In this document: piece by piece, positions 1 to 64,000 of the stretch | Layout: each line of letters begins with the position of its first letter | Numbering within the stretch: position 1 is the stretch's first letter | From: a virus | Reading direction: 5' to 3' (one strand) | Virus record (IMG/VR): IMGVR_UViG_3300017963_000025 | Coordinates: 21,382 to 85,381 of that record | Length of the DNA stretch: 64,000 nt | Position numbers and translations under genes: made by a program | Notes under the pieces: model-generated | Told to the model about the DNA's origin: nothing | Seen by the model: only the letters and a program-made list of their open reading frames with translations | Databases searched by the model: none

Positions 1-2
1 AA

Positions 3-353
3 AAGGACAAATGGGGGAATGAGCTTGCATCCCGACACAACCTGTCCGTAAAAAAATCCAAGGTGCTGACCCTGGGCGGTCAGGCCGAATATCTCCGGGT
101 GAAACAGGAAATTCCGGAACGTCGTATCCGGCGCGGGGGCATCGACGATGTTGACCTGATTATGAAAGAGGCGAGAGCGGCGGGAATCATTACGGATGAA
201 AAATCAAAGGGGTGGAAATTTTGCGGGGAGCACATCAAAACGTTGGACGTTATATACGAGTTGTTGGCATCGAACGATCAATACCGACTGAAAACCCAGT
301 GCGATATCATTAAGTTCAGAAAAGACGAATTGAAAGCCGGGGTGACCGATTGA
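3..353 (+). CDS. RecA/UvsX-like recombinase, C-terminal part (5' truncated by window)
   Basis: Frame open from nt 3; VKKSKV..AEY, GIDDVDLIMKEARAAGII, GWKFCGEHI resembles the RecA C-terminal domain; followed by recombination nucleases. Confidence 0.5.
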   Translation, partial: KDKWGNELASRHNLSVKKSKVLTLGGQAEYLRVKQEIPERRIRRGGIDDVDLIMKEARAAGIITDEKSKGWKFCGEHIKTLDVIYELLASNDQYRLKTQCDIIKFRKDELKAGVTD

Positions 354-823
354 GATTATTTTGCAAAGAATGCGGGGGCGTGTTATACGGCTATCCACGA
401 CATTTTCATAAGGGCATGGATACTCTGTGCTCCCTCCGGTGTATGTGGAAGTGGGGGAAAACAAAACGAGTGGTGCCGGATATTCGTGTGCATCATTCCC
501 AGGAATTTGCCGAATTCCGTAGCCGATTTGAGATTATGTTTGCGGAATGGCTGACCGTCAACGGATTCCCTGTGATTTACGAACAGTATTTATTCAGGCT
601 TGGGGATCACGGATCATATACCCCGGATTTTTTTATCCCGGACGCGGGATTTGTGGAAGTCAAAGGCGTGTGGCATCCTGGGCAGCGTAAGAAAATGGAC
701 CGATTTATGGCGGAATATCCGGAAATTCCCATTGTATTGTTGCCGTGGCCGGTGAACATCCAACTATGTCCGCAAACGTTTGCGGACGACGGAGACGTGT
801 CCGATGTACGCAGAATTTTATGA
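350..823 (+). CDS. T7 endonuclease I-like PD-(D/E)XK nuclease with N-terminal Zn finger
   Basis: FRSRFE, YTPDF, FVEVKG motifs; CKEC..CSLRC. Confidence 0.75.
   Translation: MRLFCKECGGVLYGYPRHFHKGMDTLCSLRCMWKWGKTKRVVPDIRVHHSQEFAEFRSRFEIMFAEWLTVNGFPVIYEQYLFRLGDHGSYTPDFFIPDAGFVEVKGVWHPGQRKKMDRFMAEYPEIPIVLLPWPVNIQLCPQTFADDGDVSDVRRIL
769..786. repeat. 18-bp palindrome TCCGCAAACGTTTGCGGA copy 1
   Basis: Exact; within 3' end of 350-823. Confidence 0.95.
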
Positions 824-1775
824 TATGCTTGCTGACTGGCGATTGGGCCGTATCCCCGTTACGGAAGAGAGCAACACGATTGTTCCAAAAAATCCGACAA
901 GTCCGGATGCTCTTGCGGCGGATCGGACACGCCTGTTGGGTCTGGGACCGGACAATGATCAGGAATACGTCGGATTTCCACGGGCAAGCAGTATCCACGA
1001 TACCTGTATTCGCCATCATGTGATCGGATATAGGCACCGTATCCTCCGTTCGAATCGAAGTATCGGGTCAAATCTGAAACTGACATTTTTACAGGGGAGC
1101 GCCATCCACAAACTGGCGCAAAATACGAATGCGTTTTTCGGAGAGGATGAAAAAATCGGTAAGTGGAAATGTTTGGCGTGTGGGAAGACGCACCCGTTTG
1201 GGACGCACCCAGGCCAGTGTGATTATTGCGAAGCCGAAAAACCCGCAGTGACATACAAAGAGAATTACACCAAAATTGACCGACCCGGAAAATTTCAGGC
1301 CACCACCCACCAGGATATGTTTATTCGGGATACGGACGGGGCCATACGGGTGGTGGAATTTAAAACGATGGCCACGTCCACATTTCGGGATTTGGTGTCT
1401 CCGCTGGCGGCACATGAATGGCAGGTCATATTGACATCGACCATGGCGGCGGCGGACCTTGAATTGAGGAAGATTGAGCCGGTTTCCTGTGACTACGCCT
1501 ATATCCTGTACATTTCCAAGGGGCATCTGAAAGGCACGTTTCCATTGAAAATGTTTCGGGTGGACCGAACGGAAAAATTGTGGAGCAGGATTCGGGAAAA
1601 AGTCAGGCTGTTTGCTACCCATACGGCGGAAAAGACCCTGCCGGAACCACATCCGGAGTGTGTGTCATCCGGTTTTGACGCATGGCGGACCCGGATGTGT
1701 CCGTGCAAAAAAATGTGCCAAACATACAGAAATTACAATGATGGTGAAATTCCTGAGTGGGAGGGCGATACATGA
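804..1775 (+). CDS. Cas4-like/PD-(D/E)XK exonuclease
   Basis: ASSI..C.R, GSAIH, D...VVEFKT, WQV and C-terminal C..CPCKKMC cluster; ATG 804 with GGAG RBS. Confidence 0.7.
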   Translation: MYAEFYDMLADWRLGRIPVTEESNTIVPKNPTSPDALAADRTRLLGLGPDNDQEYVGFPRASSIHDTCIRHHVIGYRHRILRSNRSIGSNLKLTFLQGSAIHKLAQNTNAFFGEDEKIGKWKCLACGKTHPFGTHPGQCDYCEAEKPAVTYKENYTKIDRPGKFQATTHQDMFIRDTDGAIRVVEFKTMATSTFRDLVSPLAAHEWQVILTSTMAAADLELRKIEPVSCDYAYILYISKGHLKGTFPLKMFRVDRTEKLWSRIREKVRLFATHTAEKTLPEPHPECVSSGFDAWRTRMCPCKKMCQTYRNYNDGEIPEWEGDT

Positions 1776-2257
1776 TCTTGATTGGAGTTGATCCCGGTCT
1801 TGACGGGGCTATGGCTGTTTTGGCAGATGGAAAAGTTGTTTTTTTTGACACTCCCACCATCAACACAAAAAGCGGGAAAAGAAATAAGCGTGAATATAAC
1901 ATTGCTGAGATGGCACAGCGTCTTCGGAAACTGGACGATCCGGATATTAAAGTTTTAATCGCAATAGAAAAAATTCATGCAATGCCAAAGCAGGGAGTTT
2001 CATCCATGTTTAGCATGGGGTTCGGGTTTGGTATTTGGCAAGGAATACTTGCCGCGTATCAAATTCCCTATACGCTGGTTCCGCCGAAAATATGGAAAAA
2101 TAAAATTGTCGGTGTGGGGAAAGACAAGGAAGCATCTCGGCTAAAAGCAATTCAGTTGTTTCCGAAATGTGCCGAACAATTAAAGCGAAAAAAAGACCAT
2201 AATCGGGCCGAAGCCCTTTTAATTGCGGAATACACGCGACAAACACATCAATTATGA
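1772..2257 (+). CDS. RuvC-like Holliday junction resolvase
   Basis: IGVDPGLDG, IEK, QGVSSMFSMG, DHNRAEALLIA; ATGA overlap with upstream gene. Confidence 0.85.
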   Translation: MILIGVDPGLDGAMAVLADGKVVFFDTPTINTKSGKRNKREYNIAEMAQRLRKLDDPDIKVLIAIEKIHAMPKQGVSSMFSMGFGFGIWQGILAAYQIPYTLVPPKIWKNKIVGVGKDKEASRLKAIQLFPKCAEQLKRKKDHNRAEALLIAEYTRQTHQL

Positions 2258-2258
2258 A

Positions 2259-2276
2259 TCCGCAAACGTTTTCGGA
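2259..2276. repeat. 18-bp palindrome copy 2 (1 mismatch)
   Basis: 1 nt after RuvC stop, just upstream of -35. Confidence 0.85.
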
Positions 2277-2283
2277 TTTTCCA

Positions 2284-2312
2284 TTGACAATTTCCCAAAT
2301 AGGATGTATTAT
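2284..2312 (+). promoter_or_regulatory. sigma70-type promoter
   Basis: TTGACA-N17-TATTAT upstream of AAA ATPase. Confidence 0.7.
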
Positions 2313-2349
2313 AACAAATGTTTTTTTTCAATAATATATTTACGGGGGA

Positions 2350-3987
2350 ATGGGAATGAACCAAGTATCATTGGCACAATATTTGGCTGCGGGATATTCC
2401 GGTATTCATCTGAGAACGGATGATATTCATGAAGCACGGTGCTTCATCATCAATTCGCTAAAATCGGTCGAACTGGCCGAAGGTGACCGAAAGGTCACAA
2501 TGCTGGACCGAATGACGATTTATGAGTGGGAACCCCGTTTTGGGGGTGGAAGACTTGCCGAAATACCAAATGATTATGCAGACGGGGTGTATGACGATGA
2601 TGAATGGGAATCCGAGTCCAAAACAATTGACGATATGTTTATCGCTATGGAAGAGAAGGACCATGCCCTGTGTATCGTTAGGAATTCACGATCCTATTTG
2701 GAGGAAAGTCCGACCAATACCGCAACCAATGCTACGACTATTGCGGCGGCAACGGACGCACTGATTATGGCCAAAGATCGGGGGAGCGCGTTTGTATTTC
2801 TGGGCAGCATATTCAAACCAGCCCAAGAGATAGATTACCTGATTACCGTGGTGGATTCGCCCTACCCCACCCGTCGTGATATCCGAGACAAAGCGCGGGC
2901 CATGGCGGAAAGCGCGGAAATTGTCCCTGACAAAAGAGACAAACAGTACGCGACTTTTGAACGTAGCATTGCCGATGCCGCTATTGCCGGTTCCGGTATG
3001 AGTCACATGGCGGTTGAAAACGCACTGTCATTGTCCATTGCATTGACGGGGGCATTTGATCATCGTATCATCATGAACGAAAAATCCGCCGAAATCCGGA
3101 AATCCGACGTATTAGAATATTTTCCGGTGGATGAGGGATTGAAATATGTTGGTGGGATGGATTTGTTGAAAATGTATCTTTCGAAACGAAAAAACGCATT
3201 GGGAGAGGATGCGGAAAAATTCGGTATCCTTCCCCCGAAAGGCATTTTGTTGGCGGGTATTCCCGGCACCGGAAAAAGTTTGGTGGCGAAGGCCGTATCA
3301 TGTGAGTTTGGATGGCCATGCCTTCGGTTGGATATGGGGAAAGTGTTCCGGTCCTATGTCGGGCAATCCGAAGCGGCTATCCGAAATGCGCTACAAGTGG
3401 CAGAGGCGGTGTCTCCGTGTGTGTTGTTTATTGACGAAATTGAGAAATCCGTTGCCGGGGCCGGATCGGATACGGATTCCGGTACGAGTTCACGGGTGGT
3501 TTCCACGTTGCTCACATGGAGACAGGAAACCACGAAACCCGTTTTTCTGGCGTGTACGGCAAACAAGGTGAGCGCAATCCCCCCGGAATTGATGCGGCAT
3601 GGCAGGTTGGATGCTGTGTTTTTCACAGACACGCCAAACTATGCGGAGCGAGCGGAGATATTCAGAATTCATTTGGAAAAAAAACGGCGCGACCCTGACA
3701 TGTTCGACATTGCGGAATTGGCGGAACAATCGGCAGAGTTTATCGGGTCGGAGATTGAGCAATGCATTATGGATGCGTTATATTCGGCGTTCGACCAGAA
3801 AACCGAAATAACCACGGACCATATTCTCCGGGAAATCCTACAGACCAAACCCCTGTCTGTCAGGAATGCAGAGGAAGTCCGGTACATTCGGGAGTGGGGT
3901 ATGTCGCGTGCAAGGCCCGTGAGTTCGAAATATGACGGGGATAGATCAAGGAAAAAGGGGCGTGTGCTCCGAACAATAAAAAATTAA
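2350..3987 (+). CDS. AAA+ ATPase, Ycf46-like
   Basis: VGGMDLLK, GIPGTGKS (Walker A), LFIDEIEK (Walker B), TAN..PPELMRHGRLD. Confidence 0.9.
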   Translation: MGMNQVSLAQYLAAGYSGIHLRTDDIHEARCFIINSLKSVELAEGDRKVTMLDRMTIYEWEPRFGGGRLAEIPNDYADGVYDDDEWESESKTIDDMFIAMEEKDHALCIVRNSRSYLEESPTNTATNATTIAAATDALIMAKDRGSAFVFLGSIFKPAQEIDYLITVVDSPYPTRRDIRDKARAMAESAEIVPDKRDKQYATFERSIADAAIAGSGMSHMAVENALSLSIALTGAFDHRIIMNEKSAEIRKSDVLEYFPVDEGLKYVGGMDLLKMYLSKRKNALGEDAEKFGILPPKGILLAGIPGTGKSLVAKAVSCEFGWPCLRLDMGKVFRSYVGQSEAAIRNALQVAEAVSPCVLFIDEIEKSVAGAGSDTDSGTSSRVVSTLLTWRQETTKPVFLACTANKVSAIPPELMRHGRLDAVFFTDTPNYAERAEIFRIHLEKKRRDPDMFDIAELAEQSAEFIGSEIEQCIMDALYSAFDQKTEITTDHILREILQTKPLSVRNAEEVRYIREWGMSRARPVSSKYDGDRSRKKGRVLRTIKN

Positions 3988-4005
3988 CAAGAGAGGAATA
4001 ATTCC

Positions 4006-4968
4006 ATGGCAAAAGCAAAACTTGAAACAAAAACGAATGTGGGGCAGAGTACGATCAGCAAAACCGCGAGATCCCTGTACGATGCGATTATTAGTGCGGA
4101 CAGTGTGATTGATGATTCGTTTGTGTCTTTGGCAGAAAATCTCCACAAGTTCAGTTCGATGGAATACTACCAACAATTCGGGTATTCCAGATTCACAGAG
4201 TTTGCGGAGAAAGAGGTACGGATCGGTTCCCGGAAATCCGAATACATGGTGAAAATATGGAATTTCGTCAAGGATTGTGGTATTCCTACGAAAGAAGTAA
4301 AAAAACTCGGATGGTCAAAGATGAAAGAGGTGGCGCGGGTGGCATCCGTTGAAACCGCAAAGGCGTGGATGGAAAAAGCAAAAATGATGTCCACGCGGGA
4401 TTTAATCGCGGAGGTGAAAAAACACAAAAATCCGTCAAAACCGGGAGATGAAAACGGAAGCACGACCGAGTTTAAATTCACTGTGGACACGGACGAATCC
4501 ACCATTGTCACGGATGCCACTAATTTGGCGAAGACACTCGGAGCGAAAACGGATGCGGATGCCATGCTGGTGATTTGTCAAGAGTGGATGGAGTTCAAGG
4601 GGGAAAGTCCGGTCATCACGCCACTGGATACAATGCTTAAATACATGGCAGCTAATTACGGCGTGATCCTGACGGTTGCGGAACAACCTGAATCTGCGGA
4701 GGTGGCGGCGGAAAAAGAATCAAAAGAATCGGCAAAGAGAAAAGAAACAAAAAAGAAAACAAAACCGGATGCAAAGCCGAAAAAATCCAGAAAAATCGTG
4801 AAGACCGTTCCACCGCCGGATACAAGCTATAGCCCGGAAAGGGAACTGGACCGTATTATCGGAACCGAACCTCCTCCCCCGGAATTTGATTCGTTGGAAT
4901 CAATTATGGCTGGTAGTGCGAAGGAAAAAGGAACGGATGATTTCGATTTGGACGCATTTCTGGGGTAA
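4006..4968 (+). CDS. hypothetical protein, possibly DNA-binding (helical N-terminal domain, Lys-rich linker, acidic tail)
   Basis: Strong RBS GAGG; YYQQFGYSRFTEFAEKE..IGSRKSEY; C-terminus DDFDLDAFLG. Confidence 0.6.
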   Translation: MAKAKLETKTNVGQSTISKTARSLYDAIISADSVIDDSFVSLAENLHKFSSMEYYQQFGYSRFTEFAEKEVRIGSRKSEYMVKIWNFVKDCGIPTKEVKKLGWSKMKEVARVASVETAKAWMEKAKMMSTRDLIAEVKKHKNPSKPGDENGSTTEFKFTVDTDESTIVTDATNLAKTLGAKTDADAMLVICQEWMEFKGESPVITPLDTMLKYMAANYGVILTVAEQPESAEVAAEKESKESAKRKETKKKTKPDAKPKKSRKIVKTVPPPDTSYSPERELDRIIGTEPPPPEFDSLESIMAGSAKEKGTDDFDLDAFLG

Positions 4969-4971
4969 TTA

Positions 4972-5886
4972 ATGGATACGATTCCGTTTGAAAAAATGCC
5001 TGTTTGGTTGGTGAGGAATGGTGTCCGCACCGGATTAAGATATGCAATTCGTCAATCGGATTGGACCTTGGCGCGGACCTGCCTCGAAAAAATATTGCCA
5101 GATGATGGTATGTCATGGCTACAATGGAATATTCCCATTGCCATTGCCCATGATGCTTGTCATCTCATTCCGTTGATTGCCAAAGTTGATCATGCGGACG
5201 CAGATACATTTAGAAAATTGGTGGCAACGATTACGTTGTCCCCAAAAAATCAGGATGCCTATTCCCTGTCCGTGAGCAGCCCGTTTGAAGAACAGATGCC
5301 AATTGAAACTGAGCAAACCCTGTATTGGATTAGCCGGGGCTATTTTGTACATGAAAGATTGCGAGAGTGGGCAGTTGGGAAAGGGTGTGCCGAGGATGTT
5401 CTTGACCCGATCAATCGTCGTGTGGCTATGGGCGGACGCGCTGAGGACACCAAGACGTTTGTGGCGTGTCATGTGATTCTGGCAAACCGGGAGGTTGAGT
5501 CTCCCCGACTTGGTAAACCAGTGGTTTACCAATTATCTGATGAGTTGCCCTTGGTTTGTTTTGGCCCTGAAGGTCAGGTCGGCCGAGATATTGAGCGTCG
5601 GTTCGAGAAAACGTGTCTGTATAAATACGATATGGATATGATTCATATAATTCGGCTATGGCGTGAATTCATGTATGAGAGGGTACCATTAACGAAACTG
5701 CATCCGGATAGCCGCTACTATAGGAAACGGCTTGAAACGAACACAATATATCAGGATTATTCGGCCCATGATATGTGGGCGTTATGGAAAAAATCATTAA
5801 AACATGATATAACAGAGTGTATTCGATATGTAATTGAAGAGGAGATAAGACAATGGAATTTGTCGGTCCCGTCGCAAAGGCCCTAA
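4972..5886 (+). CDS. hypothetical protein
   Basis: 304-aa ORF tightly packed in operon. Confidence 0.6.
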   Translation: MDTIPFEKMPVWLVRNGVRTGLRYAIRQSDWTLARTCLEKILPDDGMSWLQWNIPIAIAHDACHLIPLIAKVDHADADTFRKLVATITLSPKNQDAYSLSVSSPFEEQMPIETEQTLYWISRGYFVHERLREWAVGKGCAEDVLDPINRRVAMGGRAEDTKTFVACHVILANREVESPRLGKPVVYQLSDELPLVCFGPEGQVGRDIERRFEKTCLYKYDMDMIHIIRLWREFMYERVPLTKLHPDSRYYRKRLETNTIYQDYSAHDMWALWKKSLKHDITECIRYVIEEEIRQWNLSVPSQRP

Positions 5887-6797
5887 AGAAGGACAACGGA
5901 AAAGTGTTCCCCGGTATTCGGTGGGAACACCAGGAGCAAGTCAAATTGCCAATCCGGTTGCTATACTATAATGGTTGGAACCCAAATGAAATGACTGAAA
6001 GCGAGTTTAACGCGCTATCCGGAAACGTGGACGAAGTGGCTATGCTTGACCCCGTGTTGGTCGTGCCGTGGACTACTACCGAACAACAGGTAGAAATCGA
6101 GGATCGTCTTTATACAGCGGATCATGGGCAGGTGGTGACAGACTGTGGAGAGGTGGTGTTCCGTGTCGTGGACGGGGAACACCGAACCGAACAGCAACGG
6201 ATTGCGGATGCGGAGTATATTCCCTGTATCATCGGACATCCGGAACGGTTGGACGAATTCATGCAGAAAAAACAGACCATGCGTATGAACATGATCCGGG
6301 GAAAACTGAACCGGAAAAAGTTCAATGCCCTGGTTGAGGATTTCATAAACAACTACGGGACGGACATGGATGCGTTGCCGGATGAACTTGGGTTTTCGGA
6401 TTCAAAGGAATTCTATCGCATGATTGACGTGGCGCGGGAATCCCTGCCGGAAGACCTTCAGAAAGAATTTGACCGGGTGAAGGACGGTATCACAAACATT
6501 GATGATCTGGGTGCGGTGATCAATCGGTTGTTTTCCGAGTTTGGTGACACCGTACCTGCGAACTATATGATTTTGGATTTCGGAGGCAAGGACCATATCT
6601 GGGTCAAAATATCAGTGGGGAAGTTTGACACCATGCGCCGGGTGGCGGATGACATTCGAAAGCACGGGCATACGTTTGATTCCATGATCTGTCATATTTT
6701 GGAACATCTGAATATCGAAAAATATGTCGAGCGTTATGGGGGTCAGTTGGAATTGATCGAATCACATCCGCAAACGTTTGCGGACGAGGAGGATTGA
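5853..6797 (+). CDS. ParB/Srx N-terminal domain protein
   Basis: WNPNEM..EFNAL, MLDPVLV, VVDGEHR ParB box-II-like motif. Confidence 0.8.
   Translation: MEFVGPVAKALKKDNGKVFPGIRWEHQEQVKLPIRLLYYNGWNPNEMTESEFNALSGNVDEVAMLDPVLVVPWTTTEQQVEIEDRLYTADHGQVVTDCGEVVFRVVDGEHRTEQQRIADAEYIPCIIGHPERLDEFMQKKQTMRMNMIRGKLNRKKFNALVEDFINNYGTDMDALPDELGFSDSKEFYRMIDVARESLPEDLQKEFDRVKDGITNIDDLGAVINRLFSEFGDTVPANYMILDFGGKDHIWVKISVGKFDTMRRVADDIRKHGHTFDSMICHILEHLNIEKYVERYGGQLELIESHPQTFADEED
6767..6784. repeat. 18-bp palindrome copy 3
   Basis: Exact; within last codons of ParB-like gene. Confidence 0.95.
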
Positions 6798-6799
6798 CT

Positions 6800-6952
6800 A
6801 TGGCGTGGGTCGTGAAATGGAAGAGCAAAAAAACAAATATGTCCGGTTCCGCAGGGACATTTCAAGAAAAAGCGGCGGCAAATGATCACGCAAAAAATTT
6901 GAATCGGGATCATAAAGAATTCCACCATTGGGTGGAAAAAATTAAAAAATAA
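6800..6952 (+). CDS. small hypothetical protein (50 aa)
   Basis: RBS GAGGAGG; MAWVVKWKSKK...; fills gap between ParB and next gene. Confidence 0.55.
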   Translation: MAWVVKWKSKKTNMSGSAGTFQEKAAANDHAKNLNRDHKEFHHWVEKIKK

Positions 6953-6970
6953 CACAAGCGGAGGGGAAAC

Positions 6971-7183
6971 GTGATTGATTTTGGAATAGGTGATAAAAAG
7001 AAAGTGTCAAGAATATGCTCCGGGTGCGGCTTGCCCATTGAGGAGAGCAAACAGATTAAGGGGTTGCCGAGAAACAAGTGTTTTGTGTGCCAATCATTCG
7101 AATCATACAGCGGACACGAAAAACCACCGTTTTCGTTCAAAATCCCCCGTTTTTGGAAGAGCGAAAAAGATGAAATTAAATGA
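6971..7183 (+). CDS. small Zn-ribbon protein
   Basis: CSGC..CFVC; RBS GGAGG. Confidence 0.5.
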   Translation: MIDFGIGDKKKVSRICSGCGLPIEESKQIKGLPRNKCFVCQSFESYSGHEKPPFSFKIPRFWKSEKDEIK

Positions 7184-7895
7184 GAAATCCGCCACCATGT
7201 CCGGCAGCAAGGGGGTCATGAAACAACTACGGGAGTACGTATCCCCGGCTGGAAAGAAAGCGTCATGGATGCGTCACCTGAATGACCGGCAGTTGGCGGA
7301 AGTATACCATCGCCTGAAAATGGGACAATCCCCCTATCGGATTGCGAGGATTGTACAGGATGATTGGGGAATGTGTACAAAGTCGGAAGCCCGATCTGTT
7401 GCGCGGACAATCACCAAATTTAAGCATGACATCATCGGTGATATTTCATGTGTCAAAGACCCGAAGACCAAGGAGTGCAAGGATAGTCGCAATGTTAAAA
7501 TTCGTGCCAAGCGGGTGGTTGAAAAGCTGGATACGGTCGGACGCCTCCGCTGGCTTACCGAGGTGCAGACAGACCGGGTGGAAATGTGGGTGGAAAAAGA
7601 GAAGATCACCGGCATCCCCTTGGCACGAACGGACGAGGCAGTAAGAACCTTGGCCGGGTTATTACGGGATTTGAATGATCTGCAAATCAAGTTGGGGTTG
7701 TTGGATGCCCGTGAACCCCAGATCGGGGTTCATATCCAACAGGTGTTCAACAATGTACTTCCCACCGAGACGGCGGAAAGCCTGGGAATGATCAATGCTA
7801 CCAACAAATTCATTGACATGCTGAAATCGGATGATTCCGTGATTGACATACCTGTGGAAGATATCAAGACAACCAGTAATGCGGAGGGGGAGTAA
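7170..7895 (+). CDS. putative terminase small subunit
   Basis: HTH-like N-terminus, helical core, directly upstream of TerL. Confidence 0.6.
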   Translation: MKLNEKSATMSGSKGVMKQLREYVSPAGKKASWMRHLNDRQLAEVYHRLKMGQSPYRIARIVQDDWGMCTKSEARSVARTITKFKHDIIGDISCVKDPKTKECKDSRNVKIRAKRVVEKLDTVGRLRWLTEVQTDRVEMWVEKEKITGIPLARTDEAVRTLAGLLRDLNDLQIKLGLLDAREPQIGVHIQQVFNNVLPTETAESLGMINATNKFIDMLKSDDSVIDIPVEDIKTTSNAEGE

Positions 7896-7898
7896 TCG

Positions 7899-9947
7899 GT
7901 GGAATTGATCCAACGGAACCGGTGTATTGATATGATTCGGAACATGGGGACGGATGCGGGGCTGTCCCCCCGAAACATGATTATCCTTACGTCCATGGTG
8001 GAATCCGTGCCGTTTGTTAAGCATGACAGTGAGGAGTACTGCCAGTTAAACGATATCATGAGCTTCGCACAGAATTTCCGGGATGCGGTTAAACATAGTG
8101 ATTCCAGCTTTCTCCACCGGAAACGTGGATTGAAATACAAGATCGTTGATTTTGAGGAGTTTGCCGAATCACGGGAATACCTTGACCAAAAGGCAAGCAT
8201 CCGACCGCGTATCAAACAAGAATTGATGCGGTTGTTTAATCCCGCCAATGATTTTATTGAGGTGGTGCTCGGCGGGGCCATTGGGGTGGGGAAAAACTAT
8301 TTTAACGATTTGGCAATGGCCTACATGCTGTACAGGCTCAGTTGTTACCACGACCCGCAACTTGAATTCGGCTTGGCCCCCGGTTCCTCCATGATTTTTA
8401 TCATGCAGTCGAAAAGTGAAAAGCTGGCGAAGAAGGTCATTTTTGATCAGTTTGCAAGCAAATTGGCACGGTCCCCCTATTTCACCAAGCTGTTTCCGTA
8501 TGACAAAAATGTCAAATCCGAAATGCGGTTTCCGAATCAGATATCCGTGCTCCCTGTCGGAGGTAACGAAACCGCCGCGCTCGGGATGAATGTTTGGAGC
8601 GCGTCCATTGACGAAATGAATTTCATGACACGCACCACGGACAGTATGCATGTACGGTTTAGCAATGAGAGTGAATATGACCAAGCGCAAGTGTTGTACA
8701 ACCACCTGATCCGGCGAATGTACGCACGGTTCCAGGAATTCGGAAAAATACCCGGAAAGCTGATTCTGATTTCTTCCACCAATTACGAGGGGGATTTCAT
8801 TTCCCGAAAAATCGAGGAAGCGCAAACCGACGATAGTATTTTTGTGATGAGTCTGGCGCAATGGGAATCGGTTCCCGCCGAAAAGTATTGCGGTGAAAAG
8901 TTCTTGGTGGAGGTTGGGAATACCCGAAAACGAACCCGCATTGTCAATTCCAAGGAGGAAGCAGTGGACCCGGACGACGTGGTGGAGGTGCCGGTGGAAT
9001 ACCGGAAACAATTCGAAACCGATCCGGAAGGGTCCATGCGTGACCTGGGGGGTCGTGCGGTGGCGGGAAAAAACAAATTCATCCCATTCCGTGAACAGAT
9101 TGAGGAGTGTTTTCAAAAATACGAGGAAGCGACCGGGGGTCGCACGTTGTTCCGGTATCCCATCGTGGACTTTTCTCAGATATTGGACATGGACCGACCG
9201 GATTTTTCGGAGATTGTGGATTTGGAATACATTCGTGATTTTATCCTTGATCCCGCCCAGGTATTCGCAATCCATGGCGACCCCGGACTGACGGGGGATG
9301 TGTTCGGCCTCAGTGTGGGGCGGATTGTCGGATATGTATTTAGTCAATTCAGTGCTCCTCCATATGAATTCGAACCCCATGAACAAGAATTGGCGGAAAT
9401 GCATCAGCGTATCACATCCGGCCAACCTATCCGATTACCTATTTTTATGATTGACGGATTGATGGGGATTGCCGCGCCACACAACGACGAAGTGGACTTT
9501 GACACCGTGCGTGATCTGGTGTTGTTCCTGAAACGGCATGTTAATATTCAGTGGGCCACTGCGGATACTTATCAAAGCGCGAATATGATTCAGGGGTTTA
9601 GGCGGGCGGGGATTCGATCCGGTCCCCTCTCCGTAGACGGAACAAAGGGAGCGGTGAAATATTTGGATTTGAAATACGCGCTGAAAGATACACGGGTGTG
9701 GCTGCCGCGTATTCCGTTGGTACAAAAAGAACTGACCGAACTGATTCGAAAACCGGACGGGAGTATTGACCATCCCCGTGGCGGTTCGAAGGATTTGGCG
9801 GATGGCGTATGTGGTACGACCCATATTCTATTCCGAAAAGAGGCGGTCAAGGATATGAGACAACGACGACCACGGGGAAACCGACCGATTTCGCGCCGAC
9901 CCACGCGTAAGTTAAGGGGTCGGCGGAAAATCAGACGTATTCTATAG
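7899..9947 (+). CDS. terL: terminase large subunit
   Basis: GAIGVGKN Walker A, SIDEMNF Walker B, HGDPGLTGD and DHPRGGSKDLADGV RNase H-like nuclease motifs. Confidence 0.9.
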   Translation: MELIQRNRCIDMIRNMGTDAGLSPRNMIILTSMVESVPFVKHDSEEYCQLNDIMSFAQNFRDAVKHSDSSFLHRKRGLKYKIVDFEEFAESREYLDQKASIRPRIKQELMRLFNPANDFIEVVLGGAIGVGKNYFNDLAMAYMLYRLSCYHDPQLEFGLAPGSSMIFIMQSKSEKLAKKVIFDQFASKLARSPYFTKLFPYDKNVKSEMRFPNQISVLPVGGNETAALGMNVWSASIDEMNFMTRTTDSMHVRFSNESEYDQAQVLYNHLIRRMYARFQEFGKIPGKLILISSTNYEGDFISRKIEEAQTDDSIFVMSLAQWESVPAEKYCGEKFLVEVGNTRKRTRIVNSKEEAVDPDDVVEVPVEYRKQFETDPEGSMRDLGGRAVAGKNKFIPFREQIEECFQKYEEATGGRTLFRYPIVDFSQILDMDRPDFSEIVDLEYIRDFILDPAQVFAIHGDPGLTGDVFGLSVGRIVGYVFSQFSAPPYEFEPHEQELAEMHQRITSGQPIRLPIFMIDGLMGIAAPHNDEVDFDTVRDLVLFLKRHVNIQWATADTYQSANMIQGFRRAGIRSGPLSVDGTKGAVKYLDLKYALKDTRVWLPRIPLVQKELTELIRKPDGSIDHPRGGSKDLADGVCGTTHILFRKEAVKDMRQRRPRGNRPISRRPTRKLRGRRKIRRIL

Positions 9948-9983
9948 TGGACAGACGAAACGTAGGTGAAAGGAATTAGAACA

Positions 9984-10382
9984 ATGACACTGAGGGATAT
10001 TGTGAAAGCATGTGAGTGGAAAAGAAGGATGATCCATGACCATCCTGAGCCATACCAGATGGTAGTAACAGGATTGCAAGTTGGAAATACGAAAGGGAAT
10101 ATTGTTTGGGAAAAATACGTCGGATACGTTGTTCAAGTCAGAAAAAAAGCCGGGGCGTTCGGGTCGGATATGGTGTTTATTCGCCATCCGGACGGGTCTT
10201 TGACGACTCATGAAAACCAATCCTACTGTGGCTTGTCACCAGAAATTATCGAAGAAATAAAGAAACTGTATCCGGATGGAATGATAGAAGAGGATATGGA
10301 ATACGACGGGCCGTATTCCATAAACGGAAAACACCCAAGAGTTGGAAAAATTATTGAGCCGGAAAATGGGTATTATACATAA
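9984..10382 (+). CDS. hypothetical phage protein
   Basis: 132-aa ORF with RBS. Confidence 0.55.
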   Translation: MTLRDIVKACEWKRRMIHDHPEPYQMVVTGLQVGNTKGNIVWEKYVGYVVQVRKKAGAFGSDMVFIRHPDGSLTTHENQSYCGLSPEIIEEIKKLYPDGMIEEDMEYDGPYSINGKHPRVGKIIEPENGYYT

Positions 10383-10479
10383 GAACGTTGTTTGACAACC
10401 TTTCACATTCTTTGCACCTATTCTCAATCGTAGGTGCTTCGGAATAATCAAAAAAGAAGATACAAGAAAGTGGGCGATA

Positions 10480-10680
10480 ATGAATAATACGGAACCATTT
10501 GATCCGAAAGACATCTTTGACATAGAAGAGGCATTGGAAAAGGGGGAGATACTTGAGATTCCGGTGGAAGAATACCGAAATTTTAAAGACGCCTGTGCGA
10601 TTACGGGAGCCGATCTGAGTGATTGCCAAGCATACCCGGACCCATATAATATGACCGTGGTAATCGTCCCAACAAAATGA
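10480..10680 (+). CDS. small acidic hypothetical protein
   Basis: ORF in operon context. Confidence 0.5.
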   Translation: MNNTEPFDPKDIFDIEEALEKGEILEIPVEEYRNFKDACAITGADLSDCQAYPDPYNMTVVIVPTK

Positions 10681-10697
10681 AGGAGAGATGTGCTTTG

Positions 10698-11126
10698 ATG
10701 AAAAAAAACATAATGAATGTCTGTATCGTGGTTATCTTGCTGTTTGGTCTGTCCGCTTGTACCACACGAAGTGGCGCATTGGGGGTATCGGCGGGATTGT
10801 GGCGGACCAACGAACGTACCACTCAAGTGAAATGCGGAGAGGGAGACAACACGACAAAAATGCAGACCAGTGTGGCCGTGACCAATGATGCCCTTAAATC
10901 CTCATTGGAAGTGTTGGCGGCGGCACGGGTGGCCGTGGACAGTATGCGGTCGATTCTGAGCTATGACGGAAAGAGTTTGGCCCCGAACACCTACCGAAGC
11001 AACAATTTGCCCGTGAATTTCGATGTCTGGCAAGAGGGAGAGGATGTGTTAATCCGGACCCACCATGGGATTTATCGGATTACACAGGATGGGAAGGTCA
11101 AAAAAGACAAGGGGAGCGTGTGGTAA
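10698..11126 (+). CDS. putative lipoprotein
   Basis: MKK + hydrophobic stretch + LSAC lipobox. Confidence 0.6.
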   Translation: MKKNIMNVCIVVILLFGLSACTTRSGALGVSAGLWRTNERTTQVKCGEGDNTTKMQTSVAVTNDALKSSLEVLAAARVAVDSMRSILSYDGKSLAPNTYRSNNLPVNFDVWQEGEDVLIRTHHGIYRITQDGKVKKDKGSVW

Positions 11127-11129
11127 CCG

Positions 11130-11147
11130 TCCGCAAACGTTTGCGGA
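11130..11147. repeat. 18-bp palindrome copy 4
   Basis: Exact; TAA-CCG-palindrome. Confidence 0.95.
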
Positions 11148-11377
11148 TTCGCAATTATTAAACCGTCCAAAAATGTATGAAACGGACTAAGGGGCATGTG
11201 GTGAGAATATTAGAAAAATTTATTGACAAGGCGATTTCCTCTTTCTATTGCAGTCGCATCAAAGTCAAACACCAAATATCCCATGACCTTTTTTGCAATT
11301 CCGAACAATTTTCAAAACAGGTGGGCATGCCCTTTTCCAAACAAAACAGGTGAATTTGACAGAGAGGAGCGTAAAAA

Positions 11378-11863
11378 ATGAAAAAAATGTTGGCAGTGGT
11401 ATTGGTGGTAATCGTGCTTGGGTCATTTGTGGCCTATGCGGCAACGGATACGGACATATCTGGCATGGTATCCGAACAGGCCGGGGATTTGCAAGGATTG
11501 ATGGGGCTGATAGCAAAAATTATTGTTGCGGTGGCATCCCCGTTGGCGGCGTTGGCGATTGCCACCTATCTGGTGATGCGGTTCCATAACTTTATAAGAC
11601 GACGTATTGGACAATCCGCCTATAGAAGGATGGGTTTGGGGGTGAAGTCCACCTTGCGGATTGGCACAGCCACGGGTAGTGTGCTGGCACGAATTCACCG
11701 GGAAAATTTGGACGGATTTTTTGCCTATGTGTTGCCTGACGGGGATGCTACGGCTACCGTGGACGAGGAAATATTTTTCAGTTGGATCGGGTGGGAGTGC
11801 GCCCAGGTGAACATTATCCGAAACATTGATTTGAAAGAAGAACCCAAAAAGGAGGCATCATGA
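11378..11863 (+). CDS. membrane protein (signal peptide plus TM helix)
   Basis: MKKMLAVVLVVIVLGSFVAYA signal, second hydrophobic helix; RBS GAGGAG. Confidence 0.6.
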   Translation: MKKMLAVVLVVIVLGSFVAYAATDTDISGMVSEQAGDLQGLMGLIAKIIVAVASPLAALAIATYLVMRFHNFIRRRIGQSAYRRMGLGVKSTLRIGTATGSVLARIHRENLDGFFAYVLPDGDATATVDEEIFFSWIGWECAQVNIIRNIDLKEEPKKEAS

Positions 11864-12180
11864 AAAACGAGGATATCAGAAAAGCAGTCGAAGCCTATGA
11901 AGGTATCGGAGATTTGCTCGACTCAATCAAAGGGATTGACGGGAGCAACGGCCTGATTGCCCGTATTGCGGATGTGTGGCGGGTGACCGAATTGGTGGTT
12001 AGGGCAGTGGAGGAACAATCCGACACGAATACCTCCGATGAAAAACTTAATGCCGCAGTGGAGACGTTGGACGCATTGTGCGAATTTGATAATTTTTGGT
12101 TGGAATTGGCTGACGGTATTCTGTTCAAGATGTTGATTAGCGCAACCGTTCATGTGATGAATTCCAGGGAAGAGTGGTAA
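11860..12180 (+). CDS. hypothetical protein
   Basis: ATGA overlap, RBS GGAGG. Confidence 0.55.
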   Translation: MKNEDIRKAVEAYEGIGDLLDSIKGIDGSNGLIARIADVWRVTELVVRAVEEQSDTNTSDEKLNAAVETLDALCEFDNFWLELADGILFKMLISATVHVMNSREEW

Positions 12181-12374
12181 ATCGCGGTCAGTTAGACACC
12201 CATCAAAAACGAGTGATACACAAACCTAATCGGAGGGATATGTGGGAATCATAAGAAAAGGCATTGTGTACGGCAAAACAATCACAAGCTACAAAAACCC
12301 TCTCCGCAAATTGTGGAACATCCGCAAACGGCGGGGGGAGTCCAAAGAAAAGAAATGGGAAAAGGAAAACAAAC

Positions 12375-12689
12375 ATGCCAACGAACAAACATAACCGACC
12401 AGGGTATAACGGCCTGTTGACCCGCGTGGCGCATGAAATATCCCAAATCGCCGGAAAAAGTGGTAAGACGTTGCTGGCGGGGATGGATAATAAAAACGAA
12501 TTGGACTTGTACCACTGCAAATCCAAGGAGGATTTGGCGAGCATGGCGGATACCTACGCCAAAAGCATGGGGGTGGAATTCCCGAAAGACGCGGATTTTC
12601 GCATATTGTCCATCCTTGCCGGTCTGCGACACATTGCCAGTTTGGACGAAGCCACCTATGGAAAAATTATGTCCGGAAAGCTGATGTAA
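12375..12689 (+). CDS. hypothetical protein
   Basis: ATG 12375 with AAGGA RBS. Confidence 0.5.
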   Translation: MPTNKHNRPGYNGLLTRVAHEISQIAGKSGKTLLAGMDNKNELDLYHCKSKEDLASMADTYAKSMGVEFPKDADFRILSILAGLRHIASLDEATYGKIMSGKLM

Positions 12690-12691
12690 CC

Positions 12692-13075
12692 ATGAAAAAA
12701 CATGATATTATGCTATGTATTGTGGATGAGGATAGTGGTGCCATTGTCAGCGATATTGTATTGGGGTTGTGGGACGGAACGGAAATACTCGCATCTGAGA
12801 ACAACGGTTATGTTTATTTTGATGATATTCCGGTCGGTGTCCACCGTATCTATACCATGTGTGATGTGTTTCGGATAAGCGTGAAATGTTCCGGAACCGG
12901 CAAAATATGGAAAAAGGGATTTAGCTATCCGCAGAAGTACGGGACCATATTGGGCGAAATGACGAGTTATGCCGTGGGTACCTCTGTTATTTCATCCATA
13001 TTCAAACAACCTGATGTTGGGAAGGCATGGGAAAATTATAAACGCGACCAACTAAAATTATGTCCGGGAAATTGA
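12692..13075 (+). CDS. hypothetical protein (beta-rich)
   Basis: 127-aa ORF adjacent to previous stop. Confidence 0.5.
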   Translation: MKKHDIMLCIVDEDSGAIVSDIVLGLWDGTEILASENNGYVYFDDIPVGVHRIYTMCDVFRISVKCSGTGKIWKKGFSYPQKYGTILGEMTSYAVGTSVISSIFKQPDVGKAWENYKRDQLKLCPGN

Positions 13076-13190
13076 TGTAACCGTGAAAAAACATGACATT
13101 CTTCTACGCATTGTGGATGAGGATAGTGATAAATTCCAGGGAAGAATGGTAAATCGTGGTCAGTGAGTCACCCAATTAAATACAAGTGAG
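13073..13190 (+). repeat. chimeric degenerate duplication of ~12682-12738 and ~12155-12220
   Basis: tgatgtaaccRtgaaaaaacatga..ttgtggatgaggatagtg fused to aattccagggaaga.tggtaaatcg.ggtcagt. Confidence 0.75.
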
Positions 13191-13513
13191 ATGAGGGGTA
13201 AAGTGATAAAGTGGGCAGAGGTGCGAATCGGCAAAATTATACTGCGATGGAAGTATACCGATTATGACAGTTTACGAAGCGGCGGAATATTTCTACAGGG
13301 ATGGGTGTGTCAGTAAAAGGTTGTGGGATTTTATCAAGGATGACGTTTCGGATTTTATTCGCATGGTTAATCCGGATCGACATCGTTGTTTTTTTGTTTT
13401 TTTTATTAGCGAATCTGACAGGAGGGATATGTGGGGATCGTAATAAAAGAATGGTGTAATAATCTGTTGTATCAAAATTGGGAGTGTAACGCATTAATGA
13501 AAGGTTAGGAGAT

Positions 13514-13864
13514 GTGGCCATGGCGTATGAGTATGATGGTTCAGTCAAAATGGAAATGTATATCATAACGGAAATGCATGCGTATGGATTGGGGTCGGAA
13601 GAAATTGACAGAATTGTTAACTATACACAATGCACTCGGTGTTCCCTGTATGAGGTGTGGGACCATTACAAAACAATTATTGCCATGGGGAACACGATAC
13701 TATCCGATGTTACCGCCCGTGCGTCAGTTACGGACATAGGAACTGTCAAAGATATGATATCCATGGAGATTAAACGAAGAAAGCCCGAAAAGCCGCCAAT
13801 CTGCAAACCGGTAAAATCGGATTTCCCGATCCGGCGTAAAATACTCTTGACAAATTCACTATAA
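13514..13864 (+). CDS. hypothetical protein
   Basis: RBS AGGAG, 116 aa. Confidence 0.5.
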   Translation: MAMAYEYDGSVKMEMYIITEMHAYGLGSEEIDRIVNYTQCTRCSLYEVWDHYKTIIAMGNTILSDVTARASVTDIGTVKDMISMEIKRRKPEKPPICKPVKSDFPIRRKILLTNSL

Positions 13865-14052
13865 GGCAGTAATATGATCATATATATCATATAACGTTAA
13901 CATGAACAAAAGGGGTGCGTCGTGTGACTACTATTTTGCCGGATGGTCATCTGGTACGGTCAATAGGTGAGTTATAAAATTCAGAATTCAGGGTTTCGCG
14001 TAAAGGGGGGGGGCGGGTTGTCTCGTTCCCCTTTGCTTTCAATTGCAGAGGG

Positions 14053-14397
14053 GTGCATATGCATGATGATATCAGCAACATGGCTTCGACAACGGAATTG
14101 GTGGCATTGCACGACAAGTCCAAAACATGGTTTGCCAAAAATGCCAAAAAAGGAAAACTGCACAGAATAAAAGTCGGCCGACAATGGTTCTATGATCCAT
14201 ACGAAGTACTGGAACTGATCAAAAGTGAAATCAGCCACGGGGAACGGAAATGGGATTGCGTATCCTATGGGAATTGCGTGTTTTCGTGGGCAAAGCGAAA
14301 TATCCATCGGAACGACAATCCGTGTCGGACGTGTTCCAATTATCGGTCAAACGGGGGAATTGAAAATGAGATCAAAAGTATCTATGACGTTTCTTGA
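14053..14397 (+). CDS. excisionase-like HTH DNA-binding protein
   Basis: STTELVALHDKSKTWF..AKKGKLHRIKVGRQWFYDP wHTH pattern; Cys-rich tail. Confidence 0.55.
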   Translation: MHMHDDISNMASTTELVALHDKSKTWFAKNAKKGKLHRIKVGRQWFYDPYEVLELIKSEISHGERKWDCVSYGNCVFSWAKRNIHRNDNPCRTCSNYRSNGGIENEIKSIYDVS

Positions 14398-14638
14398 ATG
14401 GCGAACGGAGGCAGAAAGGCTGTTCGGTGGGAATCCGGATGCGTGGTCATTCGAATGTCCGGTATGCGGACATGTTGCACGTACGGATGACTGGCGGAAA
14501 ATCGGCAAAGGTGGTATGGCCGGTTACGGATGTATCGAATGCTTGCATACTGATGTGGAAAAGAACCCTGTCAGGGTGGTGCATACTGACGGTACGGTTA
14601 TAAACATGTTTGATTTTGCAGAGGATTGTGGAAAATGA
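14366..14638 (+). CDS. VVA0879-like Zn-binding phage protein
   Basis: EWRTEAERLFG..DAWSFECPVCGHVA..DDW. Confidence 0.6.
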   Translation: MRSKVSMTFLEWRTEAERLFGGNPDAWSFECPVCGHVARTDDWRKIGKGGMAGYGCIECLHTDVEKNPVRVVHTDGTVINMFDFAEDCGK

Positions 14639-14823
14639 GCGACATTATCATGATGGTGGGGAATATTTGTAGCGGAAAGTCCGTATTGGCGAGAAAGTTT
14701 GCCAATCGTGGGTATGCGGTTATTAGTATGGATGCGATTCAGACGGGTGTTGCCGGAGGCTTGTACGACAGATACGATCCGAAAAAGAATACGGCTTTCC
14801 AAGGATGGGCGCCGGAGGGGTAA
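14635..14823 (+). pseudogene. P-loop kinase (AAA_33-like) N-terminal fragment
   Basis: IIMMVGNICSGKS..VISMD then premature end. Confidence 0.6.
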
Positions 14824-15218
14824 ACGCACTCGGATTTATAATCAAGCAATTAAAAAACCCGAGGCTTGCAATCATTGACACACTGGCGAAGTTCCGGCCG
14901 GCGCAGAACGGGAAGGATAATAATATATATGATCGGGATTACGAGCACATAGCGAAATTGAAGGAATTGGCGGACTATTTCGGAATATCGTTGCTTGTCA
15001 TTCATCACGTAAGAAAGAGCTACGCCGAGGACATTGTTGATTCGGTTTCAGGGACTGCCGGCATAACAGGCGCGGCGGACGGTTGGCTTATCATGGAGAA
15101 AACACAGACAGGAGCCACGCTGCATGTTGACGGTCGTGATGTGGAGAGAAAAAAGCAGATCGGAAATCATTCAGAGAGGACGAAGCGAAAGCGATGTCCA
15201 CTTACACTCTTGACCTGA
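14805..15218 (+). pseudogene. RepA/AAA_25-type helicase C-terminal fragment
   Basis: LAIIDTL (Walker B), LLVIHHVRK, SGTAGITGAAD, GRDVE; Walker A absent. Confidence 0.7.
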
Positions 15219-15244
15219 TAAGCAAGGATTTATGAGGAGGTAGC

Positions 15245-15439
15245 ATGTATATAGTAAGACTGGAAGATGGAGGAAGTTTGTCAAATGGTGTATGGCTTGC
15301 TCAATGGGAAGGCGATCCCGGTCGAACGCTGAGAAAACACAACGCTGAACGATTTAAAGATATTGGAAGTGCCGAAAAGGCTCTGACAAAAGCCAGAGAA
15401 TACAGACAGTTTAAAAATGCAAGAATCGAAGAATTATGA
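15245..15439 (+). CDS. small hypothetical phage protein
   Basis: RBS GAGGAGG; WLAQWEGDPGRTL. Confidence 0.55.
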   Translation: MYIVRLEDGGSLSNGVWLAQWEGDPGRTLRKHNAERFKDIGSAEKALTKAREYRQFKNARIEEL

Positions 15440-15810
15440 TGAGCACCATGCACACCAACCGTACACACCACTCACCCGGCGCTACCCGTGCCGTCCACCA
15501 CACCGGAAGGCCTTGCTCGAAGTGTGGGAAACGGACAATGAGCGTGAACAGAATATGTGATTCATGTTCAACAGGCGTTGGCGGAGACATTGAAAAGCTG
15601 TATCATTCAAGGGAGTGGAAACGTGTATCAAGGCATGTCATGCTACGCGACATGTATAAGTGTCAGCAATGCGCCGGATTGGCACGTATCGTGCATCACA
15701 TATTGCCAACACGGACCAACCCGGAAAGGTTTTTTGACAGCGGAAACTGCATTGCTCTGTGTGTTGAGTGTCACGACGTGATACATGGGAGGAAGAAAGA
15801 ATGCGAATGA
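15436..15810 (+). CDS. HNH endonuclease
   Basis: YHSREWK..RDMYKCQQC..VHHI..N.IALCVECHDVIH. Confidence 0.85.
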   Translation: MMSTMHTNRTHHSPGATRAVHHTGRPCSKCGKRTMSVNRICDSCSTGVGGDIEKLYHSREWKRVSRHVMLRDMYKCQQCAGLARIVHHILPTRTNPERFFDSGNCIALCVECHDVIHGRKKECE

Positions 15811-16430
15811 ATCACTCGTGTAAAGGCTTGATTGTCGCGGCTTCGCGTATGGGGGCGGTTGTAATCGCTATGGTATCAAGCTTTGGCGAGAGTTCGGGGA
15901 AATGGAGAGACGCAGAAACAATTTCGACAACATAGAAAAAGAACATGATGTGTTGATTGTCTGTGATGAAATCAACCTATGTGTCGAAAATGTTCCCATC
16001 TGCGTGAAGCTGTGGCAAAAGCGTGTCTGTGGCACGAACAAGACGCGATTGTAAAAAGTGATGATGACGGGAAATGCCCGATATGCGGAGGTCCTGTAAA
16101 AATTGTGAATGTGTGTGTGGGAATATGAACATCTCGAAAATATGCCCACGATGCGGACGCACCTTTCCGAATATGAAAGCGCACATCCGCTGTTCATGCG
16201 GTTCAGTGATAGGTGATTGTTTCAGGTGCGGGCGGGCTATGGAAATTATTGACCATAGTCCGCTGTGCGAAAACTGCTTACAAGAAAGGGATGAAAATGG
16301 ACATTGTGAAAATCGTAGTGGCAATCTGGCAAGCGCTCCCCGATAATTCCCGTCGGGAAATTATCGAAAATCTTGAAGAGGATATTGGAAAATTATTGTC
16401 GGAAATTTTCCGACTGATATTGGAGGACAG

Positions 16431-16568
16431 ATGAGCTTCGAAATCGCAAAATATTATGCGGCAAGCGATATTGTTCCGGCACATTTCAGAAAGCCGGAAA
16501 ACGCGTTCATCGCGTTACAGATGGCAGAACGCATGAATATTGACCCCTTCATGCTAATGCAGAATTGA
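16431..16568 (+). pseudogene. RecT/Bet-like annealing protein fragment
   Basis: SDIVPAHFRKPENAFIALQMAERMNIDPFMLMQN then TGA; RBS GGAGG. Confidence 0.55.
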
Positions 16569-16632
16569 AGCCCCGGATATATCAGAGGGATTTTCGGAAA
16601 TCCGTACCCCTCCGGTACGGTATCGGGTACAT

Positions 16633-16905
16633 GCCGCAGACTTTGACGGATGGTTGGCAGAGAATGACTATCCTGATATTGGTGACCCCATCACTGAAAA
16701 TGTGCGCAAAATAAAGGAATTATATGAAGATTTGTCCAATTTTGTTATCATTTGGACCTGTCGGCACGGGGATACGTTGAATCAGGCACGGTGGTGGTTA
16801 CGTCAAAATGACATTCCGTTTGACGCAATCAATTAGAATCCATTGTTTGAAACGGGAAGCCGCAAAATATTTGCACATATGTATTTTGACGACCGGAACG
16901 GGTAG
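16633..16905 (+). pseudogene. HAD-superfamily phage hydrolase with internal TAG (16834-16836)
   Basis: DFDG, IIWTCR, IPFDAIN*NP, RKIFAHMYFDDRN all in one frame. Confidence 0.65.
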
Positions 16906-16930
16906 TGTACAATAAGCAGAGGAGGGTATT

Positions 16931-17116
16931 GTGTTTTGGGGGAAAGGAAAAAAAGTAATGTGTGGTGTATGCCATAAATGGGTGGAAAAGTCGAAACTAA
17001 AAAAATTGTGGCATACGGACATCGTGACGGATTCGGACAATTCGCAACGGGCCGAGGGTCCGTTCCAACCTATTCTGATTTGCAATGAATGCATGAAAAT
17101 GAAGGTGAATACCTAA
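16931..17116 (+). CDS. small Zn-finger protein
   Basis: CGVC..CNEC; RBS GGAGG. Confidence 0.5.
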   Translation: MFWGKGKKVMCGVCHKWVEKSKLKKLWHTDIVTDSDNSQRAEGPFQPILICNECMKMKVNT

Positions 17117-17400
17117 CAGGGGGGAGAGTGAAACGTATCAAACTTATATTTGTCGTGGTGGTTATAACATTCCTGTGTGGTTGTGTCAGTGGGGAGAAAA
17201 AGCCAATGAATGACAATATCGACCCAATCCGCCAACAACATGAGCTAAAAAGGAATATTGATCTTGATGCTTGACAATATCCCTATGTATGTGCTAATCT
17301 GGGATATCAGGAAACAGGAAGAACAAAGCATAATCGTCAATGGCTTGGCTTGACAATAACAATTTTTTCCTTGTTCCGACTGTTTCCCTATTCCCTCGGT

Positions 17401-17432
17401 GGCGGGGGGCCGGGTGGCTCCCCGCTTTTTTA
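17401..17432 (+). terminator. intrinsic terminator/attenuator-like hairpin upstream of Mom-like gene
   Basis: GCGGGG..CCCCGC stem followed by T-run. Confidence 0.5.
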
Positions 17433-17449
17433 TATTAGGAGGGGTGTGT

Positions 17450-18136
17450 ATGATACCGAACTTTGAACTTAGACACATGAAGCCGACAAGCGCAAAACTT
17501 TTTATGCGTCGATGGCATTATACGCATACGTGCGGAAATATTGTTTGTGCGCACGGATTTTATGTGGAAAACCGACTATCCGCGATTGTTTCCTATACGC
17601 CTCCCGTGGGGCGGCACCTCCCAAACAGCATTTTGGAAAACGGGATTTACTCGGAATTTTTGGAATTGCAGAGATTGTTTACACATGACCGATTGCCGAA
17701 AAACAGTGAATCCAAGTGCGTGTCAATGAGTTTGAAGCGATTGAAACAGGATTATCCGAAGGTGGTTGTGGTCGTATCCTATGCGGATTCCGGGGCGGGT
17801 CATGTGGGATACGTATATCAGGCGACTAACTGGATTTATACTGGGAAAGCGTCCAACGAGCTTAAGATATTTATCGACGGAAAACGGGTTCACCGACGAT
17901 CTTTGGTGGCAAGATACGGGACATCCGGGGTGCAAAAATTAAAATCCATGGGTCTGGATATTCGTGTGAGTGACGAACGGTTCCACAAACACCGCTATAT
18001 TTTTGTTTTGGCCTCGTCAAAACGGGAACGGAAGCGAACGGTGCGACGGTTGAAGGTGACCCCGCTTCCGTACCCAAAGGGAAATATTCGGTATTACGAT
18101 TGCGGGGCGAGTTGCTTTGACAAGATAGAAGGATAA
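17450..18136 (+). CDS. Mom-family (GNAT-fold) DNA adenine modification protein
   Basis: RRWHY, LELQRLF, KNSESK, VVSYAD..GHVGYVYQATNWIYTG; RBS AGGAGG. Confidence 0.8.
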   Translation: MIPNFELRHMKPTSAKLFMRRWHYTHTCGNIVCAHGFYVENRLSAIVSYTPPVGRHLPNSILENGIYSEFLELQRLFTHDRLPKNSESKCVSMSLKRLKQDYPKVVVVVSYADSGAGHVGYVYQATNWIYTGKASNELKIFIDGKRVHRRSLVARYGTSGVQKLKSMGLDIRVSDERFHKHRYIFVLASSKRERKRTVRRLKVTPLPYPKGNIRYYDCGASCFDKIEG

Positions 18137-18141
18137 TTGTT

Positions 18142-18351
18142 ATGACACGTGCATGGTCGTGGAAGTGTAAGAAATGCGGGATGACACACTCATTCATCCT
18201 TTTTAACCCCAGGCCCCCCGGACGGTATAAAAAATGTGACAATACCGAATGCGGAGGATTGATGGAACGGTATGAATTGGGGGAGCAATTTTATACTATG
18301 ATATATGCTTCGAGATCAGCAGGAACCGGCCAAATTCAGCGGCGGGCTTGA
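18142..18351 (+). CDS. small Zn-ribbon protein
   Basis: CKKC..CDNTEC. Confidence 0.45.
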   Translation: MTRAWSWKCKKCGMTHSFILFNPRPPGRYKKCDNTECGGLMERYELGEQFYTMIYASRSAGTGQIQRRA

Positions 18352-18354
18352 AGG

Positions 18355-18933
18355 ATGAGAGAGCTTTCGCTTTTCACGGGGGCCGGCGGCGGGCTGCTTG
18401 CTGGCATGAAGCTCGGATGGGAGCCAGTAGGTTATGTCGAAAACAACGACTATCGGCAGCGAGTTATCAGGCAAAGGATTATTGACGGTTTCTTGCCAAA
18501 GGCACCGATCTTCGGTGATATCAAAGCATTCGTTAGTGAAGGGTACGCCGCAAGCTATCAGGGAATGGTTGATATCATTAGCGGCGGATTCCCCTGCCAG
18601 GACATCTCCGTTGCCGGAAAAGGCAAAGGTATTACCGGTAAAAAATCATCTCTCTGGTTTGCAATGGCCGATGCCATACGCATCATTCGACCCCGATACG
18701 TATTCATTGAAAACAGCCCAATGCTCCTTACTCGCGGATTCGAGTACGTCCTTGGTTCGCTTTTCGAAATGGGGTATGATGCGACGTGGGGTATTATATC
18801 CGCTGCCGACGTTGGCGCGTGGCATATCAGGAAAAGAATCTGGATTTTTGCTTCCCACACCGACGGTAAACGGCAACTACAACCGAAAAGGCGCGTCCAA
18901 ACATTCGGGGGACGGATTGGCCACGGCAATTAA
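18355..18933 (+). CDS. DNA cytosine-C5 methyltransferase, chain with motifs I-VIII
   Basis: SLFTGAGG, GGFPCQ, IENS, HIRKRIWI. Confidence 0.85.
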   Translation: MRELSLFTGAGGGLLAGMKLGWEPVGYVENNDYRQRVIRQRIIDGFLPKAPIFGDIKAFVSEGYAASYQGMVDIISGGFPCQDISVAGKGKGITGKKSSLWFAMADAIRIIRPRYVFIENSPMLLTRGFEYVLGSLFEMGYDATWGIISAADVGAWHIRKRIWIFASHTDGKRQLQPKRRVQTFGGRIGHGN

Positions 18934-19288
18934 ACGACTGCTCCACACATCGACGGTACAGGATGCAAAAAATAATGCTTCGGGAAGTCATGCGAATCCG
19001 AAACACACCGGTTTTCTAAATCCCGACTGGGTGGAATGGTTCATGGGATGGCCGGTGGGATGGTCCGATGTCAGAACGCTGAATAAACTTGTGTGGCTCC
19101 CGATAAACATGTGGCCTAATATTAAGCCAATCACGTACAAAAAAGAAAACAGAAGAAATCGCGTCAAAGCTATCGGTGACGGGCAGGTTCCGCAGGCGGC
19201 GATTCTGGCATGGAATATCTTGTCTGGTCCGCAAACGTTTGCGGACTTAATCCAGTGTTTTACCCCCGGTTTGACCGGGGGTAAGTAA
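18434..19288 (+). CDS. DNA cytosine-C5 methyltransferase, second chain (motifs IX-X) in overlapping +1 frame; start possibly TTG 18569
   Basis: DSPARTS, LPTP, LNPDWVEWFMGWP, RVKAIGDGQVPQ. Confidence 0.75.
   Translation: MSKTTTIGSELSGKGLLTVSCQRHRSSVISKHSLVKGTPQAIREWLISLAADSPARTSPLPEKAKVLPVKNHLSGLQWPMPYASFDPDTYSLKTAQCSLLADSSTSLVRFSKWGMMRRGVLYPLPTLARGISGKESGFLLPTPTVNGNYNRKGASKHSGDGLATAIKRLLHTSTVQDAKNNASGSHANPKHTGFLNPDWVEWFMGWPVGWSDVRTLNKLVWLPINMWPNIKPITYKKENRRNRVKAIGDGQVPQAAILAWNILSGPQTFADLIQCFTPGLTGGK
19228..19245. repeat. 18-bp palindrome copy 5
   Basis: Exact; within 3' end of MTase chain 2. Confidence 0.95.
19260..19284. terminator. hairpin at convergence of + and - strand genes
   Basis: TTACCCCCGGT-TTG-ACCGGGGGTAA perfect stem. 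Confidence 0.6.
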
Positions 19289-19320
19289 TACTGCTATTCG
19301 CTTTTAAATTGGTATTTGGT

Positions 19321-19527
19321 TTATTTCACCATTAACCGTATCAAAAATAGAAGATCATTTCCTTCTTCCAAATCATGCCATGGCACCTTCCTCGAATACT
19401 CTTCGTTCGGAACCTGTATGACAGCATGTTCCTCACAAGCCCCTATAATCTGACCTTGTATGTCATTTTTAATCATAACAACTGAATTTTGTTTAATTGT
19501 TCCATCCAAAATGTCTTGATAAGTCAT
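19321..19527 (-). CDS. small hypothetical protein
   Basis: RBS AGGAG on - strand. Confidence 0.6.
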   Translation of the reverse strand: MTYQDILDGTIKQNSVVMIKNDIQGQIIGACEEHAVIQVPNEEYSRKVPWHDLEEGNDLLFLIRLMVK

Positions 19528-19641
19528 TTGTTAATCTCCTTTTTATGATACACAGTAAAGTCGGTTTTGCCGTTCAATCGCCACGCTGTTTCATTTTTTT
19601 CCTTTTTGTTTTTCATGCTCTTGCAGTCTCTTTCGTTGTTA

Positions 19642-19833
19642 TTATAGTAAATCACATTCAGAATCGAACACGATTCTCTCATCCTCGTAGCCATAATTTT
19701 CGACCACAGTGCCGCCGTTTGTAATGCAGCATCTTTCAGCTTCCTCCTGTTCTTCCCATATCATGGCGTCAGGATATTCACTAACAAACTTATTCCCGTC
19801 AAAAAATTTTTCCTCGTATTTTATTATAAACAT
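19642..19833 (-). CDS. small acidic hypothetical protein
   Basis: RBS GGGG; paralogous fragment at 20621-20698. Confidence 0.6.
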   Translation of the reverse strand: MFIIKYEEKFFDGNKFVSEYPDAMIWEEQEEAERCCITNGGTVVENYGYEDERIVFDSECDLL

Positions 19834-19943
19834 TTGTTTCCCCTTTCTTTTGCGTATTCTGCTTCATAATGGCATTGCGTCAAACACATATTCTTTTCGT
19901 TGCATGCCCGCCGAAGCGGGCTGGTTGCGGACGTTTGATTGTA

Positions 19944-20477
19944 CTATATTAGGACCATGTTATTTCCAGCAATATTTGTTTCAATATGTGTGGGTTTTGA
20001 ATCAACAGGCTTGCCCATATTTTCCTTGTAAATGAAATCCGAAACATGGTATGCGTTTACAAACTCTTGCGGGTACACATCATTGACTGGCATGTCCAAC
20101 TTAATGCTGCCGTCCCGTGACCTTCCAACCAACCAACGTTCACCCTCAATCGACACACGTACCATTTCATCCTCTTCGGCATTAGCCGTGCCATTTCGGA
20201 TAATATCAAGATATTTGCAACTTGCCTCATCCTGCAATTCGTCAGAAAGACGAACTTGGACAAATGTGTTTGCTCCGTAGCGTAGTACGTCGCCAGTTGC
20301 ATGGTCACGTTTGAGTACTTCAAAATTAGTTGCGAATTCTTCCACATCCCTGAAATTTACAGCTCTGTCACGAACCGTAAACAGGATCAGTCCATCCATG
20401 TCTCTGACGCTAACTTGCTTTGTATTGTATCCCAATGTTTGTTTCATTTCTTTTCTGATTTGCTTCGTTGTTGTCAT
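19944..20477 (-). CDS. hypothetical early protein
   Basis: ATG 20477 with AGGAG RBS just downstream of consensus promoter. Confidence 0.65.
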   Translation of the reverse strand: MTTTKQIRKEMKQTLGYNTKQVSVRDMDGLILFTVRDRAVNFRDVEEFATNFEVLKRDHATGDVLRYGANTFVQVRLSDELQDEASCKYLDIIRNGTANAEEDEMVRVSIEGERWLVGRSRDGSIKLDMPVNDVYPQEFVNAYHVSDFIYKENMGKPVDSKPTHIETNIAGNNMVLI

Positions 20478-20499
20478 GGCTTGGCTCCTTTTTGGTTTG

Positions 20500-20595
20500 G
20501 GTTTCTCTCGCTGTCTGGAATATATAATAATTCCTTTTAAGGCAATTGTCAAGTATTATTTTTCATATTTTTATTTTTTTTACACGGATGTACAC
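20500..20595 (-). promoter_or_regulatory. early promoter cassette; arm 1 of 96-bp perfect inverted repeat
   Basis: TTGACA(20552-20547)-N17-TATTAT(20529-20524) with A-rich UP element; exact reverse complement of 24899-24994. Confidence 0.85.
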
Positions 20596-20620
20596 TAATG
20601 AGTACCTGTTTTTATTTTGG

Positions 20621-20698
20621 TTATTTCGTCCATTCCGGATACTCATCCGTCCATCGATTTCCGTCGAAAAATTTTTCACTGTGCTTTATTATGAACAT
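20621..20698 (-). pseudogene. truncated paralog of 19642-19833
   Basis: MFIIKHSEKFFDGNRWTDEYP vs MFIIKYEEKFFDGNKFVSEYP. Confidence 0.7.
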
Positions 20699-20715
20699 CT
20701 TTCCCTCTATTGCTT

Positions 20716-20812
20716 TAGTGTTTTCCCCGTTACTGATTAATATCAGTAATGCCTTATAAGGAAATTGTCAAGCATTATTTTCACATCGAACAAACTTTAC
20801 ACGGATGTACAC
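20716..20812 (-). promoter_or_regulatory. degenerate copy of early promoter cassette
   Basis: TTGACA(20771-20766); shares GTGTACATCCGTGTAAA upstream and CAGTAACGGGGAAA leader with other copies. Confidence 0.6.
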
Positions 20813-20952
20813 TGTCGGATAATACCACACCCTGGCCATGCCACTTTCGGCACGATGTGGGGCATACGTGTAACACGGAAGGCACACGGCACAGGCAATC
20901 TGCAACTGTAGTTGCAGATATGTGTAACGTATTGATATCACAAGGATTGTTA

Positions 20953-20970
20953 TCCGCAAACGTTTGCGGA
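20953..20970. repeat. 18-bp palindrome copy 6
   Basis: Exact; non-coding. Confidence 0.95.
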
Positions 20971-21500
20971 CATGTGGGAAGTCTGGAAACGCTATGCACA
21001 ATCCGATTTGTGTGTGCGGATACCATGCTTGTCCGATGTCCGTTGGTGCGGAACCAGGATGTGGCGGGCAGAAACAGAATCATGGTTGGCCGAGATAAAA
21101 TCGTGGGGGGTCGAAATCCGGAATTAGAAATCCATACGTAAGCAAAGGAAATAACGATATACATAGTATGAGCATGAGTAATAATGCATAATCGTGGCAG
21201 GGAGACAAGCGTAACACCAGCAATACAAGCATAGCGCAGTAATAACGTAAGCATCAATGCTGTGGTCGTGGGAGTCGGGAAACTAACAGACAACAGGTAA
21301 TAAGAAGAACAATAAGAAATCGTGGGGTCGATAACAACAACTGGCAATTACACACATCCTTTACAAATTCACAGAACATATATTATATACGGAACAATAG
21401 CAACAAGCAACAGACAGTATGTAATCACGGGATCGATCCACCATACAGCATAGCGGGAACCGACTGTATGTCGTGGAACATCTGTTTCACATTGAGCATT

Positions 21501-21568
21501 AAACATTGAAACATTTGTAAACATTTGTTGAAACATTTGTTGAAACATTTGTTGAAACATTTGTTGAA
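21501..21568. repeat. tandem 12-bp repeat GAAACATTTGTT (3 exact copies plus degenerate flanking units)
   Basis: Direct reading of sequence. Confidence 0.9.
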
Positions 21569-21749
21569 AAAAGCCTTACCGCTCAAACCTAGAGTATCAA
21601 GGGTTTACGTTAGCCAACCTAGCTTAGCCAACCTGGAAGAACATGCGAATCGTGTACAAAATAACCGAAAACAACCCAATATGATTATATTGGGTTATAT
21701 TTTACACAAATGTACACGTAAAATGACGCGCTTTAGCGTGAAATCGTGC

Positions 21750-22499
21750 TTGCGTCATGCGTTTTAAGGCAATTGCGTCATGGATCACGATGCGAAAATC
21801 TCAGGCATACCCGGTGTTGCCAGCCCAGTGTAGTATACTTTCAATTGTGATGTCAATATGTTACGATTTATGGCAATCTTCAAGTTGACAATCTTTCAAT
21901 TGCGGTATCCGTATGCGGTGGCGGGGTATTGCCCTTCCCGGAATTGACGCAATCATCCCATTTTTTCCGTATGGTTTCCGCCTGAAACCGGGAAAATCGC
22001 TTGTGTCATTTTGCGTCATGAACTTGATCTTGGCACTAATTTTTACAATTCTCGTAACTGACTGATATAATTGCAGATCGAAAATTTCTGAGACGCAGGG
22101 AAGGTCGTCTTGCTTTCTGCCATATTTTGCTGTTTTGCGTCATAAATCGGGGGAAATCGGGGTGTTTTTTCGCATTTTTTGGCTGATTTTGCCGGATTTT
22201 CTTGCTATTTTCCCTATCTCCGCCGGTTATTTCCTTATTTTTCCATTGGAATATTGGGAATTGATCCATACCCTATTTGGTATTGCTCCTGCTTTTCACT
22301 TATTCAGTAATATCAATGGGTTACGAATTCGAGTACATGGTGAAATCCCGTTGTTTTGCGTCATATTGCGTCAAAACCCGCTACTTTTTTCAAGTTATGG
22401 CTAACTTCCAGAACGTATTGATATGATTACAAATCGAAAATTTTGAGTCTACAGGGGTTGTCGCAAAATCACCTTGTGGTAACCCGCTGTTTTGCGTCA
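21750..22499. repeat. cluster of 8 TTGCGTCA octamers (iteron-like)
   Basis: 21750, 21773, 21945(rev), 22011, 22135, 22356, 22366, 22492 in non-coding DNA. Confidence 0.75.
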
Positions 22500-22554
22500 T
22501 TTTTTACCTGATTTCGGAGTGAATTGGAAACGGGAAACACGGGAGAAATGGGAA

Positions 22555-22666
22555 CCGAACATTATTCTGCCAATGACTGGTTTAACAGAACAATGTTCGG
22601 CAAATTGCATTATACATACGCAGAATAATATTCGGTATTGTTCTTGAATTGCCGAATATTATTCTG
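22555..22666. repeat. four 15-bp CCGAA(C/T)ATT(A/G)TTCTG boxes forming two inverted pairs
   Basis: 22555(+), 22586(-), 22621(-), 22652(+); 16-nt spacer within each pair. Confidence 0.85.
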
Positions 22667-22900
22667 TGCTTAGATCGCTTTCAGATAACCATCCGCTTTC
22701 ATCTCCGTTATCGTACCTGATTTTATATTTTTCCCAAATGATTGGTTTTTTAAAAGCTGGTAGCGATCTGTTCTGTATGCATATTATTGTTGCCCCCATA
22801 TTTTTATTCAACCCAGAAGCCATGTGTGCCGGTGACAAAATATCATGCCAAGTTTTTTATCCTGCGACCACGATCTTAGAAGATCGTTGTCTTCCCCGAT

Positions 22901-23025
22901 GGTATCCCCGCATCCGTCCGCGCTACAGGTAAATTTTCTGACGAAACACGGATCTGTGTGGTTGAGGGAAAAGCATCCGGAATCACAATAGTAGTGGTCA
23001 AATCGACAACACCGATAATCCGGTG
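22901..23025 (-). repeat. diverged duplicate of ~24101-24222 (Cys-rich domain)
   Basis: PDYRC..CFSLNHTDPCFVRKFTCSADGCGDTIG vs PDYWC..CFSLDHTYPCFARKLTCGVDGCGHTIG. Confidence 0.7.
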
Positions 23026-23079
23026 TCCTTATCCTATTATTTATATTATCACAAAAGAAGACTATTAAAAAGTTAAAAA

Positions 23080-23352
23080 TTACGCTTTCAAATGTTCTTT
23101 TATTATTTCAGCAAATTGTTCTTCAAGCTCATCAATTTCCTTTTCGATATTTAATGGGAACAATATTCTAAATGTGTGATAAATACGGCTTGGAAAGTCA
23201 AAATATCCATTATCACAATGTTTGTCTATTTCGATATCAAATTCGTCTTCTTTCACTCCGATGTTTTCCGCAACGTTGGCGAGAACGGGATCGTCCGAAA
23301 TTTCTTCCGCTGCAAAATAGCTGTAGCCCAATTTTGTGAATTCGTATCTCAT
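23080..23352 (-). CDS. small acidic hypothetical protein
   Basis: RBS AGGAGG. Confidence 0.65.
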   Translation of the reverse strand: MRYEFTKLGYSYFAAEEISDDPVLANVAENIGVKEDEFDIEIDKHCDNGYFDFPSRIYHTFRILFPLNIEKEIDELEEQFAEIIKEHLKA

Positions 23353-23391
23353 GATACCTCCTTTTCTGTCAGGGTAAATCCAAGGGTGTCA

Positions 23392-23409
23392 TCCGCAAAC
23401 GTTTGCGGA
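23392..23409. repeat. 18-bp palindrome copy 7
   Basis: Exact; intergenic. Confidence 0.95.
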
Positions 23410-23470
23410 TTTTTCTGTTGATTCGCTGAGACATTCCGCCCAGCTTGCCCGTCTGGCCATGACGGCAAAA

Positions 23471-23797
23471 TTATACTCTGCCAAACAAAATGTCAATCGG
23501 GTTAACACCGGTCATATCCTGTCTTTCCTCCAAATCTTCCTTGTCCAAGGTGATTTCATACCCTGCCAATTCATTTCTGTGAAAATCAAGGCTGTGCTGC
23601 GTGTTTCGTATGATAGATGCCTTGGTCTGGCCAATTACTCCGGGGAACAAGTGACCAAACTTTGCCACTGCTTCTTTGGCCGACATTTTTTTAACTTCGG
23701 CAAGTCTGCTTTCCAGGGTGTTGATGATTTCTCTCAATCTCAGGGTTTCTTCAAAATTTTCTATCCCGTAGATTTTTGTTTCGGTTGCGTTTGTCAT
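23471..23797 (-). CDS. hypothetical early protein
   Basis: Directly downstream of promoter cassette, GGGGG RBS. Confidence 0.65.
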   Translation of the reverse strand: MTNATETKIYGIENFEETLRLREIINTLESRLAEVKKMSAKEAVAKFGHLFPGVIGQTKASIIRNTQHSLDFHRNELAGYEITLDKEDLEERQDMTGVNPIDILFGRV

Positions 23798-23842
23798 GTC
23801 GACCCCCTTTTTGGTTAGTGTGTTTCCCCGTTACTGAAATAT

Positions 23843-23903
23843 ATAATAATTCCTTTTAAGGAAATTGTCAAGCATTATTTTTCATATTTTTTATTTTTTT
23901 TAC
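23843..23903 (-). promoter_or_regulatory. early promoter cassette copy
   Basis: TTGACA(23871-23866)-N17-TATTAT(23848-23843) plus same UP element. Confidence 0.85.
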
Positions 23904-23993
23904 ATGATAACCGTCCAAGGCCATCCTGGCCACACGGTCAGGGGGCCATTCCGACAGAAATTCGTTCCAGCCCGCTCGAAGCGGGCTACTTTG

Positions 23994-24011
23994 TCCGCAA
24001 ACGTTTGCGGG
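23994..24011. repeat. 18-bp palindrome copy 8 (1 mismatch)
   Basis: Intergenic. Confidence 0.9.
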
Positions 24012-24084
24012 GTTATATTGACATGTGTTTTATCTGTTCGGCAAGTATGGCGCATCGCTCTCTTATTTTTATATATCCAATGCG

Positions 24085-24495
24085 CTATTCTCCCCCGATA
24101 GTATGCCCGCATCCGTCCACGCCACAGGTGAGTTTTCTGGCAAAACACGGATATGTGTGGTCAAGAGAAAAGCATCTGTAATGGCAATAGTGTTGAAAAA
24201 AATTACACCAGTAATCCGGTGCAAGGTTTGCACACATTTTTTTGCTCAGAAATTTTTCAACAGCATCAACGTCACTATGAGCCATAAAAAATGAGAATTT
24301 TTCATGACCAAACTGATAATCGAAAAGCATGTAATCGTATATTTCAGGTGGTTTGATTGTCAAGCCTTGGGGGAAACGCAATGAAAATTCCGTATCAGGC
24401 CATGCGGCTACAAAAAATCGCCCTATTACCGTAATCTTTTCTCCGTGCTTCGGTCCTCCGATACAATACGCCGTTACTTTTTGGGCATTTTCCAT
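24085..24495 (-). CDS. hypothetical protein with Cys-rich C-terminus
   Basis: RBS AGGAG; CIGGPKHG motif. Confidence 0.55.
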   Translation of the reverse strand: MENAQKVTAYCIGGPKHGEKITVIGRFFVAAWPDTEFSLRFPQGLTIKPPEIYDYMLFDYQFGHEKFSFFMAHSDVDAVEKFLSKKMCANLAPDYWCNFFQHYCHYRCFSLDHTYPCFARKLTCGVDGCGHTIGGE

Positions 24496-24512
24496 TTGAC
24501 TCTCCTTTTTTG

Positions 24513-24773
24513 TCAGAATTCAAGCCAACCCGTGCGGCGGGATTTTTTGTATTGATTTGCAGCTCCGCCCCATTCCAATAGCCACCCAAATTCCCGATCA
24601 AATACCCGCCCGCACCTGGTTTCAAATAATTCCCTTTCTTCCCCTTCGCACAACGAGAAAAATGATCTTTTTACAATTGCCGAATTTCGAGAATATAAAC
24701 CACTCCCACATTTTAGATAATATGCTATTTTTTTCCCGTTATATATTTTCACAGCTTTACCTCCCATGTCCAT
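24513..24773 (-). CDS. hypothetical early protein
   Basis: Downstream of promoter 24820-24848. Confidence 0.45.
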   Translation of the reverse strand: MDMGGKAVKIYNGKKIAYYLKCGSGLYSRNSAIVKRSFFSLCEGEERELFETRCGRVFDREFGWLLEWGGAANQYKKSRRTGWLEF

Positions 24774-24819
24774 GTGTCGGCCCCCTTGTGGTTAAGTGTT
24801 TTCCCCATGTTCTGAGTAT

Positions 24820-24864
24820 ATAATAATTCCTTTTAAGGCAATTGTCAAGTATTATTTTTCATAT
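24820..24864 (-). promoter_or_regulatory. early promoter cassette copy (divergent pair, leftward)
   Basis: TTGACA(24848-24843)-N17-TATTAT(24825-24820). Confidence 0.85.
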
Positions 24865-24898
24865 AACCGAATATTTGCGAGAGAGCGTTATTTTGATG

Positions 24899-24994
24899 GT
24901 GTACATCCGTGTAAAAAAAATAAAAATATGAAAAATAATACTTGACAATTGCCTTAAAAGGAATTATTATATATTCCAGACAGCGAGAGAAACC
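24899..24994 (+). promoter_or_regulatory. early promoter cassette; arm 2 of 96-bp inverted repeat
   Basis: TTGACA(24942)-N17-TATTAT(24965). Confidence 0.85.
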
Positions 24995-25015
24995 GACAAC
25001 CACGGGAGAAAGACA

Positions 25016-25459
25016 ATGAAAAAGCAATCCGCTATTGGAAAAATTCTGAGGGACATCCATACAAGTTATGTTACCGGAAAACCTCTTGATATGCGTCGTC
25101 ATCCGGCCCATGTTAAAACCAGGGTCATAGATTTTGGTTGGATGATCCATAGTGACACCGGACGATGGTACGGGAATCTTGTTCGGGATTGTTACCAACG
25201 TCTTTCCACTGCGGAATTGTATGAAATATTTTTGGATATGGTCCGTGATCTGGGACCGGAATATGTCGGCGGGATGATAAGAACATCCGACATATGGGAT
25301 AGCGTTCTTAACGTATCCGCAGACAAAGCAAATAGGCGGTTGGATATCATGCAATATCTTGAAAGGCTTGACCGTAACGGGTATATCGTATTCCAATATG
25401 CCGGAGACGTATGGTCAATAACCATTATTAGGGAGGGGAAAATCAATGACCATATTTGA
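25016..25459 (+). CDS. hypothetical early protein
   Basis: First gene after promoter, GGAG RBS. Confidence 0.6.
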   Translation: MKKQSAIGKILRDIHTSYVTGKPLDMRRHPAHVKTRVIDFGWMIHSDTGRWYGNLVRDCYQRLSTAELYEIFLDMVRDLGPEYVGGMIRTSDIWDSVLNVSADKANRRLDIMQYLERLDRNGYIVFQYAGDVWSITIIREGKINDHI

Positions 25460-26717
25460 GGAAAGCGGATACATACTGGAAAACAGATTGGCTGATTTCC
25501 AAAAGTCAGTCAAAACCCTGAATAGGCGATTCACCAAAAAGGGAATATCAACGGTCAAAATCGAAGTTGGCGAGGTTGAAACAAGTGAAATCAATCTTCC
25601 CACAAGTGATGACGGGGATGATCATACCGCTATCCGTGAATTCGTTACGATCCGTGAAGTGTTCGTGAAAATTACGTGGGAAGCCGAACTGTGTATTTCC
25701 GGTTATAAATTGGTTTCGGCGTTGGAAAATGTCGAGGACAAAATTTTTGCAAACAACGTCCCCAAAGAAGCACTCCTGGAAATGCCGGCAAAGATTGTTT
25801 GTGACCATTGCGGCACCAACCGCCGCCGCCGCCGCTATGCCTATGTGTTGGAAAATACGGAAACCGGAAAGCAGATTATGGTAGGCAAACAATGTCTCCG
25901 GGATTTCCTTGGACACGATCCCGCGCTGCTAATCGAGGCAGCGGCGTTCAAGTTTGATCTTCGTGACTTTGGTTTGCCCGATGACGATGATTACGGATCA
26001 TCTTACAACCGAGGTGATGTCTCTTTCGGTCTTATAAAATATTTGTCGGTTTCATTCGGCGTAATCGACAAATACGGCTATGTCAGGGCATCGGACCCCG
26101 ACAAAAGGCCGACACGAGACAGGGTAAACAGTCATATCGGCCAATCATTGGACAGACGCGGAACGACAGAACAGGAAAGGTCCGAGTTTTCCGATATCTC
26201 TGAAAGAGCAAAGAAATACTCGGACAAAATTGATACGGTGATTGGTTATTTTGAATCAATCACCGAGGACGCGAATAACAGCTACCTTCATAATATCAGA
26301 AATATTCTGGAAATGGGCAGTGTGCCGAAAAAATATTCAGGATATGTGGTTTCCATGCCAAGTGTGTGGCTTCGGCATGAGGAAAAAATGAGGGCGGAAT
26401 CGGACAATACTTCCGAATTTGTGGGCAAACCAAAAGAACGGCTAAGAGATTTGCAACTGATGGTTAAAGGTGTAAGGGCTTTTGACGGTGCATACGGCCC
26501 CACCTATCTTTACACATTTTCGGATGAAACCGGAAACCTGTTTAAGTGGTTTTCGAGTAAATACGCCGGGTTGGAAACAGAAGACGAGGTGACCCTTGAC
26601 GGCACCGTAAGGAATCATGTCACAGACAGGTATATGAACAACCAACACGTAACCGTGCTGACTCGGTGCAAACTTTACGAATCAAACCAGAGAAAGGGGG
26701 GATGCCATGCAACATAA
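25446..26717 (+). CDS. phage protein with Zn motif and probable C-terminal OB fold
   Basis: CDHCGTNRRR..VGKQC; FVG..KER..YG...Y.F.D..GN.FKWFSS..GTV..H. Confidence 0.65.
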   Translation: MTIFEESGYILENRLADFQKSVKTLNRRFTKKGISTVKIEVGEVETSEINLPTSDDGDDHTAIREFVTIREVFVKITWEAELCISGYKLVSALENVEDKIFANNVPKEALLEMPAKIVCDHCGTNRRRRRYAYVLENTETGKQIMVGKQCLRDFLGHDPALLIEAAAFKFDLRDFGLPDDDDYGSSYNRGDVSFGLIKYLSVSFGVIDKYGYVRASDPDKRPTRDRVNSHIGQSLDRRGTTEQERSEFSDISERAKKYSDKIDTVIGYFESITEDANNSYLHNIRNILEMGSVPKKYSGYVVSMPSVWLRHEEKMRAESDNTSEFVGKPKERLRDLQLMVKGVRAFDGAYGPTYLYTFSDETGNLFKWFSSKYAGLETEDEVTLDGTVRNHVTDRYMNNQHVTVLTRCKLYESNQRKGGCHAT

Positions 26718-26995
26718 ATAACGGCAAGACCGGGGAAATTTAAAACCAAACTCGGACGAACCCAAACTGTTCACGCAAAACAGTCCCCGGTCGAACCGTG
26801 ATGTCAAAAACGTATTTGTCACACGGTGAGGAGAAAAGAATGGTCGAAAACTTTTTGCTTGTCACACGAAAAGCGGATATTACATTCCTTACCATATTTT
26901 CACCATGTATTCGGATTTTTCATGTCCCCCCTACCAAACGGGGACTAAAATTATATGATATTTTGAATCGATTTTTCCTGTTGGGAGATAGCGCT

Positions 26996-28567
26996 GTGAA
27001 TAAACAAAAGTATGAATTTGAGGACGAACCTATCAGGGGATATCCTGAACTCAGATGGCAGGGGAAACGTCCTTTCCGGTCCACCCAGTTTTACCCGGCT
27101 CAGTTGAAGGAAACGTACGGGAAACCTGTGGACGGATGGCTTAACAGGATATATTGGGGAGACAATCATCAAGTTATGAGTCACCTAATGAAGGAATTCA
27201 GGGGAAAAGTGCAGTTGATTTATATAGATCCTCCGTTTAACAGCAAGGCGGAGTATAAAAAGAAAGTGATTTTGAAAGGAAAGCACCATTCGGTATTTGA
27301 AGAGAAACAATATACTGATATCTGGACAAACGATGATTATTTGCAGTTCATGTATGAACGATTGATATTATGCCGAGAATTGCTATCTGATCAAGGAAGC
27401 ATATATATTCATTTAGGCCCAAATATAAGCCATTATGTAAAAACAATAGTCGATGGAGTTTTCGGCCCTTCAAATTTTTTAAATGAATTAATTTGGAAAA
27501 GAGCTTTCGGTCATAGTGATTCAGGAAAATTTGGAGCTATTCATGATATAATTTTATTTTATGGAAAAAACAAACAAAGGATATGGAATAAACTTTTCCA
27601 GAAACCTGATAAAGAATATATTAACCGTTTCTTTGATAGTTATGACAAAGAAAGAAACGAGAGATACCAGCGGCTTAGTCTCTCGGCAGGGGGATTGACA
27701 GGAGGAGGTTATGACTATGAGTACAAGGGAGTACGAACAAACTGGCGATGTCCACTTTCCACTTTAAAAAAGCATGATAAAGAAAAAAGGCTGCATTGGC
27801 CAAAAAATGGCGGTGTACCACGCTTGAAGAAATATGAAAGCGAATACAAAGGGATGCCTATACAAGACTTATGGCTCGACATTAGTAAGATTCATAATCA
27901 GTCTCCAGAACTATACGGTTATCCTACTCAAAAGCCAGAAGCTCTTCTCGAACGTATAATCATGGCCTCTTCCAACCCAAGTGATCTTGTCTTGGATTGT
28001 TTCATGGGGTCCGGAACAACACAAGCCGTTGCAATGAAACTCGGTCGCCGCTTTATCGGAGCCGACATCAATCTCGGCGCTATTCAGATAACCACAAAGC
28101 GCCTCCTGTCCGTGGCCGCCAATCTGAAACAGCAAAACGCCCAGGTCCAAATCGATACCGATTCAGATGATGATTTGATCCATTACACCGGCTTTTCCGT
28201 GTACAACGTGGAAATTCTCCGGGATGAAGCAAATCTCGAATTCAAGCGGGACTCTGAGGCGAAAGTCATTGTGAGCAATGGTAAACTGGTCATTGAACAG
28301 TTTTATCCCATGAATCTTCTACAAAAACTAAGTCTGTTCGAAGAAAATGTCGAAGACTGGCGAGAACTTACGGAATCCGTCATGGTCGACTGGAATTATG
28401 ACGGTGATGTATTGCGGCCGGAAATCACCGACATTCCGGGAAAGAACAAACTGGTCAAAGGCGAGTACAAAATCCCGAAAAAGTATAGCAGAATAAGAGT
28501 TAAGATAACTGATATGCTGTCGGAACACTGGGAAGGCGATGTGTCAATGGCTATGCGCGGTCAATAG
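26996..28567 (+). CDS. Type III Mod-like N6/N4 DNA methyltransferase (beta class)
   Basis: IYWGDN, YIDPPF, YPTQKPEALLERII, LDCFMGSGTT; GTG 26996 with GGAG RBS. Confidence 0.9.
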   Translation: MNKQKYEFEDEPIRGYPELRWQGKRPFRSTQFYPAQLKETYGKPVDGWLNRIYWGDNHQVMSHLMKEFRGKVQLIYIDPPFNSKAEYKKKVILKGKHHSVFEEKQYTDIWTNDDYLQFMYERLILCRELLSDQGSIYIHLGPNISHYVKTIVDGVFGPSNFLNELIWKRAFGHSDSGKFGAIHDIILFYGKNKQRIWNKLFQKPDKEYINRFFDSYDKERNERYQRLSLSAGGLTGGGYDYEYKGVRTNWRCPLSTLKKHDKEKRLHWPKNGGVPRLKKYESEYKGMPIQDLWLDISKIHNQSPELYGYPTQKPEALLERIIMASSNPSDLVLDCFMGSGTTQAVAMKLGRRFIGADINLGAIQITTKRLLSVAANLKQQNAQVQIDTDSDDDLIHYTGFSVYNVEILRDEANLEFKRDSEAKVIVSNGKLVIEQFYPMNLLQKLSLFEENVEDWRELTESVMVDWNYDGDVLRPEITDIPGKNKLVKGEYKIPKKYSRIRVKITDMLSEHWEGDVSMAMRGQ

Positions 28568-28676
28568 GAATGAGTGTGAATCGAATTGATGCGAATATTG
28601 TGAATTGAAAGAAACGGACAAGGGAAGGTATGTCCTTCTGTCCTCTTCACTTTCCCAATTCTTTTGAAAAAAACTA

Positions 28677-28751
28677 AAAAAATATGAAAAATAATGCTTG
28701 ACAATTGCCTTAAAAGGAATTATTATATATTTCAGACAGCGAGAGAAACCC
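28677..28751 (+). promoter_or_regulatory. early promoter cassette copy
   Basis: TTGACA(28698)-N17-TATTAT(28721), same leader CAGACAGCGAGAGAAACC. Confidence 0.85.
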
Positions 28752-28768
28752 AAAACAAAAAGGATATG

Positions 28769-28786
28769 TCCGCAAACGTTTGCGGA
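28769..28786. repeat. 18-bp palindrome copy 9
   Basis: Exact; between early promoter and RBS. Confidence 0.95.
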
Positions 28787-28803
28787 CAGAAAAGGAGGGT
28801 CAA

Positions 28804-29100
28804 ATGAATAGGTTAAAAAAAATTTATTCGGATTGTAAAGTCTTGGGTTTGAGTCAAATGATAGTGGATGGTTCCAAATGGTATGATACACAGGTGACTG
28901 ATTTTAATGATATTATGATTATTGCCGAACGAGGCTGTGATGGCCTCGGGCGCAAAATTCGCAAAATGGCATTGTCTTTACAAGACATTGATGGCTGCCA
29001 AAAACTTGTTGATTTTGACCCGGAAGAAATTTTGCTTATTTACGGTGATCAAATAAAAAAAAGAGAGAATTCGGATACCGACGTATGGAGGGAAATATGA
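28804..29100 (+). CDS. hypothetical early protein
   Basis: RBS AGGAGG. Confidence 0.6.
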   Translation: MNRLKKIYSDCKVLGLSQMIVDGSKWYDTQVTDFNDIMIIAERGCDGLGRKIRKMALSLQDIDGCQKLVDFDPEEILLIYGDQIKKRENSDTDVWREI

Positions 29101-29369
29101 TGATCTGCTATGCACTCATTAACAAACAGAAACGATATGCCAGTCGGGTACAGTGTGACCGTTCGTTTGTCGAATCCGTAATGTTGAACCATGATGTGCT
29201 TCGCGGGATGTGCAAAATAGAATTCGGCGCTCATCCGGTAATATTCGATTCCTTAACGGAAGTGAAGAAAATTGCCACACATAAAGGATTGCGCGTGGTC
29301 ACGCTGAAAAAATGGTTTACCGACTTTATAGAGGGAAAATCAAAGCAGATTTTAAGTGAGTCAACGTGA
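29097..29369 (+). CDS. hypothetical protein
   Basis: ATGA overlap, GGAGG RBS. Confidence 0.55.
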   Translation: MMICYALINKQKRYASRVQCDRSFVESVMLNHDVLRGMCKIEFGAHPVIFDSLTEVKKIATHKGLRVVTLKKWFTDFIEGKSKQILSEST

Positions 29370-29460
29370 GATGAGAAAACCAAACTTTATGAGTCACCCA
29401 TATTAGATAAGTGAGGCCGAAATCTTAAAGACGCCGTAAGCAAACGGAGGAATATTACAT

Positions 29461-29916
29461 ATGAAGTATGACAAAGAATTGTTTCGTGCGGCAATCGCCA
29501 TTGCCAGGGACCGCAAAATCAATGATTATACGCACATCAAACTGATTTATGATAATTTGCATGATACATTCAAAGGAACATCCGAACAGTCTCAACGCAC
29601 AACGGATAAAACAGATGGTATACCGAAACTACCGACAGATATCAATCCGATCATTGTCGTTCGAAGAACTGCTAATTTTGATAATGCCTGTGACACGGCA
29701 AACCGATTAGTGGCAGAATTACTAAAACGTGATGGGGGCGGGGATTATGATGCTATGCCGGAGTTTGATAGTGTGTGGCATGCCCTCCGTATTTCACTGG
29801 TAACATATTATATGTATACCCATATAACCCGCCTTATTCATGTTTACGAGTTTGAGGTATCCGTAACCTGTCAGAAGAAAGATGATGTTTATGTGAAAGA
29901 ATTAGCGGAAACTTAA
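29461..29916 (+). CDS. hypothetical protein
   Basis: RBS GGAGG, 151 aa. Confidence 0.6.
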   Translation: MKYDKELFRAAIAIARDRKINDYTHIKLIYDNLHDTFKGTSEQSQRTTDKTDGIPKLPTDINPIIVVRRTANFDNACDTANRLVAELLKRDGGGDYDAMPEFDSVWHALRISLVTYYMYTHITRLIHVYEFEVSVTCQKKDDVYVKELAET

Positions 29917-29992
29917 CATCGCAGTAAAGATTGAATCCCGGTTATATTTTATATTCATCACGCAAAATACATCCAAATGAAAGAGGTGTAAC

Positions 29993-30229
29993 ATGGAAAT
30001 AAAACCACTGGTAAGAGGTTGTTATGATGTTCAAAAACTGCGCATCCAATTTGGAAACCGGATATGCACCGCGTTCAAGACCAAAATTGGAATCAAACCG
30101 CGGAGGCAAACGACAACCATTAGCGTCATTAATTATAAGACAACCAAAGAAGTAAATAAAGAGATGATGGCGGCAGAGACATTGAACAATAACAATAGAA
30201 GGAGGGAATGGGAAAATGACCAAATTTGA
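29993..30229 (+). pseudogene. possible IS110-family-related N-terminal fragment
   Basis: LVRGCYDVQKLRIQFGNRI recalls phage IS110-like proteins; rest missing. Confidence 0.35.
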
Positions 30230-30386
30230 AGCGGATACCAAGATGCGGGATATTGTTCTGGAAACCCGCAGGGATGTGGAGTCCATAAAGTTCTACAGAG
30301 AAAACGGTCATACGGCGGCATGTGCCAAACGTATGGTATTTGAAGGAAAAAACTGTAATTGTGGTGTTAAGGAAAAAACGGAATAA
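30216..30386 (+). CDS. small hypothetical protein (56 aa)
   Basis: RBS GGAGG; stop 3 nt before palindrome. Confidence 0.5.
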   Translation: MTKFEADTKMRDIVLETRRDVESIKFYRENGHTAACAKRMVFEGKNCNCGVKEKTE

Positions 30387-30389
30387 CCG

Positions 30390-30407
30390 TCCGCAAACGT
30401 TTGCGGA
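30390..30407. repeat. 18-bp palindrome copy 10
   Basis: Exact; TAA-CCG-palindrome. Confidence 0.95.
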
Positions 30408-30430
30408 TGAAAAAAGGGAGGAAACAAATT

Positions 30431-30778
30431 ATGAAACTGATCAACCTGACTCCGCATCCGGTGGTTATTATTGGTGATGATGCTGAAATTGCTATTGAAA
30501 TCCCACCAGAAAAGAAATCGGCACGACTGGCGGAGAGCACGGTGCCATTGTCCCCCGTTGAATGCGACGGCGTAACGATTCCGATGCTAAAAAAGACTTA
30601 TGTGACAGCGGAAAATTTACCAGATGAACAACCCGACACACGGTATATTGTATCCGTGCTGGTGTTGCTGGCCCTAAGGGATATCCGCCATGATTTGGTC
30701 TGCCCGGATACCGGCCCAGGTAGCGTGGTTCGGGATGCGGACGGGAATATTATCGGTATCAGACGGTTGCAAAAATAG
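30431..30778 (+). CDS. conserved phage protein (NLTPH motif)
   Basis: MKLINLTPH..LP.EQPDTRYIVS..R.DLVCP..VVRDADGNIIG. Confidence 0.7.
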   Translation: MKLINLTPHPVVIIGDDAEIAIEIPPEKKSARLAESTVPLSPVECDGVTIPMLKKTYVTAENLPDEQPDTRYIVSVLVLLALRDIRHDLVCPDTGPGSVVRDADGNIIGIRRLQK

Positions 30779-30786
30779 GGAGAAAC

Positions 30787-31005
30787 ATGTTCAAAATCAC
30801 CCGACTCACCAAAAATCTGGAGATTACCGCGAGGATTGTCAAAGCTTATGCCAAATCATTGGGCGGAGGGTGTGACATAGACCTGACAGACAAGGACAAT
30901 CCCATATTTTTGGGCGGGGATCATGTGTTGGAAGACGCCTGTTACAAAGAGGCGTTGAAACATATTTCACAACAAAACATGGAGGAAGAAGATGAACACC
31001 TATGA
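30787..31005 (+). CDS. small hypothetical protein
   Basis: GGAG RBS. Confidence 0.5.
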   Translation: MFKITRLTKNLEITARIVKAYAKSLGGGCDIDLTDKDNPIFLGGDHVLEDACYKEALKHISQQNMEEEDEHL

Positions 31006-31274
31006 ATACGAATTACGCAGATTGAAGCATTATACGAAACCAAAAGAGGACCGGGAAAAATTGGAATATCCGGTAACGGGGGGTGACTCGGAATATAAAT
31101 GGGTATGTTCCCTATGTGGCAATTTACATACGCCAAACACCCCATGCCAATGTACAAGATAAATGGGAGGGTACAATGACTACACGATGTTCGACATATA
31201 AGAAAATTATTGTCATACGTCGCCGTACTTTGAACGGAAGATTTTAATGAATAATTTATTAAGAGGAGGAAACC

Positions 31275-31466
31275 ATGTTTGAATTTTTGAAACCGCTGAA
31301 TTGTTGTTCCCGATGTATCGGGGAAAGTACGTCTGACAATTGCGACGGGTGTCTTGGCACACCGTGCGGACTTTGCTATTGGTGCAAAAAGACCAAAAAT
31401 GAAACGATTGATTTGTCATCGGTTACGGATGACAAGCATTCCTACCAACCCAAAAAACCGGAGTAA
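31275..31466 (+). CDS. Cys-rich microprotein
   Basis: RBS GAGGAGG; CCSRC..CDGC..CGLCYWC. Confidence 0.55.
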   Translation: MFEFLKPLNCCSRCIGESTSDNCDGCLGTPCGLCYWCKKTKNETIDLSSVTDDKHSYQPKKPE

Positions 31467-31470
31467 CCAC

Positions 31471-31650
31471 ATGCCTAAAAAGTGGCCGATATGGAAGACG
31501 AAAAGTGAGAAAGTAGTAATCAAAAAAAAGACTTCTTCCGGAAATACGTGTCAGACCAAATGCCCGTTGTGCGGGCATTTACAGAAAATTAGTATTACCA
31601 ATTGGACATGCAAGAAATGCCATGGAAACATGGTGCCAAACGGAGGTTAG
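31471..31650 (+). CDS. Zn-ribbon microprotein
   Basis: CPLC..CKKC. Confidence 0.5.
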   Translation: MPKKWPIWKTKSEKVVIKKKTSSGNTCQTKCPLCGHLQKISITNWTCKKCHGNMVPNGG

Positions 31651-31651
31651 T

Positions 31652-31903
31652 ATGGAAAAAAAGAAAAAAACAATTCCACATACCCAGGGGATGCACAAGT
31701 TTGTCTGCGTGGTGTGTAAAACCGAGTTCAGTACCAAAAATACCCGTTGGCGGGGGGTCACCACGCACGGCCCCGGCGAGAATGACAAGATTTATCATAT
31801 CTGTGAGGATTGCCGGGGTCCGCTTGACGAACTAATTGAAAACGGATTTGTAAAGAAGTGTAACTGCTGGGAGTGGCGGTGCCGGAGGGATCATGGGGAA
31901 TAG
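31652..31903 (+). CDS. Zn-finger microprotein
   Basis: CVVC..CEDC; GGAGG RBS. Confidence 0.5.
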   Translation: MEKKKKTIPHTQGMHKFVCVVCKTEFSTKNTRWRGVTTHGPGENDKIYHICEDCRGPLDELIENGFVKKCNCWEWRCRRDHGE

Positions 31904-32102
31904 CAGATTATATCAAGTAAAGTTTGCCGGACAGGAAGATACGTTCGTTGCCGATGCGGACGAAATGGACATCACCGGCAACGGGGATCTGGTGTTGTTC
32001 AGCGGGAAGCGGGCGTGGCTTGCCGTCGCCAAAGGTGCGTGGGTGTGGTGCAAGCGAACGGACGAATCCCCGGAGAAAAAGAAACGGAAGTGGTCACTAT
32101 AA
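31893..32102 (+). CDS. small hypothetical protein
   Basis: GGAGG RBS. Confidence 0.55.
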   Translation: MGNSRLYQVKFAGQEDTFVADADEMDITGNGDLVLFSGKRAWLAVAKGAWVWCKRTDESPEKKKRKWSL

Positions 32103-32206
32103 ATAACGAGCGGGTTTGGGCGTAGACGCGGATCGATAGGAAACCATGCCATGGCGGCTTGCCGAGCGACAGGTGAAATAACTGTGAACAGAAAGAGAGG
32201 TGCGGT

Positions 32207-32422
32207 ATGAAATGGAAAACATTTAGTGTGAGGGATATCCATACCCTGTGTCGTTTTCAAAAACAGGCAAGTGATGAAAATCGGATATTTGTGTCATCCA
32301 CGAAAACGAACGGGTTCGTTTTCCACGTCGGTGATGACGATAGCAGTTTTTCGTTTCGTTCGGAGGTGGAGACAGACATTCGGTACGGAAACGCGAAAGA
32401 GAGAAAGGGAGGTGTCGGATGA
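32207..32422 (+). CDS. small hypothetical protein
   Basis: GAGG RBS. Confidence 0.5.
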   Translation: MKWKTFSVRDIHTLCRFQKQASDENRIFVSSTKTNGFVFHVGDDDSSFSFRSEVETDIRYGNAKERKGGVG

Positions 32423-32667
32423 AAAATTACACAGCGGTATTAAATTTTGAAAAAAAAGGCGTATCCTTGGAATTTGCGGACTTTCCGGGATGTGCGTTGG
32501 TGGGAAACAATGCGAATTGGGTAAAAGAAAACGCACCCTCCACATTGGCAGAGCATGTATGGCGGATGAGAAGCAGCGGGCATTATATACCCGATCCCGC
32601 ACCATACTGGAAGGTAGTATCAGACAACACCGATGCCCACGGATTTTTTTCCGTGGTGATTGATTAA
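32419..32667 (+). CDS. HicB-like antitoxin domain protein
   Basis: YTAVL....GVSLEFADFPGC..G....KENA...LA.H......IPDP. Confidence 0.65.
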   Translation: MKNYTAVLNFEKKGVSLEFADFPGCALVGNNANWVKENAPSTLAEHVWRMRSSGHYIPDPAPYWKVVSDNTDAHGFFSVVID

Positions 32668-32679
32668 TCAGGAGGTCGT

Positions 32680-32913
32680 ATGGGAACATTATATCCGAAA
32701 GATGCAATTGACCAATTGGTTTCGTACCCGACACAATCAAACCGGAATGTTCTTCTTTCCGTTATTCGGTGTTACTTGTCCGACGTGCGTGAAGCATATG
32801 AGGAATATGTGGAAAAAATTTCGAGCATTCCTCCGGATTTGAGGCCGAGTTTGCAAGAAATTATCGACGAATACGAATATGCGCAGATGATCTGTGAAGA
32901 CTATGGGGGATAA
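32680..32913 (+). CDS. small hypothetical protein
   Basis: AGGAGG RBS. Confidence 0.55.
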   Translation: MGTLYPKDAIDQLVSYPTQSNRNVLLSVIRCYLSDVREAYEEYVEKISSIPPDLRPSLQEIIDEYEYAQMICEDYGG

Positions 32914-32914
32914 T

Positions 32915-33085
32915 ATGATTCCGGTGGTGAAACCAAAAAAACTGTACTGTGAAAAGTGCGGGGTGCCGAAGCCGGAGCATCCGAACGACAATGGGTGGAT
33001 GATGTCCTTTGTCCGTGTGCTGTGTCCGCATTGTCGCAACACGGACAAGGAGGATTCCACCTATCCGGATCGGGATAAACCATAG
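32915..33085 (+). CDS. Zn-ribbon microprotein
   Basis: CEKC..CPHC. Confidence 0.5.
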   Translation: MIPVVKPKKLYCEKCGVPKPEHPNDNGWMMSFVRVLCPHCRNTDKEDSTYPDRDKP

Positions 33086-33091
33086 CAAGTC

Positions 33092-33120
33092 AAACCGGTC
33101 CTCTTCGGGCCGGTTTTTTT
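33092..33120 (+). terminator. intrinsic terminator
   Basis: AAACCGGTCC-TCTTC-GGGCCGG followed by T7. Confidence 0.75.
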
Positions 33121-33192
33121 ATTTGACAAATCCCCGCTTCCTTTTGTATGTTGGAAATAATTCCATACCAAACATACGGGAGGACAACCCAC

Positions 33193-33708
33193 ATGAAAAA
33201 AGAATTCCTTGACGCAATGAATGTCCATATGCTGGCAGAATTGCAATCATCCTATGTGTATATGTCCATGGCAGCATGGTTGGATTTTTCCAACCGTCCG
33301 GGGATGGCGAAATGGATGATGAAACAGGCTGCGGAGGAGCACGAACACGCGCTCATGTTCTACCGGCATATTACTGACCGGGGCGGACGGGCCGTATGGC
33401 CAAACTTGCCCCAATTGAAAATCAATTGGAAAAACTGTACGGAGCTGTGGACCGACACATACAACCACGAAAAGGAGATTACCCAAAAAATCCAAAATCT
33501 GTTGGCACTGGCCCGAAAGAGCGGGGAACACCCCTCCGAATATTTCCTCATCGAATTTTTGGCGGAACAAATCGAGGAGGAAAAGATGACGCATGATATC
33601 CTGATGAAGATCAAATCTGTGGAGGGGGACGCATCCGGTATGATCTTTATGGATGACAAATTGGGAAAACGATCTGGGACCGAACCAATGCCAAAATTGG
33701 CCGACTGA
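33193..33708 (+). CDS. ftnA: non-heme ferritin
   Basis: ELQSSYVYMSMAAW, EEHEHALMF, HEKEIT, EQIEEE ferroxidase-centre pattern; own TTGACA promoter at 33123. Confidence 0.9.
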   Translation: MKKEFLDAMNVHMLAELQSSYVYMSMAAWLDFSNRPGMAKWMMKQAAEEHEHALMFYRHITDRGGRAVWPNLPQLKINWKNCTELWTDTYNHEKEITQKIQNLLALARKSGEHPSEYFLIEFLAEQIEEEKMTHDILMKIKSVEGDASGMIFMDDKLGKRSGTEPMPKLAD

Positions 33709-33726
33709 TACCCAAAAAATCGAATA

Positions 33727-33744
33727 TCCGCAACCGTTTGCGGA
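33727..33744. repeat. 18-bp palindrome copy 11 (1 mismatch)
   Basis: After ferritin stop. Confidence 0.9.
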
Positions 33745-33864
33745 GTTGGTTGGTGTGCCACGGTGCAAAATTGACGTCTATTTTTCATCCTGTCATAGTA
33801 TCCTTATCTGCTAACGTGATCACAATGGCCATGTGACAAACGATGATAAGGGGGAATCATTCCA

Positions 33865-34518
33865 ATGGAAGAAAATCATAACTATGACAAGGAGAATACC
33901 ATGCAAAACAACAGTGGCGTAGGATTCACGGATGCGGGGGTGTTGGCGCTTTTGGCGGATACCGCGAGAGCCGGGAGAGGCGGAGGCTATTGGGGCGGAG
34001 AGGGTTACGGACCGGGAGGTTACGGACCGTTTTCGTCTCCGAGTTCTACCGCCGTCCGACTGGAACGGAATGCCAAAGCAACCGAGGATGAGGCGGATTG
34101 TACCCGTCAATTGTTCGGACAGGCATTCTCGTCAATTCGGGATGCTTTTGAAAATCAGACGCGTTCCGGTCAGTTCAACGATCTGTGCCAAAGAATTTCT
34201 CAGAATGATGTACGGGTTACGGACAACCAATTCCGTGCGGAGCTGCGAAATTCGGACAGAATCGCGGCACTACAACAAATGGTCAATGATTTTCGTGCCG
34301 AAGCTGCAAAGTGCTGTTGCGACAACAGATTAGAACTGTGTCAGGTCGAAAGCCGGTTGTCTGCAAAGATGGAAGCACTGTCCAAAGAAAGCGTATTGCG
34401 TGATCTGAACCGGGCCGAACGGCAGTTGCAGACGCAGACAATTATTAGCACCTGTGGCTGCGGGTGCCAGGGCGGTGTCCGGCCATGCCCGCCCCATCCG
34501 CATCCACACCCTCACTAG
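33865..34518 (+). CDS. Gly-rich/coiled-coil phage protein with CCC and CGCGC motifs
   Basis: GGGYWGGEGYGPGGYG, AKCCCDN, TCGCGC, PHPHPHPH. Confidence 0.65.
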   Translation: MEENHNYDKENTMQNNSGVGFTDAGVLALLADTARAGRGGGYWGGEGYGPGGYGPFSSPSSTAVRLERNAKATEDEADCTRQLFGQAFSSIRDAFENQTRSGQFNDLCQRISQNDVRVTDNQFRAELRNSDRIAALQQMVNDFRAEAAKCCCDNRLELCQVESRLSAKMEALSKESVLRDLNRAERQLQTQTIISTCGCGCQGGVRPCPPHPHPHPH

Positions 34519-34922
34519 GCCCCGGACATCCGTGTCCCGAAGGTATTCTGGCGTTGTATGAGGAATTTCTTCAACGCCAGAAACAGGCGCAGGGCCAGGG
34601 GCAGTTCAGCGATGATGATGTGAACATTAACATCAATGTGGACCAAACCGCCGACGCAACCGGCGGTGAGGGAGGTTCGGGGCAGAACGACAACGGGGAT
34701 AGAAAAGTTGAAATCTGCCACGACGGGCAAACACTCGAAGTATCTGTAAACGCATTACCCGCACATTATGGTCACGGCGATACATTGGGGCCATGCCCCC
34801 CGGTGATTGACGCGGGGGTCACCACGGCAACACCGCCAACGGAAGCAAAGACAAACGGATCATCTGGCCTTCCCAACGGGATTGGGCTGAAAAACGGAAA
34901 CGGTACTACGCCGGACGCATAA
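34464..34922 (+). CDS. hypothetical protein with KVEICH..AH.GHGD.LGPC motif (start uncertain)
   Basis: Open frame overlapping the end of 33865-34518; terminator follows. Confidence 0.55.
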   Translation: MPGRCPAMPAPSASTPSLGPGHPCPEGILALYEEFLQRQKQAQGQGQFSDDDVNININVDQTADATGGEGGSGQNDNGDRKVEICHDGQTLEVSVNALPAHYGHGDTLGPCPPVIDAGVTTATPPTEAKTNGSSGLPNGIGLKNGNGTTPDA

Positions 34923-34946
34923 ACGCGGGACGGCATGACAATTATC

Positions 34947-34991
34947 GGGCGGATATTCCGATTTAAAATCGGGGTGTCCGCCTTTTGTTTT
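34947..34991 (+). terminator. intrinsic terminator
   Basis: GGGCGGATATTCCGAT..ATCGGGGTGTCCGCC followed by T-rich tail. Confidence 0.7.
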
Positions 34992-35035
34992 TGGTCGAAC
35001 GATACTTGACAATTGCCCTATAGGGTGTTAGTATA

Positions 35036-35605
35036 ATGGGAGCTGACAGGGTGACAACAGATGAACAGGTCAGGAGAGGATTGAAAAAAATGCGGGTGGG
35101 CAATGCCTACCGGGTAAAATTACCGGATGATTTGTCCGCTGATGAACTGAATGAATTGAATATTGTGCGCGGGGATAGTATTGTGGTTCATGTGGTGGCC
35201 CATGTGGAGTGTCAACTTGTGGTACGCTATTGGCTGAAACAACGGCGGGTATGGCGGTATTCGGTGGAATCTCCCGCACTGTTCTTGTCAGATGACATTG
35301 CATGGGTGTCGAAAGCCACGGATATCCGACGATGTGCCAAACCAAGGTTTGGTTACGGGCCGTGCGGGTTCAGAAAAGAGGCCGAATGGCGGATATTATT
35401 GGTTATTTGGCAAATGTATAGGGATAAAATCCCGTCCGGGAAGATTGCCGATGCGCTCAATCATGCGGGATACCGGGATAGCCGATCCAAATCCGTATCC
35501 GGGTTATGGACATCGTCCCGTGTCAATCGGATGATTCGCGCCATCAAAACGGACGGATGTTACAATGAAATCAAAACAGGAGGGAATAATAATGTGGCCG
35601 TTTAA
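35036..35605 (+). CDS. protein with serine-recombinase-type DNA-binding domain, no catalytic domain seen
   Basis: PRFGY..E.EWRIL..IWQMY....SGKIADALN.AGY.....W..SRV.RMI. Confidence 0.55.
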   Translation: MGADRVTTDEQVRRGLKKMRVGNAYRVKLPDDLSADELNELNIVRGDSIVVHVVAHVECQLVVRYWLKQRRVWRYSVESPALFLSDDIAWVSKATDIRRCAKPRFGYGPCGFRKEAEWRILLVIWQMYRDKIPSGKIADALNHAGYRDSRSKSVSGLWTSSRVNRMIRAIKTDGCYNEIKTGGNNNVAV

Positions 35606-35813
35606 AAAAGCCGGAAGCAACCGTCCAACAGACCAGATGGAGGACCGCATCAGGGAACTGTATGCGATCAAAGCGGAACGCGGGCATTTGACAAAATCGG
35701 AACAAGCTGAATTCGACACATTGGAAACCGCATGGTTTAACAAAAACCAAGAAAAACTACGGTCTATGGCCGAACGTCCGTGCTACAAAATAAACTTGAC
35801 AAATTCCGAATAA
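35592..35813 (+). CDS. small hypothetical protein
   Basis: AGGAGG RBS; MWPFKK start. Confidence 0.55.
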   Translation: MWPFKKAGSNRPTDQMEDRIRELYAIKAERGHLTKSEQAEFDTLETAWFNKNQEKLRSMAERPCYKINLTNSE

Positions 35814-35864
35814 GGTGTTATTCTATATTTTGATAAAATATAATTGAAGGAGGAATAACACCGC

Positions 35865-36185
35865 ATGGAAAAGCAAAGGAATATTATCGCTGTCGGCAAA
35901 ATCGCAGATCAGATGGGAGTATCCGTTCGGACAGTCCGTGGATGGACGGATATACTGATTAAAAACGGACACGCACGGAGAATCGGAGGGGGTGCGGTTC
36001 GTGGCCGCTATATCTATTATAGTACGTCAATTCCGTTCCTTCGGATACGAAACGCAATACCAATCACCGTTCGCGAAAATGCCACTTACGTAAACGGGCG
36101 TGGTTGGTATGTCGGTGAGGAAAAAATAGGAAAAAATATGAATGATGCCTATGACTACCTGATTCGGGAGGGTATCGTTCAATAA
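35865..36185 (+). CDS. HTH DNA-binding protein
   Basis: VGKIADQMGVSVRTVRGW HTH; own TTGACA-N17-TATTCT promoter at 35795. Confidence 0.65.
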   Translation: MEKQRNIIAVGKIADQMGVSVRTVRGWTDILIKNGHARRIGGGAVRGRYIYYSTSIPFLRIRNAIPITVRENATYVNGRGWYVGEEKIGKNMNDAYDYLIREGIVQ

Positions 36186-36204
36186 CAAAACGGGGTATCG
36201 GAAA

Positions 36205-36726
36205 ATGAAATTAATCAGAATTATTTTTGCGGGAATCGTGTTGTCTTTTTTCGGGTGTGACGTATTGGATGACGACGATAACGGGGAGCCGGAACCGGCA
36301 GAGGTTACGGACGTATCCGACCGGTGGGTATCCTCCGAGTTTATCCGCGTGGCGGGAATCCGCGACTATTTGTATGCGGATATTGTGTTTTTGTCCGGCT
36401 CGAATTCCTTCCGGGGGTACGTGGCCGAGTACTCCACCTGTGTGGAGCATACAGAGGAGGTTGCGTTTTGCATGGACAAGCGGGATGCGACGGACCCCGT
36501 GTCCGGGTTATGGTCCCCGGAAAATGACGTGGGGTATCTTACAATCAACGGGATTGATTACGCCCTGTCCAAAACTTCCGAAGACGCGTATCACATTGAG
36601 TGGGTGTTGGTATCAGAGGAAAACCGATATAATAATTGGTATGTCCTTATGTATAAACAGCTTATCACAAAAAGTTACAAGGATAATGGTCAGGATTGTC
36701 AGCATCCTGATTCATGGTATTGCTAG
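36205..36726 (+). CDS. acidic lipoprotein (possible superinfection exclusion)
   Basis: MKLIRIIFAGIVLSFFGC lipobox. Confidence 0.6.
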   Translation: MKLIRIIFAGIVLSFFGCDVLDDDDNGEPEPAEVTDVSDRWVSSEFIRVAGIRDYLYADIVFLSGSNSFRGYVAEYSTCVEHTEEVAFCMDKRDATDPVSGLWSPENDVGYLTINGIDYALSKTSEDAYHIEWVLVSEENRYNNWYVLMYKQLITKSYKDNGQDCQHPDSWYC

Positions 36727-36957
36727 TTTCCCTGCTGATGTTCCGGAGCGGAGACATTTGACCACGATTTTGACGTGGGAGTCATAGAGGCGTTTGACGG
36801 AACGGGTGACTTGTGGGTGGAATAGTAACCCTCTTAAAACCGATAACTTAGTGGGAAACCCCGGAGTGGTCACATGATACAAAATGGCCGGAATCAGCGA
36901 GAAGGATTTTGCACTATAATATGCGCAAGAAATCAATTAATCGTCGTAGGAGACAAT

Positions 36958-37461
36958 ATGATGCAACAAAAAGAATCCGAAGCGCGGACGCATTGCAGTG
37001 ATCATGGCGGTATTGATTTTGAGCTGGAAAGCGATGAGCGAGCGCTTCCCGAGCTTGTCGTTGAAATAAATCAGGCGGCTTTCAAGCAATTCAAAAACAA
37101 GAGTTTTCACCTGGATACGTATTGTTTCGATTCGAAGCCTGAAATGCGGTTTTTTGACATCATTCTCAGAAGCGATGATGTCCGTAAAGTTTATTTCACG
37201 GGCATGCTGACGCATGGCCAAAGCGATTTCTATATTCATTACATTGATCCGGAGGTATCGGGGGTGCGGACATACTATCCGGATTTTTTGATCGAAAAAA
37301 AGGACGGTTCATATGTGATCGTTGAGATCAAGGGAGAGCACAAGCTGGACGATCCGGTTGTCGAATCCAAAAAGAAGTTTGCGGAACAAATGGCAACGGA
37401 CAATCGCGGAAAAAGAACACGAAAGAGATTGACTTATTTCCTTCCCGATTTATCGTCCTGA
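36958..37461 (+). pseudogene. Type III Res-like C-terminal nuclease fragment
   Basis: YCFDSKPE, YYPDFLI, IVEIKG; helicase domain absent. Confidence 0.65.
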
Positions 37462-37471
37462 AAGTGTCAAA

Positions 37472-37489
37472 ACCGCAAACGTTTGCGGA
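37472..37489. repeat. 18-bp palindrome copy 12 (1 mismatch)
   Basis: After Res fragment stop. Confidence 0.9.
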
Positions 37490-37512
37490 TAGAAAGAAAG
37501 GGGGGAATAATA

Positions 37513-37890
37513 TTGGATTTGTATTGTGAACAATGCGGCGAATACCTGTGCCGGTTGGTGATGGAAAACGGCCAACCCATGGCGCTAAACAATGAAAACA
37601 TGGAGGGCGATCCCTATGTCTACGCATCCGGAAAAATGGAAATAGGTGTGTGCGGGAATTGCCTGAAAGAAACGCGGAAATCCGCAAACTCGGATTTGTG
37701 TGACGCGCTGAATGATCAAATTGACGACACCCTGATGCCATTCGAAGCGCGGTTTGTTGAGTTGTCAGAGGAAATTCTGAATGAGGACATATCAAATAGG
37801 GACGCATCGAACAAAATATCAGAATTGTGGAAAGATATTGATCGCGCCTTGTCAAAATTGGACGAGGCAATACCGGAGGAGGACGAATGA
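37513..37890 (+). CDS. Zn-binding hypothetical protein
   Basis: CEQC..CGNC; TTG start with GGGGG RBS. Confidence 0.5.
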   Translation: MDLYCEQCGEYLCRLVMENGQPMALNNENMEGDPYVYASGKMEIGVCGNCLKETRKSANSDLCDALNDQIDDTLMPFEARFVELSEEILNEDISNRDASNKISELWKDIDRALSKLDEAIPEEDE

Positions 37891-38150
37891 CACCCGAACA
37901 CAAAAAAGAAATTCACACCGCCATGGTCGAACGTGACAAACTTCGGTTGGAGACTACGGCATCATACAGAAACCTTGTTTACGGGAAGGCGACTTCTTCC
38001 CAATATTCGACAATCGCCACTCAGCTAAGACGCGCCCACATGCGTGTCTTGGATTTGTTGGACGAATACGGTATCGATATTTCCATGGCAGAGGACACAC
38101 GTGCGTTTGCCGATGTTGATCTGCCATGCGTGACCCACACCTATCAGTGA
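37887..38150 (+). CDS. hypothetical protein
   Basis: ATGA overlap, GGAGG RBS. Confidence 0.55.
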   Translation: MTPEHKKEIHTAMVERDKLRLETTASYRNLVYGKATSSQYSTIATQLRRAHMRVLDLLDEYGIDISMAEDTRAFADVDLPCVTHTYQ

Positions 38151-38557
38151 ACACCAACCCGTTTGACATTGGGTATCTCACCGTGGCATTATGGGATATC
38201 GACCATTGCTTTTACGGGCGGGGGTATCGTCATCTTACGGACGGACGGGAATTTTCGGTGGCGGTCGAAATCCGGACCCATTATGAGTATGTGGAAGTAT
38301 TGCCCAAACATATGTGGGGTACGCTGATGCTGACCAGCATCCCAAACACCATCTTTCAAAAACTGTTGTTTGGCCATGCCAGAAAATTCGGATATCGGTT
38401 GCGTCGTATCGGGTTGCTGAAAAGCCAGGAGTACATTACCGGCAGTACGCCGGAAGCCGTGTTCCATATCCTCGGATTACACCCCGTGCCGCATTGGGAA
38501 TGGGTAGCCGGATACGGTGACTATTTACAAACGGAGAAAACCAAATGGAGAAAATGA
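38147..38557 (+). CDS. degenerate PolX thumb-like protein
   Basis: WGTLML......FQ..L...ARKFGY.L...GL.....I...TPE.VF.ILGL..VP pattern; catalytic Asp triad not seen. Confidence 0.4.
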   Translation: MNTNPFDIGYLTVALWDIDHCFYGRGYRHLTDGREFSVAVEIRTHYEYVEVLPKHMWGTLMLTSIPNTIFQKLLFGHARKFGYRLRRIGLLKSQEYITGSTPEAVFHILGLHPVPHWEWVAGYGDYLQTEKTKWRK

Positions 38558-38700
38558 AATTGCTTGATCTTTTTTGCGGTGCGGGGTGACGGATATTACT
38601 GCGTTACGGGTTACGGTGGTAGTATAAAAGGGGCCGGTGGGAAAAGAGTTAAAAATCCGGCCACCGGCCTATACCGAATATATTGGAAAATATCTGATAG
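38554..38700 (+). pseudogene. collapsed C5 methyltransferase (motif I plus motif X remnants)
   Basis: MKLLDLFCGAG* followed within ~60 nt by EL...PPAYTEYIG. Confidence 0.6.
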
Positions 38701-38946
38701 TGGCGGCGGGTTCCTTTATTGAAAATCATAATGTGTGTCATGGAGGAGAAATGATACGAGTATTCCCAAAGCGAACGAAGAAACGATGCTGTACGGAATG
38801 CAGTCTTCGAAACTTGGAGGGTGTGTGTGAGGAATGCGGAGGGGAACCATGTCAGAATTGCATCTATTGTAGGAGCGTTAGGAATCAGACGCGGGATGAC
38901 ATGAAAAGACGAGACAGTATAAAGAAATGGACAAAAAAGGAATAAC

Positions 38947-39138
38947 ATGTCAAAGGTAATCTGGCTGAGAGGTGCGGACACCAAGAAACACGCATTTGTT
39001 GACAAATACGCGACCAGTGCTTTGTGTGGCAAACAACGGGAGGCAAAAAACTGGATCATTTTAAGGCATCGCACGAAGAAATGCCCGCGCTGCATGAAAA
39101 TTATGAAAGACTATGACAACTGCGGAGGAACCGAATGA
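38947..39138 (+). CDS. small Zn-binding protein
   Basis: KHAF..ALCG..CPRC. Confidence 0.5.
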   Translation: MSKVIWLRGADTKKHAFVDKYATSALCGKQREAKNWIILRHRTKKCPRCMKIMKDYDNCGGTE

Positions 39139-39808
39139 AAGCACCGTTCCCCTACTTCGGCGGAAAAAGCAAGGTGGCATCGTTTGTCTGGGCCGCGCTC
39201 GGTGACCCGGAACACTACATGGAGCCATTTTTCGGGTCCGCGGTGTTGCTGAACCGTCCCAGATGGACACCGGATCGAAATTACAGCGAAACCGTGTGCG
39301 ACAAAGACGGATTTCTTGCCAATGTGTGGCGGGGAATACAAATACACCCGGAGGAAGTGGCAAAGTGGTGTGACTGGCCGATAAACGATTACGCCACGTC
39401 CGTGTGGTATGCGGGGACTTTGAGCGAATTCTCGGCGGGAATTGGCAAGACAAATCCTGGAAATCCGTGGGGATTTTCTTTGACCCGCCCTACGGGGACC
39501 CTGACAGAGAGGCTGGTCTGTATGAGGAAGACGGGTTCGACATTGCGGAACGGGTGGAGGCATGGTGCCTGAAACGATACAAGAAAAAATCACACCGAAT
39601 CGTGGTCGCCGGGTATGACACCAAATACGAAAAGCTGGTTGATGCCGGGTGGAGACGGGTTCGGTGGTCCGCCCAAGGCGGGTATGCAAGTACGGGAAAA
39701 TCGGAAAGGGGAAAAACAAACCGACACCGGGAAATGCTGTTTGTTTCTCCCCATTGTAAAATCACTCCCATATTAAGAATGATAAGAAAGGGGAATGTGA
39801 GTCAATGA
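39135..39808 (+). pseudogene. Dam/D12-like adenine methyltransferase, split by frameshift at ~39385
   Basis: Frame A: PYFGGKS, EPFFGS..DWPIN; -1 frame: RLRHVRVVCGDF, FFDPPY, RHREMLF.SPHC. Confidence 0.75.
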
Positions 39809-40263
39809 AAAAGACGTTTGAAGAGGTGATCAATTGGATCGGTACGCAGAATAAAACGGACAAACATAATCTGGAAAAAATGGCGGATTACGGATACCAA
39901 CTGAGCAGAATGAAAGACACCGTGTCCAAAGCATGGGAAAAATGGCGTAGAAAAATGATCGACTATGCGGACGGAACAAACACAACGATTGGCACGGAAA
40001 ACGGAATTACCGTGCGCATTGCGCATGGAAACCGCTACGAGTATGGCACCCCCGCAGAACTTATAAAATTGCTTGAAAAAGAGGGAAAGACCCACCTGTT
40101 GGACCATCTACTGAAAGTGAACACCGGGAAACTAAAAGCAATGTTGGGTGAGGAAACTCTGCGTGAATATGATTTTGTTCAAACATTTCCGCAGGAGGGG
40201 GCACCGACCATTCGGTTTTCGAAACATCCGAACCAAGGGATCGCGGAATCAGTGACAGAATAA
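39805..40263 (+). CDS. hypothetical protein
   Basis: 152 aa, ATGA overlap, terminator after. Confidence 0.6.
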   Translation: MKKTFEEVINWIGTQNKTDKHNLEKMADYGYQLSRMKDTVSKAWEKWRRKMIDYADGTNTTIGTENGITVRIAHGNRYEYGTPAELIKLLEKEGKTHLLDHLLKVNTGKLKAMLGEETLREYDFVQTFPQEGAPTIRFSKHPNQGIAESVTE

Positions 40264-40292
40264 CGGTCCCAAACACCGTCGGGTTTCCCAGT

Positions 40293-40333
40293 AAAACCGT
40301 GCATTTGTGCCTGTCACATTGCACGGTTTTTTT
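40293..40333 (+). terminator. intrinsic terminator
   Basis: AAAACCGTGCA..TGCACGG followed by T7. Confidence 0.7.
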
Positions 40334-40535
40334 ATTTACATATTTGAAATTCGTATAATTCTCACACAATGTGATAGCACATATCCCCCCAATTTTCCCC
40401 CAAATTTATTTAATTTGTCTAACACTCCGTATTTCCTATAAAATTCTATCACCTTCCGTCGCTCAGTTTGAAATGAGTTGACAAAGTATTGTATATGTCA
40501 ATTGATACTATTGATATTTTCGATACGAGTCGGAG

Positions 40536-41117
40536 GTGGACGTGATTAAAAATTACCGATTGAAATCCGAAGAAAAACGGTTGGTCGTTTCCGAGGTGTA
40601 TGTTCCCGGCGATGTGGATTTGCAGGGGGATATGATGAGCGTTGAACAAGTGGAAAAAATGGCCTTCGAATTTATGAAAAACCAGCGCACCGGCAATGTG
40701 GACGTGAATCATGACTTCACCCCATCCGGTGCGTTTGTTGTTGAATCATGGATTGCCCGCCCCAACGATCCGGACGGGTTCAGGGAAGGGGCATGGGCCG
40801 TAACAATCCATATTCCGGATGACACCCTGTGGGCCAAGGTAAAATCCGGCGACCTGAATGCCCTTTCCATGGCTGGTAAGACCAAAACCGAATCCGGAAA
40901 ACAGGTGGTGTCCCTCATTACCGGGCTGGACGGATTTACCGAAAAATCCGCCTGTCCGGGGTTACCAGAACATCGGCATCCGGTCAGTGTGGCATGGAAG
41001 GACGGCGAAATCGGTGGAAAAACCGAAATCGCGTTTGATCACGACCACGACATCATTTCACTATCCGCCACCGGGGAAACACTCGGACATGCCCACCGGT
41101 TGGTGGTGGAGGATTAG
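40536..41117 (+). CDS. XkdF-like prohead protease
   Basis: EEKRLV..EVYVP...D.QGD.M..E.VEK.A..FM..VDVNH..VVESWI..GAW..LSMAG. Confidence 0.8.
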   Translation: MDVIKNYRLKSEEKRLVVSEVYVPGDVDLQGDMMSVEQVEKMAFEFMKNQRTGNVDVNHDFTPSGAFVVESWIARPNDPDGFREGAWAVTIHIPDDTLWAKVKSGDLNALSMAGKTKTESGKQVVSLITGLDGFTEKSACPGLPEHRHPVSVAWKDGEIGGKTEIAFDHDHDIISLSATGETLGHAHRLVVED

Positions 41118-41119
41118 CC

Positions 41120-42097
41120 ATGCCAGTCAGAGCGTCCAAAATACAAAAAGAGGAAGATGTGACTATGTTGGCAGACATGGACGTGCGATACATTTCTTTG
41201 GTGCCGCACGGTGCGAACGGTCGCAGTTTCCGCGTTGTCAAAAAATACGAAAAGGAGTCATTGACTATGAAATCAATTCACCGAATTATTTCTCATGGGA
41301 AAACACCCTATGCGGATATTGTTAAAAACAATCCGTGGCTGCAATCCCTTGGGGGGGATGTCGTAAAAACGGATAATGGGTGGTACGTCGAGCATTTGCC
41401 ACAAGACCAGTTTGCGGAAAAATCCTGGCAGATTCAAAAAATCACGGAGGATGTGTTTATCCTGTCCGGTGAACTCACCACGGACAGGGCGGATGCAGTG
41501 ATCCCGCCGGACACTACGAAATCCATTGGCGTGGCCGCCATGGATGCCCAGGTAAAAACAGGGGAGACGAAAAAAAGCGAACTCACCAGACCGTTCGGGG
41601 AGATGGTCGGAACGGAAACTGACGCGTTGCTCGGCGTGGTATTTGGCGCACTGAAGCAAACGGCGGGGAACGGGAAAAGCCGAAAGAAAACCGTGCTGAA
41701 CGCGATTGATGCCTATCGGGAATTCATGGATTCCGGATTGGACATGATCGGTGCGGAGGCATTGGAATTGTCCTACCCGGCCACACCGGCCCCGGAAGAC
41801 ACTTCGGATGTTGTGCAAACGGAATTTGTTGAAATCACCAACCCCACGGATGACGTGGTGAAGCTGGTGGAAACCCTGAAAGGCGCGGGGGTATTCCCCA
41901 AACTACCGGAAGAAAATCCGGAGGTGGCCGAACTGAAAACCACGATTGCCGAACTGACGGAAAGGGTGAAAAATTTGTCTGGGCAACCCACTGCGATATC
42001 GGCATCTGTCGAGGATGACGATGTAACAGCAGGCACGTCCGCAACCACAACCGAACCGGACCCGGATGAAAAACTTTTCAGTGGGGTACTGGTTTAA
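41120..42097 (+). CDS. capsid scaffold/assembly protein
   Basis: ISLVPHGANGRSF N-terminus, coiled-coil C-terminus, between protease and capsid. Confidence 0.6.
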   Translation: MPVRASKIQKEEDVTMLADMDVRYISLVPHGANGRSFRVVKKYEKESLTMKSIHRIISHGKTPYADIVKNNPWLQSLGGDVVKTDNGWYVEHLPQDQFAEKSWQIQKITEDVFILSGELTTDRADAVIPPDTTKSIGVAAMDAQVKTGETKKSELTRPFGEMVGTETDALLGVVFGALKQTAGNGKSRKKTVLNAIDAYREFMDSGLDMIGAEALELSYPATPAPEDTSDVVQTEFVEITNPTDDVVKLVETLKGAGVFPKLPEENPEVAELKTTIAELTERVKNLSGQPTAISASVEDDDVTAGTSATTTEPDPDEKLFSGVLV

Positions 42098-42115
42098 TCC
42101 GCAAACGTTTGCGGA
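42098..42115. repeat. 18-bp palindrome copy 13
   Basis: Exact; abuts scaffold stop, before capsid RBS. Confidence 0.95.
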
Positions 42116-42148
42116 TGACCCAAAAAAATTCGACGGAGGATATATATT

Positions 42149-43069
42149 ATGAAAGGTTCGAAAATTGTTGAAAAAGCGGACATCGCAGTCAGCAATCTGA
42201 TTAGCGACGGCGGATATCTCAACCCGGAACAGTCTGACCGGTTCATCCAAATGCTGCAAGACCAGCCCACCATTCTCAGGGCTGTACGTACCGTACGTAT
42301 GAACGCGCCACAACGGAAAATTGAGAAAATCGGATTCGGTTCTCGTATTCTACGGGCCGCGCCGGCCAGTGGCACCGCGCTTGCCGCAGGGGACCGAAGT
42401 GCGCCCACTACGGATATGGTAACACTCACCACCAAAGAGGTGATTGCCCAGGTCAATCTGCCCTATGACGTGCTCGAAGACAATATCGAGCGGGGCAACC
42501 TGAATTCAACCATCATGAGCATGATGGCTGAACGGGTGGCACTGGACAGTGAGGAGTGGTTGCTTTTGGCGGACACCGGGTCAGGGGATGCGTTTCTGGC
42601 GCTGGCGGACGGTGCCATTGTCAGCGCAACGGATCATGTAATTGACGAAACCGCCGCACCGGTGGCTGTCACAAAGGGCATTTTCAAAGAGGGTATCAAG
42701 GCGCTTCCGAACAAATACCAGCGAGTGAGAAACCAACTCAGATTTATGGTGTCCCCCGATGTCGCCACCGAATGGATTGACGAATTTGCGGATCGGGAAA
42801 CGGCGGAAGGCGACGCTAAAATGAAAGGGGGAGGGATCAACCCGGCCTATGGCGTTCCGCTGATGATATCCGCGCTGATGCCAAACAATACCTATCTGCT
42901 TACCTTTCCCCAGAACATGATTTGGGGCGTACAACGTCAGATCATGGTAGAAACAGACAAAGACATTGAAACACGGGTATATAAGATCGTGCTGACCATG
43001 CGGATGGATTTTGCCTATGAGGAAACCGACGCAGTGGTAAAATTTATCGGCATTAATCCGGATGCGTAA
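42149..43069 (+). CDS. major capsid protein (HK97 fold, XkdG-like)
   Basis: GGYLNPEQSDRFI, KIGFGSRIL, LEDNIE, N.IWGVQRQI. Confidence 0.9.
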   Translation: MKGSKIVEKADIAVSNLISDGGYLNPEQSDRFIQMLQDQPTILRAVRTVRMNAPQRKIEKIGFGSRILRAAPASGTALAAGDRSAPTTDMVTLTTKEVIAQVNLPYDVLEDNIERGNLNSTIMSMMAERVALDSEEWLLLADTGSGDAFLALADGAIVSATDHVIDETAAPVAVTKGIFKEGIKALPNKYQRVRNQLRFMVSPDVATEWIDEFADRETAEGDAKMKGGGINPAYGVPLMISALMPNNTYLLTFPQNMIWGVQRQIMVETDKDIETRVYKIVLTMRMDFAYEETDAVVKFIGINPDA

Positions 43070-43093
43070 GCCAGAAAGAGGGAGGCAAATAAT

Positions 43094-43411
43094 ATGAGAC
43101 AAGCCGAACTCATGATAGGTAAAATATATACCGTGATGGGAGAGGACGGCACCCGGTATGTGTTTAAAATCGGGGAACCGGTAATGATCGATGATACCAC
43201 CCCGTCCGGGCAACGGTTACTGGAAAAATTGTCGGTAATGATGATCCGGGGAAAGCCCCAATTCAGTATCGGGTGGAAAGATACGGGAATGGCAACGGCA
43301 AATACGGAAACTGCGGAGGAGGAAAGTCCGTCTCCGCAGAAGAAAGTGGCCAAGACCAGAAAACCAAAACGACCGGCCAAGGCTGCGCCGGGTCAGAACG
43401 AGCTTGACTAA
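43094..43411 (+). CDS. hypothetical head-associated protein
   Basis: Position after capsid gene, GGAGG RBS. Confidence 0.55.
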   Translation: MRQAELMIGKIYTVMGEDGTRYVFKIGEPVMIDDTTPSGQRLLEKLSVMMIRGKPQFSIGWKDTGMATANTETAEEESPSPQKKVAKTRKPKRPAKAAPGQNELD

Positions 43412-43968
43412 TGCTGACCCTTGTTACCGCCGTGGGCGGCCCGGATTCAAATTCGTACATCACACTAAACGAGTTTGAGGAAATTTCCGAATTGTTGCGC
43501 ATGCCATTGGATGACTGGCGGCAAACATGCACGGAGGAGGGGCAATCCTTCCGCATTATTTGCGGGGCGAACATGACGGACGGATTGCCGTGGAGAGGCA
43601 AAAAAGTGTATTGCGGCCAGCGCATGGCCTTTCCGCGCACCTCCCAGATGACGGACCATACGGATACGACGGAGGCCGCGCCCACGGTAATCCCGGAAGA
43701 AATAAAGATTGTTCAGGTCCGTATGGTTCACATCATTACGGATTATGTTCAATATGGGGAAACCAACGACGGGGATGTGGGGCCGGATGTATCGCAACTA
43801 AGCCTTTCCGGTTTGTTAAGTGTGTCTTTCCGGGGAACCGGGGGGAGCGAACTGACTCGGACGATTCGGGATAGTTCGGAGGTCGTGGGGATGTTGGCAA
43901 AAAAATATCTGTCCTCGGTTCGCGGACGACCGGTGACATTCGCCTGTCGGGAGTATGTAGCCCCATGA
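43411..43968 (+). CDS. head-tail adaptor (DnaT-like family)
   Basis: GGPDSNSYIT, W.GKK...Q.MAFPR, IPEEIK..Q. Confidence 0.7.
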   Translation: MLTLVTAVGGPDSNSYITLNEFEEISELLRMPLDDWRQTCTEEGQSFRIICGANMTDGLPWRGKKVYCGQRMAFPRTSQMTDHTDTTEAAPTVIPEEIKIVQVRMVHIITDYVQYGETNDGDVGPDVSQLSLSGLLSVSFRGTGGSELTRTIRDSSEVVGMLAKKYLSSVRGRPVTFACREYVAP

Positions 43969-44360
43969 CCACGCTGTCCGTCGCACTGAAACGATTACCG
44001 GGAATTATCTCAAACGTGATCGGAACTCAAGGATTGAAGCGCACTGTCACATATCAAAAGTATTCCGAAACCGTGTTTGACGAAGCCGAGGGGGCGAACG
44101 TTGACACGTATACGGACATATCCATCCCGATCACCGCCGTATTGCAGCATACGGAGGACACCAAAAAACTGGTCGGGGCCGAGTCGGACGTGCAATCCGG
44201 GGATTCGGTATATGTGATATTGCAAACACATCTGGGGGATTTGACGGATTTGAGTGTTCGTGACCGAATCGTGGAAAACGGTCAGGCATATCCGGTAAAG
44301 GACGTTGCCAAGGTACAGGACATCGTGGTGTATGTCACGGTGGAAGGTGGTCCGTTGTGA
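43965..44360 (+). CDS. head closure/stopper-like protein
   Basis: Synteny; DRIVENGQAY.V..V. Confidence 0.55.
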   Translation: MTTLSVALKRLPGIISNVIGTQGLKRTVTYQKYSETVFDEAEGANVDTYTDISIPITAVLQHTEDTKKLVGAESDVQSGDSVYVILQTHLGDLTDLSVRDRIVENGQAYPVKDVAKVQDIVVYVTVEGGPL

Positions 44361-44379
44361 GCCATAAGGAGAATCCGTT

Positions 44380-44793
44380 GTGAGCCATACTCTCACTGTT
44401 GATGGCTTGGATGAAGTAATTGCCGGGGTGGCACGTATGCTGCAACTGGATACGGCCACACGGGAAGTGCTTCGATCCAGCACTGAAAAGCTGAAAACGA
44501 TGGTTCAGGGAGATACGCCGGTCGGTATCGGCCCCACCAAAGGCCAGTTGAAATCCGGGTGGAGCGGGGTTACCGAGGGGTATGGCGGATTCACATTTCA
44601 AAACCCGGTGCCTTATGCCGCCGTACTTGAAAGGGGGTTGTACCCTGGGGTGGGTCCGCGAACGGTGAAAACCGGCAAGGGCATATTTTCCAGACAGGCA
44701 CCGGATGGCATGACCGCCGCGATTACGGAGGCAGAGGCGGCCAAAATCGTGCAGTATGTCGCCGCCGAAATTGAGAGGTTGTCGCGTGGATAG
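44380..44793 (+). CDS. HK97 gp10-like neck protein
   Basis: VDGLDE, TPVG..GQLKSGW, NPVPYAAVLE.G. Confidence 0.7.
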   Translation: MSHTLTVDGLDEVIAGVARMLQLDTATREVLRSSTEKLKTMVQGDTPVGIGPTKGQLKSGWSGVTEGYGGFTFQNPVPYAAVLERGLYPGVGPRTVKTGKGIFSRQAPDGMTAAITEAEAAKIVQYVAAEIERLSRG

Positions 44794-45253
44794 AAATGAA
44801 ATCATTGTGGAGATTCAGCGACGTATTGCCACCCACGGGATCGTGACCCAATGTGACCGGAATCCGAGCCGGGGGTCAACACACAAGACCTATCCGTATG
44901 CCGCAATCCATGAGCATGATGATTTGGCGGACGGATACGCCACCCGGAACAGTACGGCCACCCGGATGGGTCTTGATGTGACCGTGGAATTGTTTTTTAT
45001 CCCCCCGGACAACCCCAACAAGGGGAGTACGGAGATCGTATGGAATGCGAAGCGAGTAAAAAACATCATTCTGTACAACACCAATGAAATTGATATTTCG
45101 GACGGGATGACACCGGAGCAACCCAACCTCGGGGGGAAATGCGCGGAAATTCGTCACAAGGGCAGGAGCAAAATTTTGTCCGTGATTGACGAGGACGGAA
45201 ACACGCTAAACGGAATCGGACTTTGGTTCCATATCAAATATATTGAAACGTAA
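44786..45253 (+). CDS. tail terminator-like protein
   Basis: Synteny before tail tube; R.EII.EI..RI, YP.AAI. Confidence 0.55.
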   Translation: MDRNEIIVEIQRRIATHGIVTQCDRNPSRGSTHKTYPYAAIHEHDDLADGYATRNSTATRMGLDVTVELFFIPPDNPNKGSTEIVWNAKRVKNIILYNTNEIDISDGMTPEQPNLGGKCAEIRHKGRSKILSVIDEDGNTLNGIGLWFHIKYIET

Positions 45254-45256
45254 CCG

Positions 45257-45274
45257 TCCGCAAACGTTTGCGGA
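45257..45274. repeat. 18-bp palindrome copy 14
   Basis: Exact; TAA-CCG-palindrome before tail tube. Confidence 0.95.
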
Positions 45275-45295
45275 CGACACAGGGAGGTAAATATC

Positions 45296-46306
45296 ATGAC
45301 AGCACCTGTTACGCACAGTGCGGATAACTACAGCCTGGGAAAAGGGATCGGTTATTTCGACAAGATGGAAAACGGAAATTACACCGGTGAAATGGACCTG
45401 GGCAATTGCTCGGCACTGACTTGGAACGTGGATGTTGAAAAACTGGCCCATTTTTCCAGTCGAAGCGGGATGAGAAAAAAAGACAAAGAAATCACGGTGC
45501 AGGTGACCCCGCGATTTACGGCCACGGCGGACGAACTTACGCCGGACCTGATGTCCATGATGGGGATGGGCGAAATCACCCGGATGGTTCAGGCAGCGGG
45601 AGAGAGTAGTGTCACCGTTACCACGAAAAAAAATCGGTATTTCAAAGTTGGAACGCAACGAAACATCGGGATTACCGTGCTCCAATACAAAAACGGCGAT
45701 TCTGCGTGGAATTTGGACGCCACCGTATCCGGTGCCACCGGGAGCGGGACCATTGTCGGGATTGAGATTACGTCCGGCACACCGGCTGGCGGGGACGAAG
45801 CGGGATACCTGCTTTTGCAAAGTGTCACCCCCGGATTCGTGGCAGACGAGGCGATCACCGACGACGGCACCACCCCCGGTTCCGGTGACGCGGTGGCCCC
45901 CGAATCCTTTGACAGTACCCGATTCAGTGTGCGGGAGGGGAGCACCGAATATGTCAGAGGCACGGATTTCAGCGTGGACGGCACGACCGGACGAATATTC
46001 ATTCTGGCAGATTCCACGATTGCGGACGACACCAGTGTCACCGTTTATTACGGATATGAGGCCACCGAGTGGAGCCAGATCAAATGCTACGAGGACAGCC
46101 AGATCGAAGGCGCGTTCCGATTTGTTCAGGACAATCCCACCGGGATCAACAAATCCTTTTACGCACCGAAGGTGTCCGTGGCTCCGTCCGGGGACGTACC
46201 GTTGGTCGGAGAGGATTGGGAAACCATTACCCTTGAATTCGAAGTGTTGGCGGACGCAAACGGGGATTACATCTTCCTTGATATTCCGGACGAGGTGGTG
46301 ACCTAA
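45296..46306 (+). CDS. major tail tube protein
   Basis: NYSLGKG, DLGNC, HFSSRSG.R.KD, DNP.G, P.GD..L..EDW. Confidence 0.8.
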   Translation: MTAPVTHSADNYSLGKGIGYFDKMENGNYTGEMDLGNCSALTWNVDVEKLAHFSSRSGMRKKDKEITVQVTPRFTATADELTPDLMSMMGMGEITRMVQAAGESSVTVTTKKNRYFKVGTQRNIGITVLQYKNGDSAWNLDATVSGATGSGTIVGIEITSGTPAGGDEAGYLLLQSVTPGFVADEAITDDGTTPGSGDAVAPESFDSTRFSVREGSTEYVRGTDFSVDGTTGRIFILADSTIADDTSVTVYYGYEATEWSQIKCYEDSQIEGAFRFVQDNPTGINKSFYAPKVSVAPSGDVPLVGEDWETITLEFEVLADANGDYIFLDIPDEVVT

Positions 46307-46308
46307 TT

Positions 46309-46797
46309 ATGACGGAACCAAAACGACTGACCGACTCGGATTGGGAGACGTTGCTCCCGTCCGAGTCGGTGACGATTGCGGAAGGGGTGTCCGTGCGATT
46401 GCAACCAATGGGTATTGCGGATATCTGGGTGGCGGTAAGACTGGTGTACAATGTGTTTGATCACATTGTCACACCGGTGACCGAAGTATTGAAAAACCAG
46501 GAGGACACCCAGGATATGATTGCCCGTGTCCGGCAAATCCTGACTCACGCGGATGTGCTGAATGTGTTACAGCGCGAAGCACCGGAATTGTTGGAACGGG
46601 CTACCGGTATCCATCGGGAGGATTTGCGGAAGATGCCCCCCGCACCTTTTTCGAAGTTAATGATTGGTGTGGCGGATATCAATCTGAAAAGCCACGAAGA
46701 ACTGTCAAAAAACTTGGGATGCTTGGCGGATCGTCTGAAGATGATCAGGCAGGGTCCGGACACCGGTGGGGCATCGGTGAAGCCGTCGAGCATTTGA
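46309..46797 (+). CDS. tail assembly chaperone (G)
   Basis: Between tube and tape measure; contains A AAA AAC slippery site. Confidence 0.75.
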   Translation: MTEPKRLTDSDWETLLPSESVTIAEGVSVRLQPMGIADIWVAVRLVYNVFDHIVTPVTEVLKNQEDTQDMIARVRQILTHADVLNVLQREAPELLERATGIHREDLRKMPPAPFSKLMIGVADINLKSHEELSKNLGCLADRLKMIRQGPDTGGASVKPSSI

Positions 46798-47066
46798 TCG
46801 AAGCCGGACACAGTTTCGAATCAATCAAATCTTATAGTCTCGGTCAAATCGGGCTATTTATGCGAAGTTCTGTCAATCTGCGAAAAAGCAGGGATACGGA
46901 ACTGATGACCATGCATCGGTTAGCCTATCACGCCACCGCCGAATCATTCATGAAATTGGTTCGGGGGGAGGAAACCGGAAATTCTCCGGAACCGACCAAA
47001 AAAGAGGTGGAGGACGGGTGGGCCAAATTGAAAAAACTGGCGGGACGAATTAACAGGCGAGGATAA
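46707..47066 (+). CDS. tail assembly chaperone -1 frameshift extension (GT)
   Basis: A AAA AAC at 46707-46713 leads into -1 frame open to 47066 (LIEAGH.FESIKSYSLGQIGLF). Confidence 0.75.
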   Translation, partial: KKLGMLGGSSEDDQAGSGHRWGIGEAVEHLIEAGHSFESIKSYSLGQIGLFMRSSVNLRKSRDTELMTMHRLAYHATAESFMKLVRGEETGNSPEPTKKEVEDGWAKLKKLAGRINRRG

Positions 47067-47072
47067 AGACGG

Positions 47073-50000
47073 ATGGCGGGTCCGCTCGAAAAAATTGTTC
47101 GGATTGTCGTTCAGGCGGTCAACGAGTCAAAAAAGGCATTGACGCAGACCAGTGCCGATCTGAAAAAGGTGCAATCCGCATCTGATACGACGGGCAAATC
47201 CTTTGATCAATTGGGCAAGAAAGAACAAAAACTTGCCCAACAATCCAAAGGACTGGCGGACAATTTCGGCCAATTAATGTCTGAGATGTCCTCGCTTGCC
47301 ATGACCGTGGCCGCAGTGGCCTTTCCGGTGACCGAGGCGGCCAAATTCGAGCGGGCCATGTCAGAGGTGGCCGCAATTTCCGGGGCCACCGGTAAAGACC
47401 TTGAAGGACTGACCAACGTTGCCCGTGAGATGGGGCGCACCACCGAGTACTCGGCCACCGAAGCGGCCAGCGGCTTAAAATATCTTGCCATGGCGGGGCT
47501 GGATGCCACGCAATCCATGACCGCCTTGCCTAGTGTGTTGCAACTGGCCCAGGCCGGAGCACTGGACCTCGGACAGGCGGCAGATATCGCAACCAATATC
47601 ATGACCGGTTTCCGCATGAACGCGGAAGACCTGGCCGAAGTCAACGACAAATTGGTGGCCACCTTCACCACGACCAACTCCACCCTCGGTGAGATTGGTT
47701 ATGGCATGTCCTATGTCGCGCCTATCGCATCCGGTCTGGGGGCCAATTTCGATGACCTGACATCCTCCATGGGATTGCTGCATAATGCCGGCATCAAGGC
47801 AAGTATGGCCGGTACATCCCTCCGGGGTGCGTTGGATGCGCTGTTCAATCCCACCGCGAACGAAGCGGAAATGATGGATGTGTTGGCGAAGCGGATTGGA
47901 AAAACCAGTCTGGAAACCCGCGATGCGGAAGGAAATTTCATCGGGTTCCTGGGTATTGTCGAACAGTTGGAAGACGCCAACCTGACCGCTGCGGAGGCCA
48001 TGCGCCTGTTCGGTCAGAGAGCGGGACCGGCAATGGCGGCACTCCTCGGACAGGGATCCGCCGCATTAAAAGATCAGATTGAATACCTGGAACAGTCCGA
48101 AGGGATCAGCGAACAGATTGCCAAAACCATGACGGACAATACCATTGGTGCGTTCAAAGAACTGCAATCGGCGGTATCCGGATTGGCTATTGAGATCGGG
48201 AACAAGCTACTCCCGATTATCACCAAGGTTATTGACGAGATGACCAAGATGGTGGGGGCGGCCACCTCCCTTGCCCAGGAATTCCCAAATATCGCAAAGT
48301 ATGTTACGCTTGCCGCCACCGCGTTGGTGGGTTATGTTGCCGCCACCAAAGCGGCAAATATCGCCACGATGGCATTCGGGGCCACTGCCACCAAAGTGTT
48401 CGGCGCGGTGGCCGCGTTACTGGCCGGATGGCAAATGGGCCGGTTTATTGGGGAATGGCGCGGATTCGGAATCACCATTGACGAAATCGTTCAGCAAATG
48501 TACGGGAGACTATTCCAAGCACTGAATGAAATCGGGGGGTGGTTCCAAAAGGCGACTAACACGGCGAAAGCGGCGTGGGCATCCATGGTGTCCGGGGTGT
48601 TGCAAGGTATTCTCGCGCTGATGGACATGGTGGACCGGGTGCCGGGAATCGGGGATATTCTCGGCATTGACCGGGAAGGGGATGCACGGCAATACATCCA
48701 AAATCTGGTTACTTCGTACAATCAGATGGGCGCGGAAGCGGCGGCGGCCAATGCCAAAATCGAGGAGAGCGTCAAACGAAAAAATCAGGCCCATCAAGAT
48801 ACGATTGATATGATTGATCGTGAGGGCAGACTTGCGGTATTGGCCGAACAGAAACAGAACTTGGAGCGCGAAAAGGCAATTACCCTCCAGGAGGAAAAGA
48901 AAAAAGCCACCGCCGAGGTCACCAAGGAAATCCAGAACGCCCAAAAAGCCGTGGATCAAATGGGCAAGCGCCTTGGCGCGGAGGCAGACAAATTCAATCT
49001 GCTACGTACCAATGCTCAAACGGCGTTGGACGACATCGGCACCCTGATTGAGGAAAACATTGAATCGGCTTGGGAAGGCGCTGACACCGTGGACGCGGTG
49101 GGCCGTGCGCTGGATACCCAACTATCGCTTATCGAGGACCACGAAGAAAAGAAAAAAGATCTAATCGAAGCGGGGGCCGAGGCATTTGTCACATCCGCCG
49201 AAGCACGGAGAGACGTTGAACGAAAGACACAGGAAGAAATCCGCAAACTTGAATTTGAAACCCTGCAAAAGAAGCGGGATGCTTATGAGAGGGCGGCGGA
49301 AGCACTACAGGACCAGCTTGACGAGGGGTTGGAACAAGAAAAAGAGATTGCGGATGAAATTGTTGCCATTCAGGACAAGGTGAGAAAAGCCCGAATGACG
49401 GGTGCGGAACGACTGGCCGAACTGCGACAAAAACAAATGTCCGAGGAGGAGGTGTACCAAGCCAATCTTGCCAGTGTGCAAGCCAAATATGCGGAAGCAA
49501 ATCGGATCATGGCCACGGATACCGAGCGGGCCATTGAGTTGATCAATGATGCCATGCAAGAGGCCGCAAAACTGGACGATGAGGTCAAAGAAGGCACAGA
49601 AGTATTGGTAACGGCGGACGAGGCATCTCAGGCGGCAATCAAAAATGTTGAGCAGGGAATGGCGCTTCTGTCCAAGGCCGAACAAACCCGCGTATCCGCG
49701 TTGAAATCCACACTGACCAGTACTGAACAACACAACAAAGCGGTGGCGGATGAGCTTAAAAATGTCAATAAGCGATTGGATGACACCTCCGCAAAAGTGG
49801 CCGAGGGATTTCAGGTCGAGGTCAATATTGACTTGGGCGATTTCGCCCAACAAATCGCGGAGATTACCAAGCAGCGTGAGGTGATTGTCGCGGCATCCAC
49901 GGATTTCAATCAGGCCAACCAGAATTTGGGCGCACTCCTCACCAAAAAAACGGAGATTGAAAAAGGAGTTACAATTCAGGTGGAAGCGGATTATGCCCGT

Positions 50001-52625
50001 GCCATGAAAACAATCGAATACACCGAACAGCAATTAAAGGGTATCGAAGGGGCGAAAATCCGGGTGGATGCGGATACCGAGGGGGCCAATCAGAACATTA
50101 CGCGACTGAAAGAACATATCAGTACCGTGGAGGATGTGCAAACCACTATTGCCGTGGATTCAAGCGGGGCCACCGCCACGATTGGTGATTTGCAATCCAG
50201 GGTATCAGACTTGCGCGACCAAGTATCCGAACGGTTGCAAACCAATATTGACACCTCCCAGGGTGCGGCGGAAATGGTCGCACTACAACTACAGGCGGAT
50301 GATTTGCAATCCGGCATATCCAATCTGCAAATGCAGGTTGACGTTGAAAATGCAAAGCGGGATGTGGAAGCCACCCAACAAGTGGTAAATACGCTGACCG
50401 GTATCGTGGATCAGGGGGCCACCTATACGGTAAATACCGGGGAAGCCGTGGCAAGCATTGAATCCGTGCAATCCGACATAATGAATTTGTCTGCCATGCT
50501 GGACCGGGAAACCATGACGGTTGACATTCAAACAGTGAAATCCCGCGAAGCGATGCAAGCACTGGCCCAGGAACTGGTTCGTATTGAAGAACAAACCGGC
50601 GAACCCTATCATATCCGGGCGGACGTGGACGACACAAATGTAGAAGAATTTTCACTCCGTATCCGTGATCTGAACGAGGAAGTACGGCGAATCAAAGAGG
50701 AAAAGGTCACGGTGCAAGTGGACGCCGATCTGTCCGGCGCACAGCAAGAGGTGGACAACCTGGCCTACGGAATCGAATCCTTGGACGATGAGGCGGAAAA
50801 CGTGGAAATCCTGCCCGTGGCCGCCGATGTCAAAGGCGGGGAGGAAATCGGCCAATTAAATCAGGATTTGGAATCAATCCCTCCGGAAACCGAAACCACG
50901 GCAACGTTTGACGCGGGCAAAGCATTGGCGGGTATCAACCAAGTAAAACAGGCTATTGAATCTATCCCGAAAAATGTTACTACAAAACACAAGGTCGAAT
51001 TTACCGGGAAGGCATCCCCCGAAGGCCCGCTGATGTCCACGATTGACACCGTGACCACCGGGCTGAAAAATATGCAAGGGGTGGCCAGTCGGGGGGCATC
51101 TTTCAATGTGGACTTTGATACCGGCAATGAGATCAAAAATATCGCGGATGGTATCAAAGGCGTTCGGTTACTCTCCGCGACACCCATCCAAGTAAAATTG
51201 GATATTGATCCAGCAAGAAAGGCAGCGGACGCACTACGGGACAAATACCAAAAAATTATTCAGGAATCAAGAGAAATGCAATTGAAACTGGAAGCGGATC
51301 GGCAAGAGCAAATGTTTGCGGGGCCGTCTTCCAGTCTGTGGAAGGCTTTTTACGATCAATCAATCAGAATAATTGACAAATATCAAGGTCGAATTGATAC
51401 AATTGATCATAAATTTCCGCCATTGGAGGTTGACGCATCCCAGATCGAAGCGGCGGAAACGGCCATACAAAATTTTTCCGACCGTGCGGAGGGGTTGCAA
51501 TCCGCCTATGCGGGAGTATTGGAAGAGCTTGAAAACCGCCTGACAACACTTCGAGATGAAATTGATTCTATTAACGCGGATATTGCCGGGGAAACCGCCA
51601 CCACGGACCAACTACTCGAACAGTTGCATCAGGGTACGCTAACAGACGAGGAAAAATGGTATCGCCAACGCGAACTTTATGAGAAGCAATATCAGGATGC
51701 GGTGGAACAGATGCAAGCCGGGCAGTTTGAGGCGGCGGCAGAAGGATTCAAAGCGGCGCGGGATTTGGCTGCAAACTTGGCCACCGAGGTAAAAGACAGC
51801 AATGGCGAAGTGGTCATGAGTTTGGAAGAGACTACCCAACTTGCCCGTGATTTGGTAATCAAGTCCGGGGAACAAGTGACCGAGGCACTGACAAAACAAC
51901 GGGAAGAAATGGTATTGCAACAACAGCAAGTCAAAAAATCCATGGAGGAAACCAAATCCGTGGTTGCGGAACTTTCCGGAACAGTGGCCGGTATGGGGGA
52001 TTTGCTCGGACAGGAGTATACCGTGCAAATTGATACCTCCGAAGCGGAAAAAAATCTGGACGCTTTGGAGGAACGATTGCGTAATCTTAGCGCCGAATCC
52101 GGTAATGGCGGAAATAGGGGTGCGCCGGGTGGCGAGCCTATGGCATCCGGGGGGAAGGTGAAAAAATCTTTGATTCGTACCTCTCCGGGAGAGTGGTACT
52201 TTGGAAAAGATATTGTCAGTCGGATTGGCGTGGCCACCATGGACGCAATCAACCGGGGGTCTGCGGCTATCAAGGGGTTCGCATCAGGCGGACGGATACG
52301 GGGATCGTCGGCGGGAGACAGTGTGCTGATGGCGGCGGAACAAGGGGGGTATGTAATTCGAAAGGCCGTGGCCCAGGGAAATCGAAATCTGATGAATTCG
52401 ATTCTGAACTATCCGGAGCGAGTGGCCGGGATGATGGCGGGGGCCATGCAATCCGATATTCCAAAATATGCAACCGGAGGCATGATTCCGGAACAAAATC
52501 AGAACAACTTGGGAAAACTGGAACTCACGCTCGGTGAAACCCGGTTGCCACTGCGCGGAGAATCGGATCAGATTGGCGCGTTTATGGACAAGGCACGACG
52601 TGATAAACTGAGACGGAGGCAATAA
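47073..52625 (+). CDS. tail tape measure protein (TP901 family)
   Basis: FERAMSEVAAISGATG, T.YSATEAA.G..YLA.AG, GIKASMAGTSLR; C-terminal ASGG/ATGG repeats. Confidence 0.95.
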   Translation: MAGPLEKIVRIVVQAVNESKKALTQTSADLKKVQSASDTTGKSFDQLGKKEQKLAQQSKGLADNFGQLMSEMSSLAMTVAAVAFPVTEAAKFERAMSEVAAISGATGKDLEGLTNVAREMGRTTEYSATEAASGLKYLAMAGLDATQSMTALPSVLQLAQAGALDLGQAADIATNIMTGFRMNAEDLAEVNDKLVATFTTTNSTLGEIGYGMSYVAPIASGLGANFDDLTSSMGLLHNAGIKASMAGTSLRGALDALFNPTANEAEMMDVLAKRIGKTSLETRDAEGNFIGFLGIVEQLEDANLTAAEAMRLFGQRAGPAMAALLGQGSAALKDQIEYLEQSEGISEQIAKTMTDNTIGAFKELQSAVSGLAIEIGNKLLPIITKVIDEMTKMVGAATSLAQEFPNIAKYVTLAATALVGYVAATKAANIATMAFGATATKVFGAVAALLAGWQMGRFIGEWRGFGITIDEIVQQMYGRLFQALNEIGGWFQKATNTAKAAWASMVSGVLQGILALMDMVDRVPGIGDILGIDREGDARQYIQNLVTSYNQMGAEAAAANAKIEESVKRKNQAHQDTIDMIDREGRLAVLAEQKQNLEREKAITLQEEKKKATAEVTKEIQNAQKAVDQMGKRLGAEADKFNLLRTNAQTALDDIGTLIEENIESAWEGADTVDAVGRALDTQLSLIEDHEEKKKDLIEAGAEAFVTSAEARRDVERKTQEEIRKLEFETLQKKRDAYERAAEALQDQLDEGLEQEKEIADEIVAIQDKVRKARMTGAERLAELRQKQMSEEEVYQANLASVQAKYAEANRIMATDTERAIELINDAMQEAAKLDDEVKEGTEVLVTADEASQAAIKNVEQGMALLSKAEQTRVSALKSTLTSTEQHNKAVADELKNVNKRLDDTSAKVAEGFQVEVNIDLGDFAQQIAEITKQREVIVAASTDFNQANQNLGALLTKKTEIEKGVTIQVEADYARAMKTIEYTEQQLKGIEGAKIRVDADTEGANQNITRLKEHISTVEDVQTTIAVDSSGATATIGDLQSRVSDLRDQVSERLQTNIDTSQGAAEMVALQLQADDLQSGISNLQMQVDVENAKRDVEATQQVVNTLTGIVDQGATYTVNTGEAVASIESVQSDIMNLSAMLDRETMTVDIQTVKSREAMQALAQELVRIEEQTGEPYHIRADVDDTNVEEFSLRIRDLNEEVRRIKEEKVTVQVDADLSGAQQEVDNLAYGIESLDDEAENVEILPVAADVKGGEEIGQLNQDLESIPPETETTATFDAGKALAGINQVKQAIESIPKNVTTKHKVEFTGKASPEGPLMSTIDTVTTGLKNMQGVASRGASFNVDFDTGNEIKNIADGIKGVRLLSATPIQVKLDIDPARKAADALRDKYQKIIQESREMQLKLEADRQEQMFAGPSSSLWKAFYDQSIRIIDKYQGRIDTIDHKFPPLEVDASQIEAAETAIQNFSDRAEGLQSAYAGVLEELENRLTTLRDEIDSINADIAGETATTDQLLEQLHQGTLTDEEKWYRQRELYEKQYQDAVEQMQAGQFEAAAEGFKAARDLAANLATEVKDSNGEVVMSLEETTQLARDLVIKSGEQVTEALTKQREEMVLQQQQVKKSMEETKSVVAELSGTVAGMGDLLGQEYTVQIDTSEAEKNLDALEERLRNLSAESGNGGNRGAPGGEPMASGGKVKKSLIRTSPGEWYFGKDIVSRIGVATMDAINRGSAAIKGFASGGRIRGSSAGDSVLMAAEQGGYVIRKAVAQGNRNLMNSILNYPERVAGMMAGAMQSDIPKYATGGMIPEQNQNNLGKLELTLGETRLPLRGESDQIGAFMDKARRDKLRRRQ

Positions 52626-52628
52626 ATA

Positions 52629-53021
52629 ATGGCAATCACACTCGGGGGTATCAGTCTGCCGGATGATTTGATTATTCCGTCGATTCACCAGTATTCCGGG
52701 ATTCGTGCCGTAAAAATGCTGAGTCTGACCGGAGTTCCATACCGATGGGAGGGGAGACGCTACGACCGTAATCTGTGGCTTATCGGAACCCAGGACAGCG
52801 GATGGATTGACCTGGATACCTTGGTGGCGTTGCAAAATTTGTCAACCACGCTGAACGGGGTTCACACCTTGGTGTATGAAACGATCCTTACCACAAAGGT
52901 CCGGTTTCAACATGAGGAGGACCAAGTGATTGAGTGTGAACCTCTGATTCGCAAACCGAACGAACTTACCGGGGACTGGTTTCATTCTCTGGTAATCAAA
53001 ATAGAACAGTATAAGACCTAA
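52629..53021 (+). CDS. distal tail-like protein
   Basis: ITLGGISLPDDL.., synteny after TMP. Confidence 0.55.
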   Translation: MAITLGGISLPDDLIIPSIHQYSGIRAVKMLSLTGVPYRWEGRRYDRNLWLIGTQDSGWIDLDTLVALQNLSTTLNGVHTLVYETILTTKVRFQHEEDQVIECEPLIRKPNELTGDWFHSLVIKIEQYKT

Positions 53022-53039
53022 TCCGCAAACGTTTGCGGA
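53022..53039. repeat. 18-bp palindrome copy 15
   Basis: Exact; abuts stop of 52629-53021. Confidence 0.95.
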
Positions 53040-53054
53040 CGGAAGGAAATAAAT

Positions 53055-54503
53055 ATGCAATCTTCCGATATTGTGTTACGAAAATCCGAAACGGTGACCG
53101 ACACAGGTACTAACGGGGGAATTATTGGGTATCAGGTGGTCAATAGTGGAAACAAACACGCGCTGTTTCCCATGATATCCCCGTCTGACCGGGATGTGTC
53201 CGGTGGGATGGACCGACTACGCAAATGCGGTTTGTGTAATATCAACTCGGACGACGAAACCGCGTATGACATGCGGGTGTTTTTTTCCTGTCCGACCAAC
53301 GGGCAGGATACCATTGTGCTGCACCTTGGCACCCAGAGCAATATCCAGAGCGAACTTACCGGATATGAACAGCGATACGGATGCGGAACACTGAACACCG
53401 CGCTGTCCGGGGGAGAAACATCCGTCGAACTGGTCATGGAAACACAGGATGTGGGATTCGCACCCGGGGGCTACCTGTTCCTGCATGACCATCTGATGAC
53501 GGGCCAAACCGTGGACGACGGAAGTGTGGCCGGCTTACCCAAAGTCCGTGCCGGGGATTCGTGTGAGGACGTGGCGGGGGAATGGCGACGCAAAGCGTTT
53601 ACCACGAATGTGACTTATCCCTATGGGAGATATTTGGGTGACGGGGTGGTGTATACTGTTCATACTGGAAGTCACCAACAACTAATCAAACTCAAAGAAT
53701 ATAAAACTGAGGATGAGGTGATTGCAGCGGTCCCGACAGACAACACGGCAACCCAAATTACACTGACCGCGCTGACCCCCGGAAACGGAATCGAGGGCAA
53801 CGATGAGTATCAGGTAGTAGTGACCGCCACCTGTGACAGCGTAACACGAACCGTAACGGTAAACGGAGACGGCAGTTGTTCGGGGTACTGTGCGTCGGGT
53901 GAGCTTGTACTTGATACCGGTATCTGGACGACATCTATCGACTGGCTAACCGCGCCGGACGGGGATACCAATATCACTGCCACGTACTATACAAAGAATT
54001 ACACAAAAGTTACAAACACCTATACGGTGGAGCTGGACGAACAGGTAAACTATGCCTTTGCGGTTGGAGACACATACGGAGCTGGGGTGTTGGCCCAAAG
54101 TGAAATAAAGACAAGTTTTGACAACGTGAATGTGAATTCCACGAGTGGAACATTCGACTCCGTTACTTATCCAATTACACTGTTTAATATTGGTACAACT
54201 GAGGATGCGATATCACTGATTTTCTCCTCAGCGACGGCCTACAGTTGCACCTCGGTAAATTACGGCAGTTTGGGGAGTGGAAGTATCACAGCAGATTTCA
54301 CCCCGCTGAATTCGGACACCGGCACGTCCATGTTTACCATACCAAGTGATGCATTCGGTGGTACATACGCACCGGGGGACACCGTGACGTTTTCCACCCA
54401 TCCGTCAATCCTGCCTGTTTGGATGGTGCAGAATATCCCGGAAGGAATGGCCGTGGTGGAAGAGGATGACAACTGGATACTGAGTATGATGTTTTTGGGG
54501 TAG
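53055..54503 (+). CDS. virion structural tail protein
   Basis: Thr/Gly-rich beta composition, NGG....V..G.K..LFP N-terminus. Confidence 0.65.
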   Translation: MQSSDIVLRKSETVTDTGTNGGIIGYQVVNSGNKHALFPMISPSDRDVSGGMDRLRKCGLCNINSDDETAYDMRVFFSCPTNGQDTIVLHLGTQSNIQSELTGYEQRYGCGTLNTALSGGETSVELVMETQDVGFAPGGYLFLHDHLMTGQTVDDGSVAGLPKVRAGDSCEDVAGEWRRKAFTTNVTYPYGRYLGDGVVYTVHTGSHQQLIKLKEYKTEDEVIAAVPTDNTATQITLTALTPGNGIEGNDEYQVVVTATCDSVTRTVTVNGDGSCSGYCASGELVLDTGIWTTSIDWLTAPDGDTNITATYYTKNYTKVTNTYTVELDEQVNYAFAVGDTYGAGVLAQSEIKTSFDNVNVNSTSGTFDSVTYPITLFNIGTTEDAISLIFSSATAYSCTSVNYGSLGSGSITADFTPLNSDTGTSMFTIPSDAFGGTYAPGDTVTFSTHPSILPVWMVQNIPEGMAVVEEDDNWILSMMFLG

Positions 54504-54528
54504 GTAGCAGGAGAGGAGAAATCAAGCC

Positions 54529-54831
54529 ATGCCATATCCGAGTGAACACGCCTGCCGGTTAAACAATCCCGGCAAATATGTGCGCATACGGCGACGAAAT
54601 AACTACGCACAGGTGGACGGAAAACAGGTGGACTATATTTTCGGGATACGCAGGGACGGGAAAACAGAAACACAGGCCATGCGGTTCCCGGTGTCCGCTT
54701 GGACCGCATCCGCCGCACGACGTTATTGACGAGAAAAGGGGGGCCAGTTTGAGGCCGCCATGCCAAAAAAATACTATGTAGTTCGGTATTGCAAACCGAA
54801 ATACAGAAGACTGATTAGGATAATTCGATAA
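54529..54831 (+). CDS. small protein with in-frame UGA (54727-54729): candidate selenoprotein or pseudogene
   Basis: Strong RBS; MPYPSEHACRL..WTASAARRY-UGA-REKGGQFEAA; readthrough ends at TAA abutting next ATG; SECIS-like hairpin 54739-54759. Confidence 0.55.
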
Positions 54832-56652
54832 ATGCCGGTTGTACTATTCGGAAAAGCACAGGATCCGTATGTTTATACACACTACGGGTTTGTGGTGGAA
54901 ACACCCTATGAGACTGGATTTGCGTTGATTACGGATGTGCCGTATTCCATGACAAATGCCATACGGGTGATTACCACGTCCGAATTTGACAATCAATGGG
55001 TAATCAGGATGACCACACCGGAACCGCTCAACGTGTCCATTGCTATTATATGTGAAGTTCCGACGACCTTGGTTATCGAGAAAATGATCAGTATCATTGT
55101 TGCCGCACCGGAAAGCACGGTGCCGGATACGCCGGATGTTCAAATTCCGCCACCGACCCAATCCGTTGGAGGGACAACGGAGCGCCCGATTGTTCTGGAC
55201 CACCCGGAGGGAACATTTGAGTATTGTGACTACGCTGTATATTTTAACAACACATTGATTACCCACGACGTGTTGGACGGGCTGACTATTAACCGCAACT
55301 TGGACACGGTGTTTGACGAGATAACGTTGCGCACCCATTCAACCGTAGTGACGGAAGCATTGGCGAACTATGACGACAATGCGTTGTTCGCAGAAAACAG
55401 TATCATTGTGGTGATCGGAACGGACATATACTCATTCATTGTGGAAGACCGACAAAAAGCGCAATATGGCATCATGGAGGTATGGGGGCGCTCATCCGCA
55501 GCACTCTATGATAAGCCGTACCATAAGGAATTGACCATTGTCGCGGAAGAGCAAACAAGCACCGGGAGTATTATTGTCGCCACTGGTGCCGGAAAAGTGG
55601 TATCGTGGGAAGTCCATTCATGGACAATTCCAAAAAACGCGTCATTTTACGGAACACCGATTGACATTCTGATGAGGCTAGCGGAAACCGTCGGTGCGGT
55701 GGTACGCAATACGGCGGACGGCGGACTGGTGGTAAAATATCCGTTTGTCAGTCCGGGAAAAATGGATTCATATACGCCGTTTGCCGATTTTTCCGGGGAC
55801 AATCTGTTTCGAATCGGGGAGAGCGCTGAAAAAGGCAACGGATACAACCGGGTTGAAGTTATTGGGCATCAGGACCAGGATATCACGCCGATTATTAAGC
55901 GCAGCATCATTCAAGAGGGCCGACAAATAATTACGGACGATGCGGAAAACCCGATGATCGGGGATACCGTGGATATCGTTGTTTTTCTTCCCTATTATGA
56001 CCCGGAAGCCAGTACCGGATATGATCTGAATGTTACCGGTGGTCCGAATCGGGTGATGCCGTGGAGTGTACAATATATCGAAGTTCAAGAGGTGGTCGGC
56101 GTGGACAACGGTGTCGGTAGCACATCGGTTCCTGTCCGTCACATTATGGGTTTTCAATCGTTTGGCGGCAATCCGGGTTCCGCCATTATGATCGCGCCAA
56201 ATGCCACCGAATTCAGAACATCCAATCAATCTTTTACCGGTTCAGGGTTGCTGCGATATATGGCATACGGAATCGGCTACCGAGTGATAGGTATGCCGGA
56301 CGTGGACGAAACCGGTATTGCCGCCGAATACCGTCCGAGTCCCCAGGTGGATGTATTTATCACCCGTTCCGCCGATACAAGATCAGATGCGCCACCGATT
56401 GTTGATGACCTGATTACGGATGAGAAAGTGGCCAAGATGCGCGGGCTTCGATTTTTTATAGACGAGGGGTATAATACCTATTCGGTTCCGGTCCAATTTC
56501 CGTATACACAGGGACTAGGGGACGGCGATCTGGTATCCGTAAATGAGGCGGATATCGGAGTTCGGGGAAATTATATAGTTAAAGACCTCGTGATCTCATT
56601 AAACGGACCTCAGTATATTATGGAAGGCACACTTGTGCGGTGGAGCGGATAA
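54832..56652 (+). CDS. tail hub/baseplate-like protein
   Basis: EVWGRS..A, GTPIDILMRLA..VGA.V, YNRVEV, IVDDLIT.E.VA..RG. Confidence 0.6.
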   Translation: MPVVLFGKAQDPYVYTHYGFVVETPYETGFALITDVPYSMTNAIRVITTSEFDNQWVIRMTTPEPLNVSIAIICEVPTTLVIEKMISIIVAAPESTVPDTPDVQIPPPTQSVGGTTERPIVLDHPEGTFEYCDYAVYFNNTLITHDVLDGLTINRNLDTVFDEITLRTHSTVVTEALANYDDNALFAENSIIVVIGTDIYSFIVEDRQKAQYGIMEVWGRSSAALYDKPYHKELTIVAEEQTSTGSIIVATGAGKVVSWEVHSWTIPKNASFYGTPIDILMRLAETVGAVVRNTADGGLVVKYPFVSPGKMDSYTPFADFSGDNLFRIGESAEKGNGYNRVEVIGHQDQDITPIIKRSIIQEGRQIITDDAENPMIGDTVDIVVFLPYYDPEASTGYDLNVTGGPNRVMPWSVQYIEVQEVVGVDNGVGSTSVPVRHIMGFQSFGGNPGSAIMIAPNATEFRTSNQSFTGSGLLRYMAYGIGYRVIGMPDVDETGIAAEYRPSPQVDVFITRSADTRSDAPPIVDDLITDEKVAKMRGLRFFIDEGYNTYSVPVQFPYTQGLGDGDLVSVNEADIGVRGNYIVKDLVISLNGPQYIMEGTLVRWSG

Positions 56653-56654
56653 AC

Positions 56655-56858
56655 ATGCAGGGACGTATCACTGAAAAATTGGGGCGGGACTACTATGTGC
56701 TGGATACCGGGTATGGGTCAATTCGATTCTATTCCCCCACACCGTTGGATGTCGGATACATAGTTACGGTTACGGACACGGGGGGCGGCATATTGGCATT
56801 TACACATAAAAAGGTTCAGTATGCCCCGGAAAACATTCCAACGATAAAGGTGGGCTGA
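56655..56858 (+). CDS. small tail protein
   Basis: MQGRITEKLG..; synteny. Confidence 0.5.
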   Translation: MQGRITEKLGRDYYVLDTGYGSIRFYSPTPLDVGYIVTVTDTGGGILAFTHKKVQYAPENIPTIKVG

Positions 56859-57691
56859 TGGGCAGAGCGACCTATAAAATCAGTTACCAGGAACCTGTGG
56901 CTGATACGTCTGTCTCAATCACATGGGATACCGCGTCAAACGGTGACCGTAGTTCGCCGTTTGAGTTGGGTGGCGACCCTGTGTACTTCAAAGTTCAAAG
57001 CAGCGGTGATTACCAATTATGGGTAACTGCCGGACGTGCGCGTCGGGTGAGTACGGGAACATCGGAAAGTCGCGGAGAGGAAATCGTATTTGCCCACGAG
57101 GATGAAAAACAACTTGGTGCGACTCCGGAAGACACGCCCACCTTGTCATGGGTACGAAACGCGGTTGAAAGAGCCGCCATAGAAAGCGTGGAGGACGGCA
57201 TCTTGAAAATGACCGGATACGCAACCGGCTTGGCCAACATATCTTACGGAACCGGTGGCGGGGACCGATGGGAACTGACCTTGCCCCAAGAAGGAACGGG
57301 AACAGAAAAAGTTGCAATCATCGCACGGTCTTATGAAGGCACCGGAGCGGATCGTGTATGGGGCGGGTCGGCATCATTGGTGTTTGAGGTGCGGGAGCCG
57401 ATTGAAGTGGAACCGGCGTTTGACAACATCGCCATTTTATGCCGGGATACGGCACTGGCTCCCTTGTCCGGTACGACGGTAATCATAACGCTGTCGGGCG
57501 GAGGCATAATGACCGCACAATCCAACGCGGACGGATGGGCATTTTTTGATCAGGTGCCATACGGCACACATGACATAAAATTTACACACCCTCGAGTCAC
57601 GGACAGCGATCAGGATGATTTGGCAAATGACACGATTACCGTGGGTCCGACCGCACCCACCGCACCGGAGTTTGAGGGGGATGGTGAGTAG
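56858..57691 (+). CDS. tail structural protein with C-terminal beta-sandwich
   Basis: PLSGTTV...SNADGWAFFDQVPYGTHDI. Confidence 0.55.
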   Translation: MGRATYKISYQEPVADTSVSITWDTASNGDRSSPFELGGDPVYFKVQSSGDYQLWVTAGRARRVSTGTSESRGEEIVFAHEDEKQLGATPEDTPTLSWVRNAVERAAIESVEDGILKMTGYATGLANISYGTGGGDRWELTLPQEGTGTEKVAIIARSYEGTGADRVWGGSASLVFEVREPIEVEPAFDNIAILCRDTALAPLSGTTVIITLSGGGIMTAQSNADGWAFFDQVPYGTHDIKFTHPRVTDSDQDDLANDTITVGPTAPTAPEFEGDGE

Positions 57692-58356
57692 TGGAACGAA
57701 CCGAATATACATTTGATTTGCAAAGCGAATGCCCGACCGGTCCGTGTCGTCCGTGTTGCGGCGTCTGTAATTTCGGACTGAAACAGGTGGCAGAGGATAT
57801 GTGGGAATCCGTATTGCTGCCACGTTTGGTGGGAGATCGGACGCCCTATTGCTATATATTGACAGCGGATTATGATCCGATATGCGGAAATTGGCAAGAT
57901 ATCACCCCTCCGAATAATTGGGGTAGCAACACTGCCGTATGGGCCACTGATGAGGAAGGAAATTATTGGGGACCGACAAATGACACCATCAGTTATGTCC
58001 GTTTTCGCCGGGCGGGATTACAGGGGCCTTCCGGGGATTTGATCCGGCGACCCTATGACATATGCGAATGTTGGCGATTTACATTTGAGGGGCTGTCTTC
58101 TGCCCATGCGGATTACACCTACGCATGTTTCAATCTGCCACCTGATATTCAATTTTATAACATTGGTATTAGCGAGACTATAAGTTCCGGTGTGCCGTTT
58201 ACCTATCAATTTTCCACCGCACGACGAAACTGTTTCAATTCCGGAAGGGATGTATTCCAGTTTTACAGTGTGGGTCTTAATCATCCGGCCTATCCGGAAG
58301 CGCAACCATTGGGGCCTGATTTTAAAATCAGGAAAATAGAGGTATCCAGATTATAG
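57691..58356 (+). CDS. hypothetical tail protein with Cys-rich N-terminus
   Basis: CPTGPCRPCCGVC. Confidence 0.5.
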   Translation: MERTEYTFDLQSECPTGPCRPCCGVCNFGLKQVAEDMWESVLLPRLVGDRTPYCYILTADYDPICGNWQDITPPNNWGSNTAVWATDEEGNYWGPTNDTISYVRFRRAGLQGPSGDLIRRPYDICECWRFTFEGLSSAHADYTYACFNLPPDIQFYNIGISETISSGVPFTYQFSTARRNCFNSGRDVFQFYSVGLNHPAYPEAQPLGPDFKIRKIEVSRL

Positions 58357-58372
58357 GAGAGAGGAGAACGCC

Positions 58373-58849
58373 ATGCCGTGGCTATTCGGATTAATGCAAC
58401 TTGGCACGGTGTCGGAAGTCGGCACCCATTTGAATATTCAGGATTCGTTTACCGGCGAACACGTACCGGTGGGGGGTATCGTCGGGTATGACGGGGATTA
58501 TCTGCAAACCGTGGTGGCCGGGTATGCGGGAATGGTGCTCGAACGGAAAGGTGTTGGTCTGGGCGTTGGGAACGAAACCTCTTACCGCGATTGTAAGCGA
58601 AAAACAGAGATTGTTATCAAAATATTGTGCAGTGACAATGTTAGTATCGGTGCTCGGATCAAACTACGGGACGCATTCGGGGAAATTATGTATCTTCCGA
58701 ACCAGACACTTACCCAGACAGGAATTACGGAAAACGGGCAATATCTGGCCGAATTGCACCTTTCCAAAACATACGGAGCGGCGGAATTCGCAGTGAGGGT
58801 GACATCACTCGCATCCGGCACAGCGGATATTTGGCTGGCCAGTGTTTGA
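58373..58849 (+). CDS. hypothetical structural protein
   Basis: GAGGAG RBS. Confidence 0.55.
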   Translation: MPWLFGLMQLGTVSEVGTHLNIQDSFTGEHVPVGGIVGYDGDYLQTVVAGYAGMVLERKGVGLGVGNETSYRDCKRKTEIVIKILCSDNVSIGARIKLRDAFGEIMYLPNQTLTQTGITENGQYLAELHLSKTYGAAEFAVRVTSLASGTADIWLASV

Positions 58850-58852
58850 CCG

Positions 58853-58870
58853 TCCGCAAACGTTTGCGGA
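58853..58870. repeat. 18-bp palindrome copy 16
   Basis: Exact; TGA-CCG-palindrome. Confidence 0.95.
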
Positions 58871-58895
58871 TACTAAAAGAAAGGAAATTTAGAAA

Positions 58896-59513
58896 ATGAC
58901 AATGATTAAAAAAACCGATTCGGTAACCGAAGCGGACGCCGCCTATCGGGATTCAAACATTCAAATCAGCGGGGTCAACGCACGTGTGCAATTGGTGGAC
59001 ACTATTTCAATGATTGGCACGAGCATGACCTACGGAACGCCAACGCGAACGGTCACAACGGACGACGCGGCGCAGATTACCAACCCGCTCACATCCACGG
59101 GCGCAAACGGGTTGCAGGACACCGCGCTTGATCTGACATCGGATGACAAAAATATTCTTACAGTGGCAGTGGATTTTCAATCCACGGCTGCGGACGGGTA
59201 CGTAATCATCATGCCATTACTATTGGACGGATCGGACAATGCGTTTTCCGCATTGTGGCCAAAAATATTCCAGGGCTATTATGACGGCGGATTGTCCACC
59301 CCGGTAAATATCGGCGGCACATACATTCTTACCCCGATGCAATCCTGGATTATTCGGAATGCGGCGAAAGTGGCGCTGTTCGCCATGCTCCGAAGCGCCA
59401 CCGAGGCAAGGATTTACGCAGAACTGACAACCGGTCCCGTGGATGATTTTGTGTCGTTGAAAGCGGAAAGTGCGTATGGGCAATGGTCCGCGATTGCCGG
59501 TGGTGGTGAATAA
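58896..59513 (+). CDS. hypothetical structural protein
   Basis: AAGGA RBS, 205 aa. Confidence 0.55.
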   Translation: MTMIKKTDSVTEADAAYRDSNIQISGVNARVQLVDTISMIGTSMTYGTPTRTVTTDDAAQITNPLTSTGANGLQDTALDLTSDDKNILTVAVDFQSTAADGYVIIMPLLLDGSDNAFSALWPKIFQGYYDGGLSTPVNIGGTYILTPMQSWIIRNAAKVALFAMLRSATEARIYAELTTGPVDDFVSLKAESAYGQWSAIAGGGE

Positions 59514-59529
59514 TTTGCGGAGTGGAAAA

Positions 59530-59754
59530 ATGCCTTTTGAAATTGATGTTGGAAAATCGACATGGGATGAATCCAAACTTGCATTGATTATGATGATTTC
59601 AAATTTGCAAGATGACGTGCGCGAACTACAAGTTGAAAATCGGAAACGGGAGGCATGGCAGACTGCTATGGGGGTGAAATTTGCCACTATCGGAATTGGT
59701 TTGGGGTTGTTGGTCCAATTTTTGCCGGAGATTGTCAAATGGCTAAAAAAATGA
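59530..59754 (+). CDS. holin/XhlA-like membrane protein
   Basis: Short coiled coil then C-terminal TM helix and basic tail. Confidence 0.45.
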   Translation: MPFEIDVGKSTWDESKLALIMMISNLQDDVRELQVENRKREAWQTAMGVKFATIGIGLGLLVQFLPEIVKWLKK

Positions 59755-60812
59755 CCGATGTCTACGGGAAGATTCTGTATTGCATCACCTATAAATGGTA
59801 CGGGATTCCCAAGGGGCTTCGTACCATTATTTGGTTTGTGTCCTCCACCTGTTTTTTGGCGGGGTGTATTTATTGGACCGTGGACACCCTGAAAGATGTA
59901 ATCTTTCGGCAACCCTCGATCTGGTTTTTGGGGAATATCACAGACCAGTTTTTCAAGTTGGTTGGCAAGGAACCGAGTATTTCAAACTTGTCCGTGATGG
60001 CTGACACGTTGTTGTCCATTATTATCGCGGCGGGGATACGTATCGGCGTGTCCGTGGGATTCGCGGTCAAATTGGTGTGGTCGAAAGACAAGCTAAGCAA
60101 CAGTATTCAGGAAAAAGCTGACAGGCTGAAAGAGGAATTGAAAACCGCGAACTTCAAAATAATTCGGGAACAAGAGGCTCGTGAATTGTCCGACGCACGA
60201 TACCAGAATATTTTCAAGTTCAATGGCCTTGCCAGTTTTCTGATGGACAAGCACACCCTACGGATCGTGGAAGTGAATGAAAAATTCACCCAATTACTCG
60301 GCTATTCACCGGATGATGTGGCGGATCGCTCATTTGTTCCTATTGTACATGATTCCCAACGGGAGAGTGTACGGGGGATTTTTGAGCTATACCGGTCACA
60401 GGGCCGGTCGGATCATGCGATGTTCGAACTACGGGTGTATACGAAAAAAGGGAAAACAATCCGGGTGTTTTTTTCCATGGCTCCGATCAACGGATCTTAT
60501 ATCCACTGTGGATTCTTTTTCCTTAGCTCCACCCCAAAATTCGGGGAGTTGATGAAAGAAATCGGCGTACCGGGAGAGGTGGTCGATGCTATGCTGGCCT
60601 ACCAACGATCCCGTGCGGAACATGATTCACAGTACTCCCCCGTACCTCTTTATTATAGTCAGGACGGAAAAGCCGGGGCCATTACCGTAAATCCGGATGA
60701 GATTGTGTGTCAGGAAGAAACAATACGAATGTTGGCTGACTATTCGGATGGCGATGTCGCCCAAGACGATTTGGATTATGCGGTGGAATGCAAAGTAAAG
60801 AAAAAGGAGTGA
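59751..60812 (+). CDS. membrane-anchored PAS-domain protein
   Basis: Two TM helices, coiled coil, RYQNIF..I.EVN.KF..LLGYSP.D......IVH..D..K.G..I PAS S-box. Confidence 0.8.
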   Translation: MTDVYGKILYCITYKWYGIPKGLRTIIWFVSSTCFLAGCIYWTVDTLKDVIFRQPSIWFLGNITDQFFKLVGKEPSISNLSVMADTLLSIIIAAGIRIGVSVGFAVKLVWSKDKLSNSIQEKADRLKEELKTANFKIIREQEARELSDARYQNIFKFNGLASFLMDKHTLRIVEVNEKFTQLLGYSPDDVADRSFVPIVHDSQRESVRGIFELYRSQGRSDHAMFELRVYTKKGKTIRVFFSMAPINGSYIHCGFFFLSSTPKFGELMKEIGVPGEVVDAMLAYQRSRAEHDSQYSPVPLYYSQDGKAGAITVNPDEIVCQEETIRMLADYSDGDVAQDDLDYAVECKVKKKE

Positions 60813-60816
60813 TATC

Positions 60817-61173
60817 ATGTCATGTGATACCGGCGCAATTACGGATTTTTATCGGGGGGATACCAAAAATATTCTGTTTAATATCACATCCGATGTCTTT
60901 CGAGGGGGGACGGCTTACCTCACTTTTAAGACAGACAAAGACCTCCCGGATGCGGAAGCGTCTCTGTTCAAAACCGCCATGATTGTCGAAAATACGGCCA
61001 ATCCGGGAAATGATTATGTATTGCTGAATATGACAGAGGCGGATTCGCTGTCTCTGGATGTGGGCTGGTATTATGTCGGGGTGCAATTTGAAGATTCGGC
61101 CGGGGCAAACATCAAGACCATCGTAAACGAACGGGTTAGGTGCAAACAACGAAACAGGGAGTATTTGTCATGA
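60817..61173 (+). CDS. BppU-like baseplate upper/adaptor protein
   Basis: FYRGDT..I.F, LTFK, L..GWYY..VQ. Confidence 0.55.
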   Translation: MSCDTGAITDFYRGDTKNILFNITSDVFRGGTAYLTFKTDKDLPDAEASLFKTAMIVENTANPGNDYVLLNMTEADSLSLDVGWYYVGVQFEDSAGANIKTIVNERVRCKQRNREYLS

Positions 61174-64000
61174 GCGAAACCGTAAACATCACGGTGGGAG
61201 ACAACCAAGTTGATGTTATAATCACCGAATGTCTGCTCGGGGCGACCGGCGGTTTGTGGGGGGGTATCACCGGGGATATCAATACGCAAACTGATTTGCA
61301 AACCGCGTTGGGAACAAAAGCGGACCTGACGGATTTTAACACGCATGTCGGGGATGCAACGATTCATTTTACCGAAGGGAACATTGACCACGCCAATATT
61401 CTCAATGTCGGAACCAATACCCACGCCCAGATTGATATCCATATTGCGGACACCTCGGTCCATTTTGCACAGGCGGCGATTTCAATCACCGAATCACAAA
61501 TATCCGATCTGGACAAATACACCCAGGCCCAGGTGGATTTGATGGTGGCCACGGCAAGCGACGAAGCCACCTGGGGGGCGATTACAGGTATTCTCGCCAA
61601 TCAGACGGATTTGCAAGACGCATTGGACACCAAGGCCAGTTATACCGCGTTTGTCACCCACACGGGCAATACGGGAATCCACTTTACAGAGGGGAGTATC
61701 AGCCACAACAATATCCAGGATGTGGGGACAAATTCACATATCGTACTGGACGGGCATTTGGCGAATAGCACCGTGCATTATACCCAATCCGCCATTGACC
61801 ATGCGAATATCCAAAATGCCGGGCTGAAAACGCATAACCAGATTGACAGCCATATTTCAGATACGTCGATTCATTTTACCCAGGGGGCGATTAATATTTC
61901 CGAATCCCAAATTTTTGATCTGGATAAATATACCCAAGCCGAAGTGGACGCGCTAATTGCCGCAGCGGGAGGGGGAGGTGTATGGGGAGGTATTACTGGT
62001 ACGCTGTCAAATCAAATCGACTTGCAAGCCGCGTTGGACGCAAAAACAGATAACACCAATTTTTCGGCGCATACCGGTAACGGGACGATACACTTTGCCC
62101 AAACTGAAATTGACCATGACAATATCCTGAACCGGGGAATTAATACACATGAACAGATTGATACCCATATTGCAAATACGGGTATTCATTATGTCCAATC
62201 ATCCATTGTGATTACCGAATCACAGATCAGTGATTTGGACAAGTATACTCAGGCCGAAGTGGATGCGCTAATCGAGGGTGCCGGTGGCGAAGGTGTGTGG
62301 GGGAGTATTACCGGTATACTGTCAAACCAACTTGACCTGCAAGGCGCATTGGATGACAAGGCCGATCTGACTCAATTTAATAGCCATACGGGTGATACAA
62401 CGATCCATTTTACCGTAGGTAGTATTGACCATAACAGTATTACGAATATCGGATTGAACACCCACGCCCAGATAGACAGCCATATTGGAAATGCCGCGAT
62501 TCACTTTGCCGCAAGTAGTATTGATCATACCGGCATCCTGAATATCGGGTTAAATACCCATGCTCAGATTGATACGCATATTGCGGACGGAACTATTCAT
62601 TTTACCCAGGCAGCCATCTCAATCACCGAATCCCAAATATCCGATCTGGACAAATACACTCAGTCCGAGGTGGACACATTGGTTGCAGGATCATCGGAAA
62701 CCGTTTGGGGGGGCATTACCGGTGTGTTGTCAAATCAAGTCGATTTACAAAACGCGTTGGATGCAAAAGGTGACATGTTTGCATCGGTGTATGATCCGGC
62801 AGTCGGATCAAAGCAAGTTGCGTTTTCAGATTGGACACTGATAGCCGGGGTCGGTTTATCCGGCGGAGGTGATTTGTCCGCAAACCGAACAATTAATTTG
62901 ACGGATACAACCGTGATGGCCGGTAGCTACACCAATGCGAACATTACGATTGACGCACAGGGGAGAATTACGTTTGCAACCAATGGAAATGAGCTGGCTC
63001 CGGGAAGTGTAACCGGAGAAATGGCATATTGGACGGGAACCGAATGGGCCAATACTGGAAATGACCTGGTCTGGGACAGTGTCAACAAACGAATAGAAAT
63101 ATCTGGTATGTCAGGACCCCAAGCAAAATTTTCATATGATGCGTCAAATTATGCCGATGTTCATGTGGATTCAAACGGAGATTTTTTTGTTGATCCTACC
63201 GGAACTAATAATTTCATAGGGAATTATGCCGGTTCAGGGAGCATAGCAACAGATTGTAATGGGATTGGGCGTGGTACGTTAGTAAGAAACGAAGGTAATT
63301 ATTGTGATGCCTTTGGCCAATGGGCATTGTATGAAAACAAGGGCCATTCATGTTCTGCCCAAGGACGTTCTTCTTTATATGCGAATATTGGAAATGAATG
63401 TAACGGCCAGGGTAATTATTGCCTCAGGAACAATATGGGAAGTTACTGTAACGCACAGGGATATGAAGCATTATATAATAATTTGGCACCAAGATGCAAT
63501 GCGCAAGGAAGGTCTTCTTTGTATATGAACACAGGTGAGGCATGCAATGGTCTTGCTAATTATTCATTATATATGAATACTGGAATAAATTGCAATGCGG
63601 TTGGGGATGGAGCATTAAAAAATAATGATTCTGATTATGCATCTGCTTTCGGATATCAATCTTGGTTTTCATTTCCGGATGATTTTATAAATCAAAAATC
63701 ATTTGATAATACAGACATAGATATTAATTCTAATAGGATAACAATTATCGCACATGGATTTGGAGCGACAGGAGATTATATCAATTTAAGATATACCGAA
63801 GGGACATCGCCCATAGGCAATATTATTGACCAAGAAATATATCAGGTTAAAATCATAGATGACGATACCATAGGGTTCAATGAACCTGATGGGCCAAATG
63901 GGAGATTAAGAGGAATTTCTATCACAGACGCCGGTACGGGAACCGGGCATACCCTGACTCCGCAGTTTGTATATGATAACACTATCTGCATAGGTAACAA
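61170..64000 (+). CDS. long tail fibre/receptor-binding protein (3' truncated by window)
   Basis: Frame open to window end; WGGITG..DLQ.AL..K and His-rich repeats; GLSGGGDLSANRTI; 16-aa N/C-rich solenoid repeats. Confidence 0.85.
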   Translation, partial: MSETVNITVGDNQVDVIITECLLGATGGLWGGITGDINTQTDLQTALGTKADLTDFNTHVGDATIHFTEGNIDHANILNVGTNTHAQIDIHIADTSVHFAQAAISITESQISDLDKYTQAQVDLMVATASDEATWGAITGILANQTDLQDALDTKASYTAFVTHTGNTGIHFTEGSISHNNIQDVGTNSHIVLDGHLANSTVHYTQSAIDHANIQNAGLKTHNQIDSHISDTSIHFTQGAINISESQIFDLDKYTQAEVDALIAAAGGGGVWGGITGTLSNQIDLQAALDAKTDNTNFSAHTGNGTIHFAQTEIDHDNILNRGINTHEQIDTHIANTGIHYVQSSIVITESQISDLDKYTQAEVDALIEGAGGEGVWGSITGILSNQLDLQGALDDKADLTQFNSHTGDTTIHFTVGSIDHNSITNIGLNTHAQIDSHIGNAAIHFAASSIDHTGILNIGLNTHAQIDTHIADGTIHFTQAAISITESQISDLDKYTQSEVDTLVAGSSETVWGGITGVLSNQVDLQNALDAKGDMFASVYDPAVGSKQVAFSDWTLIAGVGLSGGGDLSANRTINLTDTTVMAGSYTNANITIDAQGRITFATNGNELAPGSVTGEMAYWTGTEWANTGNDLVWDSVNKRIEISGMSGPQAKFSYDASNYADVHVDSNGDFFVDPTGTNNFIGNYAGSGSIATDCNGIGRGTLVRNEGNYCDAFGQWALYENKGHSCSAQGRSSLYANIGNECNGQGNYCLRNNMGSYCNAQGYEALYNNLAPRCNAQGRSSLYMNTGEACNGLANYSLYMNTGINCNAVGDGALKNNDSDYASAFGYQSWFSFPDDFINQKSFDNTDIDINSNRITIIAHGFGATGDYINLRYTEGTSPIGNIIDQEIYQVKIIDDDTIGFNEPDGPNGRLRGISITDAGTGTGHTLTPQFVYDNTICIGN

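Follow-up and report, generated by a model that had tools for sequence, protein, structure and literature searches.

A genome-wide palindrome array in an uncultured tailed phage, with a ParB-like protein as candidate reader

Cluster A mycobacteriophages carry stoperators (the L5 gp71 sites), dozens of near-identical short sites often found in short intergenic gaps. These sites lack symmetry, point in the direction of transcription, and are recognized by the immunity repressor of a temperate phage. Cluster O mycobacteriophages (Corndog and relatives) have unexplained 17-bp inverted repeats, TGTTCGG-N3-CCGAACA, between which deletions were observed and for which a dimeric protein was suspected (Cresawn et al. 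2015, PMC4351075). On plasmid RK2, the OB sites are read by KorB, a clamp of the ParB family that slides after loading at a site (PMC11790492; McLean et al. 2025). The proximal KorB operators lie 4–10 bp upstream of promoters (PMC11790492).

Here, we describe an array of an 18-bp palindrome in an uncultured 85-kb tailed phage. The virus contig has 85,381 bp and a terminal repeat of 123 bp. The window, meaning the whole stretch of DNA from which the analysis started, covers 64 kb of it (contig bases 21382–85381). With moderate confidence, we favor the explanation that the palindromes are genome-wide DNA recognition sites for a dimeric phage protein, with a ParB-like protein as the candidate reader.

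The array and its placement

The window contained 16 copies of the palindrome, 12 exact and four with one mismatch (Table 1). None were expected, and 100 dinucleotide-preserving shuffles yielded none. In the complete genome there were 22 copies (18 exact, four with one mismatch; expected 0). The copies were nearly identical to each other, with the arms CCGCAA/TTGCGG and the center ACGT in this lineage. All 16 positions claimed by a previous sequence-only reading of the window were recovered, as were its decayed half-sites (12304–12330). Our own gene map also agreed with it that seven window copies lie 0–3 nt past a stop codon, four of these being stop-CCG-palindrome arrangements, and that three copies (769, 6767, 19228) encode PQTFAD. 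A consistent U-tract was absent. Its statement that no copy interrupts a gene body held for the window, but upstream of the window copies were located mid-portal, mid-primase and mid-SF2 helicase.

Table 1 Palindrome copies and two associated genes, in window coordinates.
Feature	Position	Strand	Context
Exact copy	769..786		3' part of endonuclease I-like gene 470-823, encodes PQTFAD
One-mismatch copy	2259..2276		1 nt past stop of gene 1772-2257
Double-AAA ATPase, Cdc48/NVL/Rix7-like, 543 aa	2356..3987	+	Pfam AAA, E 1e-29
ParB-like protein, 314 aa	5853..6797	+	PHROG 26387, E 3e-56
Exact copy	6767..6784		Last codons of ParB-like gene (PQTFADEED-stop), variable acidic tail
Exact copy	11130..11147		3 nt past stop codon, TAA-CCG-palindrome
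Decayed copy, two direct half-sites	12304..12330	+	Within the largest gap of the array
Exact copy	19228..19245		3' end of methyltransferase-like ORF 18779-19288, encodes PQTFAD; then separate GC hairpin
Exact copy	20953..20970		Intergenic, AT-rich accessory region
Exact copy	23392..23409		Between minus-strand genes; T-run on + strand only, one of few such copies
One-mismatch copy	23994..24011		Intergenic, ~123 nt upstream of minus-strand promoter TTGACA-17-TATTAT
Exact copy	28769..28786		5' leader, downstream of promoter 28698-28726, 17 nt before start codon 28804
Exact copy	30390..30407		3 nt past stop codon, next start 23 nt on
One-mismatch copy	33727..33744		18 nt past stop codon
One-mismatch copy	37472..37489		10 nt past stop codon, next start 23 nt on
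Exact copy	42098..42115		Immediately past stop codon, ahead of capsid-type structural gene 42149-43069
Exact copy	45257..45274		3 nt past stop codon, ahead of major tail protein gene 45296-46306
Exact copy	53022..53039		Immediately past stop codon, downstream of tape measure module
Exact copy	58853..58870		3 nt past stop codon, TGA-CCG-palindrome

Most sites in this phage (18 of 21) were intergenic or at gene edges, in contrast to several relatives, a placement that, together with a fairly stable hairpin, would also suit an RNA role. Ten of the 15 intergenic copies were positioned 0–3 nt past a stop codon and 13–33 nt before the next start. The copy at 2259, whose position is kept in relatives, ends 7 nt ahead of the −35 box of a promoter (TTGACA-17-TATTAT, 2284–2312) heading the operon AAA ATPase/ParB-like/terminase. 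In the relative G003, sites occupied the same gene boundaries as the copies at 42098 and 45257.

Copies were spaced about 4 kb apart, the largest gap being 8.1 kb. The circular gap CV was 0.50, compared to 0.94 for random placement (P 5.5e-4), and the spacing also differed from a gene-boundary null (P 5e-5).

The copies inside the portal and helicase genes were part of conserved peptides. In the portal gene, the copy aligned without gaps to the conserved T-I-R-K-x-x-R-x-D, in which the residues R135 and R139 were invariant in 20 homologues. In the SF2 helicase, PPQTFAD aligned without gaps to PPQTFAP and PPETFSP of relatives. Because the word fits ungapped into both peptides, the repeat is not an insertion. 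Every RKRLR or PQTFA[DE] peptide of the proteome (eight in all) was spelled by the exact 18-mer, with a codon-usage probability of 1.6e-3 and 1.8e-2 per case. Selection acting directly on the DNA word keeps the ~22 copies.

Relatives with the same site class

Arrays were found in eight of the 12 fully fetched relatives, with 15–62 copies each (expected ≤0.2), and many further IMG/VR loci had this site class. The related phages form a large group of siphoviruses with genomes of 80–105 kb and their own replication and recombination genes, and the cultured phages RcTiptonus, L338C, SM1 and HJ05 also have arrays. Judged by sequence comparison, the 18-mer is the local version of a clade-wide motif, TGCAA-N4-TTGCA. 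The earlier statement that it matches no described system has therefore to be qualified: the 18-mer represents, in one lineage, a motif that cultured phages have too, and the closely analogous Cluster O repeats were already published (PMC4351075).

The arms covaried between phages (TGCAA/TTGCA, TGCAG/CTGCA, TGAAA/TTTCA, CCGCAA/TTGCGG), and the half-site sequence was conserved across the clade beyond pairing alone. This combination of a kept half-site architecture with covarying arms fits a DNA site for a dimeric protein. Asymmetric centers were unoriented to the coding strand in seven of eight relatives, and the array gap CV ranged between 0.35 and 0.77. The sites are real and evenly spaced; they have no transcriptional orientation, and their class is found throughout the clade, its arms covarying. 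Since each relative keeps its own version of the palindrome, the copies are most likely docking sites for a phage protein.

The motif class followed phage lineage across phages of Rhizobium, Rhodobacter, Pseudomonas and Aeromonas. Arrays followed a module of DNA polymerase, DnaB, SF2 helicase, UvsX-like protein and AAA ATPase. They were absent from G005, G006 and G012, where only structural genes are shared. One relative, G002, has the replication/recombination module and only a low-copy site.

The AAA ATPase gene traveled with the arrays in the presence/absence matrix of the relatives. A site was located 60–220 nt upstream of it in this phage and in seven of 10 further clade genomes examined. 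Its AF2 model (pLDDT 86) aligned with NVL and Rix7 over residues 4–519 (VIA-align Z 26). The protein was 32% identical to Corndog gp96 (E 1e-49 to 3e-54), and the start of the Corndog gp96 gene is flanked by a site on either side. When 138 phage proteins were compared with Corndog, the only matches were this ATPase and a methyltransferase piece. The Cdc48-like double-AAA ATPase is the only gene strongly shared with Cluster O mycobacteriophages, a new observation.

Candidate reader and competing explanations

The leading candidate reader is the protein encoded at 5853–6797, with a predicted ParB/Noc/KorB-like fold. In this protein, a ParB N-terminal-type domain (NPNEM, VDGEHR) precedes a helical domain, and its homologues carry PF02195. 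Its AF2 model (pLDDT 78) had ParB, Noc and KorB as best Foldseek matches (~210–250 columns, E 8e-8 to 6e-7). The gene itself carries a site, and another lies 7 nt upstream of the −35 box of its operon's promoter. The canonical CTPase ParB motif is GERRxRA; DGEHR stands at its position here, and the putative recognition helix is acidic. ParB_N-domain proteins also turned up in three relatives without arrays (G005, G012 and G017), so the family is no predictor of an array. An orthologue was not found in G010 and was only faint in G011, both array-bearing.

From the conserved codons, even spacing, covarying arms, unoriented centers and the weak RNA hairpins of relatives, we infer binding by a dimeric protein, as the sequence-only reading did, the ParB-like protein being the candidate for this role. 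A phage-encoded symmetric dimer would bind each site, and the whole genome would be covered or marked. In the style of ParB, KorB and Noc, a clamp would load at each site and slide outward, which would explain why sites are needed every few kb and why a few lie next to promoters. If the genome is indeed covered, candidate purposes are silencing or timing, compaction, protection, or packaging.

Two competing explanations place the function in transcripts or promoters. The palindrome could form an RNA hairpin between cistrons (7-bp stem, ACGU loop), acting as an mRNA stabilizer, processing site, weak terminator, or translation-coupling element. Its position between stop and start codons fits this, as do a folding energy of −8.9 kcal/mol (−14.3 with flanks at one site) and T-runs at two copies. 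However, the homologous sites in relatives are weak as RNA (−2.5 to −5.1 kcal/mol), with 20–50% of them deep in genes, asymmetric loops occur in both orientations on one transcript, and the clade conserves more than pairing. Further, copies are written into conserved peptides of genes that are essential (portal, primase and helicase), an RNA role gives no evident reason for even spacing, and an Rfam search gave no family match. Conventional terminators, with long GC stems and T-runs, exist elsewhere in the phage; the palindrome is not a terminator. A conserved RNA function is distinctly unlikely, and a secondary one is possible in this phage, where the hairpin is stronger. We consider it very unlikely that the array is the operator set of a conventional transcription factor (a stoperator-like repressor, MerR-like or LacI-like), timing genes through promoter-linked sites. 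Four of the 22 sites (genome positions 2069, 23640, 45375 and 50150) adjoin or closely follow strong sigma70-type promoters, the AAA ATPase operon keeps the position of its upstream site across relatives, and the HTH proteins of the phage include one of MerR type. But 18 sites are away from promoters, so simple operator control fails to explain the array. The sites are also evenly spaced, partly within gene bodies, and, unlike stoperators, symmetric and unoriented. The MerR-like gene was not detected in the array-bearing G007, G009 and G014, and a transcriptional role of the Cluster O repeats was thought unlikely by their authors (PMC4351075).

The other two concern the DNA itself. The sites could serve DNA transactions, either as places where a phage nuclease or nickase acts, or as recombination or replication-initiation points seeding recombination-dependent replication. 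The association with the replication/recombination module, a spacing suited to a process acting along the entire genome, and the deletions between Cluster O repeats (PMC4351075) all fit, and among the proteins of the phage are endonuclease I-like, RuvC-like and exonuclease types, in addition to a ParB-like 'nuclease' family protein. This is nevertheless unlikely: double-strand cutting of a perfect palindrome would fragment the genome, strand bias is absent, no nuclease of matching specificity was identified, and G002 has the module with only a low-copy site. A selfish or host-derived REP-like element, spread by a RAYT-type transposase or gene conversion and possibly acquired from the host, would account for the near-identity of the copies. 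The Spirochaetota MAG JTS-AC98 has 33 exact 16-mer cores (63 sites with ≤2 mismatches), embedded in perfect, REP-like palindromes of 28–40 bp, and six Y1 transposase matches above cut-off. An abundant host repeat, which the sequence-only reading had named as a counter-explanation, therefore exists only in form, with the same core in one MAG. However, a 20-kb phage segment matched this MAG solely at the palindrome, and no other host link was found. With 65,536 possible 16-bp palindromes and ~185,000 genomes scanned, we estimate that one REP family or another could plausibly share the core by chance. No Y1 transposase was found in the phage, its copies lack the outer arms seen in the MAG, those within genes did not arise by insertion, a selfish repeat would not be expected to be evenly spaced, and the class follows phage lineage across unrelated hosts. 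A REP-like origin is thus highly improbable.

Comparison with described systems

REP/RAYT elements resemble the array in having near-identical palindromes right after stop codons. They differ in that the phage has no Y1 transposase and its site, a short perfect palindrome, has no outer arms, is found within conserved codons, is evenly spaced, and belongs to a class tied to phage lineage. As with stoperators, there are many near-identical short sites genome-wide, and one phage protein binds stoperators. The sites described here differ in being palindromic and unoriented, and neither an integrase nor an immunity repressor was identified in this phage in a non-systematic look.

The Cluster O repeats share with the array invariant inverted arms, a short variable unoriented center, and a mixture of intergenic, gene-edge and mid-gene positions. 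They are also dispersed, with >30 copies per 70 kb, few of them near promoters, and they are absent from the host genome. Cluster O phages likewise encode a ParB-like protein and the double-AAA ATPase homologue, its start bracketed by sites. They differ in belonging to an unrelated phage lineage and in having another arm sequence and a 3-nt spacer, and the Corndog sites are unevenly spaced (CV 1.06) and crowded into the right arm.

KorB/OB of the IncP plasmid RK2, a relative of ParB-parS and Noc-NBS, likewise combines a short perfect palindrome with many dispersed copies on a mobile replicon, and some OB sites are a few bp upstream of −35 boxes while others are far from promoters (PMC11790492). 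A further parallel to the KorB system is that the phage encodes a protein with ParB, Noc and KorB structures as the best matches to its model. Unlike KorB and ParB, this protein has DGEHR in its N-domain and lacks the canonical arginine-rich box. The site sequence is unrelated to that of RK2 OB, and the density, even spacing and in-gene copies of the phage sites exceed those of RK2.

Palindrome array in the phage genome

The array of 18-bp palindromes (arms CCGCAA/TTGCGG, centre ACGT) is real and strongly non-random. Twelve exact and four one-mismatch copies were found in the window, the same count as in the sequence-only reading, and none in 100 shuffles. The window corresponds to bases 21382–85381 of the full genome, an IMG/VR virus contig of 85,381 bp that has a terminal repeat of 123 bp; the full genome has 18 exact and four one-mismatch copies. 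With 22 copies, each 18 bp in length and with a core of 16 bp, the array has the form of the dispersed short palindromes (13–16 bp) of ParB/KorB/Noc-type systems.

The phage is a siphovirus. Its home-made gene map, labelled with Pfam and PHROG, shows genes for replication (DNA polymerase, DnaB-like helicase, primase, SF2 helicase) and for recombination and nucleases (UvsX-like recombinase, endonuclease I-like, RuvC-like, exonuclease). The others are an AAA ATPase, a ParB-like protein, terminase, portal, a capsid-type protein, the major tail protein, and a tape measure of 1850 aa. As described earlier, seven window copies begin 0–3 nt past a stop codon, and in four of these the order is stop-CCG-palindrome. 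Three lie at gene 3′ ends, where they are translated as PQTFAD, and decayed half-sites are present. The earlier statement that no copy interrupts a gene body held within the window, but not outside it, where three more copies lie mid-gene (portal, primase, helicase). These mid-gene copies sit where long genes offer no intergenic slot. The circular gaps between sites had a coefficient of variation (CV) of 0.50, with a largest gap of 8.1 kb, compared with 0.94 for random placement (P = 5.5e-4) and 1.00 for random gene boundaries (P = 5e-5).

Two of the mid-gene copies were informative at the protein level. The portal copy encodes I-R-K-R-L-R and aligns without gaps to the conserved T-I-R-K-x-x-R-x-D, with R135 and R139 invariant among 20 homologues. 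The helicase copy encodes P-P-Q-T-F-A-D after the DExH box, where relatives have PPQTFAP, PPETFSP or the like in an ungapped alignment. Nothing could be learned from the primase copy, which falls in a variable linker that aligns with gaps. Across the proteome, all three occurrences of [FLIV]RKRLR[..] and all five of PQTFA[DE] are encoded by the exact 18-mer, for which the chance per occurrence from codon usage is 1.6e-3 and 1.8e-2, respectively. Hence these in-gene copies did not arise by insertion; the DNA word was fitted to the protein, and it is selected at the DNA level.

Coordinates of features in the window and in the full genome, and of the Corndog counterpart of the AAA ATPase
Feature	Window	Genome	Strand	Detail
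AAA ATPase	2356–3987		+	543 aa, Cdc48/NVL/Rix7-like double-AAA protein
ParB-like protein	5853–6797		+	314 aa
Decayed half-sites	12304–12330			
AT-rich, partly minus-strand accessory region	about 19.3–25 kb			
Open reading frame at contig end	61140–64000			>950 aa
Promoter	2284	23665	+	TTGACA-17-TATTAT
Promoter	20552	41933	-	TTGACA-17-TATTAT
Promoter	23871	45252	-	TTGACA-17-TATTAT
Promoter	24848	46229	-	TTGACA-17-TATTAT
Promoter	24942	46323	+	TTGACA-17-TATTAT
Promoter	28698	50079	+	TTGACA-17-TATTAT
Corndog gp96				L226 23355–25055

Some further features of the genome were recorded. Six promoters are of identical type, and four of them cluster around the accessory region. One long open reading frame leaves the contig end and appears to resume at the contig start, across the 123-bp repeat. 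The assembly was probably closed into a circle, so that the ends of the record are not true physical ends. A further assembly of this phage, a 92.5-kb contig, is also on record.

Site arrays in related phages

A search of viral contigs with a single portal protein as query found no relatives, and an alignment query was needed. The portal alignment retrieved 80 IMG/VR loci; portal homologues, at 28–46% identity, were common on contigs of 80–105 kb. In most of the 80 loci, a 14-bp word of the locus's own was repeated, either palindromic or nearly so, and made up of 5-nt arms around a 4-nt centre. Among these words are TGCAAGCGCTTGCA, TGCACACGTGTGCA, TGCAATCGATTGCA, TGCAACCGGTTGCA, TGCAGGWWCCTGCA and TGAAATCGATTTCA; another, TGCAAACGTTTGCA, was seen in one locus and shares the core of this phage. 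Arrays were present in eight of 12 fully fetched relatives, with 15–62 copies (0.25–0.61 per kb, at most 0.2 expected) and a gap CV of 0.35–0.77. One relative, G002, had only another 18-bp word, CTTTCA-N6-TGAAAG, in about 8–9 copies, including one upstream of its AAA ATPase gene. The remaining three (G005, G006, G012) had no array; they have only structural genes in common with this phage, without its replication and recombination module. Among cultured phages, arrays were found in Rhodobacter RcTiptonus, Rhizobium L338C, Pseudomonas SM1 and Aeromonas HJ05.

The paper on RcTiptonus makes no mention of the repeat, and a literature search on the motif strings and on dispersed phage palindromes returned no description for this clade. 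A megablast of 12 kb of the phage against INPHARED gave no match. An exact-word scan of IMG/VR hit two contigs, each with a single copy, which is chance level.

Other repeats and insertions were noted in the relatives. G002 also has 16 copies of the 10-mer AATTACTACA (loci L217–L220), and the array-less G005 (L169–L173) has 8–12 copies of a non-palindromic word of about 28 nt. Several portal homologues (P0043, P0051, P0061, P0067, P0075 and others) reach 900–980 aa and contain PF14528, pointing to an intein or a homing-endonuclease-type insertion.

RNA signal or host repeat

A DNA site for a dimeric protein had been proposed at the outset, with an RNA hairpin as the alternative. In the relatives, 27–69% of the sites were intergenic and 20–50% lay deep in genes, at a coding fraction of about 0.9. 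Asymmetric centres occurred in both orientations on the same coding strand, without significant bias in seven of eight genomes. Folded as RNA, the relatives' sites reached only −2.5 to −5.1 kcal/mol, and across deep divergence it was the arm sequence that was kept, not merely the pairing. This phage has separate canonical terminators, and Rfam returned nothing in the window at gathering score. Nor are the palindromes themselves ordinary terminators, which are GC-rich hairpins with a U-tract behind them, placed where operons end. In line with the earlier view, most lack a T-run, and some lie inside essential genes. From the deep-in-gene sites, unoriented centres, weak RNA folds, conserved arms, separate terminators and lack of an Rfam match, we argue that the conserved function lies at the DNA level and is independent of transcription direction. 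A secondary RNA effect may exist in this phage, whose version is GC-richer and forms a stronger hairpin (−8.9 kcal/mol), with 18 of 21 core-matching sites intergenic or at gene edges.

Another alternative is a repeat borrowed from a host. The exact 18-mer was present at 72 loci among 185,579 species genomes scanned, and 14 of these loci belong to a single metagenome-assembled genome (MAG), Spirochaetota bacterium JTS-AC98. This MAG has 63 sites at up to two mismatches, symmetric variants included, and 33 exact 16-mer cores; 121 other genomes of its order have no exact core. The MAG cores are embedded in perfect palindromes of 28–40 bp (loci L008, L016, L020, L033, L046, L048, L051, L061, L062, L066, L068, L069, L073, L077, L224) with covarying outer arms (GATAGG/CCTATC, GATAGC/GCTATC, TAATATG/CATATTA), and two copies viewed in context stood after or between gene ends. 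Six matches to Y1 (RAYT-type) transposases were above cut-off, and the whole is a typical REP/RAYT picture. Three palindromes lie within 7 kb of the MAG parAB; they too are at gene ends, and a canonical parS was not found in the surrounding 16 kb. The phage copies lack the outer arms. REP/RAYT elements are extragenic only and spread by Y1 transposases, whereas the phage has copies in conserved portal and helicase codons and gave no match to a Y1 transposase (PF01797). When a 20-kb phage segment was compared with the MAG, the palindrome was the sole match, and neither a spacer nor a prophage was hit. Among the sequencing runs listed for the phage, one sediment and one seawater metagenome contained its DNA and none was an RNA run, and the motif class tracks phage lineage across phages of unrelated hosts. 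For these reasons the shared core is not evidence of a borrowed host repeat; it is possibly a coincidence. In metagenome contigs, the exact word occurred at 80 loci, all single-copy and four with MAG-type arms, and no sister phage was among them.

Candidate proteins and known systems

The leading candidate for a protein binding the palindrome is the ParB-like protein, on circumstantial grounds. It matches PHROG 26387, and its homologues carry PF02195. The best PDB matches of its AlphaFold2 model (pLDDT 78) were ParB, Noc and KorB, over about 210–250 columns (E 8e-8 to 6e-7). Together, these matches point to a ParB-family protein with N-terminal and helix-turn-helix DNA-binding domains encoded on the same replicon as the sites. 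The canonical CTP-binding box of the ParB N-domain is arginine-rich, of GERRxRA type; in the alignment, this position holds a conserved V-D-G-E-H-R. The ParB-like gene contains a palindrome site, and another ends 7 nt upstream of the −35 element of its operon's TTGACA-17-TATTAT promoter, which recalls the proximal operators of KorB, 4–10 bp upstream of promoters (PMC11790492). ParB_N proteins were found in all tested genomes at least 90% complete, including the array-less G005 (the G006 match was below cut-off), and also in the incomplete, array-less G012 and G017. The orthologue was not found in G010 and was faint in G011. It is the ParB_N proteins of array-less relatives, the missing or faint orthologues and the DGEHR motif that make the case circumstantial. 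A MerR-type helix-turn-helix protein is another candidate and equally non-discriminating: neither ParB_N nor MerR_1 presence separated array-bearing from array-less relatives.

Within the clade, all genomes with an array have the AAA ATPase gene, and the three without one lack it. A site lies 60–220 nt upstream of the gene in this phage and in G002, G003, G007, G010, G011, G014 and G015; the distance to the closest upstream site is 516–1,908 nt in G008, G009 and HJ05. Long homologues occur in all Cluster O mycobacteriophages (32% identity over residues 145–523, E 1e-49), with which this is the only strongly shared gene. When the 138 proteins of this phage were compared with Corndog, only the AAA ATPase (E 3e-54, counterpart gp96) and a methyltransferase piece matched. 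Corndog has 34 copies of TGTTCGG-N3-CCGAACA, located intergenically, at gene edges and mid-gene, and the Cluster O repeats are unoriented, absent from the host and unexplained in function (Cresawn et al. 2015, PMC4351075). Two Corndog sites bracket the gp96 start. Taking the two lineages together, a palindrome site precedes the ATPase gene in the majority of genomes. The AAA family is large in metagenomes. As a counter-example, a long homologue is found in the Streptococcus satellite Javan368, which has no array; in Vibrio phage SIO-2 the match is confined to the AAA core, and there are four copies at most of a half-related word. With two independent lineages and one counter-example, the association of array and AAA ATPase is a lead, not a proof.

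The structural model of the AAA ATPase (pLDDT 86) aligns over residues 4–519 to the tandem-AAA unfoldases NVL (Z 26.4) and Rix7 (Z 26.1), with further matches to Pex1/6, VAT and p97. On this alignment, the protein is predicted to be a protein-remodelling machine, not the DNA reader. A DNA-binding domain in its N-terminal half was ruled out, as the whole protein aligns to these unfoldases; a homologue search with residues 1–290 found nothing.

The most plausible reading is that the palindromes are this phage's form of an array found across the clade, evenly spaced DNA sites for a putative symmetric phage protein. We consider it unlikely, though conceivable, that the array works together with a ParB/KorB-like reader and the Cdc48-like double-AAA unfoldase as a phage chromatin system that spans the genome and is not yet described. 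Loading at the evenly spaced sites, the reader would coat or mark the chromosome of the phage; the benefit might be timing, protection from host nucleases or defences, or separation from host DNA. Stripping or recycling of the reader would fall to the AAA machine, and the system would have arisen in, or been exchanged between, two unrelated lineages (Cluster O and this clade).

An evenly spaced DNA word under strong selection occurs in many large siphoviruses, among them cultured phages of Pseudomonas, Rhizobium, Rhodobacter and Aeromonas. The existence of cultured members makes its role open to direct experimental test, and the results could bring to light a new way for phages to organise, time or protect their genomes. 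In practice, the motif serves as a clean marker of the clade, and its sites would limit synonymous recoding of these genomes.

Stoperators of Cluster A mycobacteriophages are asymmetric and oriented with transcription, whereas the site here is a perfect palindrome and the relatives' asymmetric centres are unoriented in seven of eight genomes. The core also resembles a LacI/PurR-type operator, a reading that was dropped, since the central CG is often missing from the centres in relatives. Among published systems, the Cluster O repeats, unexplained since 2015, and KorB with its operator OB come closest. Common descent with Cluster O is not indicated, as the arms differ and only the two Corndog matches are common to the phages; the Corndog sites are not evenly spaced (CV 1.06), unlike those of this phage. 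In both, the inverted arms are invariant, the short centre varies, and a genome has tens of copies (for Cluster O, PMC4351075), with intergenic, gene-edge and mid-gene copies that show no transcriptional orientation.

Follow-up and report, generated by a model that had tools for sequence, protein, structure and literature searches.

An in-frame UGA at a conserved cysteine position of a widespread phage domain is a candidate selenocysteine codon

Introduction

Does the UGA inside a small phage gene end the protein after 66 residues, or is it read as selenocysteine (Sec) on the way to a longer product? The question is raised by the gene at 54529-54831 in a 64,000-nt stretch of DNA (the window), which corresponds to bases 21382-85381 of a complete virus record of 85,381 bp with terminal repeats. 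An initial annotation of this DNA had pointed to an open reading frame with a ribosome-binding site (RBS), an in-frame UGA, a TAA flush with the next ATG and, if the UGA is not read through, an empty gap of 102 nt before that ATG at 54832; all of these are present in the sequence. The features of the locus, with window coordinates and strand, are listed below.

54510..54519 (+): ribosome-binding site GGAGAGGAGA, 9 nt upstream of ATG 54529, read from the sequence
54529..54726 (+): first 66 sense codons, MPYPSEHACRL...AARRY, including Cys9 in the EHACR strand
54727..54729 (+): in-frame TGA, context UGAC, candidate selenocysteine codon 67
54730..54762 (+): rest of the conserved domain, REKGGQFEAAM, with the last part of the helix and the closing beta-strand FEA
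54739..54759 (+): bSECIS-like hairpin, GG.GGCC / GGCC.CC, with apical loop AGUUUGA at 54746-54752 (RNAfold)
54763..54828 (+): basic C-terminal tail PKKYYVVRYCKPKYRRLIRIIR, residues 79-100, non-conserved (pLDDT ~55; homologue matches end at 77-81)
54829..54831 (+): TAA closing the read-through frame, adjoined by ATG 54832 of a 606-aa tail protein (phrog_6079)

Two published frameworks bear on such a gene. The Sec/Cys criteria for bacterial selenoproteins call for at least two Cys homologues and for TGA/Cys pairs in more than 50% of the homologues (PMC1088965). The bSECIS model places a hairpin at a spacing of 16-37 nt, with a loop of 3-9 nt, an upper stem of 4-16 bp, a G in the first two loop positions that is often followed by G or U, and an MFE of -7.5 kcal/mol or lower (PMC13188914).

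Results

The frame continues past the UGA in a phage that uses the standard code

Beyond the TGA a further 33 codons follow in frame (REKGGQFEAAMPKK...IIR), up to the TAA at 54829-54831, and the product of reading through 54529-54831 has 100 residues. The codon also stood up to the read-level check that had been proposed for it: contigs at ~24x depth (a sediment run; seawater or marine-sediment study) read TGA with no variant, the two ~24x contigs being identical in size and possibly one data set, not independent ones. A fragment from a third sequencing run ends at 54677, short of the TGA codon, and there is no RNA run among the sequencing runs listed as holding the sequence.

The gene belongs to a late operon of siphovirus type. 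The operon starts with a head protease (40536-41117), a capsid-like protein (42149-43069) and an adaptor, and continues with the major tail protein (45296-46306) and a tape measure of 1,850 aa (47073-52625). Two proteins of 130 and 482 aa lie between the tape measure and the candidate gene, and the 606-aa tail protein comes after it. The placement of the gene in a tail operon was thus right, as it follows the tape measure and sits among tail genes.

Reassignment of TGA throughout the genome (tables 4 or 25, or recoding of late genes) was considered and rejected, as TGA is the terminator of 40 of the 103 genes of the window phage, ATGA overlaps included. There is no TGA inside the 1,850-aa tape-measure frame, and the coding density and stop usage of the phage look ordinary. 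A tRNA scan of the phage returned tRNA-Met alone, with no suppressor or Sec tRNA. Standard stop usage together with this single tRNA excludes both genome-wide recoding and a phage-borne suppressor; the phage likewise carries no Sec machinery of its own. A search of INPHARED gave no near-identical phages. The nearest cultured phages, which infect Vibrio, Stenotrophomonas and Agrobacterium and also Bacillus and Streptomyces, are only 31-48% identical, too distant for a host to be inferred from them.

The UGA falls on a conserved cysteine of a mobile phage domain

Neither Pfam nor PHROGs holds a family for the ORF itself, and a word-index protein search with the 100-aa read-through product returned that protein alone. 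A full HMMER scan yielded 1,567 proteins that match at E<=1e-3, with matches covering query residues 1-78/81, i.e. extending beyond the stop. The domain, of ~78 residues, is widespread in phages as a mobile module. Its fusion partners are Peptidase_S78 prohead proteases, which it may precede or follow, portal proteins, which it follows, and a Gp23-type capsid protein, which it precedes; it also occurs with an AAA ATPase and stand-alone in proteins of 80-110 aa. Since it is joined to prohead protease, portal, capsid or AAA ATPase, the domain likely attaches to head-assembly proteins, with protein-protein attachment in virion assembly as its role.

The initial annotation had aligned the UGA with a conserved Cys of this family, and the alignments bear this out. 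Among the 150 best homologues, 143 of 149 sequences have Cys at the TGA column. In DNA copies drawn from viral, metagenome and genome collections (274 unique, 271 of them aligned at the column), 216 of 271 carry a Cys codon there (TGC 129, TGT 87), and the others have Leu codons (49), GCA (1) or TGA (5). An in-frame UGA is thus paired with Cys in the sense of PMC1088965. Protein-level conservation also continues in frame beyond the UGA, where FEAA aligns with the conserved F, E and A of the family: F74, E75 and A77, each at least 90% conserved, are kept in the window gene, and the same conserved residues past the stop are intact in every TGA gene.

Among the 274 unique copies the five TGAs are the sole stops inside the domain and all sit at one codon; every other first stop is a natural gene end at positions 79-80, and no stop was found at Trp58 (TGG) or at other codons one step from a stop. 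Truncated products are hidden from a profile search among near-length proteins, in which the best 120 all have at least 77 aa. The distribution of stops speaks against an alternative in which a Cys codon in a dispensable gene has recently undergone a tolerated nonsense change (one transversion), leaving a dead 66-residue product and 102 nt of decaying sequence downstream. Such a change would nevertheless suit the setting of the window gene, which stands alone as an accessory copy within the tail module of a phage whose head protease lacks the domain, and broken copies of the family do exist (the frameshifted relatives P0260 and P0261).

The column has a partner. Column 9, in the EHACR strand, is Cys in 152/152 top matches, and in an alignment of 79 sequences the residue pair 9/67 is Cys/Cys in 63, Ala/Leu in 13 and mixed in 2, the Ala/Leu pair being that of the more distant members. 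The two positions covary (MIp rank 23 of 2,926 pairs), and this covariation suggests that residues 9 and 67 touch. A second covarying Cys pair, at columns 25 and 33, is missing from the window protein. Because Leu occupies the column in 49 copies, in Ala/Leu pairing, the Cys is no catalytic necessity.

The predicted fold requires the residues after the UGA and is remotely BRX-like

An AlphaFold (AF2) model based on the 79-sequence alignment has a pLDDT of ~95 for residues 1-78 and of ~55 for the tail, residues 79-100. It comprises strands at 6-10, 19-29, 32-40 and 46-54, a helix at 60-69 and a strand at 73-75. As residue 67 lies in the helix and FEA is the last strand, a stop at codon 67 removes core structure, and the model indicates that a 66-residue fragment, lacking a core beta-strand and the last part of the single helix, would probably be non-functional.

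Searches with Foldseek against the PDB (no match at E<=0.001) and with a profile against PDB sequences (no match) were negative, and a BFVD search found the same domain inside a prohead protease and no other. Two independent lines point to a remote likeness to BRX, with its three-stranded sheet and helix. Firstly, the top match in a wide structural search (VIA) was 6l0v, the BRX domain of RLD2 (Z 4.8, rmsd 3.2 A, 51 residues). Secondly, Pfam BRX (PF08381) matches 14 of the 79 family members; L005 alone is above the gathering threshold (25.1 vs 24.5 bits) and the others score 13-21 bits, a range that includes eight members of the Ala/Leu type. The window protein gave no BRX match at E<=1 and is therefore described as BRX-like and not as a BRX member. 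None of the 79 members showed a ChaB signal.

The TGA has recurred at one codon and is maintained in a viral clade

The TGA is not peculiar to this genome: the same codon is TGA in at least two other DNA-verified lineages, and the gene calls of two further lineages end at this residue. DNA confirms the TGA in three lineages, namely that of the window, L203 and the L258 clade. The L203 sequence, a contig of 10.6 kb from a Pseudomonadota MAG, reads ...EAKKH-TGA-GGHKGSFEPA and continues in frame into a Peptidase_S78 (164 bits); NCBI annotates its product as a 65-aa hypothetical protein. The L258 clade consists of viral contigs with three haplotypes (L258/259/260, L261/262/264 and L265) that read ...DARRH-TGA-TDH(E/N/A)GRQFEPA; a prohead protease continues the frame, and a capsid gene comes next. 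The further gene calls, P0074 and P0152 (97% alike) and P0258, end one residue before the column and are known from their protein ends alone; P0074 has no relative in the viral contig collection.

The five lineages are each nearer to Cys-encoding genes (63-80% identity) than to other stop lineages (<=65%). The best tree has 5 state changes, and at least 3 are forced by well-supported branches; in an AU test with four stop lineages and 66 columns a single clade was not rejected (p = 0.23). Both histories speak against decay. That one codon should be hit repeatedly by chance is improbable, and a single old clade would mean that the TGA has survived divergence to ~45% identity.

Maintenance can be followed within the L258 clade. 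The TGA is kept in all three haplotypes, over flanks with a pS of 0.40-0.72 and a pN/pS of 0.13-0.31. The 20 codons from the TGA to the internal ATG contain 7 variable sites, 5 of them at third positions (CAC/CAT, TTT/TTC, TCG/TCA, AGT/AGC and the third base of one hypervariable codon), and one in-frame deletion of 3 nt. In the codons after the TGA, pN/pS is 0.08-0.57 and pS is 0.075-0.30, below that of the flanks, as one would expect where coding sequence also has to accommodate an RNA structure and an RBS. Because the clade retains the TGA and the downstream frame across deep divergence, recent decay is excluded there, and within the family a TGA at this codon is a functional state.

For the window gene itself, these results make a nonsense change unlikely. 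A TGA that is kept over a pS of 0.4-0.7 in the L258 clade, with change of a synonymous type after it, is not what decay would leave, and the window gene retains F74, E75 and A77 and an uninterrupted frame as far as the next ATG. On the other side, the window lineage is represented by one sequence, its two runs are perhaps one data set, and a recent change from TGC or TGT to TGA in that lineage would look the same.

The same region allows another reading to be weighed, in which the UGA is a true stop, the 66-residue N-terminal piece is functional and the sequence after it is regulatory RNA or spacer (in L203 and L258, a leader or RBS for the protease). Three observations are compatible with it: in the L258 clade, purifying selection acts on the 65-66 codons upstream (pN/pS 0.13-0.31), a strong AAGGAG RBS and an ATG lie beyond the domain in L258 and L203, so that the protease there needs no read-through, and the low pS just past the TGA shows constraint at the RNA level. 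Yet the motif G..FE.A is kept in frame past the stop in 5/5 TGA sequences, the downstream changes are mostly third-position substitutions, with an in-frame 3-nt indel, the predicted fold needs residues 67-78, and the window gene has neither a fused gene nor an internal start downstream that such a sequence could serve. We consider a true stop very improbable.

A hairpin follows the UGA in every TGA gene

The initial annotation had described a 7-nt loop, AGUUUGA, and RNAfold places it as stated: the sequence at 54739-54759 folds as ((.((((.......)))).)) and the loop starts exactly 16 nt past the UGA. The hairpins of the three lineages are as follows.

Window: loop AGUUUGA, 4+2 bp; 16 nt after the UGA; -12.4 kcal/mol, local fold; passes the strict model
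L203: loop GUUC; 17 nt after the UGA; -12.8 kcal/mol, local fold; passes the strict model
L258 clade: loop AGUU(U/C)GA, 7-bp stem; 19 nt after the UGA; -9.6 to -10.8 kcal/mol, 48-nt fold; fits the bSECIS model only if a bulged A is allowed after the third pair

Under a hairpin rule that permits small bulges, and that was fixed before the L258 clade was found, 5/5 TGA sequences (3/3 lineages) pass against 32 of 210 Cys genes (15%). The chance of all three lineages passing is 0.0035 (0.0049 when GC-matched). If a strict contiguous upper stem of at least 4 bp is demanded, the L258 clade fails and the counts become 2/5 TGA sequences and 29 of 210 Cys genes, a difference that is not significant (p = 0.15). 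No hairpin of a TGA gene beats its shuffles (z from -0.5 to +0.5); that of the window has a z of -0.5, with 52 of 200 shuffles folding as well. Part of the hairpin propensity comes from the coding sequence, in which Gly codons before Phe-Glu are complementary to Ala/Pro codons after it, and some Cys genes fold nearly the same hairpin. The stem is invariant in the L258 clade and thus offers no covariation; the nearest Cys-encoding relative of that clade, L263, has TGT and is without an equivalent hairpin. Searches with the Rfam SECIS families gave no match (E<=10 in the window region; E<=1 in L203, L258, L261 and L265), which is weak evidence because bacterial SECIS are diverse. Combined, the hairpin evidence is moderate: it is consistent with selenocysteine and not decisive. 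The window hairpin stands at the 20th percentile of stability among Cys-encoding relatives, and this position within their range, like the 15% of them that pass the rule, fits a nonsense change as well.

The MAG of one relative contains selA, selB and tRNA-Sec

L203 is the sole TGA-bearing relative with an assignable genome. Its MAG contains two copies of selB (399 and 304 bits), selA (384 bits) and two tRNA-Sec hits (68 and 52 bits); the best match to each is above its cut-off, and one tRNA-Sec lies directly upstream of a selB. The duplicate selB and tRNA-Sec hits may reflect a mixed bin, and the L203 contig may be mis-binned.

This result also bears on a further reading, that of a programmed leaky UGA decoded independently of SelB by a near-cognate Trp, Cys or Arg tRNA, with the full-length protein as a minority product. 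Of the bacterial stop codons UGA is the leakiest, and in E. coli termination is reported to be weak in the context UGAC. Conservation of the frame and of the motifs past the stop could be explained by any read-through mechanism, and the hairpins lend a SelB-specific element no more than moderate support. Leakiness gives no reason, though, for a stop placed exactly on a conserved Cys column in five lineages. The base after the UGA varies by lineage (C, G or A), so that no leaky context is shared, and Sec machinery is present in the L203 MAG. Leaky decoding at this codon thus appears improbable.

Discussion

The UGA raised the question of whether the gene at 54529-54831 is cut short or recoded. 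The pairing of Sec with Cys, the exclusive and recurrent stop, its maintenance, the hairpins and the machinery in the L203 MAG agree with the comparative criteria for bacterial selenoproteins (PMC1088965). For the family as a whole, selenocysteine at the TGA column is, on this comparative evidence, very likely. That the window gene itself is a phage selenoprotein, with its UGA encoding selenocysteine, is probable; we place it below the family because it lacks close relatives and an assigned host. The reading that the initial annotation preferred, a Sec codon served by host machinery, has thus gained from the Cys column, from recurrence, from maintenance in the L258 clade and from the L203 MAG.

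The following mechanism can be proposed. With the hairpin 16 nt downstream as a guide, host SelB and Sec-tRNA(Sec) would insert selenocysteine at UGA codon 67; translation would then run through the rest of the domain to the TAA at 54829, and ribosomes that fail at insertion would release the 66-residue fragment. Cys9 and Sec67 might form a selenylsulfide or a shared ligand site that fastens the N-terminal strand to the helix. Insertion of Sec is normally inefficient, and for this reason the UGA may, more speculatively, also set the yield of full-length protein by the selenium status of the host. Where the domain is fused to the protease, the UGA may also make the balance between fusion and free protease selenium-dependent.

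These elements can be drawn together in a broader scenario, which we offer tentatively. It would be a natural family of phage selenoproteins, in which the structural Cys of a BRX-like attachment domain was replaced by Sec several times independently, helped by a Gly...Phe-Glu...Ala/Pro coding sequence that tends from the outset to fold a SECIS-like hairpin at a suitable distance; selenium would set the protease ratio, and a Cys9-Sec67 cross-link would resist reduction in anoxic sediment.

No natural phage selenoprotein turned up in literature searches; a review of prokaryotic selenoproteomes from 2026 mentions neither phages nor viruses (PMC13188914), and a review of viral recoding gives no phage example of selenocysteine (PMC8310308). 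In work asking whether selenium bonds stabilise virions, an engineered Sec code was used to evolve phage T7 (PMC8923235), and the present family, if confirmed, would be a natural counterpart of that test. Confirmation would mean that phages exploit the Sec machinery of the host for structural or assembly proteins of their own, that Sec can stand in for a non-catalytic, probably structural Cys, and that a SECIS can emerge repeatedly out of ordinary coding sequence. It would also mean that gene callers systematically truncate such phage genes, as in the 65-aa annotation of L203, and that the fitness of these phages is tied to selenium supply and to hosts with the Sec trait, which would provide a new host-range marker for uncultured sediment phages.

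Two products from one frame are familiar in phages. The coat protein gene of phage Q-beta gives the UGA read-through product A1, and internal starts of the lambda C/Nu3 type provide a second parallel. L203 and L258 resemble both, in that domain, UGA, internal RBS with ATG, and protease lie in one frame; two products, the long fusion and the protease alone, are expected from them. The window gene differs from these systems in being stand-alone, and its stop falls on a conserved Cys codon and not at a domain boundary.

The fold invites comparison with BRX (PF08381), which is known from the RLD2 BRX-LZY3 CCL complex (6l0v): a sheet of three strands and a helix, with partners bound through strand addition beside beta3 and alpha1 (PMC6941992). 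Like BRX, the phage domain is predicted to form a three-stranded antiparallel sheet with a helix after it. The phage domain adds an N-terminal strand (EHACR), a C-terminal strand (FEA) and the Cys pair, and whereas BRX has been described from plant signalling proteins, the present domain comes from phages.

With bacterial selenoproteins, of which E. coli fdhF is the prototype (PMC13188914, PMC1088965), the family shares an in-frame UGA at a Cys column with conservation on both sides, a loop of 3-9 nt with G then U in the first two positions, a spacing of 16-19 nt, an MFE below -7.5 kcal/mol, and a Sec form that is sporadic among widespread Cys forms. It differs in that the gene is carried by a phage without Sec machinery of its own, and in that the protein is no recognisable oxidoreductase but a small BRX-like attachment domain. 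Moreover, Cys is replaced by Leu (and its partner by Ala) across a subfamily, hence the position is no classic catalytic residue.

The only viral selenoproteins listed in the review of viral recoding are the glutathione peroxidases of poxviruses, from molluscum contagiosum and fowlpox viruses (PMC8310308). They have in common with the present gene that a virus gene relies on the Sec machinery of the host, and in fowlpox virus the SECIS likewise lies inside the coding region. The poxvirus proteins are captured cellular redox enzymes with a eukaryotic-type SECIS, whereas here a phage-specific domain is combined with a bacterial-type hairpin, and the UGA of the phage family appears to have arisen several times.

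Architecture of the domain and of the protease fusions

In three genes in which the prohead protease lies downstream of the domain, a strong RBS (AAGGAG or GGAG) followed by an in-frame ATG was found between the two:

L258:1739-1761, RBS and in-frame ATG, TGA-bearing gene
L203:1740-1758, RBS and in-frame ATG, TGA-bearing gene
Equivalent region of L263, RBS and in-frame ATG, Cys-encoding gene (TGT)

This arrangement is common to the TGA-bearing genes and to their Cys-encoding relative L263, and it suggests that a single frame gives rise to nested expression of a fusion and of free protease.

In the homologues P0079, P0022, P0009 and P0032, the domain is also fused to other proteins, namely a metallo-beta-lactamase-fold protein with an intein, an AAA ATPase, a portal C-terminus and a Gp23-type capsid N-terminus. 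This range of partners is unusually wide for a domain of ~78 residues.

In the 79-sequence alignment A3, numbered by the window residues, columns 25 and 33 form a second Cys pair that covaries strongly, with the top MIp score, and is present as Cys/Cys in 36 of 78 sequences. L203 is among the members carrying this pair; the window protein has Asn25 and Gln33 instead. The domain thus occurs in 4-Cys, 2-Cys and 0-Cys forms.

Two short homologues, P0260 and P0261, turn into unrelated sequence midway along the domain. Both look frameshifted or broken, so that genuinely damaged copies of the family also occur in metagenomes.

Selenocysteine machinery in the MAG carrying L203

The Pseudomonadota MAG whose contig carries L203 (G001, ~4 Mb) contains two selB and two tRNA-Sec genes, all scoring above the cut-offs:

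C578:175-2052, selB
C470:6333-8225, selB
C768:7301-7394, tRNA-Sec
C470:6095-6184, tRNA-Sec

The doubled genes could come from a true duplication or from a bin that mixes genomes, which affects how safely G001 can be treated as the host of L203.

Other loci in the window

At the end of the 482-aa gene directly upstream of the gene under study, positions 54420-54455 (36 nt) are matched by a separate 199-nt low-depth contig of sequencing run X1, with 6 differences over the 36 nt. The flanks on either side of the match are unrelated, and the 36 nt may be a short segment shared with another phage.

The major tail protein gene and the tape-measure gene are separated by two overlapping ORFs:

46309-46797, first ORF
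46719-47066, second ORF

This is the usual site of the tail assembly chaperones made via programmed -1 frameshifting, and the two ORFs are candidates for them by position.
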